Source of the DNA: Cyanophora paradoxa CCMP329
Taxonomy: Eukaryota; Plantae; Glaucophyta
Direction of reading: 5' to 3'
NCBI GenBank assembly: GCA_004431415.1
Contig: QPMI01000427.1
Location: 1 to 64,000, forward strand
DNA length: 64,000 bases
In this document: positions 1 through 64,000 of the stretch, piece after piece
How positions within the stretch are numbered: position 1 is the first letter of the stretch
Layout: every line of letters starts with the position of its first letter
Notes under the pieces: model-generated
The model's database searches: none
Told to the model about the DNA's origin: nothing
The model's input: only the letters and a program-made list of their open reading frames with translations
Program-made: the position numbers and the translations under genes

Positions 1-90
1 GCAAAAAATGACAAGGGATTTAAGGGTAAGGTGTGTTTGATTGGTGAACCGGACAATTATTTTCTCGTCCCATTATAAGGAACATATCAA

Positions 91-317
91 ATGGAAACTG
101 AATCTGTGGTCGAATTCGAACTTGCAATAGCGAGGTGGATCCCAATGAGAGGAAAAGGTTGTATGACCGCTTGTATTTCCAGAAACGCTATCAAGATGAG
201 GAATTTCGAGAATTATATCGTAAAAAGGCACTGGAACGATATTATCGCAGGAAAGCTGCTGAGATGGATCCCAATAATCCAGTGAAACGCCCAGTAGGTC
301 GTCCAGAAATACTGAAC
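91..317 (+). CDS. Small basic protein with C-terminal AT-hook-like motif (frameshifted as given)
   Basis: METESV... (91) continues after a shift into RLYFQKRYQDEEFRELYRKKALERYYRRK, matching 18131-18352 (RYNDDPEYRELKKKKALEYYYRRK...RGRPRKY). The sequence ggtcgtccagaaatactga restores GRPRKY-stop if two A's are added. Confidence 0.6.
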
Positions 318-505
318 CGCCCCAAGTCCCAGATATCCGCTGAATCCTTTTTGTTACCATGATCAATCGACTTTTCGATGGATCATTACCATACATCGAG
401 CGCCAATCGGAGAACCCAAAGGTATTTAAAGGTTAGGCGCCAAAAATGACAAGCGACCGGAGAAATTAATTTCTCCATTAAGGATAAGAAGCCCCGATTG
501 TTGAA

Positions 506-2840
506 ATGAACGCTGCCGCCAAGAAATCCCTGAACGCCTTGTTGAATGGCTTCGTGAAGACGATGTCCTGTCTGAGAATATCGTTATTCTGTTGATCCTG
601 TACCAAAAAGCCACTTTTCGCTCATAAAGACGGAACCTGGTCTTGGGATAAATTCGATGAAGCCCTGAAATCCGGTAAATATACTGCTTGGGGCATTCTC
701 GCTCGTAATATCTGGTAATTGACTTCGACCAAGAGGAGGATTTCGCAAATTCGAGGAGCAATTCCTGATGATTTCGGTGGTGTTAATCCTCTTGCTAAAC
801 AAAAAGGATATCATGCATTCTTCGCTCGACCTGCTGAATTCGACACATTAAGATCTGGGATAAAGCGGGTGCATTCAAAGGAAACCCCAAGATCGACTGC
901 AAAACGATTGCATCCACTGGGACTGCTGGGGTGATTAATGTTTGCCCCAGTCCCAACAAAACATGGATCAGAGAGCCATGGGCATCTGAGTGTGAGTTAA
1001 TGAACCCACTGCTGAGTTGCAAAAGTGGATTGTTGAAACTACGAATTCCCCAAAGGTGCACATTCTTATTATGCAAGGTGCGCTGAGGAGAATTTGCAGA
1101 AACATATTCTTTCTAAACTCGAAGAATTCGGTTTCATCTTGCCACAATCATCAATGAGACCAAGATGGGATACAATTTCACTGCTGAGAACAAAGGTCTG
1201 GTCTGTCCCTGCTGCAAGGGAAGCCATGACTCAAACAATTGGTATATTATTCAAGGGAAGGAGAAAGACAAATATATGTTTCGAGTTACAGTGCAAACTG
1301 CAAGAAGCGACTTATCACAATTCGTGTGAAGGAAGAGACAGATGCGAATATCGAAAATCTGATTGATCGGTCTGCTGGATCTGATGGTGCCCATTATGAT
1401 GTTGCACAGGTTGCCTATCTTGTTCTGCAAGACAAATACAAGTATTCCAACAAGACCTGGTTCAAGTTCAATGATGTATGTGGGATTTGGGAGATGGATG
1501 AAACTGGGAAGCGAATCTTTCTCTGTTTGAGCTGCAAGGTCTGTCCAGTTTATCTTCACGTTCTGTTCAACTCGCACAGAGAGCTCTTCGTGATGAAGAG
1601 AACCGCAATTCCTTGGAGGAAAGGTCAAAGATTCTGCTGGGAATTGCTAAGAGCCTCAAACAGACTACATACAGAACTGCACTTATGTCTGATCTTTCAG
1701 TTCTGTTCAGTGACAAGACCTTTTTCGAGAGACTTGATACTGTTCCCAACATCATTGGTTCACAAATGGTGTATTTGACTTGAACTCCATGACTTTTCGA
1801 CAGGGACTCCCATATGATATGGTGAGTAAGACTGTTGGCTACGATTACACCACAGAAATTGACCAAGGAAGGTGCAAAGATTAAATCCATCTATGCAGAT
1901 ATTATTGAATCGGATACAGACCGCGAATTCATGCTGGGATTAATCGCCTATGCCCTGAGTGTTTGACAGAAAATCAGAGATACACTTGCTGGACTGGAAT
2001 TGAGCAATGGGAAATCACTGCTCCAAGAGTTGGTGAAAGACACATTTGGTGAGTATTATGGGTCACTGGACATGACATATTGACTAAACCCAAGAAGAGT
2101 TCGTCAGAGGCTTCCCCAGAACTCGCTTGCATTCTTGGTAAACGAATTGTTTTCAGTAATGAAGCAGAAGATGGTGATATGCTTCAACTGAACAAAATCA
2201 AACAGGTTACTGGTGGGAATGAGATGAAGGTTCGAGCTCTTTTCAAAGATCTTGTTACATTCATTCCATGTTCCAGTTGTTCTTGTCCACAAATGACAAC
2301 CTGGGAATCAGTAAACAGATGCAGCAATCCAAAGGCGAATTATCTACTACCGATTCGAAAATGTCTTCAAGGTCGATCCTCAGCCTGGTGAGAAGAAAGC
2401 AGACACCACTCTAATGCGCCTAATGAAGAATGATGACGATTATAAAATGGCGCATATGTCCATTCTCCTGAAATGTGGAGAACCCATTCTCTCAATGAAT
2501 TCGTCACCAAACCACCCCAGTCCATTGTTGATCAAGGTGTTGAATATTTCAATGAGAATGACAAGATTGGAGAATGGATTCGTGAGAGTTATGAACTCAC
2601 AAGAGTCAAGGGATTTCGCCACAAGTGAGTCCATTATCAGTCACTTTAAGATGGATCACATGGGCAAATCTGATGAGAAATCACAGAATGCACTATCTTG
2701 AAGAGACTTCGCGAAGTCTTTAATGTGAAGGCTGAGAGAAAGCGAGTCAATGGTGTTCTTGCTCGTGGCTACTTTGGGATCAAAAAGAAGCATAGTCGCA
2801 AGTTGGTGGATGACAGTGATGTTGAAGTGGGGATGAGTAA
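506..2840 (+). pseudogene. Primase-polymerase / D5-like SF3 helicase, multiply frameshifted
   Basis: Fragments in several frames match 15534-17948: KGYHAFFARPAEFD, GTAGVINVCPSPNKTW, CPCCKGSHDSNNW, SDGAHYDVA, degenerate Walker A near 1990-2015, SPELA..GKRIVFSNEAEDGD, KQVTGGNEMKVRALFKD. Confidence 0.85.
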
Positions 2841-2930
2841 ACAAAACAGAATCGATTCTAATACTGATTGAATTTCTTATTTTTTAAAAACCTTACTGTA
2901 AATGGTTTGTGTGACAGCTGTGACACCTTT

Positions 2931-3050
2931 TTAATTGAGTGTGACGCTGTGACGCCTGTGACGCCTACTTTCAAACTTTTTAAAATTTCAAAAATCTACA
3001 AACCTCTGAAAACAGGTGTCACAGGCGTCACAGGCGTCACACCCAATTAA
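2931..3050. repeat. Iteron-containing inverted repeat (candidate replication origin of element A)
   Basis: Arms ttaattgagtgtgacgctgtgacgcctgtgacgcctactttca (2931-2973) and its near-perfect reverse complement (3007-3050), each with three TGTGACGCC-type units. Lies about 90 bp after the helicase stop. Confidence 0.8.
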
Positions 3051-3191
3051 CCACAGACTCCCCCTGTGGGTCGATGACTTTTTCGATTCTTTATCGGACA
3101 ATATAAAAACGTATCGTAAATCGGTGTGTTTTGACAAAAATTGACTGGCGATTTAAGGATCATTGCGTTTTCCCTTTGACTTTGACAGAAC

Positions 3192-3383
3192 ATGGATTAT
3201 TTCGACGAAATTCAGCGGCAGCTGGTCGAAAAGAATGATATTGCAGAGGTAGCGGAATATATTGCAAAGATCAGAGCCAGTAATGGTAGACCATATCAAA
3301 AGAAGCGATTCCATGCAAGCAGACTTGACACAGTAAATGTATATGTCCCCAAAGGCACGAATGTGCGAATCATTAGAACCTGA
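3192..3383 (+). CDS. Small hypothetical protein (63 aa)
   Basis: ORF between the palindrome and polB, preceded by AAAATTGA (3137-3144) and ATTTAAGG. Occupies the same slot as the small ORFs at 14527-15182 in element B. Confidence 0.5.
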   Translation: MDYFDEIQRQLVEKNDIAEVAEYIAKIRASNGRPYQKKRFHASRLDTVNVYVPKGTNVRIIRT

Positions 3384-3439
3384 AAAATGCGAAATGCGTT
3401 CAAATTGCCCAAAAATAATATGTTCCCTTAAAGTAAAAG

Positions 3440-6400
3440 ATGCCCCGCCAATCCAATAGAATCATCAAAGAGAAGAAAAACGAAATACTCGGTCTTTTAG
3501 GAACCCTTTTAGTCACTGGTGATATTACAGAATTTGAATATGATCGCCAGGCAGCAGTCTTGGACAGAAGACCAAGATTATCTCAACTCACAGAAATTAC
3601 AAATCGCCTCTATGATCGTTTTGAGAAAATGGAGGAATTCAGGGATGAAGGTTTAAGGTTGGGAACAATTGAACCCGAGATTGAAGATGGGGAAGCCATG
3701 AACAAAGCATATTCCTGGTTAACCTATCGAGCCAGAGGGGAGGTTATCCAAGATGGGATTGAATTCTTGGAGAGAATTGCACCTACTCTACCTCAGAGAC
3801 TCAGACAGAAACTCCAAGACCTGAGAGCAATTAAAACTCGGTTGACCTTCATTTGTAAATTCACCAAAGTGAGTGATCCCAGGGTGTGGATCACGAAATT
3901 CATTTACAGTGATTACTTTGTCATCACAAGATCACGAAATATTGATGTTGAACTGCGAAATGCCCTTCAATCCATGCAGGAGCAGATGATGCAGGTGGAC
4001 AGTTACAGACTGGATCGCATTGAGATGCTGAGAGTGGTAATAATGTCTTATGCTCCTGTGGGTGGTTGCTTCTTCTCAACACCTGAGTGGATTGGATCAA
4101 AGAGAGCAACTGTGAATGTGAAGAATATTGATGGTCAAGACTGCTTCAAGTATGCAATCTTGGCTTACCTGCACCGAAATGATATTAATAAACACAAGAG
4201 CAATGAACCCAGCCAGTATAGAAGATGGTTAAACGAACTCAATTTCGAAGGCATCCAGTTTCCAGTTGCCTGTGATGCAGAGGTTATTGATCGATTTGAG
4301 GAGCAGAACCCTGAACTGAGTATCAACATTTATGGTGCAGATAATCAAGCACAGTGTTTCTATCCTCTCCATCAATCCAGCAACCCCAGGAGAAAGACCA
4401 AGATTAACCTTTTATTAATCGAAAACGAAGAGGATGATAGAGGGCATTATATCACCATCATGTCTCTGAGTAGACTTCTGAAAACCACCTTTGATAAAGC
4501 CCATGATGGTCGCATTTATTACTGTGAGACCTGTCTGTCTCGTTTCAGAACTCAGGAGAAGCTGGATGTTCATATAGAAGCGAATCGCTGCATTGATTGG
4601 AGGGAGAGCAAAGGTAAATGCCCGAAATCTGGAAGTCACATTGCATTTGGGCTTCAACACCTTCGCAAAACTGTGTGGCTTCCCACTATCTGCTATGTAA
4701 AAATGGACAGTCACTCGGTTCCAATTGATGAGAACCGCAGTAAAAGAGAGGTCAAATCGGTTTCTTTAACAGTTGTGATGGGGGATAAGGTGATCTCTCA
4801 TTATTTCGAGGGATCAGATCCACTTGGTGCTCTGTTTACCACTCTCACAGAGATCAGACCCCAAGTAATCCGCACTCTATTCACCAATATTCCAATGCAC
4901 CCACTCACAGAGGAGCAGAAAGCACAATACAAGATCACTAAACACTGTTATATCTGTGCTGAACGATTTACCCATGAGAATTTCCCAGTGAGAGACCACT
5001 GTCATCAATCAGGAGCATTTATTGGGAAAGCATGCCGAAATTGCAACCTCCACAGGAGAATCTCAAAGCAAACCAAGGTAGCAATTGTGGTGGATCACAT
5101 GGATGAATGTGGACACGAAATATTCCGCAAAATTGCACAGCAAGATGATAAACTTCGTGTTGAGATCCTGAGCAAGAATTTCGACCAATACCTCTCCCTG
5201 CAATGGGGCATGTGGAAATTCATAGATGCTTCGCACTTCATGGACTTCCAGGCAGTGGATGCAAGTGATCTAATGGGTAAATTCCAGACTTTCCGAGAAT
5301 TGGCGTTCTCACAATATGGATTGGATCCTGCTCATTATGTTTCGGCTCCTGGATTATCCTGGGATGCAATGCTAATTTATACCAGAGCAAAGATTGAGCA
5401 GATCAGTGATGTAGGGCAATACGAATTTATTGAGAGGGCAATTCGAGGTGGGTTTGCTACAATGCCTACTCGATATGCAAAGGTGGAAAACCCAGATGAC
5501 CATATAGTTCTCTTGGATGCAAATAATCTGTATGGTTATGCTCTCAGTCAAGAACTGCCCACTGGCGATTTTCGGTGGGAAGATGTCACAGAGGCACTTA
5601 AAGAGACCCCTGGACGAAGTGCCTTTATTGAAGTAGACCTGGAATACCCACAAACTCTCACAGATCATTACGATTTTCCACTTGTAGTGAATAAAGAACA
5701 AATCACCACCGAAATGCTGGGTGAGTATCAACGAAAACTACTGGATATCACAGGTGAGAAGATAAGCAAAGACCCCAAACTCACAGCAACATTCACACCC
5801 AAAAACAACTATGTGATCTCCCAACCTCTCTTGGTCTATCTTGTGAGCAAAGGTATTATAATTAAGAAGGTTCACAGGGTTCTCTCATTTGCAACCTCTG
5901 CATTCATGAAGAGTTATATTGATCTAAATACGAAACTGAGGCGCCAATCTATGTCCAGATTCGAGAGTGACTTCTTTAAGTTAATGAACAATGCAATCTA
6001 TGGTAAATGCCTCGAATCATGCAGGGGTCGATCTGTGGTGAAGATTGCTAATAGTGAGAAACTCTGCAAGAAATATGCTGCAAGTCCACTCATCAAGGCG
6101 ACCAATGTATTAAACGAAAATGCTGTTGCCTTTGAGATGTATTCCAAGCATGTTCACTTAGATAAACCAGTTGCAATTGGGGCTTTTGTGCTGGATTTTG
6201 CGAAACTCCATAATAGCAGGTTCTTTTATGATGTGGTGAGGAGAACTTGGGAAACAGCAGAGCTACTATTCCATGATACAGATTCTTTCTGTCTACTGCT
6301 GCATACCAATGATCTAAATAATGAGATGAAGCGAATTTCTGAACACCTGGATTGCAGTAATTATGATCCTGCTCACCCTCTCTTTGATAGGAGCAATCGT

Positions 6401-6721
6401 TTGATTCCAGGTAAATATAAAAACGAGTTTCCCAATGCAAAGATTGTGGAGTATGTAGGTCTGAGATCGAAACTCTATGCTTTCAGAACTGAGACCTTTG
6501 ACAAAATAAAAATGTCTGGAACCTCCTCAAAAGAGGTTTACTTTGATGATTTCAAGAGATGCCTGTTTGAAGGCATCACCAAAACAGTAGCAGTAGTAAA
6601 CAAGCGAAGGCAAGACCACAACCTATATGATTTGGAGAGCAGAAGGGTGGCTCTAAACCAACTCGATAGCAAAAGGAAGATATTAGACGATGGAATTCAC
6701 AGCATTCCATTTGGGCTCTAA
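3440..6721 (+). CDS. polB: Protein-primed family B DNA polymerase (Polinton/PLV type; TP-vOTU-ZnF-EndoVII-like insertion-Pol)
   Basis: Intact 1093-aa ORF. Pol motifs LLDANNLYGYAL, KLMNNAIYGK, FHDTDS, GLRSKLYAF; OTU-like DCFKYAI...GHY; C2H2 YCETCL...H; EndoVII-like CYIC...VRDHCH..G.....C..CN. Confidence 0.95.
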   Translation: MPRQSNRIIKEKKNEILGLLGTLLVTGDITEFEYDRQAAVLDRRPRLSQLTEITNRLYDRFEKMEEFRDEGLRLGTIEPEIEDGEAMNKAYSWLTYRARGEVIQDGIEFLERIAPTLPQRLRQKLQDLRAIKTRLTFICKFTKVSDPRVWITKFIYSDYFVITRSRNIDVELRNALQSMQEQMMQVDSYRLDRIEMLRVVIMSYAPVGGCFFSTPEWIGSKRATVNVKNIDGQDCFKYAILAYLHRNDINKHKSNEPSQYRRWLNELNFEGIQFPVACDAEVIDRFEEQNPELSINIYGADNQAQCFYPLHQSSNPRRKTKINLLLIENEEDDRGHYITIMSLSRLLKTTFDKAHDGRIYYCETCLSRFRTQEKLDVHIEANRCIDWRESKGKCPKSGSHIAFGLQHLRKTVWLPTICYVKMDSHSVPIDENRSKREVKSVSLTVVMGDKVISHYFEGSDPLGALFTTLTEIRPQVIRTLFTNIPMHPLTEEQKAQYKITKHCYICAERFTHENFPVRDHCHQSGAFIGKACRNCNLHRRISKQTKVAIVVDHMDECGHEIFRKIAQQDDKLRVEILSKNFDQYLSLQWGMWKFIDASHFMDFQAVDASDLMGKFQTFRELAFSQYGLDPAHYVSAPGLSWDAMLIYTRAKIEQISDVGQYEFIERAIRGGFATMPTRYAKVENPDDHIVLLDANNLYGYALSQELPTGDFRWEDVTEALKETPGRSAFIEVDLEYPQTLTDHYDFPLVVNKEQITTEMLGEYQRKLLDITGEKISKDPKLTATFTPKNNYVISQPLLVYLVSKGIIIKKVHRVLSFATSAFMKSYIDLNTKLRRQSMSRFESDFFKLMNNAIYGKCLESCRGRSVVKIANSEKLCKKYAASPLIKATNVLNENAVAFEMYSKHVHLDKPVAIGAFVLDFAKLHNSRFFYDVVRRTWETAELLFHDTDSFCLLLHTNDLNNEMKRISEHLDCSNYDPAHPLFDRSNRLIPGKYKNEFPNAKIVEYVGLRSKLYAFRTETFDKIKMSGTSSKEVYFDDFKRCLFEGITKTVAVVNKRRQDHNLYDLESRRVALNQLDSKRKILDDGIHSIPFGL

Positions 6722-6904
6722 TCTACTTCATTGATCTTTCTTTTTCTTTGGTTTCGCTCTCCAAGAAGTAACAAACCGCGAATTAAATGCAGCAGCCATA
6801 TACATCTTAATCCTGGATCATTGGGCTCAATTGCAAAGTAGTTGGGAATTGTGTTCTCCTTCCACACAGAGTCTTGCATTTATTATATGAGAGATAAGGT
6901 AAAG

Positions 6905-7525
6905 ATGCCTTCTACACAAATAGGATTGAGACAACCACCAAGAATTGTGAGAAAAGAGGCAATTGAAGATCGAGGGAATATTCTGCCCATCACAGTTCCA
7001 GTGGAGGAGAAGAGCAGTCGAATATTGAAAAGATCAGAGATGGTCAAGCAATTAATCCCAGAGACCCTCCCAGCTGAGACAGCACCAAAAGAGTCGAAGA
7101 TTGCTAAGAAGTTCTATGATCCCAGGACAGGCTACAAGGGATTTACTGCAATGAGACAGGAACTACCAGAGGAGAACTACAAGAAGATGAGAGAGTGGTA
7201 TGATAAGCAGGAGGTCGTCCAGATTAATGCACCCACCCTATCTCGAAAAAGAGATCCCATGATTCCAATTAGGCAACCCCTTGATACCTATGTGATTGAT
7301 CTGCTCTTCTTTCCTGCATACAAAAAGCAGAATGATGGTTATGATACATTTATGAGTGCAATGGAATCAACCCTGAGAACAGGGTTCATAATTCCAATGA
7401 GAGACAAAAGTGCTCTCACTGCTCTTGCAGCATTCAAGCAACTTGAACAGAGAGTCCCCAGACCAATTGTTCGCATTCAGAGTGACAGTGGAAGCGAGTT
7501 TACCAATGTGTTATTAGAAGAAGTG
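6905..7525 (+). pseudogene. rve (DDE) integrase, 3'-truncated
   Basis: Homologous to 8800-10242 (FYDPRTGYKG, QEVVQINAP, YVIDLLFFP, IQSDSGSEF). Similarity stops just after the second catalytic Asp, where the terminal repeat of element B begins; the catalytic Glu is missing. Confidence 0.9.
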
Positions 7526-7829
7526 GAAAACTACACATTTAATACCAAAACTACGCAACTACGCAACTTTCTGAAAAAGTTTGAGAGTAGGGGGGGAAAA
7601 AAATTAGAAAAGTGAAAAAGTTGCGTAGTTGCGTAGTTTTGGTATTAAAAGCGTAGTTTGCGGTATTAATTTGCGTAGTTTAACATAGGTAGTTGAGTAG
7701 TTTAAAGTAGTTTTTATTAATTATAAAGTAGTTTATTATTTATCTTATTGTTATCAGTCTGAGACTCTATGAAAATCGATTGACCTTAGTGTGAAACAGT
7801 GCGCCCCGCCCACTATGCAAGATACATGC
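7526..7829 (+). repeat. Left terminal inverted repeat (probably truncated on its outer side)
   Basis: Reverse complement of 30735-31038 by visual alignment (gaaaactacacatttaataccaaaac...cactatgcaagatacatgc). Confidence 0.92.
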
Positions 7830-8139
7830 ACACTACGTACATGCGAGTTCTATGAAAACAATAACGATTTAGTCATGTATATATTTCGTATATATGTCCG
7901 ACCCTCCGTGTGTGTGATCCCGCACAACTTTGACTTTTTTAGTTGTTTTTTGGCTTTTCCGCATATGACGACATATACATATATATACCGGCGTCACCGA
8001 CATATTCGGCGTCATCGCATTGCGGCGAGTCCGAAAACGTATAGCATGCCACAAAGTAGTTTTTTATGTGTTTTTCGATCGATCGACCAATCGCGGATGT
8101 GAACCGACTGTTTTATTTTATTTAATTTATCATTCATGG

Positions 8140-8225
8140 GTGACAGGGGGGATACCGGTTAAGGTGACAGAACGTGACAGGGGGGATACCGGTTAAGGTG
8201 ACAGAACGTGACAGGGGGGATACCG
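8140..8225 (+). repeat. 34-bp tandem repeat (2.5 copies)
   Basis: gtgacaggggggataccggttaaggtgacagaac units start at 8140, 8174 and 8208. Confidence 0.9.
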
Positions 8226-8378
8226 TAAAGGTGGCATTTTGTGGACATTTGTGGACATCGGGGCTACCGGGTTTGTGGTCATTTTGTGGACAAATTGCGA
8301 ACAAAAACTTGAATGCATATATATGTGTATATGACTGACCAGCCGCTGAGCGACTGACCGGCTTGCAAGTTGCAATTT

Positions 8379-8432
8379 CCCGAGTTCCGAGTCCCGAGTC
8401 CCGAGTCCCGAGTCCCGAGTCCCGAGTCCCGA
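8379..8432 (+). repeat. Heptamer tandem repeat (CCCGAGT)n
   Basis: About 7 consecutive CCCGAGT units. Confidence 0.9.
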
Positions 8433-8799
8433 CTCGATAACACCGGCGATCGCGACTCGGCGGCGACCCCCCCTCTCGTTATCCGGGCGTAACTTTTGAC
8501 AGCAAGCCGATCTCGGCGCGCTCTCAATTGCTACGTGCTCGTAACTTGCTTCCGGGCATGTTGGTGCTAGTTTGACTAGCTTAGTCGCCGGGCGCGCAAA
8601 ACCCCAGTTCGACATATTGACGGGTGCCAAAAACCGAGGTGTCCCCTACGTCGTGCGCGCCGGCGCGCGTTCTCGTGCGTTTCCACTAGTCATACTTTGC
8701 ATCCGCGCGCGTATAGAGTAGTTCTACACTACTACAAAGCGGCGCGGTCTGATTCGCAAAGCGCGCGATTTGGCGGCTACGAAAGCACCGCGGCGCCTA

Positions 8800-10242
8800 C
8801 TACTTGCGTGGTCTCAGAGTCGCTTTTCGATCGCCATTAGCTACCGGCGCTACCGTTGCTACTTTTCTACTACTTCTTAATGTAGCTTTGGTTTCCGGCG
8901 CTTTGTAGCTCTCAGTTTGATTAGAGAACGACTTATACCATCGTTGGCTATTCACTCCGCCGGACAGCTTAGGCTCGGCGGCTGTTACTAGCCGCTGTAA
9001 TTCTTTATTTACTCGTTTCTCTTTTTGCACGCGATCCTCTAATAGAGTGCCTTGCGGCACAGTCGCGGCGGCTTCTATGCCCTCTCTACGCAATTGCGCA
9101 TCGACGCGCGCCTCGTCCTTTGCCGCCTCTAATGCATCTACTGTGGGCGCCATTAGGTAATCGACCGCCTGAACCGGTAAAAGCTCGTGGAAGGCAAAGC
9201 GACCCTCTACGCGATTGCCGTCCGGATCAGTTAGCATAAACTTATAGCCCTCGCGCGCGGCGACAGTATATACGATTCGGCTCCAATTGTTACCGCCCTT
9301 AGCGAATGGCGTCTTCTCGATGCGTAGCCTTACTGACATGCCCGGCTGAATCTGATCCAAATAAGCTATCGATTTCTTGAATTTCGCATCTTCTTTTTGC
9401 ACTATAAGCTTATAGTGACTCTCGTTGGTCTCGGCGGGCATATAGCCGGTCGCAGAGTGCACCGTATTATTATAATTATATTCCAGAGACGAAAGGACAT
9501 CTATAAATCGCGCCGTATTATTCGCGATGCAGTAGCTCGTGATCAGCCGCCGCATTTGCTTGTTAAATGCTTCTATGCGCCCTTGCGCGCGATGGTCGGC
9601 TGTGTCCGCTATCTGATGCTCGATAAACTGATTCTCGAAATATTTGCGCATAATATCATTGCGGAATTCGCTTCCCGCATCGCTTTGCACTTTGAAAATT
9701 GGTCTCGGCGCCTTATTTTGCAGCTGTATAAAGGCGGCTAAGGTCGACGCCGCGGACTTATCCCGCATCGGGATAATGAACCCGACCCGTAATGTGTTCT
9801 CCATAGCCGTGAGAAAAGCACTGTAATTATCATTATACTTCGAGTAAGCGGGAAAGAATAGCAGATCAATTACGTAGGTATCGAGAGGCTGTCGGATCGG
9901 TATAGCCGGGTCTCGTTTGCGGGATAGGTGCGGCGCATTAATCTGAACGACCTCTTGCCGGCTATACCACTCTTGCAATTTCTTATAATTCTCGTCGGGC
10001 AGCTCTTGCCGTAGCTTAGTGATCCCTTTGAAACCGGTTTGCGGATCGTAGAATTTACGCGCGATTTTCGATTCCTCCGGGACAGCAAGGGCTACGGGCA
10101 CGTCGCGGGGCACCAAAGCCTTTAAATCAGACCGCTTTACTATGCGGCTCTCTTTATTCTCTTTGGGCACGGGGATCGGCAATGTGCTCCCCTCTAAATC
10201 TTGCGATCGTCTTACTATTGGCGGTCTTGACATCCTTGTCAT
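8800..10242 (-). CDS. rve (DDE) integrase, Polinton type
   Basis: Triad YVIDL / QSDAGSEF / GRIEAFNK; YNNTVHSATGYMPA; C-terminal SH3-like PGMSVRLR...FAKG..NWSRIVYTV...GRFAFHELLPV; basic tail. Start chosen by homology with copy A. Confidence 0.93.
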   Translation of the reverse strand: MTRMSRPPIVRRSQDLEGSTLPIPVPKENKESRIVKRSDLKALVPRDVPVALAVPEESKIARKFYDPQTGFKGITKLRQELPDENYKKLQEWYSRQEVVQINAPHLSRKRDPAIPIRQPLDTYVIDLLFFPAYSKYNDNYSAFLTAMENTLRVGFIIPMRDKSAASTLAAFIQLQNKAPRPIFKVQSDAGSEFRNDIMRKYFENQFIEHQIADTADHRAQGRIEAFNKQMRRLITSYCIANNTARFIDVLSSLEYNYNNTVHSATGYMPAETNESHYKLIVQKEDAKFKKSIAYLDQIQPGMSVRLRIEKTPFAKGGNNWSRIVYTVAAREGYKFMLTDPDGNRVEGRFAFHELLPVQAVDYLMAPTVDALEAAKDEARVDAQLRREGIEAAATVPQGTLLEDRVQKEKRVNKELQRLVTAAEPKLSGGVNSQRWYKSFSNQTESYKAPETKATLRSSRKVATVAPVANGDRKATLRPRK

Positions 10243-10305
10243 CAGACAATAAAAAAGATCAATGTAACATTTTACATGCAAGAGGCAATAGAAGGTTTTG
10301 TTTGT

Positions 10306-10962
10306 TTACGGTAAATCGGGGCGGAAGATCTTCACAACGATGCTGTTTCTATCGTATGTAAACCACCCATTATGCTTGTCCCACGATGCCCCGTTTTCCT
10401 TTAAGAATTTGCGCAAGGTAGCCCGAGATTTAATCGTCAAACCATGCTTTTCGAAATTGGGATACGATTGTGTAAGGTCTCTCGGCGGCACATCCAAATA
10501 AACGCGGCGCATTGCTTCCTGACGTTCACGATTGCGATTCATTTCTAACTTCCGAGACTGAGCACGAATTATTGCGAAAAGAAGGTCTTGTGAATTTCCA
10601 TTAATTCCAGATCCTTCAAAGACTTTGATAGGGTCAATTACTTCCACAAAATCGGCAGCAGTTACGTTGGGGTCTTCTTCAAATAACTCCCTTCTCTCCT
10701 CGTGTGGTATTTCCGGATACGTAAACCAGAAGAAGCGATTGTCGACCATCCCATACATCCTATTGGGGTTTGCAGGAAAATACCCGATCATAGAGAAATT
10801 TAAGTTCTGAACATCCATCATACCGACAAGACGGACAATCGCATTAATTCGCTCATTACTCAATCCGAGAAAGTTAGCAAAGACGGGGTTGCCTTCGATT
10901 GGAATGCTCATTATAGCGCGGTGGCGCCCGCGGTCTTCATCGCCTTCAAATGCGTTGTCCAT
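10306..10962 (-). CDS. Hypothetical protein with C-terminal DUF5710-like motif
   Basis: 218-aa ORF ending VYLDVP...LKENGASWDKHNGWFTY, resembling the 'L.Vp...K..GA.WD....W' module of viral and plasmid replication proteins. Has its own copy of the upstream promoter motif. Confidence 0.6.
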   Translation of the reverse strand: MDNAFEGDEDRGRHRAIMSIPIEGNPVFANFLGLSNERINAIVRLVGMMDVQNLNFSMIGYFPANPNRMYGMVDNRFFWFTYPEIPHEERRELFEEDPNVTAADFVEVIDPIKVFEGSGINGNSQDLLFAIIRAQSRKLEMNRNRERQEAMRRVYLDVPPRDLTQSYPNFEKHGLTIKSRATLRKFLKENGASWDKHNGWFTYDRNSIVVKIFRPDLP

Positions 10963-11240
10963 TGTCGCCTTTTACTTTAAGCTGAGAAAATATTTTCCTG
11001 TTGCCTAAATGTAGCGCGTTCTCCTTAAATCATTTTGCGTTGCCCACGGGCTTTCAATTTTTACCGCGATTACAGATAAATGGACGCCCCAGTATGGGAC
11101 GCGCACCCGATCCCTAATTACTTTTTAATCGACCCGGACGACCCCGGATTAAAGTGCATATGGCTTCTCCATATCCTAAGGCGACAGCTCCTTCAATTAG
11201 AGCGCAAACCAAGAAAAAGAACGCACGATAAGATAGACGA

Positions 11241-14200
11241 CTAACAGCCGAATGGAAGGCTATGTATGCCGTCGCCTGATATGCAGCGCTTGCTATCGAA
11301 TTGGGTCAGCGCTATCCGCTTGCTCTCCAAATCATATAAGTGGTGGCATCGCCGTTGCTTGTTTACTACTGTTACTGTTTTTGTGATCCCGTCAAATAGG
11401 CAGCGCTTAAAGTCGTCGAAATGCACCTCTTTCGAGGCTGTCCCGCTCATTTTTACCTTGTCGTAGCTCTCAGTGCGGAAAGCATATAGCTTCGGTCGCA
11501 GCCCCACATACTCCACTATCTTGACGTCGGGCATCTCATTTTTATATTTACCGGGAACCATCCGGTTCTCGGGACTATAAGGGCAGTCTAAATGAGGGCT
11601 GATCGCTCGCATGCCCGCTTCCAGATCCGCGGTCTCTATATACAGACAGAACGAGTCAGTATCGTGGAACAGCAGCTGAGCTTGCGACCAGGTGGGACGG
11701 ATCACGTCGTAAAAGAAGCTATAATTATGCAGCTTCGCGGCATCCAGCACATAAGCGCCAATAGCAACCGGTTTATCGAGTTTTACGTGTTTACTATACA
11801 TTTCGAATGCAACAGCGCTTTCGTTTAATACATTCGTCGCTTTTACCAGCGGGCTCGCCGCATATTTCTTAAACAGCTTAGTGCTGTTCGCGATCTTTAC
11901 CACGGAGCGCCCGCGACACGATTCCAGGCATTTACCGTAAATAGCATTGTTCATTAATTTAAAGAAGTCGCTCTCGAATTTATTCCGGGCTTCCTTTCGC
12001 AGCTTCGTGTTCAGATCTATATAGGGCTTCATAAATGCAGCGGTTGCAAACGAGAGCACCCGGTGGATCTTAGTAACTACAATCCCCTTTTTTACCATAT
12101 AGAGCAGCATCGGCTGAGAGACCACGTAATTATATTTCGGAGTAAACGAGGCGATCAGCTTCGGATCTTTACTGAGCTTCTCGCCGCTAATCTCCAAAAG
12201 CCCACGCTGATATTTGCCGAGCATGTCCGCAGTAATTACCTCTTTACTCACGATCAGCGGGAAATCGCGATGGTCAGCCTTTAAATAGTCCGGATACGCA
12301 AGGTCGACCTCTATAAATGCACTCCGCCCTACAACCTCGGTAAAAGCTGTGCTTGTGTCGTCCCAGCGATAGTCCCCGACCGGTAAAGGCTGACTGAGCG
12401 CATAGCCATATAGGTTATTCGCATCCAATAGCACTATATGTTTATTCTCGCTATTAGCCTCGGCATATCGTGTGGGCATGGTCGCAAAGCCGCCCCTAAT
12501 TGCCCGCTCAATAAATTCGTATTGATCCGCATCGCTGATCTGTTCTATCGCGACCCTCGTATGCTTTAACATCGCGTCCCACGATAGTCCCGGTGCGCTC
12601 ACATAATGAGTCGGATCCAGACCGTATTGCTCATGGGCGAGCATACTGAATTTACCGAATTTTACCATGAGATCATTAACATCGGACGCCTGAAAATCCA
12701 TGAAATTCGAGGCGTCTATAAACTTGTAAAGTCCCCACTGTAAAGAGAGATACTCATCGAAATTCTTACTTAGGATCTCGACCCGCAGCTTGTCGTCTTG
12801 CTGTGCGATTTTCCTGAATATAGCATGCCCGCACTCGTCCATCCTATCAATGACCACGGCTACTTTCGTTTGCTTTGAGATCCTCCTATGTAAATTGCAT
12901 TTTCGGCAAGCTTTCCCTATATAATCGCCGCTTTGGTGACAGTGATCGCGCACAGGGAAGTTTTCGTGGGTAAACCGCTGATTGCATATATAGCAGTGTT
13001 TGGTGATTTTATAGGCTTGCTTTTGCGCCTCTGTGAGCGGAATCATAGGTGTATTAGTAAATAGTGTATTAAGCATCTCGCGGCACAGATCGCCTAACGT
13101 GGTAAACATCTGTCCCAGCGGATCCACGCCCTCGAATTCGTGATTTTCAACATGAGAGCCCATAACAACATTAAGTGCCACCGACTTTACCTCTCGCTTG
13201 GTTCTATTTGGTTCATTAGGAACCGGCACCGACTCCATTTCTACCTTGCAGTAACAGACAGTAGGAAGCCACACCATTTTCCTTAGGTGTTGCAGTCCGA
13301 AAGTAATAAAGCTTCCGGGCTCCGGGCATTTACCTTTACTCAGCCGCCAATCGATACAGCGATTAGAGTCGGTGTGGCTATCGAGTTTCTCCTGTGATCG
13401 GAACCGGGACAAGCAGGTTTCGCAGTAGAAAATGCGCCCGTCGTTTGCTTTATCAAAGGTGGTCTTTAAGAGGCGGCTCAGTGACATAATCGTAATATAG
13501 TGACCCTGTCCGTTTGCGTCCTCGATCAGCAGCAGGTTTACCTTCGATTTACGACGCGGATTACTTGACATGTGCAGTGGGTAAAAGGTTTGGGTCGCAT
13601 TGTCGGCGCCATATATATTAATTGACAGCTCGGGATTATTGTCCTCGAAACGATCGATTATTTGGGCATCGCAAGCCACCGGGAAAGTAATGCCTGAGAA
13701 GTCCAGCTCAGTCATCCACCGCCTATATTGGAACGGATCATTACGTTTGTGTCTGTTTATGTCGTTTCTGTGCAGCCATGCGAGGATAGCGTAATTAAAA
13801 CAGTCGTGACCATCGATATTCTTAATATTTACTGTGGCTCGCTTTAATCCAATCCATTCGGGGGTCTCAATGTAGCAGCCGCCCATCGGCGCATATGACA
13901 AAACGGCGACATGTAGCTTATCTAATTTACTGAGCCGGTAGCTGTCGACCTGTATCATCTGTTCATTCATTTGCTGAGCTACACCCACTAACTCAGTGAG
14001 AATATTGCGCGACCTTGTGATTACGAAATAATCGCTGTAAATGTGTTTAGTGATAAAAACGTTAGGATCACTCACTTTTACGTATCGGCAGATGAAAGTA
14101 AGGCGCACCTTAATAGCTTTAAGCTCGTCCAGCCTCTCTTTCAGCCGCCCAGGCAGATTTGCAGCGATGGTAGTGAGAAATTCCACCGGATCTAAGATTA

Positions 14201-14504
14201 TCTGTTCATCCGCCTTATAGCTATACCAGGCGTATGCTTTATTCATTGCGAAACCGTCGTCCTCATCGGGTTCTATGACGGCTAAGCGCCGCCCTTCGGT
14301 ATAGAAGCGCTCCACATTTTCCAGGCGATTGTAGAGCTCGTCGGCAATATTCGCAAGGTTAGCTAAGCGGGGTTTTCGATCTAAGATCGCCGCCCTCCGA
14401 TCGTATTCGGCTTCGGTGATCTCCCCAGTGACTAAAAGACTACCTAACAAGCCTAATATTTCGTCCTTTTTCTCTTTTATAAGGCGATTAGTTTGGCGGG
14501 GCAT
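11241..14504 (-). CDS. polB: Protein-primed family B DNA polymerase
   Basis: Intact 1087-aa ORF co-linear with 3440-6721: LLDANNLYGYAL, KLMNNAIYGK, FHDTDS, GLRPKLYAF, and the same OTU-like, ZnF and EndoVII-like segments. Confidence 0.95.
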   Translation of the reverse strand: MPRQTNRLIKEKKDEILGLLGSLLVTGEITEAEYDRRAAILDRKPRLANLANIADELYNRLENVERFYTEGRRLAVIEPDEDDGFAMNKAYAWYSYKADEQIILDPVEFLTTIAANLPGRLKERLDELKAIKVRLTFICRYVKVSDPNVFITKHIYSDYFVITRSRNILTELVGVAQQMNEQMIQVDSYRLSKLDKLHVAVLSYAPMGGCYIETPEWIGLKRATVNIKNIDGHDCFNYAILAWLHRNDINRHKRNDPFQYRRWMTELDFSGITFPVACDAQIIDRFEDNNPELSINIYGADNATQTFYPLHMSSNPRRKSKVNLLLIEDANGQGHYITIMSLSRLLKTTFDKANDGRIFYCETCLSRFRSQEKLDSHTDSNRCIDWRLSKGKCPEPGSFITFGLQHLRKMVWLPTVCYCKVEMESVPVPNEPNRTKREVKSVALNVVMGSHVENHEFEGVDPLGQMFTTLGDLCREMLNTLFTNTPMIPLTEAQKQAYKITKHCYICNQRFTHENFPVRDHCHQSGDYIGKACRKCNLHRRISKQTKVAVVIDRMDECGHAIFRKIAQQDDKLRVEILSKNFDEYLSLQWGLYKFIDASNFMDFQASDVNDLMVKFGKFSMLAHEQYGLDPTHYVSAPGLSWDAMLKHTRVAIEQISDADQYEFIERAIRGGFATMPTRYAEANSENKHIVLLDANNLYGYALSQPLPVGDYRWDDTSTAFTEVVGRSAFIEVDLAYPDYLKADHRDFPLIVSKEVITADMLGKYQRGLLEISGEKLSKDPKLIASFTPKYNYVVSQPMLLYMVKKGIVVTKIHRVLSFATAAFMKPYIDLNTKLRKEARNKFESDFFKLMNNAIYGKCLESCRGRSVVKIANSTKLFKKYAASPLVKATNVLNESAVAFEMYSKHVKLDKPVAIGAYVLDAAKLHNYSFFYDVIRPTWSQAQLLFHDTDSFCLYIETADLEAGMRAISPHLDCPYSPENRMVPGKYKNEMPDVKIVEYVGLRPKLYAFRTESYDKVKMSGTASKEVHFDDFKRCLFDGITKTVTVVNKQRRCHHLYDLESKRIALTQFDSKRCISGDGIHSLPFGC

Positions 14505-14526
14505 CTTTTACTCTAAGGGAACATTT

Positions 14527-14823
14527 TTATTTCTCATTTTCGGCGCGTTTCGCAAGTTTCTGTTGGAGTCTAAGCCTAGCAACTCCTCGCGAATGATTCT
14601 TCTTCGCACAGTGTATGAAGTGATCTGAATCAAATGCGATAGAATTTACAAACTTATCTACTCGTTTCTGAAAGCGTCTCTTTGAGAAATTGGACTGATT
14701 TAGCTGATTTTCATTCATGCTATTCATAGAACACCCAGCCTTTGTTACATTGGTCGTTACGGTTTCGATGTCCAGAAAGACGTCGGGACAGGCTTTGGTA
14801 TACGCCTCCGGATAGGTCGCCAT
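14527..14823 (-). CDS. Small hypothetical protein (98 aa)
   Basis: ATG-initiated ORF packed directly upstream of polB on the same strand; no recognisable motif. Confidence 0.5.
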   Translation of the reverse strand: MATYPEAYTKACPDVFLDIETVTTNVTKAGCSMNSMNENQLNQSNFSKRRFQKRVDKFVNSIAFDSDHFIHCAKKNHSRGVARLRLQQKLAKRAENEK

Positions 14824-14885
14824 GTTTCTTAGTGTGTATTAGTGTGGTTCTGTGTCTGAAAATAATTTTTCCCGATGATCAAATT

Positions 14886-15182
14886 TTACGGACTTTGTAT
14901 GGTGCGCCCCGACAAATTTTTCCCAGCGAGCTTACTGACGCTCCTGACCGAGAGCTTTACGTTTTCGGGCAGCTCTATAACAAGTTGTATATCGCCCGAT
15001 TTGATGACATGGGTGCGGGTTCTTTTACCACGGCAATTCGGGTAGTAACCGAATATTCGCCTGAAAAGATCCTGTGTGGCTTCAATATCCATGGTCGCGG
15101 TTTGAGTGATCTCGTCCGCAGTCAGGGCGTGCGTATAGGTCGGTCTGATAGCGGTCATTGTGTTGTCAGTATATACAATCAA
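14886..15182 (-). CDS. Small hypothetical protein
   Basis: ORF co-oriented with its neighbours, preceded by AAAATTTGA and TATAAG-like motifs; the start may be the ATG at 15158. Confidence 0.45.
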   Translation of the reverse strand: MIVYTDNTMTAIRPTYTHALTADEITQTATMDIEATQDLFRRIFGYYPNCRGKRTRTHVIKSGDIQLVIELPENVKLSVRSVSKLAGKNLSGRTIQSP

Positions 15183-15330
15183 AGGTAGGCTTATATACCT
15201 TTGTCAAATTTTGAGAATGGCACGATATATAGTATACAAAATAATAAACTACTTAATTAATATAATAAACTACATGAAACTACTTGACTTTCCTTGCAAA
15301 ACTACGCAACTTGAAACCAAAACTACGCAC

Positions 15331-15441
15331 TTAATACCAAAACTACGCAACTACGCAACTTTTGCGCTTTTCAGAATTTTTGCCGCCCCGACCTTCAAAC
15401 CTTTTGCAGAAAGTTGCGTAGTTGCGTAGTTTTGGTATTAA
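15331..15441. repeat. Iteron-containing inverted repeat (candidate internal replication origin of element B)
   Basis: Perfect 32-bp arms ttaataccaaaactacgcaactacgcaacttt (15331-15362) and aaagttgcgtagttgcgtagttttggtattaa (15410-15441). Further AACTAC(GC) units occur at 15248-15330 and 15442-15515. Lies about 90 bp after the helicase stop. Confidence 0.85.
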
Positions 15442-15533
15442 ATGCGTAGTTTCCGGTATTAAATTGCGTAGCTTCGCTATGTAGTCGCGTAGTTACTAAA
15501 AACTGATGTAGTTAATGATTGTTTGGATGTCGT

Positions 15534-17948
15534 TTACGCTTCTATATCGTCCTCATCTTCGTCTTCGAACTGTGTCTTGGCGATCTTAGTGAGCCCCTTA
15601 TAAACTCGCTTCGACTTCCCTTTAATTGTCGTCACAGTCGATTCAATCTTGAATGTTTCGAGCACTTTGTTACTGATAGTGCGAGTGGTAACCTTTGTCT
15701 TGATATCGTAGCTTCGCATCATTTCCGCGCAAGCTTTGAATACCTCATCACAGGCAACATGGGCACCCTTTTCCTCTGACAGCTTGTAGTTTTCGCGCAG
15801 ATAGGAACCCAACTTATCGCTGTCGTCGAGATATTTGGCGCTATGCTCGATGACAGATTGCGGCGGGTTTTGCAGGATCTCTTTTACTTTGCCAGTAGCG
15901 AGCATATCGATGAGAATCTGAATATTTGCCCGCTTGTATTCATTTTTCTCGTCGCCCTCAAACATTTCCATGAGAGTTTCGTCCGCTTTCTTCTCTCCGG
16001 CTTTGGGATTAGGTGAGTAAACAGAGCGGAATGGGATCGATCGGAACCGACGCTTAATAGCTTTGTCGGGCTTTTCGATTTCCAGATTATTGTTGCACAG
16101 GATCACCATAGTAAACCGAGGCTTGAAATCAATAGGATCCTTGAAAAGTCCTCGGGCTGTGCAGAGCTCGCCACCTGTCAGTGTCTTCATCATACCGCAT
16201 AGAAGCTTGTCGCCATCATTAGGTTCGTTTGCATGGGTGAGCCGGACACCTTGCTTATTAGCAAGCTCGGGAATCGGGCTATTTGCTTTGTGGACTTGTG
16301 TGAGCAAAGTAATGCTAATCGGGCGAGCATAATCGCCGAATGTCTCTTGCATAAACGTTTCAATCACACTCTTTCCATTAGCACCGACACCTGTGAATAG
16401 ATAGAACGTTTGCAGGTCGGTTTTACCTGTGAGTGCATATGCATAGAGGCTGATCAGGTAATTGTAGAGTTCCATATCTCCGCCACAGATATCCAAATAA
16501 ATGTCTTTCAGCCTTTTAACCTTTGCCTCATCAACTTCCTCGCAGTAATCAAAGCCGACAGTCTTGCTCACCATATCTTCCGTCGTCCCCTTGCGGAAAG
16601 TCATATTATTTAGATCAAACACGCCATTAGTAAACCCCACAATATTGGGAACTGTGTCCAGAGTCGCCATAAAGTCATCGTCTTGTAGCTGTGTGATAAT
16701 ATGCGGTTCCAGCGACTTTTGATACGGTGTATTCTGAATCCTCTTGTGAATTGCCAGCAACATATTGGCGCTCTTCTCAGCCTTTTCCTTCACAAGGTCG
16801 TCTCCACTCGCCCTGAGAGCATTGGAAAGATGATGTCCCGCCCTTCTAGAAAACCATGGTGCAATGTGCTCAGGTATCTTAGAGAGTATGGACTTGTCCG
16901 TTTTATCATACTTCCAAATACCATTTTTGGAGTTAAGGTTAAACCAGACGTTATTTGAATATTTCGTGGTCGCTTTCAGGATCTTGGCGCAGATAATTGC
17001 AACAGGATAATGGGCGCCTTCAACTGAAACGGTCTTGTCAATGAGAGTATTAATTTCTAAATGGTGCTTCTCTTCCTCGGTCAGCTCTATGTTAACAGAG
17101 AACTCTTTCGGCTCGCAGTTCTCGCTATAACTCTTCACAATATACTCGTTATAATTGCCATCTCGCTTTTTCTTCACCCACCAGTTATTGGAATCGTGGG
17201 ATTCATCGCAGCAGGGGCACAGGAACCCCTTGTTAGCCGAATTGAAGTCAAAGCCCTCATCGCGGCGTGCATAGATGTTTGGGAATAGGAACCCCATGCC
17301 ACACAGTCCGGCAATAATAGCAGCTTCGGTATTATCCTTGCCTGAATTTCCCGCTTTCGGCTGTGGATTATAGACATGCTTGTAATCGTAGTTCTCGATA
17401 ATCCATTTACGGAAAGCGTCGGAGGGCTCATTAAACTTGCACGACGATGCCCACGGCTTAATTACCCAGGTCTTGTTAGGGCTTGGGCATACATTGAGAA
17501 TTCCAGAGGTGCCAGTGCCAGTGATGGTTTTGAGGTCGACCTTCTTGTATCCATTAAACGCCGGTGCCCGATCTATGATTTTCAGCTTATCGAACTCATC
17601 AGGGCGTCGAAAGAATACATGGTAGCCCTTTCGAGTTTTTTCGAGTGGCTGATGGGCATCGAAATCATCGGGAAACATCTCAACGAATTTCTGATACGTT
17701 TCCTCATCGTCGAAATCGACGACCATCATCGAATTCGACAGCAGAATGCCCCAATTAGTGAACTGATTGGACTTAAAGGCTTCATCATATCGTTCCCAGT
17801 TCCATTTACCGCCTTTATGTCCGTAGAAGGGCTCCTTTACCTCGTCTTTCATGGGAATAATCGTGTTTTTCGACAAGGTCTCATCGCCACGCAGCCAGTC
17901 AGCGAGCTCTTGGAGTAAAGTCTTTTGTTTCAACGTCATCTTCGCCAT
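15534..17948 (-). CDS. Primase-polymerase (AEP/PrimPol) fused to Zn-binding, D5_N and SF3 helicase domains
   Basis: WGILLSNSMMVVDFDD and EKTRKGYHVFF (AEP); CPCCDESHDSNN; GFTNGVFDL (D5_N); Walker A TGVGANGKS; ANEP; MKTLTGGELCTARGLF; LCNN; AIKRR. Confidence 0.93.
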   Translation of the reverse strand: MAKMTLKQKTLLQELADWLRGDETLSKNTIIPMKDEVKEPFYGHKGGKWNWERYDEAFKSNQFTNWGILLSNSMMVVDFDDEETYQKFVEMFPDDFDAHQPLEKTRKGYHVFFRRPDEFDKLKIIDRAPAFNGYKKVDLKTITGTGTSGILNVCPSPNKTWVIKPWASSCKFNEPSDAFRKWIIENYDYKHVYNPQPKAGNSGKDNTEAAIIAGLCGMGFLFPNIYARRDEGFDFNSANKGFLCPCCDESHDSNNWWVKKKRDGNYNEYIVKSYSENCEPKEFSVNIELTEEEKHHLEINTLIDKTVSVEGAHYPVAIICAKILKATTKYSNNVWFNLNSKNGIWKYDKTDKSILSKIPEHIAPWFSRRAGHHLSNALRASGDDLVKEKAEKSANMLLAIHKRIQNTPYQKSLEPHIITQLQDDDFMATLDTVPNIVGFTNGVFDLNNMTFRKGTTEDMVSKTVGFDYCEEVDEAKVKRLKDIYLDICGGDMELYNYLISLYAYALTGKTDLQTFYLFTGVGANGKSVIETFMQETFGDYARPISITLLTQVHKANSPIPELANKQGVRLTHANEPNDGDKLLCGMMKTLTGGELCTARGLFKDPIDFKPRFTMVILCNNNLEIEKPDKAIKRRFRSIPFRSVYSPNPKAGEKKADETLMEMFEGDEKNEYKRANIQILIDMLATGKVKEILQNPPQSVIEHSAKYLDDSDKLGSYLRENYKLSEEKGAHVACDEVFKACAEMMRSYDIKTKVTTRTISNKVLETFKIESTVTTIKGKSKRVYKGLTKIAKTQFEDEDEDDIEA

Positions 17949-18130
17949 TTTCGATGTCTTTCTACCTTTATGCAAGAAATTAATTTTTCTTAGGCTGATC
18001 AAATTTTGGCGAGTTGTCTTTAAATGCCCTACAAATTTTTTCCCGATGACTAAAACCGATTAGGAAGCTTGCCGATATGCATCGGAAAGCCGCTTGAAAA
18101 ATAAGGAATGGATTCAGCGGCGGATTGCGT

Positions 18131-18352
18131 TTAATACTTGCGGGGTCGCCCGCGGTTTCCACTGTGAATGCCCTCTTCTTGCTTGCGACGGTAGTAATAT
18201 TCCAGCGCCTTTTTCTTTTTTAATTCGCGATATTCGGGATCGTCGTTATAGCGCATCCGCTGTTTATATATATCCCTGACACGCCAGCCCGCCTTATCGA
18301 GATCTACCGGGTTCCCGTTCTTATCATACACAGTCATAGCATGCGTCTCCAT
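18131..18352 (-). CDS. Small basic protein with AT-hook (RGRPRK)
   Basis: 73 aa ending GNRGRPRKY; homologue at 91-317 in the same position in element A. Confidence 0.7.
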   Translation of the reverse strand: METHAMTVYDKNGNPVDLDKAGWRVRDIYKQRMRYNDDPEYRELKKKKALEYYYRRKQEEGIHSGNRGRPRKY

Positions 18353-18569
18353 TGGTTTACCTTACTTTAAGCTGAGAAAATATTTTTATCAGTGGTCTTT
18401 GCTATTTCTTCTTTAAATCATTTTCTGAGCTGTCATTTTTTGTGACCGAAGCGAGCTCTTCTCTACGTTTTTTAATAGCGGCTTCCAGTGCATATTGCGC
18501 GCATTTCCTGTATAGGATCGCGTAGAGATCAGGGTCGGGCATTCGATACTATTTAACGCGAAAATAGTT

Positions 18570-18917
18570 TCAGCGATCGTATTCGCCCAAATAAAGCGGA
18601 TTTATTGGCGGATATGGCGAATCAACGCGAATATGACCTTCTACGAAATTAGGGCACGACCGGCGTCGTATATAGGATACTTGCACGTCTTCTATTGCTA
18701 CCTGTGGGATTATATTGGAGTCAGCGGGCACAGGCGAGGGCGATCGGGATCGTGGGCGATCGTGATTATCGCTGTGGTTGGAATATACAGATAATCGCCT
18801 ACCTCCATTATCCTCGTCCGAAATGTCAACCTCTACGGTTGTCTCGCAGCAGGAGTTATGGCACGTGCTTGTGAAATGCAGGTGAAACATCTCAATGCAT
18901 TGTGTGATGAAATTCAT
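18570..18917 (-). CDS. Hypothetical protein (Cys-rich N-terminus, RS/SP-rich middle)
   Basis: ORF from MNFITQC; co-oriented with neighbours and preceded by a TATTTTCTCC motif. Confidence 0.45.
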   Translation of the reverse strand: MNFITQCIEMFHLHFTSTCHNSCCETTVEVDISDEDNGGRRLSVYSNHSDNHDRPRSRSPSPVPADSNIIPQVAIEDVQVSYIRRRSCPNFVEGHIRVDSPYPPINPLYLGEYDR

Positions 18918-19117
18918 AGATCCTAATATTGCACAACGTATTAAATATTGGAGAAAATAAAAGGGAATGAGGGTGTTACTTGCTCGTGTGTTCCCATACG
19001 AATTAGTCGACCTTATAATGGTGTTTGTGGAGCCGTCCTGTCCCTTTTGCAAGGGAATTCATATTAAGACCCGCTCTAAATACGGGCGGATTCATTTATG
19101 TTTGAACGACTTGCACA

Positions 19118-19789
19118 TTAGAAGCGACGACGCCCACCAAACATAGATGACAGATTGGCACCCGGCTGTGCATGCACACCCGATGGGTTAACGAAACCGC
19201 CCGGCTTTGGTGCATTTTCAGCTATGACTGTCTCTTTTCTTTCGACTGTCTGAACATCGGGAACAGTCGCCCGCTTCTTTTCCATTTCCACGCGAACAGC
19301 TTGTTTAATCAGCTTGCGCTGTTTGTATTCCTTAGTGAAATCATCAAAGGCTCGCACAGTAGTGTCGTATGTAGCCAGTCGCGCTTCGAGCGCCCTAAAC
19401 TTCTCCTCTAATTCCTGACCGACTTTCTCGCCCTTGGTCACATAGACAGATGCCCGCTTTTTAGGGGCTTCCATCGATGCAGGTAAAGCGGCTGTTGCTT
19501 CGGCTTTTACCACCTTATTATCGGTTAGCTTTTCGCCTGTGAGCTGTGATTCGGCGAGGGATTGATCCGCCAGCTTTCTATCAGTGGAATCGACCGGCTC
19601 TCGCTTAGCATCCACCTTTTGAGCACGCTCTGAAACCTTGGTATTCGGATCAATCAGATCGAAATCTATTTGGTCAGAAGCGGCAGCACCGCCAGTGCGA
19701 CCAGCATCCTCCGCAGGATTAATCTTGCCAGCGACAACAGCGCTTTGATCTTCCATTTGGATCGCTTTCCGCGAGTTCTTGGGTGGCAT
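19118..19789 (-). CDS. Hypothetical charged/coiled-coil protein (possible virion core protein)
   Basis: 223 aa, low complexity, helical C-half, ends SMFGGRRRF; located in the morphogenesis block after the ATPase. Confidence 0.65.
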   Translation of the reverse strand: MPPKNSRKAIQMEDQSAVVAGKINPAEDAGRTGGAAASDQIDFDLIDPNTKVSERAQKVDAKREPVDSTDRKLADQSLAESQLTGEKLTDNKVVKAEATAALPASMEAPKKRASVYVTKGEKVGQELEEKFRALEARLATYDTTVRAFDDFTKEYKQRKLIKQAVRVEMEKKRATVPDVQTVERKETVIAENAPKPGGFVNPSGVHAQPGANLSSMFGGRRRF

Positions 19790-19812
19790 TTATCATTATG
19801 CGAGAAATTTAT

Positions 19813-20724
19813 TCAAAATTTACCCAATTTCTTTGCAAATTTTGGGCGGCGCTTTTCTTGGTATGCCAGCAATAGATTGGGGTCTTTAAGTAGGTCGGCT
19901 TCGATTATCCTTTTGGTGGATCGCTTTAAGGTTGCGACGTTTCCACTCACAGGTTTCGTAATATCGGTGGTTTGGGGTTGGTCGCCATTTACCGCGCCCG
20001 ACGTCGGTTTTACCGACTGTTTACCAGCGGTCTTTATGTCGTCCGCCGCTTTTTTAAAGAAGCGCTTGAATTTATATTCGTCGGGCACCGGATCCGCTTT
20101 GCCAACAGAGAATTCCAGGCTATATTTCGCATTGTTTACCACGATCACCTGATAGCTGTGACTGTATTCGGTCATCACCTTCTCGAACCAGCGCTTTTCG
20201 TATGGATTAAACTCGTCCTCGGCGCTCTCCATCTCTTTTCTATTGGGCAATGAGAACAGGAATATATATTCGGCGTTTACTCTGAGTGTCGGCGAAATTT
20301 TGGTGAGTTTTTGCGAGCAGATCCAGCAGCTCACAAACAGATGGCGTCCAGCCGTGAAAATACGATTTAGTATAGGCTCACCCTTTCCCGCCATCGATAA
20401 ACTCGGATTATCAATAAAATCGTCCAGCACAATTAACAGGTTACCGACTTTCTCCTTTTTCTTGATCCTCTCCTTGCGTTTCTCTATTATATTGTCGATC
20501 AGCTTATGGTCGAAATCCTCATACAGATACGATGTGACATTGTCGTATTGATGATTCCAGATCGTGGAGGCGAATATCATCACCGAATCGATCTTGTCCT
20601 CGTTGTGGTAAAGCAGGTATTTCAAAAAGACTGACTTCCCAGTCGCGGTTTTACCTACAAACAGTGCGCGACATGGAAACTCTAAGCTTCCCGGGTCAAA
20701 CTCACTCAGATCTTGTATATCCAT
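19813..20724 (-). CDS. A32-like (FtsK/HerA family) genome packaging ATPase
   Basis: Walker A LFVGKTATGKS, Walker B LLIVLDDF, GRHLFVSCWICSQ, PTLRVNAEY. Likely start MDIQDL at 20724. Confidence 0.93.
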   Translation of the reverse strand: MDIQDLSEFDPGSLEFPCRALFVGKTATGKSVFLKYLLYHNEDKIDSVMIFASTIWNHQYDNVTSYLYEDFDHKLIDNIIEKRKERIKKKEKVGNLLIVLDDFIDNPSLSMAGKGEPILNRIFTAGRHLFVSCWICSQKLTKISPTLRVNAEYIFLFSLPNRKEMESAEDEFNPYEKRWFEKVMTEYSHSYQVIVVNNAKYSLEFSVGKADPVPDEYKFKRFFKKAADDIKTAGKQSVKPTSGAVNGDQPQTTDITKPVSGNVATLKRSTKRIIEADLLKDPNLLLAYQEKRRPKFAKKLGKF

Positions 20725-20770
20725 TTCCCTTATAAGAAACATATAAAAATTACGAAACGCGACAGCCCGA

Positions 20771-22219
20771 TTAAGCGCTGATGCGAGACAAGCCGTTGGC
20801 ATTCATTACAAGAATATTGTGGCAGTAAGCCGAGATCTGAACACCGACCTTTGTCCAGGTGGCGAGGGGTGTGCCATTGGGTGTGAGGATTAGGAAGCTC
20901 GACGCTGATTGCGTTAGATCGACGTAGCCAGTCGCCTTCTCACCTTTGAGTGCCGCTTTACCATCGAGAGCAAAGCAGAAGCCAGTGTAAATGGGGCGCT
21001 TGTTGCTATCGATCCAGTTAGTCATCTTGAATTTATCGGCGAGCTCCATAGCCGCGGATTGCAGCGGGACACCAGTGTTAGAATATAGGTAATTGTTGTT
21101 ATTTAGAACTTGCATCACGACATTATCATCGAAGGCAAGGGTGCGGACAGTAGAGTGCCCTCCTTTATTATCGCCGAGTGTGTTTTCGTCGCGAACCTTG
21201 ACAACAAGTGCGTAAACAAGTCCAGAAATTTGAGATAGCGACAGGCGGAGACCAGAGCCGAGAGCAAGACCGGTATAATCCGCAAACTGAATATCAGTGT
21301 AGGGGATGGCGATGCCAGAGGTCTTAACACGAGTAATGATTTCGCCCATCGTTTCCTCATCGATGTTAACAGCGTCCATAACAATACGAGGGGTCGTCAT
21401 TTCCAGATTCGCAAGTGCAGGTGTAGGTGTGAGAGCCGCACTATCGAAAATCGCAGTGGCACCCGAGTGAGCTAAGGTCTTAATATTTCCGAAAGCAGCC
21501 GCTTGAGCAAGCGTTGTCTCGCCATCAGTAGAATTGGTCGCAGTAATTGCAGCAGCGTTATTCTGAGCGTAAACGCCAGGAACCGCCGCAGTTTCGAGCA
21601 GCGCAGGGGTTTGGAAATATACTTCGACCGCGATTTCGGATGGGAGCGCACCGATGGGCACGCCAGCATCGAGGAAGCTCGGAATTCGCATGGTAAAAAT
21701 GCCGCCAGCTTGGTTGCCGCCCTCTACCTTCGGTCCGAGATGCAGCCCATGCTTGCGCTTCTTTTGGTCGAATTCAGCCGGAGTGTTAGCCAGGAAAGCG
21801 TAATCTACCAGGCGCTCAGCCGGAATAATTTGCTCATACGACCCGTATTTAATGCTGACTCGCTGAACAAACGAGCCAGGAAGCCCGCGGACGAATCCAG
21901 TGTTGAATAGATCAGCCGAGCAGTCAGCAGAGGTCTTGGCGATGGCAGTTAGCGCCTTCGCCGACGGGATGGTAACTTGGAGGCTAATACCATTGCACCA
22001 ATTGTAGCGAGGGAGATAGAAGACCACACGAGTGGTAGCACCAGTAGAGGAGAACAGATTGCCGGGATCCGCAATTGGGAGCACCTCCACACGAGAAGGC
22101 TTGAATTGTTTGTCCACACCCACGATAAATCCGCGATCCAAAAGCATGCTCTTGTAATCCTCCGGGGTTTCGAGGACGGATTTGAGCGTGAGGCGGCTAA
22201 GCGAGGTCGTGGGATCCAT
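20771..22219 (-). CDS. Probable double jelly-roll major capsid protein
   Basis: 482 aa, beta-rich, next to the ATPase. Strand patterns VVFYLPR..ISLQVTIP, FVQRVSIKYG, RIPSF...PIGAL..IAVEVYF, GYVDL and C-terminal ISAYCHNILVMNANG are typical of DJR MCPs. Confidence 0.8.
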   Translation of the reverse strand: MDPTTSLSRLTLKSVLETPEDYKSMLLDRGFIVGVDKQFKPSRVEVLPIADPGNLFSSTGATTRVVFYLPRYNWCNGISLQVTIPSAKALTAIAKTSADCSADLFNTGFVRGLPGSFVQRVSIKYGSYEQIIPAERLVDYAFLANTPAEFDQKKRKHGLHLGPKVEGGNQAGGIFTMRIPSFLDAGVPIGALPSEIAVEVYFQTPALLETAAVPGVYAQNNAAAITATNSTDGETTLAQAAAFGNIKTLAHSGATAIFDSAALTPTPALANLEMTTPRIVMDAVNIDEETMGEIITRVKTSGIAIPYTDIQFADYTGLALGSGLRLSLSQISGLVYALVVKVRDENTLGDNKGGHSTVRTLAFDDNVVMQVLNNNNYLYSNTGVPLQSAAMELADKFKMTNWIDSNKRPIYTGFCFALDGKAALKGEKATGYVDLTQSASSFLILTPNGTPLATWTKVGVQISAYCHNILVMNANGLSRISA

Positions 22220-22252
22220 ATTTCGTTTTTATCTTCCGCTGAGAAATTTATT

Positions 22253-23539
22253 TTAGAAGAACGGATTATTTTTTACAGCCACCCCGCTCAACGCATTCGT
22301 TAAATTGCCGCAATGCGGGTAGTCCTCATAGAGCATTTTCGCGAATCCCTTATTAACAATGCGCTGTAAATCGTCGTCGGGCTCATCCACTCCCATAGTA
22401 ATTTCCAAAATGAATGTGTGCTCACAGCTTCCGAGGAAATACCTATAACCGCTCTCCGTGAGAATTTGAACGGTTAAACTATCAAAGGAGAGGCGGGTGT
22501 TAAAGTATTTCGTGAAAGCATCCGCCCCATAATTAATTAGCTCAGCATCAGCATAGGCTGTGCCTTTCGAAATCGGGATCTTAGCGAGGAATCCATTAGT
22601 AGCCTCGGTGCATGTCGTAAAAAGCGAGCAGTCCGGCTCTGTGATCTTTAAAACTATTGCATTATCCGGTGTATAATCAGGGGCAGTGCCTCCGGCTATG
22701 CCTAAGACCAGAGCCGTCGAATTATAATTGCGGAATGCATCACCAGCTGAGTAAACGACACCACTCCCAGCAAAGGCTGTATAGCCCGATCCGTTGTATT
22801 GATCTATCATTATATTCTCTCTGATCGATGTAAACCCGAGAAGAGTCATCGTGCGATAGGCGAGCACCTTTCTTTCATTCGCAGTAGACCCAGTGGCATT
22901 ACTCGGACCATATTTAGTGAAAGCTATGTAGACATAATCACTCGAATAAAAGCATATGGCATTTAATGTGCTCTCAAAACGGCATCTCACCACCGGGTAA
23001 AAGGTTCCCCCTGTCGATGCGTAGCTTGGATTAATTTTTGTGTCGATCATATCCTTGATGTAGTTGCCAGTTCCATTTTTCGTTAAGATGTTATCGATTG
23101 CAGTGGCAAGGTCGGTTCCAGTCGAGTATGTGCCAGGAGGGATCGTAATTGCTACGTCCCTGTATCGGGTATATCTTCTGAAAGTGTTTAGGTAATCAGG
23201 CGGTATATAGTTGCCTTGGTCGCCGAAATCTATCGCTTTGTATGCTTCGTATATTGCAGTTGCCTGTGAATCTCTGATTTCCTGAGTGGCACCATTCAGC
23301 TGACCGCTCGAAAATCGGTAAGGAAAGGATATGAAAATCGTATTAGCATCCTCGGCTTTCGTCTCCCCGATCTCAGTATAGAATTGAGGGCTTGGAACCG
23401 TCGGAATCGTGTTGGAAAATTCGATCTGTCGCACAGCGATGCTCTTCACATTGTGGTATTGCTTTGGAAGGGTCACCTTATAGGAATGAGCCGAGCCCTC
23501 TGATCGATCACGGCTACTGATGCTGAGATACTCGCGCAT
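22253..23539 (-). CDS. Minor capsid (penton-like single jelly-roll) protein 1
   Basis: N-terminal YLSISSRDR...SYKVTLPKQYHNVKSIAVRQIEFSNT and C-terminal LAKIPI...DSLTVQILTESG..Y...EHTFILEI, the penton pattern of PLVs and NCLDVs. Confidence 0.75.
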   Translation of the reverse strand: MREYLSISSRDRSEGSAHSYKVTLPKQYHNVKSIAVRQIEFSNTIPTVPSPQFYTEIGETKAEDANTIFISFPYRFSSGQLNGATQEIRDSQATAIYEAYKAIDFGDQGNYIPPDYLNTFRRYTRYRDVAITIPPGTYSTGTDLATAIDNILTKNGTGNYIKDMIDTKINPSYASTGGTFYPVVRCRFESTLNAICFYSSDYVYIAFTKYGPSNATGSTANERKVLAYRTMTLLGFTSIRENIMIDQYNGSGYTAFAGSGVVYSAGDAFRNYNSTALVLGIAGGTAPDYTPDNAIVLKITEPDCSLFTTCTEATNGFLAKIPISKGTAYADAELINYGADAFTKYFNTRLSFDSLTVQILTESGYRYFLGSCEHTFILEITMGVDEPDDDLQRIVNKGFAKMLYEDYPHCGNLTNALSGVAVKNNPFF

Positions 23540-23566
23540 TTTATTCTTTATTAATAGGAAATAAAA

Positions 23567-24541
23567 ATGATTCGGAAGCCAGTTAACGATTTCTATAATG
23601 GCAAGTTTACGAGGGTCAATGTTAATATCGATTCTATTGAGCGCAGTGCAGGGCACCCGGGAGAATATACAGTAAAGCTTTCTCAGCGACTTCTGAACGT
23701 AAAAGGGGTGCGCATTGCGAGTGCCGAGCTCCCGAACACGATTTATGCTGTCACCGATAATTCCAGAGGCGTGACCATACAGGGAATGACGAACACCATC
23801 ACCTTTTCCCCTTTCCCTGATATTGGGAACTACACCCCAGCGATTTGGGGATATGGTAATAAGAACTTAGGCTATTCGGGCAGCTTTGTCGATGTAAACC
23901 CTCTCACAAGCGAAAGCGTCACAGTTTACTACAAGTGGCTCTATAATCCAGCGACAATGAAACTCACCTTTTATTCAAGCATTCCTCTAACACTGAGCTG
24001 TGCTTATGACGACTTTGCACGATTCCATGGAATGGTCAAAGGGCAGGTTTACCAAACAGCAGTCGCAGAAAAAGGAAGCCCTCACTATCAGGTCTCGTAT
24101 GCTGATGTGACCCCATTCCACTTGCAGTATTCATTCTTGCAAGCATTCGAGGGTCGCTCAATATTCCCGCCTAATTTACCAATATCCGAGAAATTCCTAT
24201 ACAATGCAGTGACCTTCCCGAATGCGATCAATTTAAATCCGACCCCCTATGTTTACCTACAAATTAAAGAGTTTACTCCCTTTTACGACAGGTATATGGT
24301 GGCAGCAAAGACAGATGAGGGCGGAAATGCAAACCTCGCTAAGATTCCACTGACCAGCCCCTTGGGATCGTTTGTTTACTACCTGACATTCCGCAGAATC
24401 GATACTGTGGAGTTCTTTAATTCCCACGATCAGGCTTATGACATAGACACCCTCACCATTAAATGGCTCGACGCCTACAATAATGTAGTCAACTTTAATG
24501 GCGTTAATCACAGCTTTATATTAGAGGTGCTATCGGGTTAA
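23567..24541 (+). CDS. Minor capsid (penton-like) protein 2
   Basis: NIDSIER...YTVKLSQRLLNVKGVRIASAELPNT...PYVYLQIKE...LAKIPL...IDTLTIKWLDAYNNVVNFNGVNHSFILEV; a clear paralogue of 22253-23539. Confidence 0.78.
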   Translation: MIRKPVNDFYNGKFTRVNVNIDSIERSAGHPGEYTVKLSQRLLNVKGVRIASAELPNTIYAVTDNSRGVTIQGMTNTITFSPFPDIGNYTPAIWGYGNKNLGYSGSFVDVNPLTSESVTVYYKWLYNPATMKLTFYSSIPLTLSCAYDDFARFHGMVKGQVYQTAVAEKGSPHYQVSYADVTPFHLQYSFLQAFEGRSIFPPNLPISEKFLYNAVTFPNAINLNPTPYVYLQIKEFTPFYDRYMVAAKTDEGGNANLAKIPLTSPLGSFVYYLTFRRIDTVEFFNSHDQAYDIDTLTIKWLDAYNNVVNFNGVNHSFILEVLSG

Positions 24542-24559
24542 AATAATCTTATATTACAA

Positions 24560-27500
24560 ATGAGTATCACGAATCTCCCCTTTATCACTCGGGAAACCTT
24601 GTATTTGGATGACGGTTTCGAGCTCAGCAGTAACATTACCGCTTCCAATGTGACCATATCTTCGAACCTTGTGGTAAAAGACTTTCTATTAAATCAGAGT
24701 AACCTTGAATATATTGATATCACCAGCAATCTCCCTTTTACCTATGGCACTGATAACTCAGCCCTCGTAATATATCATGGGGCTCACCTGTTGCATTCTT
24801 TGGCAGCAATTTCCCCACAGTGAGAACCTTTCAGCACGAAATCAATAAAGCCCGCCCCATCCCACTGACAGCTGTCGTCGAATGGGATCCTGTTAAATAT
24901 TCGCAGAGAATCACAAGCAATATCACTCTGACCCGACCGCATTTAATTGATGTCATGGGGGTCGACTTGTAAAGGAGTTTTATAGTGAGCGATTCACAAG
25001 AAACGAGCGAGATGTAGCCCAGGATCTCGAAATTTCGGGTTTATCAATTGCTACCGCAGCAAACACGGCAGGGCTCGCTGTTTTAACAGGTGCAATCACC
25101 ATCACTGATGCGATCATGTATTTATCCCGCGATTTGGTGCCTTTGCTCGATCATCAATTTAATCTCGGGCAATCTAACACTGATGCTGTTAAGAAATGGC
25201 TCAATGTGTATGCCTATGATGGGTGGTTTGATGACTTGCACACGACTTACCTTTATAGCACGACCTCAAAAACAAGTAACATAATCTTGCCTTTCAATCA
25301 GTCAGTCCGACCCAGTGATTTACCCACTGATGAGAGAGCTCTGATCAGCTATAATGACTTTAACAGCAATCTTTCCCGCTCAGTTTCGCGAACTGAGACC
25401 TACGAGGTCACAGGTTACCCTCAAAAGATCGCAGGGCTCGAAGTCTATGTGGTGTATGCTGATAGCCCGACCTATACATTTACATGGGGTCAATTGGGTG
25501 TCACAGGTTTCGAGGCTTTACCTACTGTGACCTTGGTCGATCATACAGTTTACTATAACAATGTTACTTACACTAATGAATCTAATAAAGCATATGTCCA
25601 TAATATCACCTCCACAGGGTTCCAGGTTTCGTTTATCAATCTTAGTAATTTAATTACCATCCGAAACTCTTCACTAAACAGCATAGCAAATGTGAGCTTC
25701 ACTCTTACTATCAATTATGTCACCCCTGTCTTCGATAGCAAACCCAGAGTAAAGATTTACCGCGATTTACAGGGTAGCAATATCGTGCCCTTCTCACAGA
25801 ATTTGGATCTTGGGGCGAACTCTTTAAGGTGGAACACAGTTTATTCTTTGAATGCAAACACCTGTAATATTGTGGTCGCAGGATCATCGGCTACTATTGG
25901 AGAACTGACCGCCCCTTTTAGAAAGGAGTTTCTCAGAGAACTGTATATAACAAAGTCTGATTTACCAGATGCTATTTCGTTGGTGCTCTCCCCCACTCCC
26001 AGTATATCCTACCACAATGTGAAAGACACAAGTAATGTAGTGCAGAGGGGAAGCAAAGTATTCCAGGCATCCGAGATATCAGCATCAACATATAGATACC
26101 TTGCAGGGGTTCCAGCGAATTTTAATTTCACATTTGAGACACCTTTTGTTTCCCCTCCTACTATTGAAATAACAGATACGAATTTGTATGTGATCAATAA
26201 TGGATCATCTACCTCTCTCAACAATGCGCCCCTTGGTTACTCTCCATTTGTCGCCACAAATATAACAACAACCGGCTTTACACTTGTCGGAAATGCAACA
26301 GTGACCTATGCTCTGTCAGGATATCCTGTTGGATTATATTTTGCGAAGTTTAATCTTACTCCAACCCCACCTGTGTCCCTTTCTCCTCCCTTTACTATCA
26401 GTTGGAAGGCAACAGGAACTATTCCACGATTCGACCCCGAAGATCGCTTGAAAATTAGGTATCCTCTCGATGTGACCGACCTCCATACTACGAGAATAAA
26501 TGGGCAGAATTTCGTATTTAATGGAACCAATGCGACTCTGATCAATAACAGTGTCACAAATAATTACTTTTTCGATTCTCGATATATTAATACTTGCAAC
26601 ATTGTCATACAGAACACGTTTGAGAATCGCAGTAAGACCTTAACAGTCACCTTGCCCACTCACTCGAATGTCTCAGATGGATTTCACTATTATCTTTTCA
26701 ATCGCAATTACACCTCCTATATTCCATATCCTTCTGAGACTGTCAACATGAGCTATCCCAGAGTCACCCTAACATCGACCAATGCTGACTTCTTTGGATC
26801 CACCGACTTTATGACCTTCTTTGCTTTCACATCCTCTACTGATGGGCTCTTAGTTTATTACACTTTCAGGTATGATGCTGTTTGGACTCAGCTTGACAGC
26901 CACCCAAATACAGATGTCATCGAAGTGGGCGATAAGAAATATATTAAAACCGCTTCCCCATGGGTGTGCACTGTCCGGCTCGATGATAGATACACTCCCA
27001 ACCTAAATAACATTGGAATGCACTCGACATGTAATATTTATGTGCAAGGTGCAATTTCGGCTACCAAATATTTCGAGGGTGGGAACTGTGATGCAGCCCA
27101 TAGGTTGCTATCGCGAAATGGGCTCTTTGAGTCATTCAGTGGGACGGCTCTACCGCCCTTTATCAGGGACACAGTCTATGATACTACATGCAATATTTGG
27201 GTGTGCCGATCTGTGAGCAATCCGCCTGTGACAAAGGAATTATATAAATACCTGTCAGATACCTATGGTGCAATTACAGGGTCTTCAACAGGAAATCCAG
27301 CAACGGCTCCCATCGTGTTTGCGAATGCATACACAGCGCCGACATCATTAGCAGGGTCGACAGAACCGCCACCAAACGATCCCAATCCAAACACACCTAA
27401 GCCAGATCCCGATTCGAAAAATCCCCCTACAACTAATCCAGATCCAAACACGACACCTAATAATCCCTCAAATCCTACAAACCAGCCCGTGGGTCGTGGT

Positions 27501-27878
27501 GTCGATCCAGGACTGATAGTTATTGCTGTGGTTGTGCCTGTTATTACTTTATTCGGGGGTATACTTGCATACAAATTTCGGGCTTTATGTTGTGCATGTT
27601 GTGATCGGGTCATTGCAGGTGCAGGGAATAAATATTCGGCACCAGAGATGAATGTGACCCAAACAGCCGAAGGAGATGTGGGGTTAGAGGTGAGGTCAGC
27701 CGAGGGGAATGGTCTAAGTGTTGTGAGAACTGATCAACCACCAGCAAGTAGGGCAGCACCCAAAAAATCGCGAGCAGAACGAAGGGCTGAATCAATAATA
27801 AAAGATAATGCAGACTTTATGGCGGAAATGGCACAGCGAGAGGGCAGAACATACGAGCTTCTCCCGATGCGACCTTAA
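24560..27878 (+). CDS. Large fibre/spike-like protein with C-terminal transmembrane segment (5' part frameshifted; main ORF 25116-27878)
   Basis: SN/CN-type repeats and Thr/Asn-rich beta segments (FTFETPFVSPPTI...ISWKATG), a Pro/Asn linker, hydrophobic GLIVIAVVVPVITLFGGILAY, then CCACC. The reading frame is open upstream of 25116 to about 24975; 24560-24823 may be the true N-terminus or a separate gene. Confidence 0.7.
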
Positions 27879-27907
27879 TTTTTGTAGAATGCCTTAATAG
27901 AGAAATA

Positions 27908-29370
27908 ATGACGGAACCCATAGTAGAAACGACAGTAAAGAATGCTGTATTGGAAAATCAATTCTACATCACCCATAAAGATCTACCCAGTGAATCCAAT
28001 GATCTGATCGTTAATATGAAAGGCTATGTGATGGGAGCTATGGCTTCTAACCTATGGAATGACCTTTTCGGTTACGAGTTTGGTCACATCTATGACATTG
28101 CAAATGGGATCGGCTATGTGGATGCAATGGCAGGCACAGCCTTTCGCAATTTAAATTGCAACTGTGTGGGTGGGTGGATGTTTCAGATCTGTTCAAATGT
28201 CGATCCTACTATTGATCCCGCCACGATTACCTTTGATTGCAATCTGTTTGCCCCCAAAACCATTTTCTCCATCACTTGCAATCTCGTTAATTCGGATGTG
28301 CCCATAGTAGCACCTGTAATAGGTGCATCAAATATGTATATCCAAAGAAACCCGGTCGTGCATACAGGTGCCGAATTTATATTGGGCGACAACACCCCAA
28401 TTAGTCGACTCGAATTGCCCACGAATTTCACCTTTAATCTCGTGGATGAGTTCCCTAACAGTCAAAGTCTTATGTATTTCACCTCTGAAAATCGCCTTTC
28501 GGGTGCATTCTCACCCATTGAGCTGTCTATACCGAAGCAAAAGGTGAGCTATAAAGAGCTTACAGATGTGCCGGCGGGATTTAGTGGGAAGTGGAGTGAT
28601 ATCATTCAGAAGCCGACTTGGAGTAGTGTAGCATACACAGGAAATTACTATGATCTTGTAAATCCTCCCGATTTCACAAGCTATATACCTCGTTGGATTG
28701 ATCAAGGTGTAATTATATCAGAATCTACACTCCCTTTCAATGGGACATGGATAGGTTATTTACTAAGCCGAATTTGCATGCTGTTGCCACAAGTGGTGAT
28801 TACAACGATTTAACTAACACCCCTATTGCACCGACCTTGCATGCTGTGGCTACAAGTGGGAGCTATACAGATTTAGTTAATACACCAAACTTGCATGCTG
28901 TGGCTACAAGCGGGAACTATGACGATTTAATTAACACACCCACTTCGCCACCTACTCACAATCACAGCATCGAGTTGCTCACGAATTTCGGTAGTTATGT
29001 GAATCCAAATGCATATGTGCAACAAGGGACAATGGATGTAGTAATTCCTGCCGGAGTCTATTACAAAGGGGATTTTACCACAGTATCGGGAACCGTTACA
29101 TTCTCAACCCCATTTTTTAGTGATCCTGTAATTACTGCTACTCTCGAAAACAGTATTATTTTAACAAGTGTCGATTTCACCAATAGCATATATCTCTCTG
29201 CTGAATATCAGTTCGGAAATCGCATTGGGTTCAAAAATAAATTCACTTGGATTGCGATATTCACTTGTTACTCGGACATCAATTATAACAGTGTGATCCA
29301 AAGCAATCGCACCCTTAAACTCCATTGGATTGCTGTCGGACCTCTCCAAAACAATAATATTCTCGCTTAA
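27908..29370 (+). CDS. Tail-fibre-like protein with LHAVATSGxYxDL repeats (one frameshift near 28750)
   Basis: ORFs 27908-28813 and 28747-29370 join (NGTW-DRLFTKP) if one G is added at tggatagg. Contains three LHAVATSG.Y.DL.NTP repeats and a C-terminal VTFSTPFFSDPVIT...LHWIAVG fibre-tip domain. Confidence 0.75.
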
Positions 29371-29391
29371 TAAGTAAAGAACAATCAAAAG

Positions 29392-30414
29392 ATGTCAACT
29401 GTATTCACGCCTGTGTTTTCTTTGAGTGCAAGTGCTGTCCATAATGTCCAACACACAGTCTATGATTTATCTCCGAGCCATCCTTCGACTGAGACAGCGA
29501 AAACCGATTCTTTTAATGACCAAAGCATACTCAGAGTCAAAGAACTCAGAGCTGACAAGATTGATGGACTCGTTAAAGCTACTCAAATGATCGTATCTAA
29601 TCGACCCGCAATATCTTCGGGGCTGGTCACCAAAGAATATCTATATGAAGGTCAACAGGATTCCAAAACGGCTTTTAATCCGGCTGATAGGAATTCGGCG
29701 GCTTTTCAAGTTTACAGTGGAGGGGCATGGATTGGGACTGGACTGAGTGTGAATGGGACAGTGACAGCAACTTCTTATGGGGCTGTGAATGCAACCACTG
29801 GTGGATTTACTGGGCTCCTAACAGCAAGTGGTGGAATCAAAACGAATTCAATTGATACTGTGGGTGCAAGTGATAATTTTGTAATTAAGAGAGGCGGTGC
29901 AAATATTGCTTCTACCTTTGCTTCAAGTTACACAAGACCAAGCAATAGCACCACTTATAACTGGAATGGGTTCACTATTAATGGGACAAATTCATATCTT
30001 TCAACTCCAAACCATCCACGGTTTTGTTATGGTTTGAATGCTTCCCTTACAACAGCAGGGGATGTCACTGCATGGGGGTATTCATGGGCTACATCGACTT
30101 CATTTTCGAGTGGTGTCTTTACAGCACCTGTGAGTGGTGTTTATAGATTTATATTTAATGGAACAACTGGAAATACAGCAGACACCGCTGTTCAGTGGTT
30201 TATCAATGGTAGCGGGACATATGCAGGGGTTGAAATGCTTGGGTATTCTGGGGGGACTTCAACATCAAGTTCTTTCAGACCTATTTCAATGCAATGCATG
30301 ATTAATCTGGTAGCGGGGGATTCCATAAAGATAAGATTGGTCTCAGGAGCACTACATGCTTATACAACAAATGCCCATTGTTTCTGGTCGGGCGAATTAA
30401 TTTCTGTTACATAA
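29392..30414 (+). CDS. Fibre protein with C-terminal C1q/TNF-like domain
   Basis: FSSGVFTAPVSGVYRFIFNG ... INLVAGDSIKIRL ... FWSGELI is the C1q signature; Gly/Thr-rich shaft. Confidence 0.82.
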   Translation: MSTVFTPVFSLSASAVHNVQHTVYDLSPSHPSTETAKTDSFNDQSILRVKELRADKIDGLVKATQMIVSNRPAISSGLVTKEYLYEGQQDSKTAFNPADRNSAAFQVYSGGAWIGTGLSVNGTVTATSYGAVNATTGGFTGLLTASGGIKTNSIDTVGASDNFVIKRGGANIASTFASSYTRPSNSTTYNWNGFTINGTNSYLSTPNHPRFCYGLNASLTTAGDVTAWGYSWATSTSFSSGVFTAPVSGVYRFIFNGTTGNTADTAVQWFINGSGTYAGVEMLGYSGGTSTSSSFRPISMQCMINLVAGDSIKIRLVSGALHAYTTNAHCFWSGELISVT

Positions 30415-30423
30415 AGTAAAAGA

Positions 30424-30687
30424 ATGTCGAACATCTACCAAGTCGTTCTAACTGATACCGAGAAACTGGGAATGGAATACTGTGCCTTCTCTGTTCAGGA
30501 ATGGATTGATAATGTAGCTCATAATAGGGCGAGAATCGCTGTGGATGAAATCGTGGACAAAGAAGTTAAATCGTGTATTGGTGCTGGAATTCCGATTCCA
30601 CTCACAAAGGAAGCGATTGTAGAGCAAGCGTTTAATCGGGGGACTGTTCGAAAGGCAAGCGAAATTCCTGTGAGTGCTCCTATGTAA
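30424..30687 (+). CDS. Small phage-like protein downstream of the C1q fibre
   Basis: LTDTEKLGMEYCAFSVQEWIDNVAHNRARIAVDEIV resembles, from memory, small ORFs that follow C1q fibre genes in aquatic tailed phages. Confidence 0.65.
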   Translation: MSNIYQVVLTDTEKLGMEYCAFSVQEWIDNVAHNRARIAVDEIVDKEVKSCIGAGIPIPLTKEAIVEQAFNRGTVRKASEIPVSAPM

Positions 30688-30734
30688 AGAGAGATGGGTT
30701 TATTGTTATTTTTCATAGATCATGCATAAGAAAG

Positions 30735-31038
30735 GCATGTATCTTGCATAGTGGGCGGGGCGCACTGTTTCACACTAAGGTCAATCGATTTTCATAGAGT
30801 CTCAGACTGATAACAATAAGATAAATAATAAACTACTTTATAATTAATAAAAACTACTTTAAACTACTCAACTACCTATGTTAAACTACGCAAATTAATA
30901 CCGCAAACTACGCTTTTAATACCAAAACTACGCAACTACGCAACTTTTTCACTTTTCTAATTTTTTTCCCCCCCTACTCTCAAACTTTTTCAGAAAGTTG
31001 CGTAGTTGCGTAGTTTTGGTATTAAATGTGTAGTTTTC
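30735..31038 (-). repeat. Right terminal inverted repeat (matched part)
   Basis: Reverse complement of 7526-7829. Contains the 32-bp iteron palindrome (30916-30947 / 30994-31025). GCGTAGTT motifs continue beyond 31038. Confidence 0.92.
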
Positions 31039-31122
31039 GGTATTAAAAGCGATCAGATTGCGTAGTTTTCATGCGTAGTTAATTACAGTCGCGTAGTTTC
31101 AGTGCGTAGCCGCTCAGTTTCA

Positions 31123-31200
31123 GTGCGAAACTAATGCATTTAAGTGCGAAACTCACACATTTACGTGCGAAACTCATGCATTTACGTGCGAAACTGATGC
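31123..31200 (+). repeat. 21-bp tandem repeat (about 4 copies)
   Basis: GTGCGAAACTnATGCATTTAm units start at 31123, 31144, 31165 and 31186. Confidence 0.85.
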
Positions 31201-31318
31201 CTAATTGCGTAGTTGGGCACACTCTCGATGCGCGCGAACGTTTCATGCAGCACATAGTAGTTGTTTTTTGATGAAACGGCGCGTGATCGTCGCTTTTATA
31301 TTGAAATTTCAGAACAAC

Positions 31319-31626
31319 ACACATATACAACGCCCGGCTTTTAGACTGAGGCAAGTTATAATTAAACTAAGTTGAGTCACACCTATACTATAATGAAACT
31401 CACGATATATATTAGTCTACTCATCGAGAATATACATATAGATCAAAGAAACTATACATATTTCACATATTTTATTAAAAAGAAGCTATAACCCACGATA
31501 AAATAAATACATATCATCGATAAATCACACACATATTCACGATAGATATATTATAAATACAGGTTATATACTAACGAGATCAATTTAAATAAGCCGAGGT
31601 CTAAAAGCCGGGCGTTGTATATGTGT
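31319..31626. mobile_element. MITE-like element or hairpin with 28-bp terminal inverted repeats
   Basis: acacatatacaacgcccggcttttagac (31319-31346) and its perfect reverse complement (31599-31626) enclose a very AT-rich non-coding core. Confidence 0.6.
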
Positions 31627-33002
31627 TACTTTTCAAATGTGACACCTCTAACAAGCACTAACAGCACGTACGAACGAAATTGTTCGCGTGAAGCCCGATC
31701 GCCATTGGCCGAAAAGCTCAATCGCCCCATTCACGGACAAGCGCAAATGTCATTGGCTTCCAGCTTGCTTCCCCTTCGCCGATGGAAATTGCAAAAAGCC
31801 TCTGTACCCGGCTGGTAGGCTGGAATCACCGCGGCCTTGCACGTGACTGAGCCGCGCGCGTCACGCGTCGCTTCGCTCAGCTGAGAGTCACTGCGCATGC
31901 AGCTGATATCGATATACGCGTACGTATACGAGACCGCCACGCGCGCGGCGCGCGCGGCGTGGCGCACCGTGGCGCCGGCACGAATCGCTGGCGCTAGCTA
32001 GACCAAGCTAGCTATAGAAGCTACGTATACTAGGGGGCGTAGTCCTCTCCGGGCTCAACAGCTGCAGCAGTATATATATATAATAACCGCGCGCGGTTGC
32101 GGGCCCCCGCGGCCGTACGCGTTTTAAAAACAAAGAGCGGCCACCCTCACGCCTTGAGTCCCCAAGACCCAAGGCCACTCCTGCTCCGCAGGGACTCGCT
32201 TGTTCCTTTGAAAGAGTGCCTCCAAGTCCAAGCAAGCATTCGCAATTTAGAGCGTAATTACATATATTCAAGGAGATGGGTGCGGCCGCCCAGCGGCGTT
32301 GCCGCGGCGCTAAAAAAACTCAACGCACCACCAGGCGCACATGGGTTGGCCACATGGGTTTTTTTGCAAAAGCGGACGTCGCATTGATACACCACGTGCA
32401 CGGCACATGTACATGTATCAATGTTCTATATATGTGACGTGCCCTTCCGACCGGTCATGATCAGCTATCTAGCCGTAGGTGCTAGCTAGGTGCCGGCCTT
32501 GGGTCGCTCAATATGGGAGGTTCTCCTGGGTGGGGGAGACATGGTTTTCGGTGATAGCCGTAGCCAGTCCCACGCGCCCGCCCCTCGATTATCTCCGCCA
32601 TCTCTCATGAGCCGGCGCCCTGGAAAAGAATAGTCCCACGTGCACAGTCCGCCGTCCGGCCTTGCCGCCTTTCGCCTCCGCCAACCCTCCGGTCCGCCCC
32701 TCCCCGGCCTCCGGCCTCCTCCTCACCTGCGCATGCGCCCCATGGCCAGGGCGCGGATTAGTCGGTGCCCTGTCTTGGCGAGGTGGAGGAGGTGGTAGGA
32801 GGAGGAGAGCCTCGGAGGAGGAAGGAGAGGGAGTGCGCATGCACGGAGGCAGTGGCGGGGGGCGGGCAGCGGATGCGGGGCGCGCGGGGCAGGGAAGGGC
32901 GCGGGGATAGCTTCGTGTAGGGAGCGGGGGCAGTGACAGGCGGAACAGAGGGCTGGGAGCATAGAGGTAAGGCGGGTTGCGAGGGTCCGAGAGGGGTCGG
33001 CC

Positions 33003-33122
33003 GAGGCCGGGGAGGTGGCTGAAGCCGGGGGAGTGGCCGAAGCCGGGGGAGTGGCCGAAGCCAGCTGCAGGGGGGTGGCCGAAGCCGGAGGGGTGGCCGA
33101 AACCAAGGGGGTGGCCGAAGCC
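33003..33122 (+). repeat. 18-bp GC-rich minisatellite
   Basis: About 6 imperfect GGGGGAGTGGCCGAAGCC units. Confidence 0.8.
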
Positions 33123-34725
33123 CGTGGGATCGCAGGGGGTCGGGGGTCATTCGTGGTCTGGGGGGCCGGCTGGGTCGGGGGGAGCTCGAGGGGGGATTCG
33201 GCAGGCGGGGCATGGGTTGCAATTGTGGGGGCGTCGACGTCGGGCTCAGCAGGCGTCGTCAGGGCGGCGGCTGTCAGTACCGCAAGAGGTTAAAAAACGT
33301 TTGTACTCGCCGGGTGCAAATTTAAGGAGGGACGTGATGGTGGTTGTCCCGCGCGCGGGCATCATTCACCCTTTTTTATAAAATTAGTTGCGCGCTTGAT
33401 AATCTTACTGCCAGTTGCTGGCCGTTTGGCCGGGGGGGGGGGGGGGGGGGGAAGGGGGGGGGGGGAGCTTGGCCCATGGGTGGCCACATGCATATGGATG
33501 GAGGGGGAGAGGGAGGGGGAGGGGCCGGCGCCATGTTGCAAGGGGGAATAAGACCGACACGCTGCTCGTTGCAAATGGGGTTACGACACGTGTTTGTCGC
33601 TGCGCATGCGGGCGTTCACGCAAAAAGCGGTTTTTGAGGGGGAAGACCAGTTTTCTCTCTTTCGAAATCCATCTTCTCGTCTGTTCTCGACCGTTCGGAC
33701 AGCTCTCCTCTCCTCTCTCCAGTCTGCAGCTGCCGCAGTGCAGTGAGAGCTCGAGTCTCGAGCAGGTCGCTTGGCGGTCTGCAGGAGCTTGGGGAAAACC
33801 AACTTCTATCTCACTCTTCTAGGCTCTAGCTGTAGATCTGGGCTCTCCGGGCCTCTCCCTCGCGCGGCGCTGCGGTGTCACGCGGCGGTTTTGCATGGCA
33901 ACCACTTCTCCCAGCTGTCTCCTCTAAATTTTGCGCGGCCGTCCAGACTGTAGTCTCTTGCTGCGCTCAGCAAGCCGCCGACATCGCGTGCGCCGCAGAA
34001 CCGCGTGCGCTGGCCGAGCACGCCTGCTGGGCCGGGCGCTCTTGTTGCGCTCGGCACCTGGCCAGCAGACTAGTTCGCGTGCTGCGCACGACGTGCCGCT
34101 TGTCTCCTTAGTCTGCGCCCGGCCCCGCGTGTGCCCCGCGCGCGTTGCGCCGCGTGCACGTGCCTGCGCCGGCGCCCCCGCCGCCTGCATGCGCAGCTGC
34201 CACCCGGCCAGGGCACGGCCCCCGGGCGGGCCGCTGCACGCCGCTTCGGACAGCGCTCAGTTCGTATATTGCAATTGAGGTACTACTTGTACAATTGCCA
34301 TGAAGTGAAGGTTTCCTGATAGCAGGCGAACACACTTGCTCACAACAATGGCAGCAAAGATATTGGATTTCCTAGCAGCTAGTTTACAATCATTCGGTTA
34401 CGAATGATTGAGTGTATAAATGGTTGAAGAGAATATTGAGAAATAGAAGACTACTAAAGAGATCTAGAGACTACAAATGATTAGCTATGAATGCAGAAAG
34501 TCTGCAGCTGCTCTATATCTAAATCTACAGTATGAATGCGCTCATGCATCATATGCATGACAGACATAAGAGAAATCATGCTCATGCAGCTGCAAGGCAA
34601 ATGAATGGGAATATGAATCTGCATATGAATAATAAAAGAAGGGTAAGAGGGCGGCCTCCGCCATGCGGCACGTCCGCATTGGCGGCAAGGGTGCCCGCGC
34701 CCCAAAGACAAAGACAACGCCGGAA

Positions 34726-35718
34726 TCAAGCAGAAGGCGAAGAGGACGGCGAAGGCAAGGGAGACGGGATGTTCCCGGCGAGAACCATGGCGCTGGTGAG
34801 ACCGGGCCTCGCCGAACCCTGAATGTAGCGGCGATAGACCTGAGAATCCGGATGCCAATTGCAACGTCCGAAGGCGCGAATGACGTCGTCGGGAACACCA
34901 GCAGCTGCAAGAGCACAGGCCCCACCCCGGCGCAGGCTGTGCGTGGCGAAACCAGATTTGTCAATACCAGCGAGGTTGAGAAGCTGCTGAAGTGCGAAGC
35001 CGACAGACGCCGGAGAAAGGGCGACACTAGGATTGCGAAGCTGTCCAAAGACTACATCCACAGTAGGAGGCAGAGTGGCTAGATAAACACGAAGACGAAA
35101 AACAGGGCATAACACGTTGCCTGGCATAGCCGAAATAAAAAGCTCGTGACCAATCCGAGTCTGATCTGTTTTAGAGCGAGGGACGCGGAGGACCATGCCA
35201 TCTGGGCGGAAAGATATATGAGACCGCCGAATTTGCACAATCTCAGAGCGACGGAGGAGGCCAAAGAAACCGACGGTGATCATAGCAATAGAGCGACGAT
35301 GGGTCTGTGATGGAACACGATCGGAAGCTACCGCTAGCCGGCGAATATGTTCGACCGAGAGGACGGCCGCTGGGCGAGTGGGACCATCGCCTAGGACTCG
35401 GCGCAAGCCCGTGAGGACGTGCTGAATAAGCACTGAGCTGAAAACTGAGGTATCAAAGCGCAAGGTCTCACACTCATTACGAACTGCAGAAAAAGCTACA
35501 TTTATAGTTGAGAAGACGTAGTCATCGTCAGCAATATCGCACAAAAAACCGGATAGAACCTCAGCATCGACAGGAAAAGGTAGAACACCCAGCTGAATGC
35601 AGAACTGCCGAAAACGGCCAACCCACATTGCATATGCATCTCGCGTGGATGGGGCAAGATGCTGGTTTGCGTAGAACGTAATGCGAGCACAGATGTGGGC
35701 CCAACGAGCTGCATCCAC
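34726..35718 (-). CDS. Tyrosine recombinase of the DIRS-like element
   Basis: SAM-like N-terminus LAPSTRDAY; catalytic LLRRSEI, RSKTDQ, HSLRRGGA, GR(CN)W...VYRRY. Confidence 0.9.
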   Translation of the reverse strand: MDAARWAHICARITFYANQHLAPSTRDAYAMWVGRFRQFCIQLGVLPFPVDAEVLSGFLCDIADDDYVFSTINVAFSAVRNECETLRFDTSVFSSVLIQHVLTGLRRVLGDGPTRPAAVLSVEHIRRLAVASDRVPSQTHRRSIAMITVGFFGLLRRSEIVQIRRSHISFRPDGMVLRVPRSKTDQTRIGHELFISAMPGNVLCPVFRLRVYLATLPPTVDVVFGQLRNPSVALSPASVGFALQQLLNLAGIDKSGFATHSLRRGGACALAAAGVPDDVIRAFGRCNWHPDSQVYRRYIQGSARPGLTSAMVLAGNIPSPLPSPSSSPSA

Positions 35719-35793
35719 TGCAAGGTATGGTTAGAAGCATGAGAGTGTGCGCTCGATTGCATTTATAATTATTTGACACTAGTTTGGGGACAG

Positions 35794-37700
35794 CTAAAAC
35801 TGAACTAGAAAGGCGAGGAGCAGCCACTCAGGAAGAGCGGCACGAGTTGGACCGAAAAGGCATACTGTGTGGCCCCGACCAAGATGCAGAGGGGGCTCTA
35901 CAGCTGCAGCCTGCAAGATAGGCCACCATGGCTGCGAGGGCCAGTCGGGCACTACAACAATCATCCGAGCTCGATCGCGACAAGCCTGAGCATGACGAAC
36001 CACCCGCAGTAGGACTGCAGGGTCGGGGAAAACATAATTAAAATCACGAGACCAATCAACAGTGAAGCAGTCTACTGCCTCTGCAAGGCGGTCAAAAGGA
36101 TCAATGCTATTATAGCGAGGGACACGCGCAGAGGAAGCTAATGCCATCCGATCGACATCAGGCAAGCCATATCTGTTAACAATGCGACGGAAAACAGCAT
36201 CGGAAAGCTGATAGTCAGCAGGGGCAAACCAGCGACTAAGATAATCAGCGAAATTATTGATTTCTCCAGGTATCCACTCAGCATCCATGAAGGCACAATT
36301 CTGCAAGGCGAAACTCCAAATTTCCTTGGCAATTAACGTAAGCTCGGGGCTACGACCGCCACCATTAAGAATGTACTGCACTGCATTTGTGTTATCTGAG
36401 CGAACTAGTAAATTAACGTGCTGCAGGTAAGGACTGAAATGATGCAGAGCACGAATAATGGCGGTCATTTCACGCCATGCAGCCTGGCAGGCGTCTGGGC
36501 CGACTCTGCAGGAGTCCACTGTTGTTGGAATGAGAGGTCGCCAACCTCGGTGGTGACAAAACCACCAAGACCGATCTTGCTGGCATCCGTCGTAACAACG
36601 AAAATTCGCTCAGGCCGGATGGCACACCGCCCATTATAGCGGGCGAGATTTGCATGCCACCACAGAAGCTCCTCCTGGGCCTCCGGCGATACCACCGCCG
36701 GGGCATTCCACCGAAATTGTCGCTGGGTAATATCGATGTTGCGATAAATAGATCGAGTATGAATGCGAGCGGGTGCAATAGCTAAGGCCATTGACATAAG
36801 CACACCGACAATCGAAGCGAGTGTACGAGCTGACATCTGAAATTGAACGCCTCTAGCCTGGAATGACTGGATGCGCTTAGCTGCGTCCTTGAGCCGGTCC
36901 TGAAGCTTACTAAGCTTCTGCAGAGGGACCTCAAACATCATCGATGTGGAGTCTACAATAAACCCTAAAAATTCGACACGCTGTGCAGGCTCAAGGGCCG
37001 ATTTCTCATTAATGAATAAGTGCAGGTGGCGAAATAGATCGAGAATGAAATTGCGAAGATTAACAGCGGCCTGGTACGTGGGAGCCGCAAACCAGAAATC
37101 ATCTACATACGATACCACGGTAATACCGTGTGCGCGGAGAAATTTAATGACCTGACGTATGATCTTGGTGAATGCAAATGGGGCATGTGAGAGCCCGAAG
37201 GGTAAAACGGTATATTCGAAGAAAGTACTATCGTACTGGAAACCCAGGTACGAGAAATATTGCGGGTCTACCGGTACATGATGATATCCCGACTCGAGGT
37301 CGATAGTAAACATAAACCAGCCAGGTCGCAGCAAGGCGATGACCTCGCGCATATTTTCATAGCGAAAAGGGACAGGAGGAAGACCTCGATTTGTTGGGCG
37401 GCCATCCCAAATCAGCCTGAGCTTATCACCAGTCTTCTTTGGAACCGTAAATAGCGAGCAAACAATTTTCGGGGGCTTGGGGGCCACCCGAATAGCACCG
37501 GTACCGAGCAGCTTTTGGATTTCTGCCCGAATGAAAGTACTCTCACGAGGGCGCTGAGATTGACCAGCATTGTGATGTACGCTTGGAGGCAGATGCTCAA
37601 CGCCAGCAAGAGGGTAGCCGTTCTGAAGCCATGAAAGGATGTAATCACTTGTTCCGATTGCACGTCATGCCGCCAAGGCATCCGCTTCCGAGACAGCGAG
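35794..37700 (-). pseudogene. Reverse transcriptase-RNase H-methyltransferase-like polyprotein (frameshifted)
   Basis: ILSWLQNGYPL, EIQKLLGTGAI, KLRLIWDGR, IDLESGYHH, LPFGL, YVDDF (RT); TTDASKIG, WREMTA, SDNTNA, NNFADYLSR (RNase H); VDRMA...DCFTVDW...YVFPDP...VPDWPSQPWW (MT-like). Frameshift near 36485 and disruption near 37665. Confidence 0.9.
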
Positions 37701-39124
37701 CAGTAAAACCTGACAGAAAAAACAACAGCTCGCAATTAATAATGCACGAGAATGCAGGCTCGAGGCCGCACGCAAGGGGAGGGAATTATATAGAAAGCAG
37801 AACAGCATCCATATATTTAGGGAAGGTTGGGTGGGAGCAAGAAGCGAAGCTTGCTATCAAGCAACTCTGAAGAGAAGCTGCTGCAGCTGCAGCAATAGCT
37901 CACTGCTGCAGCTCTTAGGAAGCTCGTAGGACTTGTTGCAGGTGCAACAAGTACCCAAGAAGTACTTGTTGCGAAGCAACAAAGAGTGTGAAATTTATGT
38001 AACAATATACATTATTCGCGCTGTCCGAAGTCCGTTATACTACGTTCCTCGTATAACAACTATTGCCGCTCGTTACGGATCAGGCTTCTGTAAGCACCGG
38101 TACCGTCGCTCCGGATCTTCTAGCTGTTAGCATCGTCGCTTTCATTAGATCACGGTTCCCCCCTTGCACCCCCGCGGCCGGCGCGACAATCGCGGCCGGG
38201 CCACTAGTACTTAAGCTTATCGGGATCGATATCGGGATCGATATCATCGCGATCGGGTACGGGGCAGAGGGGAATGGTCATGGGGTTGAAGGCCTAGGGC
38301 GAGGGCGCGCCAAATGCACGCCCCAGGCCGCCTGCAGCTGGTGCGGAACACGGAGCCGCCAACCGTCGTCGCGATCTAGATCTGATCCTCCACCACGATG
38401 GCCAGCGCCTTCACTGATCATGAGTCAGCGCCGCCGCGCTCGGTACCTTTGTGTTTAATTTTCAGCCCTGGCACGACTGCGTTTTGCGGGGCGGGTGCGG
38501 CAGATCTAGACGCACCAGCGGAAATCGTGCGCGAAGGAACGCGCCCAGCGGGCGAAGGCAAATGGGTCCGCGTCCGCGCAGGGTACCCCGTCCGGCCACT
38601 GCCGATCGACCCGAAATTCAGGCGAGGGGAGACGGCGGGGAGGGGCGCGCCCTAGGCCTGCCTGATCGACTCGGCGAGGGCGTCGTACTTGGAGGAGCGG
38701 CGAGGTATCCCGAACGAGACGACGGGATCGGTGCGCTCGCGCCTGCGCGCGCGCGCGCGCGCGCGCGCAATTGGTCGCGATGGATCGGCGCGGGCGATGG
38801 CGACGCGCCTCAGATCTAGTTCAATCAATTATAATTATATCACGATCACGCACGAGCAGTTGGAGTAGGCAAAGGACGCCCACGCGGACTCCGCAAAGGC
38901 GAGGCACGCCCGCGGCGTCGCACACTGCGCCAGGGAGAAGCAACGTTAACGCGACTCGGTGACTTGGAGAGCCGCAAGTTGAATTGCTCGGAGCGGGTAT
39001 ATGTGTATCGGAGGACCGACCTGCCGTCTCAAGCCCGCCATTATTCCGTGGTAGTCGCTTAGCGTTACGTAGCACTGGCCATGGGAACGGCGTCAGCAAC
39101 GGCGTTAGTAACTCCTACTGAAAG

Positions 39125-40339
39125 CTAATTATAAGCACCGGCCGCTCCGATATCAAAAGCGCACCCGGTCGGGGTTGCACCGGTCGCGGTCAAGGTGGCG
39201 GAATGGGGCCGCGTCGCCGTTCTCGTCCTGGTACAGGACACCGCCGTGGGCGGCGTTCTCCCGATCAACGAGCTCGCCGGCCGACCCGACGAGCGCCTCG
39301 CCGACGCTGGCCGCCGCCGCGATCCAGTCGCGCTGCAGGGCAAGGGTTGGATGAGAGTAGGGGTTGACGTCGACCGTGGTCATACCTCATAGAAGTCGCG
39401 GTCCCCCGGTCGCCCGTGCCTGTCCAGGTCGTGCGGCTGGGGTAGAGGTGCCGGTCAATGTCGGAGGAACAGTCCCAGAAGGCCCTGAGGCCTAGAGACG
39501 TCGATTGCGAGACGTCGACGACCGCACCCAAAAAGGCGTGAACGACGAGTAGGTGAATGCTGTCGGCGTAAGCTCCCCCGTGGTAGGGCCCATCTGCACG
39601 CAAAGATAAGAGGTGAATAATTCAGCAAAGCGTGACAAAGCTTTGAAGCTGCAGCAAGCTGGAAGGGGACTCGAAGGAAAGGGTGCATGCGCACCGCATC
39701 GAGCTTCCGGAGGGTATGGCAGGCCGACATGGCAAGATCGTAGACGCCTGCGGGGCCGCGTTGGGTTGGGCCGGAGGGTCGGGGGGGGGGGGAAGAGGGG
39801 GTACGAACACAAGAAGAGGTCCCCTTCGAAGCCGCGGAGGACGAGTGCGAGCCGCTGGGACGCCGGGACGCTCTCGACACTGTACCCCGGAAGCGCGGCG
39901 GCATACAAGAGCTCGGAGGCACCCGCCGCGCTGTTGAGGTACACGCCTGCGAGGAGTACCGATCAGCCCGCGCGGCCCAGGCAGGGGTGCGCCGGATACA
40001 GGGACCTTGAACGAAGCTTAAAAAATTTAGTGCCACACTGCCCGGCTCGGGTGCAGTGGTAGGAAACGCGTACGCACCGTTTACAGCGGCGAGGCCGGCG
40101 GAAAAGAGGTGCGATAGGGCCACGAGGAGAGCTACCAGGAGGCCCAGGCCTAGGCGCGCCCGACGATCGCGCACGGCGGCGCCGCGGCCGTCATGAGGCG
40201 GCTTCTTCGTTCGTACGCTCACAATCGCCCAAGCGCGAGCGGCCGCTGCGCGATCGCGAGACGGACTCGTTAATCTTGGAGGGCCTGCGGCCTGCTGCTG
40301 GCGCCGGCGCGGCCCGCGGCCGCGGGGAACGCCGGACAT
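39125..40339 (-). other. Possible intron-containing or degraded host gene with an N-terminal membrane anchor
   Basis: Protein-like fragments in several minus-strand frames (LGLGLLVALLVALSHLF; YLNSAAGASELLYAAALPGY; LRAFWDCSSDIDRHLYP); no family recognised. Confidence 0.3.
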
Positions 40340-41516
40340 GGCGCACCTTGACCCGCGGCTAGCGCTGCAGCTGCCGCGCTTGCATCGGGCGAGGCGCCGG
40401 TCCCAGCCTGCGCGGAGGGGCTCCCGCGGCCGCGGATGCACACGGCTCCTCGGCGGCACTCTCCAGATCCGCGCGCCGCGCTCAGAGACACCGCGCTGGC
40501 GCGATTTCGAGCACGCGCGAGCTCGAGCCGCCTCGACCTCGCGCACCCCGAGTCGCCGCCGGCCGCGCGCCCCCGCGCGCTCCGCTAACGAGCGGGGCTC
40601 GCTGCGATCGTCGTCTCTGGCGCGCCGCGCCCACCGAGACCCCGCATGCTGATGCGCCGCTGCCGGTGCCGCGGCCGGTGCTTTCGATATCGGTTGCTCG
40701 CCCGCCACATCGACATCCGCCATCGGCGCCACCGCCATGTCGATGATGTCGCCCTAATCGCGCACTAGCCAGCTATAGACGAGTGCATGTGGATTCGCTC
40801 GAGCTCGTCGTCCTCCGGGCGTCGACGTCAGTTGCAAGTTAAAAACGTTGCAACTAGCTACTTACAAGCTGCGCGCCGGCGCCGGCGCCAGCTCGCCCCG
40901 CGCGCAGATCTGGAGATCTAGCTATATAGGCGCGCGCTCTTCTAGTGCTGCCGCACTGCTGCGCCGCCTGCGGCGCCTAGGCCTGCGCATGCGCAGCTGC
41001 TCGTCGTCAGCGCGCGGCTCGCCGCCAATCGCGAGTCGCCTCGAGCGGGCTCGGACTCGGAGCAGCCTCGCAGGAGGCTGCCAGGAGCCGCCGCGCCAAG
41101 TCGGAGGTTGCTGCGGCGGTCCGCCACGGGACCGCCGGCGAACCGGCGCGCGGATACTCCGGCTTCAAGCTTCAAGCTGACGGCTTCAGGCCGACGGCTT
41201 TAAGCCGCGCAGAACACTCGTACCCTGGTCAAACAGCAAATCCAAACCGAGAGCCCGGAGCTCGGCGAGATGCGCTGAGATCGGTTGGGAGATGCATAAG
41301 AAAGCGCTTCCGCGTCCTCCGCGCGCCCTGCACGTCCGTAGCTAAGAGAAAGCTCGCCTCTCCGCCGGGCTAGCCTCGGAGCGCAGCGCAGCGCCAGCTA
41401 AAGCCGAGAACCTGCTGCAGTCGAGCCTTGTGACGCCCCGGGCCGCCGTGCGGCCGGCTCCAGTTTAGGACAGCGCGGAGGGCACGACCCAGGGCGGTGC
41501 ACACGATCTAGGCACC

Positions 41517-44500
41517 ATGAATCGCTGCATGCCCAACACCCTGGTGCGCCGGAGCTTGCCTGGGCACCAGCCCGCCGGCCGCCTTGTCGCGCTTTGGGCC
41601 GCTGATCGAGCGCCCGCCCGCAGCCGTACGCGCTCCTGCTCGCGGAGCACGACGCGCTCGTATCGGAGCACAGGAGCAGGAGGAGCTCGGCCTCCGCCAC
41701 GGGCCGCAAATCCGCTAAGGGCCCCGCCGCGCCGACTTCGGCGGCGGCCTCCGGGGCCCCGCCCCCGCCGAGCCGGCTCGGAGCCGCCGGGCTGCTGGAG
41801 CCGCGGCCCAAGACATCGCCCGCACCGGCGCGCTCAGCGACCAGCAGCAGCGGCGCGTTCTCCGAGTCGCCCGGCCCCGCGCCGCCCCCGCCGGGCTCCT
41901 TCGGGCCCTTCCTGCAGCCGCGGCGCCCGCTGACGGCCGCCGGCGGCATAGACGAGGGGAACCGGCAGTCCGCCGTGACCCTCGCGCGCGCCGTCTCTGC
42001 CACGGGCCTCGTCCGCCCCTCGACCGGCGGCGCACTGCACGTCTCCGCCTCCAACCCGCTCCTCGTGCCCCAGACCCTGAAGTACGCCCTTGCGGTACGT
42101 CGCCGCACCCCCGCCCCCGCGCGCCTTCGTTCTCTCGCGCCTAAGGCGCCCCGCCAGTCGCTGCCGGACCTGGCGCGCACGGGCAACCGCGCCGGCCTGC
42201 GGCGCCAGACGCTCCTGCCCCTGCGCCGCGAGTCGGGCGGCAGCAGCGAGAGCGAGGAGGAGAGCAGCGGGAGCGGCGCGGAGGGCAGCCGAGGGGGCTA
42301 CGGCGGCAGCCGCGGCGAAGGCGGCGGAGGCGGAGCCGGAGGTGGAGGCGGCAGCCGCGGCGGCAGCCGCGGCGAAGGTGGCGGCGGGGGCGGCTCGAGC
42401 GGCGGGTCGCCCGGGGCCGGGAGACGCGGGGCGGGCAGGCGGCGCTCCTCCGTGAAGACCGCCCGCCGCCGCATCTCGACCCTCTCCGGCCACGCGGGGG
42501 GCGGCCTCCCCTCCGCCCAGGTCCAGTACCCCCCTCCCATCCCCCCCCGCGCTGAGCCCCGCCGAAGGCCGACCGCGTCGTCCGCGTGTTCCTCGCGAGC
42601 GCCTTCGGCGAGTTCGGCGTGCGTACCCCCGTCTTCGCCCCTCGCTCTAGAAAGAGATTTAGTACCCCCGTCCGATCGCGATGCGGGCAGCCGGAGAAGG
42701 ACGAGATCCGGACCGTCGCTGTACCCCGCCTGGAGGCCCTGTGCCGCTCCAAGGTGCCCCCTACCCCGCCATCGCCCCCCCCCCCCCCCCCCCCCCCGCG
42801 GGACCCGAACCGAACGCGTACCCCCCTCTCTTCCCCGCCGCTCAGGGCCTGGACCTCGTCGTCGTCGATTTCTCGCGGGGCTCGACCGAGGGGGAGACCC
42901 AGCACGCGCGGGTTCGAATCCCCGCGGAGCCCTTTCCTCTCTCTCTCTCTCCCTCGCGGCTCAAGGGCGCCCCGCGGCAGGCGGTTTCTATGGCACTGCG
43001 CGAGGTCTCGCGCTGCGACTACTTCGTGGGGCTGCTGGGGCGCGAGTACGGCTGGTGCCAGGCGTCGGCCGGCGGGGGCGGGGGCGGCGGGGGCGGACCG
43101 GACACGGCGGGGCCGTCCGGGGCGCAGCAGGCGGCGGCGGGCCGCCCCCCCGACGAGGTGCTGGCCGCGGCGATGGAGGAGGCGGCGGAGGCGTACCCCT
43201 TCGTGGGGGGGCTACGCGATCGCTCGGTCCTGGAGGTGGTCTTCCGGCACGCCCTGCGGCTGGCGGGGACGCCGCTGCCGCCCCCGGCGGGGCCTGGCGG
43301 GGGCATGCGGAGCCCGACGCGGCGGGCGAGCGCCGCTGTGGCGGCCGCAGAGGCGGCGTCCACAACCGCCGCGGCCGCCGCGGACACGTCGCAGCCGCTG
43401 CGGTGCGTCGTGTACGTCCGCGGCCCGGCGCCCGACCCCAAGGGCGCCTCGGTCGCGGCGGCCGGCTCCGGTCTGGGCGCTGGGCGGGCGTCCCGCGCCG
43501 AGCGGGCCACGAGGGCGCCGGCGCCGGGGGCGCGTTGAGGCCGACGGCGGGCCACCCGCGGGTGGAGGACTTGAAGGGCGACGTGCGGGCCGCCGCGGCA
43601 GCGCTGGCGGAGCGGCTGAGGCCGCCCGGCGGGAGCCGCATCGGGAGCCCCGGGGCGGCCGCCCGCCGGGCCCGGGGCCGCCGCGCCTCCGAGCGGGGCG
43701 CGCCCGACCCGCACACCCTAACCGTGAGGGAGGGCCCCCTGGACGGCGGCGCCGGCCTCGCCCCCTCCCTCCGCGCCTCCGCGACCGCCCCGGCCGCCGC
43801 CCCCGGGCGCGCCCCGAGCCCCGACCCCTCCTCCCGCCGCTCCGGCCCCGCGGGGGGTACGCTGCCCGCCACCTCCCGCCGCCTCGCGGAAGTCTTCCTC
43901 GAGGACCTCTCCGCCGCGATCGAGGTCCGCCCCGTACCCCCGCCCGCGCACCCGTACCCCACGAAGGCTCTGAGCTCGTACCCCGCAGCGGGACTTCCCG
44001 GCGAACTTCGACGGCTCGTGGCTGGCCCGGGCGCGCTCCCGCCACGAGGGGTACGCCCGCACCATGCGCGACGCGTACGTCGAGAACCGGTGCGCCGAAA
44101 GAAGGGGGTACAATGCGCACCGTCCGATCCAGACCGACGGGGCGGGGCCGTGGGGGGTACAGGCACGGCGTGGAGCGGCTGGACGCGTACGTGGCGGACA
44201 GCAACGCGACGACGCCCTGCTGCGTCCTCGGGCCCGGCGGCTGCGGCAAGACGGGTACGTCGTTTCGCGCTTCCCGTCGGCACGCGGTTCCCCGCTCAGG
44301 CTCCTTCCCCCTCTCCCGCACAGCACTTCTTTCCTACTGGGCCGCCCGCTACCGCGACCGCCGCAGCGAGGCGCGCCGTTCGATCCCTTCCTACCCCTCC
44401 TCCTATCCGTCTTGAAATCGACGTACCCCCAGAACCGGGGGTGGCTCTTCGCGCACTACGCGTCCCTCAACCGCGAATCGGCGTCGCTGCGTACCCTCCT

Positions 44501-47500
44501 CCGCCGCCTCCAGGGCGAGCTCGTCGGCGCCGTGCGCGTACCCCCCGCCTTCTTACTCCCCCTCCCCTCTTTGACAGTCTACCCCCCACGCAGTTCTACG
44601 ATGAGCTCTCGACCGTTGAGCTCGAGACCATCGGCTCGGCCTGGGTAAGGCGTTTCCCCTCGTACCTCCAGGTGCCGCGGCGCCGTGTACCCTGCTGCAT
44701 CTCCTTCCCTCTTCCTAAATTCCCCCAGGCGGTATCGAAGGCGGCCGCCGCATGCGGCGTGCGGCAGGTCGTGATTGTCATCGACGGTACCCCTGCCGTC
44801 TCTCCTCCCCCCACCCTGCCCTTAACCCCCCTACGCAGGGGTGGACGCGCTCGAGACGGACGATGGGATGGGCTTCCTCCTCCTCCTCCGCGAGGGTGCC
44901 GCCCCGTACCCCCTCTCGTGCTCCTCCCCCGCCCCTCACGTGCCCCCGTACCCCCCTCCAGTCCCCGCCACCCTGGGGCTCTCAGCCTCCATCCCCCCCA
45001 CCTTCTCCTGGATCCCAAAGGTCCCCGTACCCCCCTTCCGTCCCTTCTCCTCCCCCTCACGCCGGGGAGCAGGAGCTGCCTCACGGGATCAAATTGATCT
45101 TCTCGGCCCAATCCGGAGGTGCGGGGGCGGGCGGGCTCCGCTCCGTCGCATGTTTCTCTCTTGGGCGTCCGAATTGTATTTTCGCCGCAGGGGTCGTGGA
45201 GAACGTGGCCCGGGAGCGCCAGTGGGTTCGGCTGCCCATGCGTACCCTCCCCAAGCCCGACCGCCTCCGCCTCGTCCAGGCGCGCCGTACCCCCCTCTCT
45301 CCCTTCCCCCCCCCCCCTTCCTCACGCAGCGCAGGAGCACGCGCAGAGGATCGGGCTGCGGCTCTCGCTGAGGGAGGCCCGCCGGGTCGCCAAGGCGGAG
45401 GAGGAGGCGGTCCCCTCGGGGGCGTCCAGCGGGGCGCCCTCCGCGCGCTCCGGGGGCCCCGGCGGCGCTGGCGGGGACGGGCGCTCCTCCTCGGAAGGCG
45501 AAGGGGAGGGCGGGGGGGGAGGGGGCCGCCGGTCGGACGGGGAGGGGCGAAGCGGGGCGGAGGGCGCCGGGTATGCTTTGCTTAGCCTTGCTTTGCTTCG
45601 CACTTTGAGTTCTTACCTTGGGCCGGGGGTAGGGGCGCGTCGGGCCCGCACGAGAACCCGGCGTTCCTGCGGCTCGCGCTGGCCGAGCTGCGGGCGGCGG
45701 GGGGCGCCCGCGGGGCCGAGGCCCGCCTCGAGCACCTCGCCCAGGCGCGCGACCCCCCTCCCTCTAGCCCGCCTCTGTAAAGGGGGGCGCAGGTTCGGAC
45801 CCTGGAGGAGATGTACAGCGGGCAGGTCTTCCGCCGCTGGGAGCGCGAGCACGGCGAGGCCGTCGGGGTACGCGGTTTCCTCTCCCTTTTCTTCGATTCA
45901 TCGACCCCTTTCGGCGCAGCGGTTCTTCGCGCTGCTGCTGGAGTCGCGCGTGGGGCCGACGGAGGCGGAGGCGCGGGCCGTCCTCGGCCTCTCCGACGCC
46001 GCCTGCAGGCGCGCGATCTCGTACCCCCGGCCTTCTTCTGCCTTTTTTGTCTCCGTTAATAGCGTACCCCCCCCCAACGCAGCCTCATGCTGGGGGCGAT
46101 GGAGGGTACCGTCGTCGCCGCGGGCGGCTCACTCGTCCTCGCCTCCCGCACCGCCCTCGACGTGCGTACCCCCCCCCCCAAAAAAAGCACCCGATCACGC
46201 GTACACCCCCTGAGGCTTTCTTCCCATCCTTCCTTCCAGGCCGCCACGCGCCGCTACATCGACGGGGTGGTCCCCGCTCCGGCATCCCCCGGGGCGGCGC
46301 GCACGTCTACCCCGGCGAGCCCCAGCCCGCCGCTCTTCCTCCGGGGCTCCGCGTTCCCCTCCCCCTCCTTCGCCCCCCTCTCGCGCTCGACGAACCCGCC
46401 CACGGGGACGGGGCGCCACGCCGGTCCTTCCTCCTCCTCCGCGGCCGCAGCCGCGGCGGGGGGCGCGGGGCGCGGCGAGGACGCGTCGGGCGCCGCGCTG
46501 CGGGCGATTGCCGAGTACCACTGGCGGGCCCCGCACTCGGCGCGGCGGGCCGAGGAGCTGCCGTACGCCCTGGAGCGGCTCGGGCGCTGGCGCGAGCTCG
46601 CGGAGTACCTGACGGAGGAGGGCACGTTCCTGGAGCGGGCGGGGGAGGAGCCCGGGCCCTTCGCCGCGCACTGCCCCCAGGCCCTCCACGACATCGACGT
46701 GGGGCGGGCCTGGGGCCGCCTCGCCGCCGCCGCCGAGCGCGCCGAGGCCGCCGCCGCCTCCGCCGCCGCTGCCGCTGGCGCCGCTGCCGCCGTCGGAGCG
46801 GAGCGCGCCGGCGCGGGCGGCACGCCGCCCATCACCGAGCGGGGCGGGGGCGGTGGGGGCGGGGCGGGAGCAGCGGGGCGCCGACGGCCCGCAGCGCGGC
46901 GGCGTCTCTGGAGGCGGGGGCGGCGGGGGCGGCGGCGGAGGCGGCCGAGCGCGCTCCGCCGCTGCTGGAGGCGGGGCGGCCCCTGGAGTCCCTGTCCCTC
47001 ACCGACGCCCTCCGCGTGATGCTCGTCCGCCGCGAGGAGGCCGCGTGGGCCGCCCGCGCCGGCGGCGCCTGGGCCGGCGAGGCCGCCGCCGGCTACGAGG
47101 AGGGGGCCTCCGGGGGCGGCGGCGTGGTGCGCCCCGCCTCGGGCTCAGCCGCGGACCGCGCCGCCGCATTCCAGCGCTCCGCGTCCGTGCGGGCCTCCCG
47201 CCGGACCCTCTCCTCCCAGAGCTTCCGAGCCGGCGAGGCCGGCGGCGGCCCGGCGCCCTTCGCCGCGCCCCTCCGCGAGTCCCTCTTCGCCTTCGCGCTG
47301 AGGGCGGGGGCCCTCCTGGACCGCCTGGGGTACGCCGATTCCGCCCTGGAGATGTACGAGCGAGCCCTGTGGGAGGCCGGCGCCGACCTGCGGCGGCCCG
47401 TGCCGGCGACGGGGTACACGCGCGCGCAGCTCGCGGCCGTCCTGTGGCGCGCGGGGCGCCTCTGCCTCATCCGCGGGGACGCCGTGGGGGCCGTAGACTA

Positions 47501-49516
47501 CCTGGCGCGGGCCTGCCAGCGCCCGCAGCAGCCGCCGAGGCGCGGGGCCGCCCCCGGCTCGAAATCCTTCCTCGGCCCCGCCCCCTCGTTCCTCCTCGCC
47601 CCGGCCGCCTCCGCCGCCTCCGGGGTCGGCCGGACCTCCGTGCGGCACCTGGGGGCCAGCCTGCTCGCCTCGCTCCCGCCCCACATCCTGGCCCTAGCCG
47701 CCCACGAACAGCCCGAGCCCGGGCTCGTCGCCGGCTCCGGCGGGGGCGAGTACGCGTGGGGGCCCCTCGCCCCCCACTCCGCCCTCGCCCTCCCCTCCCT
47801 CGAGGCACTCGACCCCCCCCGCGACCCCGAGGCCGTGCGTACCCCTTTTCCCCCCCGCAAAAAACGAATCTGAGTACCCCCCAGGGCGTCGCCTTCGAGG
47901 ACTACGCGGCGGCCCTCACATCCCTCGGGCGGGTGCGCACTCCAAAAAAGATAAAATGCACTACTCCCCCTTAACTCCTTCCCCCCCCAGTTCGACTTGG
48001 CGCTGGACTGCCTGGAGCACGCGCACCTCCAGAACCGGGCGCGCCCGGCGCTGCTCGCGGGGGTCTTCCAGCGCCTCGGGGGCCTCCTCGCCCTCGTCGA
48101 CCTGCGCGCCGACGCCGCCGCCGCCTGCGAGCGCGCCCTCGCCATCCGCCGCGAGCTCTACGGCCCCGACGACCTCGAGGCCGCCAGCTCCCTCCAGGGT
48201 ACGCCGTTCGGTCTATTTTAGGACCGGCGAGCTCGGCGCGAGACGGGGCGGGGCGGCGCAGCGCTGGGGCGGGTGCTGCGGGACGGCGTGCCGCCGCTGG
48301 TCGAGCGGGCAGCGGAGGAGTTTCGCCGGGCCGCGCAGGTCGCCGCCGGCGTCTGCGGGTTCGAATCCTCGCAGCACGCCTCGCTCCTCATCGACCTCGC
48401 CCATTGCTCCGCCCTCCGCGTGCGCCCGGCGCTGTACCCCCCTCCCCCATCTTCTCCCTGGTCCGGGCTTAGGCGGCGTCGCAGGGGGACGCGGCGTCTC
48501 TGGCGGAGTGTGAGGCGGCGCTGGCGCGGGCGGAGGCGGCGCCGGAGCTCGGGGCCGCCGAGCGCGCGCGGGCGGCCGGCGTGCGCGCCCTCGCCCTCGA
48601 CGCCCGCGGCGCCGTCCTCGACGGCGTACCCCCCGGCCCGGGCGCCCCCGCCCTGCACCTCGCCTCCCGCCGCCGCCTCCCCGCGCTCGCCTCGGCGCCC
48701 TCGGCCGCGCCGCCTCCCGCCGAGGGCGGCGGGGAGGGCGAGGGCGGGGCGGCTCCGGCGGCGGCGACGCCGCAGGCGCCGCGGGCGCCGCTGGGGCGGG
48801 CGGAGAGCCTCGCGGCGGCCGTCGCGATGGACCGGTCCAAGGCCGTGCGGGAGCCGCCGCCCCCGCCCCTGGAGGACGAGCCCCGGGCCGCCCACGAGGC
48901 CGCCCTGGAGGGGTACGCCAGGCAGCTCGCCGGCCTCCTGTGGACGCGGGGGGGTACGCCCGCGGACGCGGCGGGGCCGAGCGGGGCGCGGGGGCCGGAG
49001 GCCGTGGCCTGCCTGCGGGCGATGGCGGGGGTACACGAGCGCCTCGGGGACCGCATGGCCGCCCTCGAGCGCCTCGAGTTCGCCGTCCAGGCGAGCCCGT
49101 ACCCCCTCGAATCTCTTTCCCCCTTCTCCCTGCTGACGTCACGTGCGGGGGTACAGGTGCAGCAGCAGCTGAAGATGGACGAGACGCCACAGGGCGCCGA
49201 GCTGCTCCGCGAGATCGCCGAACTCCACAGGTGCGAACCTCCCGCCGTCGCCTCCAGGGGTACGCTCGTCCCTTTTTTTACGCCTCCTCCGGGGAACCAG
49301 GATGGAGGGGGCGTACGTGAACTCGCTGCCCTTCCTCATGCGCGCCGTCTACGTCCAGCGCCTCGCCGGCGCCGGCCCCGTGCGCCCCTAGCCTCTGAGC
49401 CTGACAATTGCAAGATTCGATCGCGGAGCGCTGACCCGAGTTCGGTGCAGGCGGAGGCGGTGCGGGAGCGCATCGCGGACGGCAGCGCCGTGCACGCCGC
49501 CATCCGCAAACACTAG
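41517..49516 (+). CDS. DUF4062-NACHT/AAA-TPR (NPHP3/TEP1-like STAND) protein, multi-exon
   Basis: RVFLASAF..ERD, LDLVVVDFSRG, LREVSRCDYFVGLLGREYGW (DUF4062); P-loop VLGPGGCGKT-ALL (44224-44253); VVIVIDG-VDAL; RRAEELPYAL; TPR-like ACERALAIRRELYGPDDLEAASSL; stop at 49516. Start is uncertain. Confidence 0.8.
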
Positions 49517-50102
49517 CCGCGGGGGCCCCAGCGCCCTTCCGTCCCCGTCGCAGCGCGCCTGGCCGTCCTTCACTCCTTATTCCTCTAACTAGTCGTCTGA
49601 TTACACATGATTTAATTACTAATTACTTCGAAGCACGCCGGTCAACTACGTCGGGCCTGTAGGCCCGCCGCGGCCACTGGGCCAAGGATGGCGAATTTAG
49701 GAGTCTGCTCCGAGGCTCACCCAGCGAATTTCCTACAGAACTGGAGTCTGCTCAGCGGCTCACCCAGCGCGCCTCCACGTGGAGTTTTCAAGTTTCGGCA
49801 AAGGCCGCAAATCGCCGAATTTAGACGCGGCCAAGGACGGCGAATTCGCCCCCTCCGAGGCTCCCATGCGAGCCGGATCCCCCCTTATACGTGTATACGG
49901 CGATATTGCGCACGCGAGCCGGATCCCCCCCTCGTCCTCATTTAAATTTCCTCCAAATCCCCGCTCCTCCCCTCTGCTCCTCTTCTCTCCCTCTCGACGT
50001 CCACGGCGATTTGGAGTACCCCGCCGGGAGTGCTTTGCAGTGCTTCACTCCACTGATATACTTCACTCCACCTGGGGACTCGCACGGGTTCTGACGCGCG
50101 CG

Positions 50103-52406
50103 ATGGACATCCCGAAGCAAATGACGGCCCTCGTCCTCCACGGTGCATGCGCATGCCCCGCCCGGTCCCGCCCCCGCTGGCGTCATGATCAGCCGGGGCG
50201 GGGGCACAGGCAAGGGAAAAATCGGTCTCGTAAAGAAGCCCGTGCGTGAGCGTTCCGACCGCGTTCCGGGATGCGCGCTTGCCGCGTTCCGCGCGCGCTG
50301 CGTCCGAATCCATGGCCAGCGCAAGCCCAGCCCGGCCCGTCTTCGCGCCCCGCCGACACGCCAGCGCCGGCGCCGGCGCCGGCGCGGCGCAGGTGCCCGA
50401 CCCTAACGCCGGTGAGGCGCTGATCAAGATCACCTGCACCACCGTGCGCACCCGCCGCGCCCGCATGCATATATATGCTGATGCTGCCGCGCCGTCAGAT
50501 CTGCGGCACGGGTGCGCTGCGCATGCGCCCGTCGGCGCCCGTCTCGCGGAGGGCCCGGGGTTGCAGTCCGCTGATCGCCGAACGCTGAGCGGCAGACGTG
50601 CATATCTGGAAGGGCGAGATCGATAATATTCCGTTCGGCCGCACTGTCGGACAGTGCGCGTCGCCGCTGCCGCCGCTGCCGCGTTCAGCGACGCCCTGGC
50701 CCGCGCAGCGAGCCCGTGGGCGTGGTCGCCAAGCTCGGCCCCGGCGTGGAGGGGTACGAGATCGGCCAGCGCGTCATCGTCGGCGCCATCACGTGCGTGT
50801 ACCTGTCCTGCCCCCCCCCCCCCCCTTTGTTTTTGCTTTGAATCCGACGGTACCCCGGCAGGCCGTGCGGGTACTGTGGGGCGTGCCAGGAGGGCCACTC
50901 CGCCCAGTGCGGCGGCCACAGTGCCGGCGGCTGGAAGCTCGGCAACACCGTCGACGGCTCCCAGGCGCGCCGTACCCTCCTGAACCCCCCCTTCTCTCCC
51001 CCCCCCCCCTCCCCCCCCGACCCCGCCTCGGGGGCGCAGGCGGAGTACATGATCGTGCCGTCGGCGATGTACAACATGTGCCCCATCCCGGACTCGCTCT
51101 CTGACGAGCAGGTCCTCTTGTGTTGCGGTGAGCCCCCTGCCCCCCCCCCCCCTCTCCCCCCCCCCCCCCCCCCCCCTCCCCTCCCGCGGGCTCACGTCCG
51201 CGGCGGCAGACATCATGAGCACGGGCTTCTCGGGCCCAGAGGCGGCCAAGGTCAAGATCGGGGACTCGGTCGCCGTCTTCGCGCAGGGCCCCGTCGGCCT
51301 CTGCGCCACCCTCGGCGCCAAGCTCATGGGCGCCACCAAGATGTCCGTACCCCCCGGCCCGCCCCGGCCCGGCCGCGGCCCCCGCCCGCCCGATAGCCAT
51401 ACATAGCCTTGCGCAGCATCGGTGTGGATTCGAACCCCGTGCGCCTCGAACTCGCCAAGAAGATGGGCGCCGACCTCGGTGCGCCCCGCCCCGCCCCCTC
51501 CGCTCTTCTACGGGCCGTGCGGAGGCCTAGGCCCGCGCCCACGCCGCGCCACGGGCAGTGGTGAACTACAAAATGCACGAGCCGGTGGCGGAGATCAAGC
51601 GCATGACGGGGGGGCGCGGCGTCGACGTCGCCGTCGAGGCCCTGGGCTCGCAGGCCCGCCCGTCCCCGCCCCGCCCCGCCCCGCCCTTTCCTCCTCCTTC
51701 TCTGAGGGGGGAGCGCATGCATATGCACAGGGGACCTTCGCGAACGGGATGAGGGTCGGTCCCCCGCGCGCCCCGCCCCGCCCCGCGCCCGGGCGCCGGC
51801 TCGCCGCTCGCGATCGAGCGTGGCGCAGGTCCTCAAGCCCGCTGGCCGCTTGGCCTCCCTCGGCGTCTACTCGGCGGCCGTCACGGCCCGCACCGGCGCC
51901 CCCTCCCCTCTGCGCCCCCACGGGGCGGGGCTGACGGCGCTGGGCCGGGGGCGCAGCTCGGGCCGCAAGACTTCGCGTGCGGCCTCGGCGACCACACGAT
52001 CGCGTGCTCCCTCTGCCCCGGCGGCAAGGAGCGCATGCGCCGGTGCGCCGCGCCCCGCCCGAGCGCAGCGCAGCGCCCCTGGACCTGGACCTCGAGCCTC
52101 TGGATCCGGATCTCATGGCGGGGCGCCGGGGCGGGCGGGGCGCAGGCTGATGTCGGTGATCGAGGCGAAGCGGGCGGACGTGTCGCCGCTCGTGACCCAC
52201 CGCTTCGCCCTCTCCAACATCGAGGAGGCCTACAGGGCGCGCGCCGCTCTCGAGCTCCGGATCCGAGCTCGGCCTTGCAATTGAGCGAGCCCAGAGTCTC
52301 ACGGTCCGGGCGCCGGGGGCGCGCGCAGGTCTTCGCGAACCAGGTGGACGGCTGCCTCAAGGTCGCCATCTACCCCGACGAGATCTTCAGGACCGTCGAG
52401 CACTAG
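50103..52406 (+). CDS. Zn-dependent alcohol dehydrogenase (MDR family, bacterial secondary-ADH-like), 16 exons
   Basis: Spliced by hand: TTICGTDVHIWKG, GHEPVG, PCGYC..CQ.G...QC, GSQAEY, CCDIMSTG, VAVFAQGPVGL, GVDVAVEALG, LCPGGKERMRRLM, LVTHRF, LKVAI. Confidence 0.92.
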
Positions 52407-54315
52407 CGCTGGCTCCAGCCCCCCGCTCCCTTCCACGGCCCCCCATATTGCATGCGCCGATCCGATCCGTAAAGCTGCACTTTAAGTAGTCGTCTGATTG
52501 CACATAATATTAATTCAATTACTAATTACTTCGGAGCACGTGCATGTCGATCGACGTCATGGGATATTAGGCCTGTATATGTAGTCCGCGCTAGCGTCGG
52601 CTGCGGGCCCAGTCGAACCACGTGTCGTGCCCGACGCTCTCGACGCCGCGCAGCGGGCTCCGGTCCCCCGTCCTCGCCTCGTACTGCGCCCCGTTAGATC
52701 CGAATTCCGGATCCAATCATTTTTGCGCGCTTGCGCGGCGCGCTTGGATCGAATTCCGGATCCAATCAATTTTGAATTCGATCGCTCACCTCGCGGCGCT
52801 CCTCGGGCGTGAGGAGGTGCGGCGTCGCGTGGGCCTTGCGCGTGATGGCCGCCTTGCGCCCCGCCTGCACCGAGACCTCGTGCTGGAGATTCGAATTCGA
52901 AGGCGGGTCGGCGAAGGCCGCGCGCAAATCGGCGAATTTATACGCGGGCAAGGCCGGCGAATTTAGGACGGCGGTAAACGTAGCGCTAGAAATTCCCGAT
53001 TTAAGACGGGGCCACGCGCGCAAGGGCAGCTGGCCCAGCGGCCTTGCCATGATCGCACCTGTCGCTCTTCCTCCTCCTCCGACCCGGGCTCGAGCGACGT
53101 GTGCAGCCGGCGCTCCTTCTCCTTCGGCCGCTGCACCTCGCGGTACTGGCGCCGATGCAGAGGGAATCATGAGCAGCGGTCGCAGAAACATTTGAATTTC
53201 TAGATCTGCAGAACTGGATCGGAGTCTGCTCACCCAGCGCGCCTCGTCATCTGAGAGCGACGCCGGGTTGTTGTGCGCCCTTCGCGTCACCCCGGCTGCG
53301 AGCAAGAACTTGAGCTTCGACATTGGAAGCCCGAAGAACGGACGCGAAAACAAAAATCGCAAATTTGCCGGACCTTGCTTCGCGGCCCTCGAGCGCACGC
53401 GGAACCGCTCTCCCACCGCGTCCTCGCTAATGCCGAAGAGCCGCGCGCGGCGCCTCACCTCCTCCACCGGAAGCTCGCGATCTTTGTCCGACATCGATAT
53501 ATATATCGCCGCTGTTTCGAGTTGCATAAGCTTTTCGATTTCCTCTAGCTAGCCTGCGCGCAGCCTGCGCGCGGCGCCCTGTGCACGTTGCCTTTATTAA
53601 TTTTCTCTCCAGCTGCAACGTTAACGTTGACGCTCTTCCCTCGAGGCTCGAGCTCGTCATCAGAGTCCTGATCATGATGATCAGACTCTGAGACTCACCC
53701 CTTTTCTTCTTCGCTACGTATACGTATACCGGTATATACCGTACGTAGCTTTCCGAAGTTCCGAGTTCGATTCCCTCGATCAAACTTCGGCGCTTTCCCC
53801 TCCAGATCCTCGGAGGCTCCTCGATGAATTCGAAAAATCCTTCATCGGGCCCTTTTTTTCTCATGATGATCAGCTATACATGTTAACGTTCGACGAACGT
53901 TGCACGTGGACGTTTCGGATTCGGATCTGGAGTGTCGAGTCATGATCACTGTCGACGTCGGACCACTGTCGGTATACAATTAGAGTCATTATTAAACTCG
54001 GAGACTCGAGTCGGAGTCTTGGACTCGAAGACTCGGAGCCTGTCGCCGGGCTGTCGGAGCCTCGGAGGGACATTATCATCTAGTTATAAAATTATCTTCT
54101 AGCCGATCGAACTTCATCGAAGCTTATAATTAAGCCTTCGATCGCTCAAAGGCATCGATAACTCTTCGTGGTACCGAGGCAGCGAGGAGGCTGCTGGGAG
54201 GCTGCAGGAACGCTGTGCTAAGAATTCTGTGCCCGCGCCCAACTGCTTCGATATCCGCGCACATCCGCGGCTCGGCACGATCAGTTTGAGATCGATATCG
54301 CCGCATCGGATATCG

Positions 54316-56298
54316 ATGCCCGCCCCTCGGCTTCAGCTTCGCATCCTGGTCGCAGCAGCGGCGCTCTTGGCCGCCCTGCCGCCCGCGCTGGGCGAGGCGT
54401 GGGTCGCCGACCAGTTCTACTCGGACGAGCTCACCACGACGCTCCCGCTGAGCCGCGGACAGCCGAAGTTCGTCGGCAGGACCTGCATGTTCGTCGGCCC
54501 GCGCGGCGGGAGCCCCAGCGCCCCGGACGCGGCCGTTTACGCGCCCCAGTTGTGCCGCCTCTTCTGGACTTTCCTGTGGGACGAGGCAGGCGGCTCGGGA
54601 GTCCAGATTTCCGTATACGGCGACCCGCGGCCCAAGGCGGGCGCCGCACCCCTCGACTCGTGGACGACCTCGTGGAACCGCGACTGGAACCGCGGCGTGC
54701 GCTCCTCGATTCGCTTTAATTTCCTCGATTCCATGGATTAATTATTCAATGGTTTCGTGCATGTAGGGCGGCGTGCCGGCGGACAAGACGTACGCGGTCA
54801 ACGCCGCTTCCGACCCCGCGATCTTCCGCACGCTGGACGCCCCTTACTTCGTCTTCGCGAGCATGGCGTCAGGCAGCGAGCAGCAGTCCCCCGTCTCGAT
54901 GTGGTTCGCCTCCTTTGTCCTGTACGCGACGACGGTCACGAGGACCCCGGGCGGATGGCTCGACGGCGCTGCCCCCGGCTCCTCCTCTGACTTTGTGGTA
55001 CGTGCGCACCAAATCAGACACCCCAAATATAGCTATAGCTATAGATCAACAAATTAGGGATATGATTATTTTCTTTATCCTGACGTCCACCGTCGGCCTG
55101 AAAAAAATGCGTGGAAAATCCCTTTAATTCCCCTCTTCATCGCTGAGTCAGTGAGCGCGCCCTGCGCATGCGCAGCTCCGAGCCTGCAACGTGGACGGCT
55201 TCTATATGTACAGCCTCGACCCTGACGGCCGCGCGTGCAGCCGCATCCAGGGGTGCGCGTCCGCGGTCGTTGTCGCAAATTGGGGGGCCGGGGGGTACAT
55301 TCGCGATCTAACCGCAGTTCGGGGGTACACACGCACACAGCGAGGTGCGGATCGACCCGGTAAATCCACTCTACAGCGGCCCCGCGAACGTCATCTTCCG
55401 AGTTCGCCTCTTCGACGTCTCGCAGGTTCGAGCACTCTTCTGTACCCCTCTTGTACCCCTCTGTACCCCCCACGAAAAAGAGTTCTCGCAGGTGCAGCGG
55501 GATCCGGAGAGCAAGGCGCCCCCCACCCTGAGGCCGGGCGCGGCGCCGCTGGCGGCCCGCTCCGAGGCTCGGGCCCCGCGAGCAAGACCGCGCCCTTCTC
55601 GTTCGCGTTCGGCCAGTCCCTCCCCGGCGGCCCCGCCGCCGAGAACGCGTCGGTCGCCGTTCTTTACAGGTTGGATCATCTTACTTTTCGAATGCAATCT
55701 ATATATAATTAGCCCGCGCGGACAGATCCGACTCGCCGGCGCTGTTTGTGGACCTGGAGTCCTGGACCCCTCCGCTCACCCCGACGTGCGGGGCGTGCGC
55801 GTGCCGTTCAGGTTCTCCGTGACGAGCACCTGCACGCGCCCCGCGGCCGGCGCCGCCTCGTCGGTCTACGCCCAGCGCGTCGCCGAATACGCCACGGTAC
55901 GGCCCGAGTTAGAATTAGTTTTATTAGATTGATCAGACTCACACGCATATTAAATTCGTGCCGCGGACTTGAGCTCTCAGTCTGATTGAAACTTCGATCA
56001 GCGCTCGGACCCGATGTCTCGGACGATTCGGCGGTGGCAGCGCAAGCGCGAGCGGCGGACTCTCAGTCGTGGCTATCGCCTTCATCGTGGTGCGCTCTTG
56101 CATTAAATATTATTTAATGGAAGATCGCGTGAAGTTAAGATTTAAATCGGGGGTGTACAGGTAGGGGTGGCTCTGTGCCTTGCCGTCGTCGTTGGGGTGG
56201 GCGTTTACTGCGTCCGTGCGCGAACGGGCGCCCGCCGGGAGGAGATGCAGAGGGGCCCGGCTGCGGGCGGCTACGGGCGGACTGCAGGACCCGTCTAA
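54316..56298 (+). CDS. Secreted/type I membrane protein of unknown function, multi-exon
   Basis: Signal peptide MPAPRLQLRILVAAAALLAALPPALG; C-terminal TM LSVVAIAFIV-VGVALCLAVVVGVGVYCV followed by a short tail and stop. Confidence 0.65.
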
Positions 56299-56774
56299 AA
56301 CGCGTGAGCTCGAGGCCGGCGCCGCCCGCGGCTAACGCCGCAGAAAAGTGATGTATACGTAGCAAGGCCTAGGAATCGAATTCGAACGTCGTAATGAGCA
56401 TTTCTACAACATCATTTTACAATTGGATCCGAATCGGACAATGCGAAATTCCTGAATGCAGCCAGGCGGAGCTCATGATCAGAACCCCGGGCCCTGCCCT
56501 GCCTAAGATACCTCCGACCCTTTCCAATAAAAGACACTAAGATACCTCCGACCGGCCCCGGCCCCCCTCCCCCCCTCCCCCCTCTTCCCCCTCCCCCTCC
56601 CCTCCCCTCTCTCCCCCTCCCCCCCTCCCCCCTCCTCCCTCCGAGGCTCCCCCCTCCCCCCTCCCCCTATTTTCCTCGGTCGATCTCGATCAAGCATGGT
56701 GCGCCCAGAAAAGCCCCTAATTATAATTATAAGCCCCTCGAGCTCCATTCCATTCAATAAGAAACACCACAAAC

Positions 56775-58975
56775 TCAGCGGACGGTCATGTGGCGCCACC
56801 ACTCGAGGGAGGCGTATCGCACGGGCGCGTGGTACCTGTGCCGCCCAAGCCCGGCCCCCGCCCCCGACCCGTCAGCGAGGCGGACGGACGGCTCACTAGC
56901 TGGCTCAAGATCACTAGTTTAGCGGCTTCGAAGGCTTAGCGCCGGAGAGCTCGAGCGCACCCGATCTCGTTGAGGAGGTCCATGCTGAGCCCGTCCAGCT
57001 CGAAGTCGAAGACCGAGCTGCAGGGGTACCCCCGTCGGCTCTAAAAATAGAAGGAAGAGGGGAGGGGGGAGGCAGGAGGAAAGGCTCTCGCACATGTTCT
57101 CGGCGAGGCGGGCGGGGTTCGCTGTCTTGGGGATGGCGGACATGTGCCCCGCCTGCCGCTGCAACGCCCACCGCAGCAGCACCTGCACGCCGTCGCGGTT
57201 CAAGAGAGGGACGGAAAGAATTATAGGTGGCGGACGAAAAAGCCTTATCGGGAGGGATGGTTTAAGATAGGTTTTCAGATGGCGTTGCGGTTCAAGATGG
57301 GGACGAAAGCCTTTAGCAAAGGGAAGCGAAAGCGGCACCTGCGCCGGGCTCTTCCCCACGCGCTTCGCCACCTCCAGCACCTGCGGGGGTAGGCGACATT
57401 CTTTCGTACGGACTTAAGGGGGGAGGGGGGAAAGGAAGAGGGGGTACCAGCTCGTCCTTCATGAGGACCGGCTGCCCGGGCTGCCGGATGGCGGGGTTGG
57501 CCCCCAGGGGGGAGTACGCCGTCACCTGCGAGAAAAAGTCAGATCCCGGGGTACGGCGTTTCGATTGAATCGAATCAATGGAAAAAACGCATGCGCACGT
57601 GGATGCCCTTGCTCTTGCAAAACTCGACGAGGTCGTCCTGGGGGAGATACGGGTGCGCCTCCACCTGAGAAAAAGGTCGGGGGGAGGGGGAGGGGGTACA
57701 CGCAGTGCTGGGGCGAAGGGGGAGGGGGGGTAGGACCTGGTTCACGGCGGGTACGATCTTCCAACCGCCCTTCTCGAGCTCGACGAGCTGCTCCGCTGAG
57801 AAGTTGGAGACCCCGATGGCCTGCTCCGGTACGGGTACGTGGTTTAGTAACCATTTGGCTTAAAAACTGTTGCAGAAGGGAGCGTGCGGGCCTTGGTGAG
57901 GCCAGCCTGGACCAGCTCCTCCATCGCCTGCCACGTCTCCAGCAGGGGTACCTCCACCGTCTCGACCTGGGGGGGGAGGATGTGAGAAGGGGTACAGCGG
58001 GTGGCGGGCGGTCAGGCGAGGTGGCGCGCGGCGTACCCCCTTTCCGGACGGGTGCGGGGGCATGAGCTTGGGGCCGGCCTTGAACGCGACGGGCCCTGAA
58101 CAGCGAGGGGACGGGCGGGGTACAACGTCAGCGATGCCCGCAGGGGGGTGAAGCCCCGGGGGCGTACAGTGGACGAGGTAGAGGTCGAGGCAGTCGACCT
58201 GGAGGTCCTTCAGGGTCCGCTCGATGCCTTTCCTCTGCAGCGCAGCGCAGATAAGTGAGCGAAGAGAAGAAGGGGGGTACGGAGGGCGGGGCGGGGTCCG
58301 CGCACGACCATGTCCCGCTCGTGGTACCTTCGGAGGGAGGGGCCGGGGCCCGGCCGGGCTTCGTCAGCCGCGGGCGGCGCCGTCGGGGAAGGAAGGAGTG
58401 CGGGACGCACGTGTTCCAGAGCTTGCTCGTGATGAATACCTGAGCGCGCGGCGCGGGCGGATCAGCGGCGGCGGCGCGGGCAGCGCTCCGACGCCGCACC
58501 TCGTCGCGCTTGAGGCTGCCGCGCGAGAAGACGGACTTCAGCGCCTGCCCGACCTCGGCTTCGTTCTCGTAGACGTGCGCGAGGTCCAGGTGGCGGTAGC
58601 CCTCCTTCTCCAGCGCCGCCTCGACCACGGGGCCGACCTGCCGGCCGCGCACGCGCCCGAGAGGCCGACGTCAGCGGCCGCCGCGGACCGCACGTGCGTA
58701 CGTCCGGTTCTGGGGCGCGCTAGGGCTCTTCGCGGCCCGGGCACGCCGCGCATGCGGCTTGGCATGACGGGCGCGGCCGTCCGCCGGCGCCCGCCGCTGA
58801 AAGCGAGCGGGACGCGCACCGTCTTCGGAGGAGACGCCCACGTTCCCAGGCCGAGCACGGGGATCTCGGCGCCCGTGTTGAGCTTCACCGTCGGGCTCTT
58901 CGCCGGCGCCGCCGCCGACATCCGACGCGCGCCCGCCCGCGCGCCCGCGGCGCGGACCAGCCTCAGGCCGAACAT
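56775..58975 (-). CDS. Aldo-keto reductase, multi-exon, with a possible mitochondrial presequence
   Basis: [96 protein letters not shown]. Arg/Ala-rich N-terminus [19 protein letters not shown]. Confidence 0.93.
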
Positions 58976-59076
58976 CCCGACGCCGAGCGTGCTGGGTCGA
59001 AGGGCCGACTTGCGAGGCACCTACAACGCGTACCCCTATCGACCAGCAAACTGAGCGAGCGAGCAAAGCAGCAGCG

Positions 59077-61019
59077 ATGGTGCAGTTCCAGGGACACGAG
59101 GTCGTTGAGCTGCGGGTGGGCTCCAGCGTCGCTCTCTTCAGCCCAGGTGCGCCCTGGCCGCAGGACGTGCGCCGACGTCAGCCCCCGCCGGTCGCGCTGG
59201 CGGTAGGCAACGTCGCATAGAGGAGGCCGAGGCGGCGCGCCGCTCGAATCTCGCTGCATTGCCCGGCCGCGCCGGGCCGGCCGTTTGGGACCCGGCGCAC
59301 GCAAGGCACCGTCGCCGAGCCCACGCCCAGCTGCGGCGCGGCGCGAGCGTGCCCGGATTCGATCCATTCTGCGCATGCATAGTTCGGCTAGCGCGCCTTC
59401 TGCCCGCCACGGGCCGCCGGCTGACGCGTACGCCGCGGCGCGCGCATGCGCAGAGCACGGCGCGCGCCTCCTCTCGTGGACCGTGGGCGAGCACCCGGTG
59501 ATCCACTGGCCCGCAGACGCGAACTGGTCCGCCGTGGCCAAGGTCCGCTTCGCTTTCCCGTCAGCCTCGCCGGAGCTCTGACCGCTGGCCGCGGCGGCGC
59601 AGGTGCGCGGGGGCAACCCCGTGCTCTTCCCCTTCATCGCGCGGCACATGCTGGACGGTGTGCAGGGCAAGTGGAAGGACGAGGCCGGCGTGCGCCCCTG
59701 CCCATAACCCGCCCCGAGCTCGAGCTTAAGCGTCGATTTTGAGAGCCCTGTACCCCGCAGAAGGTGTACGACCTCCCGGTGCACGGGTTCGCCCGCGAGT
59801 CGCGCTTCGAAGTCGTACCCGGCTCCCCCGCCAACACCCTCCGCATGAGATGCGCCCCGCCGCCCCCGTACCTCCCCCTCCGCCCCGCCCTACTCTTACC
59901 CCCCGCGCACGCTGAAGGACAGCGCGGCGACGGCGGCGGGGTACCCCTTTTCCTTCCAGTTCGACGTGGTGTACCGCCTGGCCTCGGAGGCCGAGCTTGA
60001 GGTCTCCTTCGAGGCCTCGAACACGGGCTCCCAGCCCATGCCCTACTACGCCGGTGAGCGCGTACCCCCCCTGCGGGCGTGCGCTCGGCATCACGATCCG
60101 GCCTGACGCCTTCGGATCCGCAGGGCACCACTTCTACTTCGCTGTGAAGTCGGCGGAGCGCGGGAACTGGACGCTGCAGCTGCCCTTCGACCACAGCGTA
60201 CCCCCCGCCCGCACCTCCGGGCTCCTGTACGCCGTGACGCCCCCGCAGGGCCGCCAGAACGCGGACGGCTCCGTCTCCTTCGGCGCTCTCGCCGAGAAGG
60301 TCCCGTACCCCTCTCTGCTCCGGAATTCTCGTACCCCTCGCCCTTCCGCCCCGCCTCACGTCGCCCCGCCTCAGGACCGGCGCACGACCTTCGCTGACCC
60401 CGCAATCAACGACCGGTGCGTACCCCCGCTGCTCGGAGCTCTGTACCCTCCTGACGTCATGCTCCATCGCCAGGTACCACCTCAACGACCCGAAGGTGGC
60501 GTATCCTCCCGCTGCTCCACCTTTCCTCCGAGCCGACGCGTACCCCGCCTCAGTCCGCGAAGGAGGGGCTCGTCGAGGGCGCCAAGGTGCAGGGGGCTCC
60601 GTACCCCCCTTCCCTCCCCTTCCCTGACTCCCGCTCAGGTGACATTCGAGAACGCCGCTCTGAAGCGCCGCATCATCGTCGCCAACGGTCCCATCGCCGG
60701 CTCCCCGCTCCGCCACACCGCGCCCTGGTACCCCCTCCACTTCTTGCCCCTCCCGGGTTCGCTTCCTCGCTCAGAAACCTGTACCCAGGTACGCCGTGAC
60801 CACGTGGACCGAGAAGCCCGAGAGCGACTTCTACTGCGTCGAGCCGGTACCCCCCGCCCCGCCGTCGATCCTGTACCCCGATCGCTGAAGGACGTTCCCC
60901 TCCCCCCGGCGCAGTGGCTGGGCCTGCCGAACGCGATCCACCACGGGCACGGCCTGCGGAGGCTGGCGCCGGGGGCCTCCGAGGCGGCCGTCTGCCACAT
61001 CCGCTTCGAGGCGCTCTAG
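59077..61019 (+). CDS. Aldose 1-epimerase (galactose mutarotase-like) family protein, multi-exon
   Basis: [50 protein letters not shown]. Confidence 0.88.
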
Positions 61020-61235
61020 ATATAGAGGAATCGAAGCCCAGGAGCATGTAGCTAAATAGGCCCCTGGCCGTGAGACAGAACAGGACTGGCCTTGCCCGTT
61101 GAGCTGCGCCCCCGCTCCCCTCCCTGCCCCGCGGCCTTGCCCTGCACACTGCACATTGCACATCTCTTCATTGCACAGCGCCAGCGCTGGCTGCTGTAGC
61201 AGACAGTCACCACCGGCAAGCCGGGCGGCTCCACT

Positions 61236-61822
61236 TCACTTGGCCGCCTCTGCGGGGGTCTTCGTCTGCGGGCGTCCGGATTCCCTGCGTCAGTGCTCGT
61301 GCGCTGCGGCGAGACAGCATGGCAGGCGGCCTGACAGTGCCGCAGTGCACCTTGAGGGCAAGCGCGTGAAGGCCGGCCTTGAACTCGTCCTGCGCGTCGC
61401 CGCGGACGCGTCAGACCGAGCGCGAGGCGAGCGGCGGGGCGGGGCGGGGCGGGCGGCCGCCTGCAGCAGGTCGTAGATCATGCGGTGCCGCTGGACGAGG
61501 GGCTTTCCCTCGAAGGCCGCGGACACGACCTCCACTTCGAAGTGCGTCTCCTTCGGGTCCCCGCCCAGCGCCTGCATGGCCGCGTGCTTCGCGTGCTTGT
61601 GGCTGTCGTCCTTGATGTTCAAGACCGTCGGCGAGAGCCCCTCTGTGATCTGCGGCCGGTTCGTCGCGCGTGAGCAGCGATCCACGCGCGACAGCGGCCA
61701 GCAAGCGCGTACGCACACTCGCGCACCTTCCTGCGCATCGCGTCTTGTACCGGACCCATCTGGTGTGCCGCTCGTCCTGCTGAGCTCGCTAGCCTGCGCA
61801 AACCCAACGCCGAAGCCAGCAT
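61236..61822 (-). CDS. BolA family protein (BolA1-like), multi-exon
   Basis: [59 protein letters not shown]; N-terminal presequence-like MLASALGLRRL. Confidence 0.92.
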
Positions 61823-62016
61823 GCGTCTAGCGCCGGCGGTCCGCTGTCGGCTGCACGTCCTCGACGAATGTACGCGGGTACCCGTCTGCGAGCAGCGAGT
61901 CAGCGACTCGGTCGCAAGCGATCCGCGCACCGCGAAGCGAGCTCGAAGCGCACCGTGTCACCGTAGCAATGCACCTGACAGTGCAGCGCGTCAGGACGTG
62001 TCCCGCGGGCGGCGGG

Positions 62017-64000
62017 ATGGCGGTAGACGTTCGAGCGCAGGCGCGCGTCGTCCTGGACGACGGCGTGACCGGCGCGGCCGCCGTCCTGGAGAGGCTCGTC
62101 GATCTGGACGGCTTCGACGACCTGCAGAAGGTCCGGGGGTGCTGCGCGGCCGCTCAACCAGTTTCGACTCAATCCTCATGCGCAGGACGATATTCGCCTC
62201 TTTTCGATGGATGGCTCAGAGATCCGCGACCTGCGGGCGCTCCGGCCGGACGAGGACGTGCTCATTCTCGCCGACGATAACCAAATCGTTCCAGCCCTGA
62301 GGGCCGGAGCATTTCTCGCCGCGCGCAATCGGGTGCTGAGGTACAATATCTTGCAGCAACCGCGTCTTCCTCTCCATTCTGATCACGCTCGCCGCGCAGG
62401 TCCGGGCTTGAGGAACACGGCCGCGTTGCGCACGCGGTCCCGCCGCGCGAACTCGATAGCGCGTTCGCGCGGTGCTCGGACGGCTCGTATCGCCTTTCCT
62501 CGCTCTCTTCCGGCTCTTCCTCTCTGCACCTCCCCACGCCCCGCGCGGCCTCCCCTCGCGCCTCGGACTCACCGGCCCCCGCCGAGGCGCGTAAGGGTCT
62601 CCTCGCCGCGCCGCTGGCCCTCGGCGACGCTGCGGACGTCGTTGCGAGCTCCTCTGCCTCGGAGCCCGACGAGTACGACGGCAGCGCCAGCCCCGCGGTC
62701 GAGATCGACTCGGCATTCGAGGACGACGAAGAAGAAGCAGAGGGGTGCGAACCTTCAGTGGCGCCGCCGGCAAGATCTGATTCTTGCGTTCCGCAGGCCG
62801 GCGCAGGAGCCTCGGACAGCTTCGCATGCGGCCCGCCGCGGCGGCCGAGGCGCGGGGAGCTCGAGGGCGCCGGGGCGCGGCCGCGGGCAGAACCGGCTGC
62901 GCGGGCGCTCCCACGTGGCCCGCAGGGCAGGCCCGGCTTCCCCGCGGGTCCGTGCCGATCCGCCGCCGGACGAAGACCGGCCGCAGCCGCAGCCGCAGCG
63001 GGCGCGCGCCCGCTCGCGCGACCGCAGCCGCGGGCAGCCGTCGAAGCGCGGGCGCGGCGGCGGCGGCGGCGGCGGGACGGAGGCGGCGGCCGCGGGATCG
63101 AGCGCCGCTCGCGTGCGACTGCGCACAGAGCGCGTGGGAGCCACGGGCGTGCCCTTCGCCACGGCCCCCGTGTCGCCCCCCGTGTCGTCCCCCGGCTCCG
63201 CCCCGCGGCCGTGGCCGCGGCCTCCCCTCGCCGCGGCCGCTCCGCGTCGGCCGCCGAGGCCAAGGCCCCGGCCGCAGCGCCCGCCCCCGCGGCCGCCGCC
63301 GACCGCCCCCGCCGCCGCGGCAGCGCCAGCGCCGGCCGCGCGCCTCGCGATCGGGAGGGCGTTGAGAAGGCGCGGAGCCCTCCGCCCAGCCCCGACGTCG
63401 ACTCCCAGCGGTGCGGACCGCGCCCTCGACCGCCCCTCTGATCCTCTGACGCCCTCGCAGGGACTCGACGTCGACGTCGACTTCGACGCCGGCCTCGGGC
63501 GGCTCGAGCGCCCTCTCCTCGGCGGGCCCCGCGCCGCGCCGCACTCCGCCCCTCCACGAGCGCCGCGCCTGGTACCCGCCCCCGCCTCCGCTTCCCGAAC
63601 GCCAAGTTTGAGCGGCCCCGGACTCGGCCCCCGCCCTCCGCCCCGCAGGTACTTTTCCTTCTACCGCTTCTGGATCGTGCGGGGCCGCCCCGTGGCGGCG
63701 TACCCCGTGGCGGGGGGGCGCCCCGTCGACCTCTACGGCCTCTCCTGCAAGGCGAGTTCTATGACTAATTTCGATGACTTGAGTTCGGCCTCTGGTTTCT
63801 GACGATCTTACGTTTAAAGCATCTGAAGCTCTTAAGCTTAAGTTTGATGATTCATTGCGATCTTAAGCTCGCTCTGGAGTTCGGCCCCTGGTTTCTGACG
63901 ATGGGCGCTGCGCGCGGGGCAGGTCACCGCGGCGAGGCAGCAGGGCGCGCTGGTCCGCCCCCACCCCCCCCCCCCCCCCACCCCCACCCCCCACCCCCAC
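62017..64000 (+). CDS. Multi-exon gene with a possible ARID-like domain (runs off the window)
   Basis: Exons MAVDVRAQ..., DGSEIRDLRALRPDEDVLIL, a low-complexity middle, then FYRFWIVRGRPVAAYPVAGGRPVDLYGL resembling the ARID 'P...g..vDLy.L' motif. Confidence 0.45.

Follow-up and report, generated by a model that had tools for sequence, protein, structure and literature searches.

Facing iteron-like arrays behind the primase-helicase genes of two Polinton-like elements in Cyanophora paradoxa: a putative SaPI/P4-type origin module

Within a 64-kb stretch of Cyanophora paradoxa CCMP329 DNA (the window), two related virus-like elements, A and B, each carry facing arrays of short repeated units directly behind the gene for a primase-helicase, and in element B the array recurs in both terminal repeats. 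We consider that these arrays probably constitute a self-loading, helicase-bound origin module of the SaPI/P4 type with element-specific units, the units themselves likely being iterons for the predicted winged helix of the cognate helicase. A first-pass annotation of the same DNA had interpreted the palindromes as a helicase-specific origin, and that interpretation is partly supported here, with binding, specificity and protein-primed replication of the ends putative at the level of sequence.

Element A encodes a primase-helicase (Prim-Pol, D5/SF3 and winged helix; 506–2871, forward strand), a small ORF of 63 aa (3192–3383, forward), a protein-primed PolB (3440–6721, forward) and an rve-type integrase (6887–7525, forward) that is broken off at 7525/7526; in contigs of two of four runs this integrase gene runs on past the break (joint 7515 to 9480). 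Its helicase copy is frameshifted and was traced as tblastn pieces against the B protein, and at several of the breaks the window and short-read contigs (four runs) differ by single bases. Element B extends from a left terminal-repeat remnant (7526–7829, reverse strand) through an rve-type integrase (8800–10242, reverse; rve E 0.014, sub-threshold; PHROG transposase E 2e-6), whose relatives are located in Polinton-type loci, a protein-primed PolB (11241–14504, reverse; DNA_pol_B_2 E 9e-12), a small ORF of 90 aa that adjoins the array directly (14886–15158, reverse) and an intact primase-helicase of 804 aa with Prim-Pol, D5_N and SF3 domains (15534–17948, reverse). A putative morphogenesis block (19813–24541, no single strand) comprises an A32-type packaging ATPase (19813–20802; Pox_A32 E 7e-8), a candidate major capsid protein of 482 aa (20771–22219) and two penton-like ORFs; the block gave a weak match to DUF5901, searches of Pfam, PHROGs, PDB sequences and viral contigs with the capsid candidate returned nothing, and close relatives of the helicase were likewise absent from the viral contigs. 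Beyond the right terminal-repeat region (30735–31214, forward) lies an AT-rich block between 28-bp perfect inverted arms (31319–31626, unstranded), the likely outer end of element B, and a host repeat begins right after it at 31627. Contigs join 31265–31398 across the left edge of this block, and the DNA preceding 31627 differs in contigs of three of four runs among those listed. The surroundings are eukaryote-type DNA, with a tyrosine-recombinase retroelement adjoining, and base skew tracks gene direction. Protein-primed PolB with an rve integrase, together with the A32-type ATPase, is as in a Polinton or Polinton-like virus (PLV); for the double jelly-roll major capsid protein of that group the window offers the unmatched 482-aa candidate.

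The arrays share one general plan, in which short units, 8–9 bp apart on the inside and ~21 bp apart on the outside, face each other across a 47-bp spacer. In element A (2910–3050, unstranded; TGTGAC-core units, 5 + 3), an inverted repeat with arms at 2931–2966 and 3013–3050 holds TGTGAC on the forward strand at 2940, 2948 and 2957 and GTCAC at 3018, 3027 and 3036, and two further outer units lie at 2911 and 2920. In element B (15239–15513, unstranded; AACTAC-core units, 7 + 7), 43-nt arms (15320–15362 and 15410–15452) are 98% complementary around a 47-nt spacer, with seven AACTAC units on one side (15247–15349) and seven in reverse on the other (15418–15508, one mismatched), at an inner period of 8 bp and outer spacings of 10 or 20–22 bp, and with an AT-rich outer flank. 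The first-pass annotation had reported both inverted repeats; they are indeed there, beyond chance (best inverted-repeat score matched by 0 of 200 dinucleotide shuffles in each element) and larger than described, the outer A units and the further copies of the B array in the terminal repeats having been overlooked. The distance of ~90 bp after the helicase stop given there is right for B (92 bp), and because the A helicase is frameshifted in this copy the A distance has two values, 59 bp (stop 2869–2871) or 90 bp (TAA 2838–2840). The proposal that the units of A and B are unrelated holds in that the arrays align no better than chance (32 of 300 shuffles reach the score) and the hexamer of each is absent from the array of the other, but ACGC is present in the inner units of both, in equal orientation. 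An 18-nt similarity (E 0.05) also links the A and B spacers, in opposite orientation relative to the gene.

Element B has three copies of its array. One follows the helicase gene, and each terminal repeat contains another, at 7526–7741 (truncated) and 30823–31214 (full, lengthened by a run of 21-bp repeats at 31097–31195). The two terminal copies belong to a 304-bp perfect inverted duplication (7526–7829 and 30735–31038), of which the left copy is truncated, so that the pair of ends that would flank a Polinton-type target-site duplication is incomplete. Right terminal and internal arrays are 83.6% identical over 226 nt, and this identity is unevenly distributed: comparison of internal with terminal copies shows identity at 60 of 60 unit bases and at 129 of 164 bases elsewhere, and in the outer part beyond the paired arms the units agree at 24 of 24 bases against 37 of 57 in the remainder (p 4e-4). 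Conservation among the internal and terminal B copies is thus selective for the units. The annotation had envisaged an internal origin supplementing replication from the ends; an array does lie behind the helicase, but since the B array is also found in the terminal repeats, it is not simply an internal origin besides the ends.

The terminal copies allow another reading, in which the array marks the ends of the element as a signal within the terminal repeats, recognised by the integrase, a terminal protein or the packaging machinery; the internal copy would then be a former end, left over from the fusion of a transpoviron-like PolB-integrase module (7526–15513, with inverted copies around it) with a helicase-capsid module. 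Two of the three B copies are terminal, PolB and integrase lie between the mutually inverted left and internal copies, and multi-replicase genomes described in excerpts of bioRxiv 10.64898/2026.10.13.758929 have non-TIR repeats bracketing one replicase set. We nevertheless regard this as unlikely, given that the internal copy shares with the terminal repeat the unit block only, that its units are conserved rather than decayed, and that element A has an array at the equivalent internal place. Furthermore, PolB (73% identical between A and B) and integrase (64%, against the N-terminal part of the B protein) are far closer between the elements than are the differing units, and relatives carry their arrays behind a helicase gene in DNA that, as far as examined, encodes neither PolB nor integrase.

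Both arrays fold very stably (z −11 and −13 for the two arrays, −11 to −16 overall), as expected of a structural origin in which a stem-loop or cruciform is the functional part, slippage and arm-to-arm conversion having produced the units incidentally. Such an origin is exemplified by plasmid pRN1, whose ORF904 has the same order of Prim-Pol, D5_N, SF3 and winged helix and a palindromic element just downstream of its gene; excerpts of PMC4234260 describe a required 100-nt stem-loop there, and those of PMC2777425 report neither iterons nor specific binding. The finding of no preferential binding by a protein with matching domains (same excerpts of PMC2777425) also counts against the origin reading favoured here, as does the B internal spacer, which is less AT-rich (51%) than the element (55%), the corresponding values being 65% for the B terminal spacer and 77% for A (element 58%). 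Whereas pRN1 has no recognised iterons in these excerpts (PMC4234260, PMC2777425), tandem units are the conserved part of the arrays described here. The stem-loop can form, yet the conserved units extend well past the paired arms, at helical spacing (24 of 24 bases identical there), and several relatives have short arms flanking unpaired gaps of 60–90 bp, so that a purely structural origin appears quite improbable.

In the origin reading favoured here, the helicase would bind the units. An AlphaFold model on a 96-sequence alignment, which covers B only, predicts an RFX/P4-type winged helix at the C-terminus of the B helicase (residues 713–790; 15579–15812, reverse; mean pLDDT 94), as the annotation had anticipated. 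The domain matched the RFX-DBD 1dp7 (Z 11.6, rmsd 1.9, 75 aligned) and the P4 origin-binding domain 1ka8 (Z 8.0, rmsd 2.4, 78 aligned), and the whole model matched SaPI5 PriRep (7ola, Z 26.1). Phage P4 alpha is thus one likeness, and several separated arrays per genome presumably resemble P4 ori1 plus crr. In P4, by contrast, the primase is of the DnaG type and crr contains direct repeats, where the elements here have a Prim-Pol (AEP) and palindromic copies.

SaPI origins are the closer geometric match, in agreement with the SaPI-like arrangement claimed by the annotation: excerpts of PMC9371898 place 6–12 short iterons directly after rep, with two or more on each side and the two sides pointing in opposite directions, and facing units directly behind the gene number 5 + 3 in A and 7 + 7 in B. 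In SaPI5, according to excerpts of bioRxiv 10.64898/2026.10.17.759575, iterons L2–L4 are 7 nt long and parted by AA, and the wings of successive winged helices read the resulting 9-bp period. The arrangement in the window shares with SaPI5 a fused primase-helicase with a (predicted) C-terminal winged helix, facing short units right behind the gene, an inner period of ~9 bp and element-specific units. It differs in belonging to a eukaryotic virus-like element, in repeating the array in terminal repeats (element B), in having a spacer of 47 bp against about 100 that is not AT-rich in B, and in that binding is putative. The elements would work like a SaPI module and are not SaPI/PICI members: rather than a bacterial phage satellite with an att-site integrase, they encode PolB, an rve-type integrase and an A32 ATPase.

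A winged helix is general among D5-type helicases, vaccinia D5 and ASFV C962R aligning to the end of the model. The helicase C-termini are, as annotated, among the most diverged parts of the two proteins, the winged helix being 29% identical against 41% for the motor and 36–53% for other domains (53/36/44/41/29% per domain, A read with X at its breaks). The use of this divergence as a sign of co-evolution was rejected, because giant-virus D5 pairs without arrays show an equal drop in 96 of 96 pairs (motor 43%, C-terminus 27.5%), making it normal for the D5 family. Support for co-evolution of unit and helicase between A and B therefore falls short, and that relationship is putative. What does favour the origin reading is that the units differ between A and B and the helicase has diverged (29–53%), with PolB and integrase staying close.

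Arrays recur behind related helicases. With a detector whose cut-off and window were picked after seeing the data, arrays with other units were found within 600 bp behind 4 of 13 distinct full-length related helicases, compared with 1 of 75 giant-virus D5 genes (Fisher p 0.0014) and 5 of 506 other ORFs (3e-5). The annotation's expectation of palindromes beside relatives' helicases is thus borne out in these four, and fails by the detector in nine of 13, including L090, 48% identical to the array-bearing L153, and L120, whose winged helix is closest to that of L144. Among these nine, L127 has an array ~850 bp upstream, and L121 and L145 have one seen by eye only. The sole giant-virus match (L061) is not regarded as a counterpart, because its D5 gene stops short just before the palindrome. 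No array accompanied any of eight genes with an equal Prim-Pol but a different C-terminal part, nor any of eight partial PolB loci without this helicase. The unit period is 9 bp in A, L125, L144, L153 and L127 and 8 bp in B. L125 and L144 have a common wing motif and a GTACC core in loci of 57% and 26% GC, a likeness confounded by kinship, as the two fall in an unresolved group; array-bearing rows are largely unresolved in the 17-helicase tree. Around the 13 relatives, the DNA examined contained neither a capsid nor a PolB gene, so that they count as related helicase loci rather than as established PLVs. No match to a 24-nt terminal motif was found among viral contigs, and all 12 GTDB pattern matches were without a full-length homologue.

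Two further readings are transcriptional. The units could be operators through which a regulator, either the small ORF or the helicase acting on its neighbours, controls the PolB block: the array lies ~80 bp (B) or ~140 bp (A) upstream of small ORFs that occupy equivalent positions and are as diverged (22% identical) as the units. We consider this very unlikely, as neither ORF matched any family, DNA-binding ones included, no small-ORF homologue lies near the relatives' arrays and no such gene follows the terminal copies. RNA hairpins forming transcript 3′ ends, as in mimivirus, were the alternative named by the annotation. Each of the three B copies follows a gene and the predicted RNA folds are strong, but loops of ~47 nt and phased outer units would be superfluous for a hairpin. 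In giant viruses and virophages such hairpins stand behind most genes as 3′-end signals. Here, 20 of 21 genes have no comparable repeat in the 300 bp after their stop (for one gene the terminal array starts within that distance and is only partly covered), and this reading is therefore disfavoured and highly improbable.

If the arrays are origins, a helicase hexamer would settle on each side, its winged helices engaging one unit after another at the 8–9 bp period, and would open either the spacer with its A/T tracts or the outer, AT-rich flank; its Prim-Pol domain would prime, and extension would fall to the element PolB or the helicase's own polymerase. Because both terminal repeats of B retain the block, the internal copy would be one of three loading sites; at the other two, close to the ends, the loaded helicase could assist protein-primed synthesis from the termini. 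A bolder and doubtful extension is that these are two-replicon viruses, in which PolB-integrase and satellite-like helicase-capsid modules share a helicase-specific iteron block at every border, and co-resident families keep replication private by joint change of iteron and wing, internal and terminal at once, like plasmid incompatibility groups. A 15.6-kb helicase-capsid circle with one origin could then be released by way of the direct copies at 15.2 and 30.8 kb, while inverted copies bracket a 7.9-kb PolB-integrase unit.

How replication starts in most Polinton-like viruses is unknown (excerpts of bioRxiv 10.64898/2026.07.28.741278), and there is no explanation of why some PLVs combine a protein-primed polymerase with a primase-helicase. 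If the origin reading is true, the iteron-origin logic of bacterial satellites reaches eukaryotic PLVs, and terminal repeats contain helicase loading sites. The two elements form a ready-made pair for comparison: they are related but differ in their units, one helicase is intact, and both the 78-residue domain and the sites are defined, so that cross-binding can be compared directly. The idea of an inverted repeat as a primase-helicase origin in PLVs is already published: available sections of PMC11296320 propose inverted repeats beside the primase-helicase as the origin in a 'replicative end module' hypothesis. That case has a tyrosine recombinase, with no iterons or palindromes described in those sections, whereas the elements here have PolB, element-specific units and both internal and terminal copies. 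Literature linking iterons and Polintons concerned prokaryotic elements only, in a search with subscription journals and bioRxiv supplements outside its range, and the portions available of PMC12220804, PMC8547959 and bioRxiv 10.1101/2022.07.28.501842 describe no such origin. A palindromic repeat is marked in Figure 6 of the mosaicism preprint.

Over its first 31.6 kb the window has a lower GC content (40–53%) than in the remainder (mostly 57–82%), and this stretch contains two related Polinton-like virus (PLV) elements, A and B, head to head. Element A, on the forward strand, extends leftwards beyond the window and is broken off at 7525, with the order primase-helicase, array, small ORF, PolB and integrase. 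Element B, on the reverse strand and probably with its outer end at 31626, carries integrase, PolB, two small ORFs, array and primase-helicase, followed by packaging ATPase, a capsid candidate for which sequence matching gave no confirmation, and fibre-like genes. PolB is 73% and integrase 64% identical between them. Contigs from four public runs of one organism identified A-type and B-type elements as multi-copy families, and several of the A frameshifts fall where contigs and window disagree by single bases, so that these are likely copy-specific or sequencing errors. The two integrase ends meet at 7525/7526, where a local deletion appears to have taken away the end of A together with the outer left terminus of B.

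The inverted repeats that the first-pass annotation placed behind both primase-helicase genes are present beyond chance (0 of 200 shuffles reached either score; folding z −11 and −13), although the arrays of facing iteron-like units are larger than it described. The A array (2910–3050) comprises five TGTGAC-core units, a 47-bp gap and three units opposite; the internal B array (15239–15513) has seven AACTAC-core units per side, spaced 8 bp centrally and 10 or 20–22 bp outside. The annotated distance of ~90 bp after the stop holds for B (92 bp), and for A is 59 or 90 bp, according to which stop is taken for the broken gene. The annotation called the unit sequences unrelated; the two arrays align no better than chance (32 of 300 shuffles). 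Palindromes with such folding scores invite comparison with a pRN1-type stem-loop origin (available text of PMC4234260 and PMC2777425), which we consider quite unlikely here. They might instead form RNA 3′-end hairpins, but such a repeat lies behind only 1 of 21 genes, and this explanation is highly improbable.

The annotation's internal placement of the B array was correct but missed two further copies in the terminal repeats (7526–7741 and 30823–31214), within a 304-bp perfect inverted repeat; the right copy extends past the duplicated part and the left is truncated. Internal and terminal copies have the unit block alone in common, at 83.6% identity over 226 nt. With units defined on the internal copy, 60/60 unit bases were unchanged, compared with 129/164 others; beyond the paired arms, where conservation is not attributable to arm-to-arm conversion, the counts were 24/24 and 37/57 (p = 4 × 10−4). 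The terminal copies could mean that the arrays are an end signal, with the internal copy a relic (compare the available text of bioRxiv 10.64898/2026.10.13.758929), which is unlikely in our judgement; the arrays might also be an operator, a very improbable reading. Behind the A array (3050), contigs in all four runs continue with more GTCAC units, ~21 bp apart and with TTAA in two of them, a hint of extended, terminal-type copies in A-type elements too. At 30716–30766, contig depth in run X2 was ~25,000, compared with ~1,000 alongside, and in two of four runs a contig departs from the window at 30766 and runs into another tandem repeat, made of TATCC-type units. This is a hint of a third family in which an array of its own follows that same conserved motif.

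We favour, as fairly probable, putative helicase-bound iterons: the helicase would bind the arrays internally and close to each element end, and at these places they would act as an origin or loading site. By analogy, origins of staphylococcal SaPIs have 6–12 short iterons directly after rep; these face each other over an AT-rich centre, and the C-terminal winged helix binds them (available text of PMC9371898). In SaPI5 three iterons with a 9-bp period are read by successive wings (available text of bioRxiv 10.64898/2026.10.17.759575). Both arrays fit this arrangement, except that the B internal spacer is not AT-rich.

The C-terminal winged helix proposed in the annotation agrees with the predicted fold. 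In a model of B helicase residues 417–804, built from a 96-sequence alignment (mean pLDDT 94), residues 713–790 matched the DNA-binding domain of RFX (Z 11.6; 75 aligned at rmsd 1.9) and the origin-binding domain of P4 (Z 8.0; 78 aligned at rmsd 2.4), and the whole model matched vaccinia D5, SaPI5 PriRep and ASFV C962R (Z 25–28); the predicted fold is thus right, and not diagnostic. This domain is indeed the most diverged part of the A and B helicases (29% identity, compared with 41% in the motor). However, all 96 giant-virus D5 pairs compared showed lower conservation in the C-terminal stretch than in the motor (median identities 31.5% and 48.5%; 27.5% and 43% in 58 more distant pairs), and we therefore rejected divergence as evidence of co-evolution.

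A Prim-Pol motif scan returned 64 metagenome and three viral loci (L089 excluded as a duplicate of L155), among them 14 full-length, closed homologues with downstream DNA, 13 of them distinct. Palindromes beside relatives' helicases, a check raised with the original claim, were recovered within 600 bp by a facing-tandem-array detector in 4/13 (L094, unit GTGAGT; L125, TGGTAC; L144, AGTACC; L153, GTGGTC) and not in the remainder, compared with 1/75 giant-virus D5 genes (p = 0.0014) and 5/506 other ORFs (p = 3 × 10−5), with cut-off and window fixed only after the sequences had been viewed. Using 400 bp and no cut-off, L093 (weakly), L094, L125 and L153 were detected, compared with 1/76 and 3/65 controls. 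L121 and L145 have similar-looking arrays by eye only; none was found at L090, L109, L120, L134 or L155, or at any of eight genes with the same Prim-Pol and a different C-terminal part. Inner periods were 8–10 bp, with innermost units 61–93 bp apart. L125 (57% GC) and L144 (26% GC) have a wing motif and GTACC core in common, but the two are related, and the sequence examined at L120, whose wing is similar, had no array. Flanking sequence examined at all 13 loci contained no capsid or PolB genes. The L125 array is tandemly duplicated (one copy at +174 to +290 from the stop, the other at +634 to +790), as is that of L153 (+20 to +500), where GTGGTC has drifted to GTGATC in both arms of the second copy. 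At L127, facing ATCCCAAAA-type arrays of 9-bp period sit between a tyrosine-recombinase-like gene and the helicase, ~850 bp upstream of the latter's start. Behind a truncated giant-virus D5 gene, L061 has a perfect palindrome (4281–4399; 52-bp arms, tandem units), probably an insertion.

Inverted repeats beside a PLV primase-helicase have already been proposed as its origin, without iterons in the available text (PMC11296320), and terminal palindromes in virophages and PLVs have been interpreted as priming hairpins (available text of bioRxiv 10.64898/2026.07.28.741278). Searches of open-access articles and preprint main texts turned up no account of iteron arrays in PLVs. What distinguishes A and B is that they form a matched pair within a single host, with different units, and that the arrays co-occur with PolB; what distinguishes this locus is that one block is present both internally and at the termini.

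A motif, AA(A/T)TTTTCTC.GC...AAAG, common to the upstream regions of genes at 506, 10962, 17948, 18352, 19789, 22219 and 30424, is a likely element promoter. Non-coding DNA at 7830–8800 carries a 34-bp repeat with GTGACAG twice per unit (8140–8225), TTTGTGGAC repeats and a 7-bp TCCCGAG array (8378–8433). Fibre-like ORFs at 25116–30414 gave weak H-type lectin and C1q matches, and the GC-rich host DNA contains a tyrosine-recombinase retroelement (34726–37352; RT, RNase H and recombinase).

Follow-up and report, generated by a model that had tools for sequence, protein, structure and literature searches.

The survey of more than 20,000 integrase-linked protein-primed DNA polymerases (pPolBs) describes their Exo motifs as conserved in the sections covered here (10.1101/2023.08.22.554363). 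Four metal-binding carboxylates, Tyr165, and an auxiliary Lys143 make up the exonuclease site of the phi29 polymerase (PMC4974454). In that enzyme the template tunnel is built by TPR2 together with the exonuclease domain, and strand displacement is impaired when the metal site of the exonuclease is mutated (PMC6351526). Exonuclease loss going along with helicase gain is on record for mavirus and the PLVs, and from enzymes in which the domain is nearly or wholly gone—those of mavirus and the Tlr1-like type—a mutual compensation of exonuclease and helicase has been proposed (PMC11161782). Elsewhere, the Rep helicases of the SaPIs load themselves at opposed iterons lying directly downstream of their own gene (PMC9371898), and a pPolB accompanied by a D5 primase-helicase has been interpreted as a passing stage of replacement (10.64898/2026.07.28.741278). 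Exonuclease loss in pPolBs being thus already published, the case described below represents no new category, and we claim none.

The window—the whole stretch of 64,000 nucleotides of Cyanophora paradoxa DNA that was analyzed—contains in its left half, where the GC content is 40–49% against 55–79% in the host, two related virus-like elements, A and B. Element B lies between inverted repeats of 304 nt that are 100% complementary (7526–7829, bounding B on the left, and 30735–31038) and codes for an rve-type integrase (8800–10242, − strand), a pPolB of 1087 aa (11241–14504, −), an AEP (Prim-Pol) plus D5/SF3 primase-helicase (15534–17948, −), an A32-type packaging ATPase (19813–20802, −; PF04665, E 6.8e-8), and probable capsid genes. 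The integrase was recognized by a weak Pfam rve match and by tblastn matches of 20–30% in nine polinton-type loci, several of them annotated as rve, and the probable major capsid protein (482 aa; 20771–22219, −) is proposed from its size and position only, this candidate having given no Pfam or PHROG match and a poor single-sequence fold (pLDDT 33). Inverted repeats, rve integrase, pPolB, and A32 ATPase are the polinton hallmarks present in B; among the scanned ORFs of the element, those of at least 115 aa, there was no match to the Ulp1-type maturation protease of typical polintons. Element A is represented by a primase-helicase homologue (602–2829, +), a pPolB of 1093 aa with 73% identity to that of B (3440–6721, +), and an integrase with 65% identity to B's, which ends at the start of B's inverted repeat (6887–7516, +). 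The order primase-helicase, palindrome, pPolB, integrase is common to both elements. The pPolB of B was present in 20 of the 24 sequencing runs listed, which belong to one organism and 16 studies; a presumed RNA run gave two tiny contigs and was not counted as evidence of expression.

Certain features at the borders of B should also be recorded. At 7516–7530 the integrase of A stops at B's left inverted repeat, which repeat begins within a palindrome cassette, and this junction looks like a rearrangement rather than a clean insertion; one run contig carries A's integrase onward differently from the window. On the right, the copy of B's palindrome cassette extends beyond 31038, and a 50-nt inverted pair in AT-rich DNA at 31319–31626, outside the 304-nt repeat, may lie near the true right end of the element. 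Within B, at 25116–30414 (+), there are four fibre- or spike-like ORFs: one, of 920 aa, matches an H-type lectin and has a hydrophobic stretch at its C terminus, two carry repeats of PHROG 17509, and one carries a C1q domain. Adjoining B, at 34726–37352 (−), stands a series of reverse transcriptase, RNase H, and tyrosine recombinase ORFs, which we take to be a DIRS/Ngaro-type retrotransposon.

Both pPolBs are composed of a terminal protein (TP), a vOTU, a zinc finger, an exonuclease carrying an EndoVII insertion, and a polymerase, and it is the exonuclease that is collapsed. We judged its motifs by residue counts at alignment columns, loose regular expressions having given false motif calls. 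The full-length relatives keep the ExoI Asp, the ExoI Glu, the ExoIII Tyr, and the ExoIII Asp in 145 of 145 cases each, and the ExoII Asp and the Lys of KG.fPY in 144 of 145 each; in a wider set all four carboxylates occur in 243 of the 246 proteins covering the region, another 31 of the 277—A, B, and P0121 among them, trimmed by local alignment—having been left out as not covering it. The alignments place in A the ExoI remnant CYVKMDS (4691–4711, +), with Lys on the Asp column and Asp on the Glu column, and the ExoII remnant VVDHMDECG (5087–5113, +), from which the catalytic Asp is absent; the corresponding stretches of B are CYCKVEM (13236–13256, −), where alignments and structural match put K420 on the Asp column and E422 is kept, and VIDRMDECG (12828–12854, −), likewise devoid of an Asp at the ExoII column. 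The distance from the Asp of FIDS to LDP is 32 residues in A and B versus 117–167 (median 128) in the 145 relatives, which shortening means that KG.fPY and the ExoIII Tyr have been removed. The deletion junction of A runs from FIDASHF to LDPAHY (5219–5338, +), with about 95 aa gone, and that of B, located by run contigs, model, and alignment, lies at 12603–12722 (−); the ExoIII Tyr and the auxiliary Lys motif fall within the deleted segment in both, the Lys of KG.fPY presumably being the equivalent of Lys143 of phi29.

The motif strings of the preliminary description are thus all present in the sequence, at the coordinates just listed for A and B, and its claim that the canonical exonuclease site is lost stands on these column counts and the 32-residue span. 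Its picture of a collapse at ExoI and ExoII applies to both Asp residues, but two of the four carboxylate columns are still acidic in A and B, namely the ExoI Glu column (D/E) and the ExoIII Asp column (D), the residue at the latter (D608 in B) lying at the start of the last helix in the structural model. Extra acids occur in both proteins near ExoII (D553, D556, and E557 in the numbering of B), so that A and B retain up to five acids around the site (in B: E422, D553, D556, E557, and D608). As to the register at ExoI, the Lys stands on the Asp column in the 74-row and 64-row alignments, and a 150-row alignment has gaps at that column for all five collapsed rows; the structural match to the phi29 polymerase starts at model residue 413, equal to phi29 residue 5, in three of the top five rows, which rows give range ends only, and is consistent with K420 lying on phi29 Asp12 if the match is ungapped.

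The AlphaFold model of the pPolB of B (pLDDT 89, pTM 0.82) keeps the exonuclease strands 415–458, 548–552, and 575–597, with the EndoVII inserted at about 482–545; at the deletion junction strand 593–597 passes through an 11-residue loop into helix 609–627. The central exonuclease sheet and the last helix are accordingly arranged in the model as a shell, which is predicted to survive. The top PDB matches were to the phi29 polymerase (Z 20.7, rmsd 3.1, 485 residues aligned), as against a Z of 10 to other family B enzymes; a PDB sequence search found nothing. Among viral models the best matches were bidnavirus-like and adintovirus polymerases, and the mavirus pPolB came only 41st (E 7.6e-11), which rank argues against a mavirus-type enzyme; an assignment to the mavirus-type virophages was rejected, the pPolB having 1087 aa and being closest to the polinton/adintovirus enzymes, and a virophage capsid Pfam match being absent. 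Model residues 88–207 match the LF/PAD fold (Z 8.4–9.5), which fold has been assigned to the terminal protein (PMC11161782), and S188, which in all three of A, B, and P0121 occupies the loop joining helix two to the final strand of the TP, is the predicted linking residue.

The remaining domains are conserved. The vOTU residues C235 and H335 are kept, and the polymerase residues D694, Y699, K849, N853, G857, D948, D950, K1005, and Y1007 (motifs A, B, C, and KxY) equal the consensus of the 145 relatives. Between motifs B and C of this phi29-like fold with TPR1 and TPR2 there are no gaps relative to those proteins; TPR2 looks complete in the model, and strand displacement may therefore survive. 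The EndoVII/HNH core, identified by Pfam and column check, has its motif HCYIC...DHCH...ACRNCN intact in A (4943–5059, +) and lies at 12882–12998 (−) in B, where C504, C507, D520, H521, H523, C533, C536, and N537—the DH..H, the Asn, and the four zinc ligands—are kept. PF02945 is matched above its cut-off in P0121 and P0199 and below it in A and B; in each of the four collapsed types examined the catalytic and zinc columns are preserved. When A is compared with B, EndoVII is moreover the best-conserved block (84% identity, pN 0.132); between B and P0121 its identity is 52%, near that of the polymerase domain (49%). In the relatives with an intact exonuclease, the catalytic His and Asn of EndoVII are each found in 139 of 145. 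The columns hence agree with the earlier statement that the polymerase, OTU-like, and EndoVII-like motifs are intact; the further suggestion that the exonuclease now serves as a scaffold for EndoVII is plausible, but not specific, EndoVII being equally conserved in the intact relatives and the shell probably serving in addition to brace the TPR2 template tunnel.

Regarding the age and number of the losses, a search of 1.84 billion representatives returned P0121, which is 46% identical over its full length, has the same 32-residue span as A and B, and carries Q, K, G, and N at the four carboxylate columns, thus keeping none of the four. A tree of 24 rows, selected out of 132, on vOTU and polymerase columns, i.e., outside the exonuclease, unites A, B, and P0121 in one clade (100/100), which grouping, together with the shared span, supports the view that the loss predates the split of A and B. 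Two further proteins of 28% identity, P0199 and P0270, have a span of 44 residues, with Ala for the ExoI Asp and Pro for the ExoIII Asp. P0199 stood apart from the clade of A, B, and P0121 in every tree and in 200 of 200 trees of a still unsettled bootstrap; the rare residues that it has in common with them are not in excess (6, a level reached by 34 of the 145 intact relatives); a single clade of the collapsed proteins was not rejected by the AU test (p 0.84, against a poorly searched free tree). Judged from these sequences, the collapse in P0199 and P0270 is probably independent of that in A, B, and P0121, and the AU test also allows one origin. The state is rare, these five proteins being the only cases among those examined: viral contigs yielded no loci of the collapsed clade with A+B, A+B+P0121, the capsid candidate, or P0270 as queries; none of the 40 loci from another viral scan and a metagenome scan was collapsed (21 of them cover all eight exonuclease columns); and a profile search with the five proteins returned four others of 1167–1293 aa, none collapsed to judge by its listed length. 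The full-length relative P0244 has Ala for the ExoII Asp and no deletion, and is possibly an early step of exonuclease loss. With regard to the mutator lineage hypothesized in the preliminary description, the clade of A, B, and P0121 is no outlier in protein branch length: its path amounts to about 1.2 changes per column, within the range of the relatives' end branches (median 1.01, up to 1.58), which figure does not measure mutation rate.

Next to the polymerase gene, B carries the primase-helicase mentioned above, an open frame of 804 aa assigned by Pfam, with the Walker A motif GVGANGKS. The homologue in A is broken in the window's copy, which breaks are absent from the deepest contigs of three DNA runs, and aligns with B's in pieces at 24–43% identity. 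This value lies well below those of the pPolBs (73%) and the integrases (65%), and therefore the partnership is loose or the helicase has been swapped. Just downstream of B's helicase gene, at 15300–15494, eight copies of AACTACGC are disposed four facing four, a predicted helicase-loading origin by analogy with published ones (PMC9371898). A repeat search located two further such iteron palindromes, one of six copies within the left inverted repeat (7549–7680) and one of ten copies in and beyond the right one (30884–31214); the 24 copies of AACTACGC all lie in these three clusters, whereas the chance mean was 1.2 and none of 100 shuffles did as well. Just behind A's helicase gene, at 2918–3033, five of the 13 copies of CTGTGAC are arranged three facing two around an AT-rich core. 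In both elements the helicase gene is hence immediately followed by short repeats in opposed orientation, which is the layout of the SaPIs, satellites that use the host polymerase. An internal copy of B's terminal palindrome cassette, about 85% similar, occupies 15239–15494, with the pPolB gene on one side and the helicase gene on the other, which gives B the look of a composite of a pPolB-integrase module and a helicase-capsid module. At the left end of B, 8140–8230 and 8386–8432 hold short tandem repeats, some with GTGAC units like A's iteron.

The helicase of B gave no match in any of 40 loci with related pPolBs, and among 54 ORFs of 13 IMG/VR loci with an intact exonuclease we found no primase-helicase or SF1 Pfam domain, one generic AAA apart; these control loci cover 74–100% of their contigs, three being under 10 kb, and 31 of the 54 ORFs are without Pfam match. 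A helicase search gave no match assignable to the contigs of P0121 or P0199; the link between helicase and pPolB is that seen in A and B, which are related and share a host. Among named proteins, those closest to the primase-helicase of B are P0281 and P0282 from the green alga Tetrabaena socialis, and the Logan protein P0280 is 35% identical to it over 93% of its length. Two contigs of related loci deserve mention: one, with a polinton-type pPolB whose exonuclease is intact, carries a Sputnik-type virophage capsid gene (L007:10170-12044), and another, polinton-like, a Tet/JBP oxygenase-like ORF below the Pfam cut-off (L004:5397-6161).

Of the known enzymes, the EndoVII-bearing polinton/adintovirus-type pPolBs, presumably "group 2," are like those of A and B in domain order, in the motifs DANNLY, KLMNN, and DTDS, and in the EndoVII insertion, at about 30% identity; they differ in having kept the exonuclease (ExoI and ExoIII in 145 of 145, ExoII in 144 of 145) and in having no helicase beside them in 13 loci. 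With mavirus the elements share the TP-vOTU-polymerase layout, the lost exonuclease, a separate gene for an SF3 helicase, an rve integrase, and inverted repeats, but the mavirus pPolB is of about 617 aa with a mere remnant of the exonuclease, while here a polinton-type protein of 1090 aa has an exonuclease sheet and EndoVII, and the helicase, unlike that of mavirus, is fused to an AEP primase (PMC11161782). The Tlr1-like fusions of pPolB and SF1 helicase in PLVs and transpovirons similarly pair exonuclease loss with a helicase; in them, however, the exonuclease is absent and the helicase fused, whereas A and B retain its fold and encode the SF3 helicase in a gene of its own, joined to an AEP (PMC11161782). 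The Pri-Rep genes of SaPIs are likewise followed by opposed short iterons around a central spacer; yet SaPIs are bacterial satellites, while here a eukaryotic element has its own pPolB and palindrome copies at its inverted repeats, its iteron origin being a prediction by analogy (PMC9371898). Finally, the Halocafeteria virophages also combine a pPolB with a D5 primase-helicase and have palindromes within terminal repeats, which pair was read as a transient replacement, the state of the exonuclease being undiscussed in the sections covered (10.64898/2026.07.28.741278). The preliminary description missed the adjoining primase-helicase and iteron palindrome as well as the published precedent for exonuclease loss with a helicase (PMC11161782). 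Searching the open literature, we came upon no account of a collapsed exonuclease in a polinton pPolB with EndoVII, nor of the whole combination seen here, a full-size enzyme that retains the exonuclease fold and has an AEP-SF3 helicase and an iteron palindrome next to it, nor is such a collapsed EndoVII-bearing polinton case described in the portions covered of PMC12721341, PMC13215967, and PMC10120064. The coupling of exonuclease and helicase being known from mavirus and the Tlr1-like enzymes, A and B look like a further, independent, and less complete case.

With the ExoI and ExoII Asp and some 95 residues lost, proofreading is likely absent and reliance on a helicase for unwinding likely. 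The explanation that we prefer, and regard as fairly probable, is that of a protein-primed polymerase whose exonuclease, so reduced, likely does not proofread, and which likely depends on the adjoining AEP-SF3 primase-helicase. In such a scheme the pPolB would prime synthesis with its own TP; the exonuclease shell would be retained for walling the TPR2 template tunnel and for carrying EndoVII; strand displacement would be weakened, as in the exonuclease-site mutants of phi29; and the AEP-SF3 helicase would load itself at the iteron palindromes and unwind the DNA ahead of the pPolB. The lack of 3′-5′ exonuclease activity is, on the residues lost, highly probable, and that the helicase binds its cognate iterons—in B at both inverted repeats—and offsets a weakened strand displacement is, by analogy with the systems cited, marginally probable.

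Pseudogene decay or an assembly artefact as the source of the collapse might be thought of because A's helicase is broken in the window's copy and A's integrase truncated. Both pPolB frames are open, however; over 1084 codons A and B differ by a pS of 0.86, at which synonymous sites are saturated, and a pN of 0.185, with a pN of 0.217 in the exonuclease remnant itself, by which measures the whole pPolB is shown to be under purifying selection; P0121, only 46% identical, has a deletion of equal length; and contigs of four of four runs bridge B's junction without a gap, so that its deletion is not an assembly slip. We consequently rejected decay and artefact as extremely improbable, in keeping with the initial view that the loss is no decay. 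That the site has instead been remodelled into an active exonuclease, built on E422, D608, and the acids newly present near ExoII, is improbable as well: those acids are conserved between A and B in a fold predicted with high confidence, but a Lys stands on the column of the bridging ExoI Asp, the Tyr and Lys helpers named in phi29 are deleted, and the sister protein P0121 has none of the four carboxylates.

Editing might otherwise have been taken over by the EndoVII insertion, through cleavage of branched or mismatched DNA beside the polymerase, so that the element would be no mutator. T4 endonuclease VII does cut branched and mismatched DNA, and the catalytic and zinc columns are intact in the four collapsed types within what is the most conserved block of A and B; but the same conservation holds where the exonuclease is kept, which points to another, older task, e.g., resolving branches or processing ends, and the identity between B and P0121 is about that of the polymerase domain, all of which leaves this alternative with little likelihood. 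The main rival of our preferred explanation regards the two replication genes as independent modules: with the exonuclease dead, the helicase would be no partner of the pPolB, the AEP-SF3 protein—an AEP being able to polymerize on its own—would have an origin of its own and replicate the element from there, and the pPolB-integrase pair would be a co-resident module, acting alone or being replaced. The far greater divergence of the helicases, the position of B's internal palindrome copy between the two modules, and the apparent completeness of TPR2 in the model speak for it, as does the transient state proposed for the Halocafeteria elements with two replicases (10.64898/2026.07.28.741278). Since the pPolBs have nevertheless stayed under purifying selection across saturated synonymous divergence, one gene order is found in both elements, and no helicase genes turned up beside exonuclease-intact relatives (the 40 related loci, and the 54 ORFs of 13 IMG/VR loci), we consider these independent modules unlikely, if much less so than the other alternatives.

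Returning to a polymerase that depends on its neighbouring helicase, the existence of close relatives with an intact exonuclease makes the proposed compensation between exonuclease and helicase directly testable: the fidelity and strand displacement of a single natural enzyme, in the presence or absence of the helicase that its element encodes, can be set against those of an intact relative. The collapsed pPolB also offers a clean background for the role of the EndoVII insertion. Such work would show how a DNA element of 23 kb can do without canonical proofreading and still persist. More tentatively, and as a possibility that we hold to be somewhat doubtful, A and B may represent a hybrid replisome midway in a trade of exonuclease for helicase, with a protein-primed polymerase that has a hollowed exonuclease shell and starts at termini bearing SaPI-like iteron origins, with a self-loading AEP-SF3 helicase loaded at these, and with a collapse that would have occurred at least twice in the EndoVII-bearing polinton polymerases; if that were true, the loss of proofreading would be a recurrent route in this polymerase family, and not an oddity of mavirus.

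What the first reader, a model, noticed from the sequence alone, without database searches (positions are those of the whole stretch)
7526..31300. Near-complete endogenous PLV combining pPolB, PrimPol-SF3 helicase and rve integrase without a protease
Seen: an element of about 24 kb with intact integrase (full DDE), pPolB, primase-helicase, ATPase, MCP, two pentons and fibres, bounded by inverted repeats, in a GC-rich intron-dense eukaryote. No adenain/Ulp1-like protease motif was found in any ORF. Known: classical Mavericks/Polintons have pPolB, integrase and protease; many PLVs lack the protease and use other replication/integration modules. Inference: a possibly undescribed and possibly reactivatable lineage carrying two priming systems. 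Its coding DNA appears to lack the palindromic micro-insertions common in the neighbouring host DNA, suggesting recent integration.
Basis: partly seen in the sequence, partly recalled or inferred. Interest (0 to 1): 0.78.

Follow-up and report, generated by a model that had tools for sequence, protein, structure and literature searches.

The report
Algal provirus pairing proofreading-dead polymerase, helicase
This is one end-truncated copy of a multi-copy, virus-like element in an algal genome whose capsid type was already catalogued; its DNA polymerase has lost the proofreading motifs, and it likely relies on the neighbouring primase-helicase, which is predicted to start copying at phage-satellite-like repeat origins found beside that gene and in the element's ends.

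Summary
The gene set is real: DDE integrase, pPolB, PrimPol-SF3 helicase, A32 ATPase, double-jelly-roll MCP, two penton-like genes and fibres. There is no adenain/Ulp1 protease (scan positive in 5 of 8 polinton controls). Four corrections. (1) The left flank is not host but a sister element, cut inside its integrase. The right end probably runs to 31626, so the left TIR lacks about 590 bp and no target duplication is seen. (2) The MCP is 40% identical to a Cyanophora paradoxa MCP listed by Bellas 2023; multi-replicase, tandem elements from that assembly appear in a 2026 preprint. (3) pPolB keeps vOTU protease residues. (4) Palindrome absence does not date the insertion. New here: both sister pPolBs lost ExoI/II/III and about 100 residues, all kept in 7 of 7 relatives, yet remain under purifying selection. 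Each helicase gene is followed by its own convergent iteron array, which is copied into the TIRs. Best model: one replisome in which helicase compensates for exonuclease loss, as in mavirus, rather than two independent systems. The scan earlier noted similar nested elements in this genome.

The parts
602..2829 (+). Sister element: PrimPol-SF3 helicase, frameshifted in the window; probably assembly errors
   Evidence: 5 tblastn pieces, 24-43% identity to the right helicase; short-read contigs differ by many one-base indels here (tables 4 and 8)
2910..3050 (.). Sister element's convergent iteron array (TGTGACGC repeats, 45-nt spacer, 78% AT), 3' of its helicase; candidate origin
3440..6721 (+). 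Sister element pPolB, open, 72% identical to the element's pPolB, also exonuclease-dead
6887..7515 (+). Sister element integrase, N-terminal half only, cut about 10 nt before the left repeat; other copies run on intact
   Evidence: 65% identity over 198 aa; joint 7515 to 9480 on opposite strands in 2 of 4 runs
7526..7829 (.). Left terminal inverted repeat, truncated; holds 5 ACTACGCA iterons
   Evidence: 100% complementary to 30735-31038
8800..10242 (-). rve/DDE integrase (D126, D188, E224)
10306..10962 (-). 218-aa cargo ORF without Cys; slot occupied by other sequence in other copies
   Evidence: joints 10320-10960 and 10340-10967
11241..14504 (-). pPolB: TP-like region (Ser188), vOTU (Cys235, His335), zinc finger, inactivated exonuclease with EndoVII insert and about 100-aa deletion, intact palm motifs A/B/C
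   Evidence: domain names from PMC11161782
14527..15158 (-). Two small ORFs (98 and 90 aa), function not assigned
15239..15494 (.). Internal copy of the TIR iteron array (7 ACTACGCA, 47-nt spacer), 40 nt 3' of the helicase stop; candidate origin
   Evidence: 83-84% identity to both TIRs
15534..17948 (-). PrimPol (D78/D80, H110, D138) fused to a D5/P4-family SF3 helicase (Walker A 522-527)
18137..18349 (-). Small basic ORF ending in an AT-hook-like GRPRK (name recalled); a similar ORF precedes the sister helicase; coordinates approximate
19813..20802 (-). A32-like packaging ATPase
   Evidence: PF04665 E 7e-8; one homologue found, 81% identical
20771..22219 (-). [quoted passage not shown]
22253..24541 (.). 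Two divergently transcribed penton-like genes (22253-23539 minus, 23567-24541 plus)
   Evidence: DUF5901 weak; mutual similarity; not folded
25116..30687 (+). Fibre-like block: 920-aa ORF with H-lectin and a C-terminal membrane segment; 301- and 207-aa ORFs (probably one gene in other copies); C1q-tipped ORF whose tip is exchanged in other copies
   Evidence: indel near 28748 and joints 29801-30423, 29834-30652, 29888-30545
30735..31626 (.). Right terminal repeat, probably about 890 bp: iteron array (8 ACTACGCA), 21-bp tandem repeats, terminal 308-nt panhandle with a perfect 28-bp stem (31319-31346 / 31599-31626)
   Evidence: (fold z -5.8); boundary at 31626/31627 from one joint and two loose-end contigs
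32535..33419 (.). First low-depth host DNA to the right; identical in 3 of 3 runs
   Evidence: table 8
34726..37664 (-). DIRS-like retroelement (RT, RNase H-like, tyrosine recombinase); not part of the virus

Best explanation
The region is one left-truncated copy of a multi-copy, protease-less polinton-like virus, likely integrated in a glaucophyte genome and joined to a sister element, whose exonuclease-dead protein-primed polymerase likely works together with the adjacent primase-helicase as a single replisome. Shown: gene set, loss of the exonuclease motifs in both sisters, purifying selection, and iteron arrays 3' of each helicase and in the TIRs. Inferred steps: (1) rve integrase inserts the linear genome. 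(2) The PrimPol-SF3 protein binds the convergent iterons through its C-terminal domain, melts the spacer and primes, as SaPI Rep does at an origin just downstream of rep. (3) It unwinds ahead of a pPolB that, lacking an active exonuclease, would displace strands poorly and not proofread. (4) The TP-vOTU part, or the terminal panhandle, would finish the ends. (5) Genomes would be packaged by the ATPase into a capsid that needs no maturation protease. Helicase plus origin, the cargo slot and the fibre tip behave as exchangeable cassettes among copies.
For: ExoI DxE, ExoII HNxxxYD, ExoIII Tyr and the KGVYPY block are missing in 2 of 2 window pPolBs and recognisable in 7 of 7 aligned IMG/VR relatives; palm motifs A/B/C are intact. 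Between the sisters pS is 0.86 and pN 0.185, and pN is 0.175 in the exonuclease-bearing part: the protein is maintained. None of 60 ORFs scanned from 7 of the 8 relative loci (L004 left out; loci partial) matched an SF3/D5 family, and blastp of the helicase against their 102 ORFs found nothing. Gene order helicase-array-small ORF-pPolB-INT is shared by both sisters, so the pairing is old. All 20 ACTACGCA copies in 1-40000 fall in three arrays, arranged convergently. The sister has a different iteron at the same position; its helicase has diverged to 24-43% identity, against 65-72% for INT and pPolB. SaPI origins have this layout (PMC9371898 passages). phi29 exonuclease-site mutants lose strand displacement (PMC6351526 passages). 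Exonuclease loss paired with helicase gain is described for mavirus and Tlr1-type PLVs (PMC11161782).
Against: Contigs over this helicase are about 4-7x low-copy host depth, against about 12-17x over pPolB. Many copies of this pPolB therefore sit beside a divergent helicase or none; depth is only a hint. The internal spacer is 51% AT, not AT-rich. One contig per run in 3 of 4 runs skips the internal array (joint 15153-15447). The helicase model failed (pLDDT 33), so the winged-helix domain is unshown. Only 1 of 4 phage relatives read has a convergent array after the gene, seen by eye; my scanner flagged 0 of 4. The internal array and the left TIR also bracket INT-pPolB as inverted repeats, which fits the rival transpoviron model. 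No listed contig bridges either junction of this copy (tables cut).
Confidence: 0.55

Rival explanations
1. Composite element: a transpoviron-like INT-pPolB module bounded by its own inverted repeats (7526-7741 and 15239-15452) has joined a PLV that replicates by PrimPol-SF3. The two replicases are independent and one is being replaced.
For: The module is bracketed by repeats 83% identical. pPolB depth exceeds helicase depth. Barth et al. describe this arrangement and read EVE_QPMI01_83 that way. Halocafeteria virophages with pPolB plus D5 are read as transient states. The pPolB is polinton-type while the MCP is not.
Against: The same order holds in a sister with saturated synonymous sites, so the state is not transient. 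An exonuclease-dead pPolB would be a poor stand-alone replicase. The iteron differs between sisters in step with the faster-diverging helicase.
Confidence: 0.3
2. The locus as assembled is a chimera of collapsed repeats. The family is real, but this copy's left junction, and perhaps its perfect TIR match, are assembly artefacts.
For: Many one-base indels against short-read contigs in 1-3100, and several places where all laid contigs differ from the window. About 10 nt at 7516-7525 are unexplained. No target duplication. Bellas 2023 warns of false consensus in such regions.
Against: Nested and tandem insertions are common in such genomes. The large ORFs of the element are open. Host DNA to the right matches without differences. 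Contigs drop rare variants.
Confidence: 0.3
3. Free virus co-assembled with the host.
For: Low GC, high depth, and depth of the sister type differs about threefold between runs.
Against: Held in 20 DNA runs from 17 studies, 2012-2024. A contig in one run continues from 31626 into GC-rich sequence. Hundreds of MCP hits are reported on C. paradoxa contigs.
Confidence: 0.05

Closest known systems
Cyanophora paradoxa endogenous viral elements of Bellas et al. 2023 (PMC10120064, Tables S2 and S4)
   Same: MCP 40% identical to a listed, HHpred-confirmed MCP; likely the same host
   Different: Listed only as unnamed 'iterative HMM' clusters. The main text does not mention Cyanophora, and I saw no gene-content or mechanism description. 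I did not establish which of the two clusters holds this MCP.
Multi-replicase and tandem polisuviruses of Barth, Ha and Aylward 2026 (bioRxiv 10.64898/2026.10.13.758929), including EVE_QPMI01_83
   Same: pPolB-DDE plus AEP, internal repeats bracketing a replication module, tandem elements, same assembly prefix
   Different: They read the modules as independently mobile; the word exonuclease does not occur in their text. I could not see Figure 6, so identity with this locus is open.
Mavirus-type virophages (Lavidavirales)
   Same: rve + pPolB with degenerate exonuclease + separate SF3 helicase
   Different: Mavirus has a virophage MCP and vUlp1. Here the MCP fold ranks with NCLDV capsids (Sputnik rank 47), no vUlp1 is present, the helicase carries a PrimPol domain, and much of the exonuclease region with its EndoVII insert remains.
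Maverick-Polintons / adintoviruses (Polintoviricetes)
   Same: TP-vOTU-exo-palm pPolB, 29-34% identical to IMG/VR polinton-type loci; rve; TIRs
   Different: No adenain, no PF21738 match, dead exonuclease, extra primase-helicase
SaPI Rep/PriRep and P4-family primase-helicase replicons
   Same: SF3-related primase-helicase (TIGR01613) with convergent short repeats just downstream of the gene
   Different: Bacterial satellites; circular, tyrosine-integrase based (recalled); single origin, whereas here arrays also sit in both TIRs

Membership tests
Polintoviricetes (Maverick-Polinton) | pPolB with TP-vOTU-exo-palm | tested here: inconclusive
   Layout and vOTU Cys/His kept, exonuclease motifs lost
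Polintoviricetes (Maverick-Polinton) | rve integrase | tested here: met
   D126-D188-E224
Polintoviricetes (Maverick-Polinton) | vUlp1/adenain maturation protease | tested here: not met
   0 of 20 window ORFs, against protease-sized hits in 5 of 8 control loci and 2 false hits in integrases; the two unassigned ORFs of the right size have no Cys
Polintoviricetes (Maverick-Polinton) | Polinton-type MCP | tested here: not met
   No PF21738 match at E 0.1, while 3 control MCPs match at 1e-41 or better
Polintoviricetes (Maverick-Polinton) | TIRs with 5-6 bp target duplication | tested here: inconclusive
   TIR present, left end truncated, no duplication visible
Virophaviricetes (virophages) | Virophage MCP and vUlp1 | tested here: not met
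   No Sputnik MCP Pfam match (control L006 matches); no protease
PLV (broad sense) | DJR MCP + penton + A32 ATPase, usually no protease, 15-40 kb | tested here: met
   pentons weakly supported
Named PLV groups (PgVV, TsV, GKS1-3, Trimcap, PaM1, Zora, Zephyr) | MCP scores against the group's HMM or falls in its clade | not testable with these tools
   Group HMMs not available. Only 2 MCP hits among 1.84 billion representatives; Bellas 2023 puts C. paradoxa MCPs outside its named groups
SaPI/P4-like iteron replicon (works-like) | Convergent short repeats immediately 3' of the helicase gene | tested here: met
   2 of 2 helicase genes
SaPI/P4-like iteron replicon (works-like) | AT-rich central spacer | tested here: inconclusive
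   51-78% AT in 4 spacers
SaPI/P4-like iteron replicon (works-like) | C-terminal winged helix that binds the iterons | tested here: inconclusive
   Model failed, pLDDT 33; binding not testable
Transpoviron | pPolB-S1H fusion, no capsid genes | tested here: not met
   pPolB has no S1H fusion and capsid genes are present (definition)

The most novel reading that the evidence does not exclude
A glaucophyte virus lineage that is a third independent case of exonuclease loss compensated by helicase gain, caught part-way through decay. It initiates at SaPI/P4-type iteron origins built into its terminal repeats, and swaps helicase and cognate origin together as a replicon-specificity cassette among copies.
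Probability: 0.33. Interest if true: 0.7.

Novelty: new variant of a known kind. Interest (0 to 1): 0.46.

Why it matters
How most polinton-like viruses start replication is unknown. Here are two diverged helicases, each with its own short repeat array, which allows a simple cognate versus non-cognate binding test. The exonuclease-dead polymerase also offers a direct test of the published idea that helicase gain compensates for exonuclease loss. The element itself is not a new kind of system, and this copy lacks one end.

Tried and rejected
No whole genome was held, so copies could not be counted directly. MCP word searches found nothing new. IMG/VR scans with MCP, ATPase and helicase found no confirmed relative, nor did the metagenome scan with the MCP alignment. 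The Atlas was unavailable. A PDB sequence search with penton 2 gave 0 hits. The helicase fold failed. Iteron-pattern scans of metagenome and viral contigs gave 0 matches. No RNA holder was listed; this says nothing on expression. Pfam alone is no test for the protease, since it also missed the control proteases; hence the motif scan. Rejected: that the sister helicase is a decayed pseudogene (indels look like assembly error), and that palindrome absence dates the insertion. No MCP, ATPase or pPolB tree was built, for lack of reference sequences, so independence from mavirus is inferred. Literature searches for print absence: iterons with polinton (2 papers, 0 occurrences of 'iterons'), exonuclease/S3H (one search missed hyphenated wording), Cyanophora or glaucophyte. 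bioRxiv supplements and all figures were not seen and may show this locus.
Full report
Anatomy. The window holds 18 open ORFs between 8800 and 30687, at 45% GC against 70% in the distal flank. Domain scans give an rve-type integrase, pPolB with an endonuclease VII insert, PrimPol-D5/SF3 helicase, A32 ATPase, a weak DUF5901 match, H-lectin and C1q domains. Catalytic residues of integrase (D126, D188, E224), primase (D78/D80, H110, D138), helicase, ATPase and polymerase palm are present. The 482-aa ORF has 2 homologues among 1.84 billion representatives. Its three-sequence model is poor (pLDDT 41), yet all 26 printed Foldseek rows come from capsid entries of double-jelly-roll viruses, as do the top 8 VIA rows. 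No adenain motif was found in 20 window ORFs, while the same scan found protease-sized hits in 5 of 8 polinton-type control loci, plus 2 false hits.

Boundaries. The 304-nt inverted repeat is exact, but the left flank is viral. Positions 1-7525 carry a sister element in opposite orientation: helicase, repeat array, small ORF, pPolB (72% identical) and an integrase cut at about 7516. In 2 of 4 runs a deep contig continues that integrase intact. The sister's frameshifts match one-base indels against short-read contigs, so they are probably assembly errors. On the right, depth stays high to about 32500. One contig leaves the window at 31626 into GC-rich letters, and two contigs begin at 31627 with other sequence before them. 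The terminus is therefore probably 31626, the full repeat about 890 bp, and the left copy about 590 bp short. No target duplication is visible. The last 308 nt can fold back with a perfect 28-bp stem that pairs the extreme 3' end (z -5.8 against 30 shuffles). Contigs at 32535-33419 and 38180-43500 match the window with no substitutions. No printed contig bridges either junction, and the tables were cut, so the linkage of this copy rests on the assembly.

Family. The central 9 kb is held by 20 DNA runs of one organism from 17 studies. Single contigs over the element are deeper than low-copy host contigs: about 4-7x for the helicase, 12-17x for pPolB and 7-28x for the sister type (summarised in 103). 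Depth is a hint, not a copy number. Joints show the 218-aa slot and the C1q fibre tip replaced in other copies, and a loose end shows another terminal repeat type with different short repeats. The family is mosaic.

Polymerase. Aligned with 7 IMG/VR relatives (7 of 8 loci; L004 is partial), both window pPolBs keep the serine at the predicted priming position, the vOTU Cys and His, and palm motifs A, B and C. Both lack ExoI DxE, ExoII HNxxxYD and ExoIII Tyr, and delete about 100 residues including KGVYPY; all are recognisable in 7 of 7 relatives (motif names recalled). Synonymous sites are saturated (pS 0.86) while pN is 0.185, and 0.175 in the exonuclease-bearing part. The loss is therefore old and the protein maintained. 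No SF3 helicase was detected in the relatives' partial loci. Krupovic 2024 (PMC11161782; parts 1-4 of 6 read) defines the TP-vOTU layout and notes that exonuclease loss accompanies helicase gain in mavirus and Tlr1-type PLVs. Passages of PMC6351526 state that phi29 exonuclease-site mutants lose strand displacement.

Repeat arrays. All 20 ACTACGCA copies in 1-40000 lie in three convergent arrays: left TIR (5), 40 nt downstream of the helicase (7) and right TIR (8). The sister has TGTGACGC repeats in the same place after its helicase; loose ends show this array also occurs in another context. A tile scan of the window flagged these four places strongly and four others weakly, and 0 of 8 polinton control loci. 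Passages of PMC9371898 describe SaPI origins as 6-12 iterons just downstream of rep, pointing in opposite directions around an AT-rich centre. Against: spacers are 51-78% AT, the winged helix is unshown, and only 1 of 4 phage relatives shows such an array, by eye. Barth 2024 (PMC11296320, passages) already proposed PLV inverted repeats as origins for primase-helicases, without iterons.

What is known. The nearest MCP is a Cyanophora paradoxa protein that matches an entry in Bellas 2023 Table S2; Table S4 gives 366 MCP hits in two unnamed clusters (PMC10120064; passages, part 2 of 7 and supplement rows). Starrett 2021 mentions adintovirus-like proteins in C. paradoxa contigs (one passage). Barth 2026 (sections 10 part 1 and 13, plus passages) reports multi-replicase and tandem genomes with internal repeats, including EVE_QPMI01_83. 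The Halocafeteria preprint (passages and section 7) reports pPolB plus D5 in virophages, nesting and terminal palindromes. Bellas and Sommaruga 2026 (parts 1-4 of 5) report frequent module switching. PMC12220804 was seen as passages. Figures and bioRxiv supplements were not seen. Earlier scan notes name this genome as C. paradoxa and report a nested two-replicase PLV elsewhere in it; I did not test those notes.

Age. Palindromes of 8 nt or more are 5.8x shuffle in the adjacent flank, 1.3-1.7x in host DNA, 0.6-1.4x in element genes, 2.0x in the element's spacer and 1.2x in DIRS ORFs. They track non-coding DNA. CpG observed/expected is 1.06-1.46 in the element's replication genes but 0.24-0.57 in the sister's orthologues, which hints at different histories.

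Verdict. A real endogenous PLV of a catalogued but uncharacterised glaucophyte cluster, truncated at the left in this assembly. The gene combination is not unprecedented. The added value is the exonuclease-dead pPolB paired with a primase-helicase, and the helicase-linked iteron arrays, which give a testable single-replisome model (confidence 0.55). The main rival is a composite of independent modules (0.3). New variant of a known kind; interest 0.46.

Noticed in passing
window 1-7525: Sister-type contigs are about 21x low-copy depth in X1 and 28x in X19 but about 7x in X2, while the right-type pPolB is 12x in both X1 and X2: a hint of copy-number change between cultures or of extrachromosomal copies.
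   Followed up: partly
window 602-7515 versus 8800-17948: Strong CpG depletion in the sister's genes (0.24-0.57) but none in the element's orthologues (1.06-1.46); the fibre block is intermediate (0.71).
   Followed up: partly
window 31319-31626: Terminal panhandle whose 28-bp stem pairs the extreme 3' end, so it could self-prime into the element; a MITE-like insert is not excluded.
   Followed up: partly
window 30766: Loose ends in 2 of 3 runs show a third terminal-repeat type with different short tandem repeats; predicted to go with a third helicase type.
   Followed up: no
window 31627-32530: High-depth host repeat rich in short palindromes (5.8x shuffle); it begins with letters resembling the sister's iteron and spacer.
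   Followed up: partly
window 25116-27878: The 920-aa ORF ends in a Pro-rich linker and a hydrophobic segment (residues 800-818), more like a membrane-anchored adhesin than a plain fibre.
   Followed up: no
window 34726-37664: DIRS-like retroelement with RT, RNase H-like and tyrosine recombinase ORFs; multi-copy by depth.
   Followed up: partly
window 8140-8432: 34-bp and 7-bp tandem repeats in the element's spacer, variable in length among copies.
   Followed up: no
L006:10170-12044: IMG/VR contig with a Sputnik-type virophage MCP beside a polinton-type pPolB with intact exonuclease motifs.
   Followed up: no
L011:2796-3040: Lacticaseibacillus phage R18.1 has convergent 10-nt repeats right after its P4-family primase gene.
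   Followed up: partly
window 58131-61826: Host exons matching aldo-keto reductase and BolA; DUF4062 at 42663-43535.
   Followed up: no
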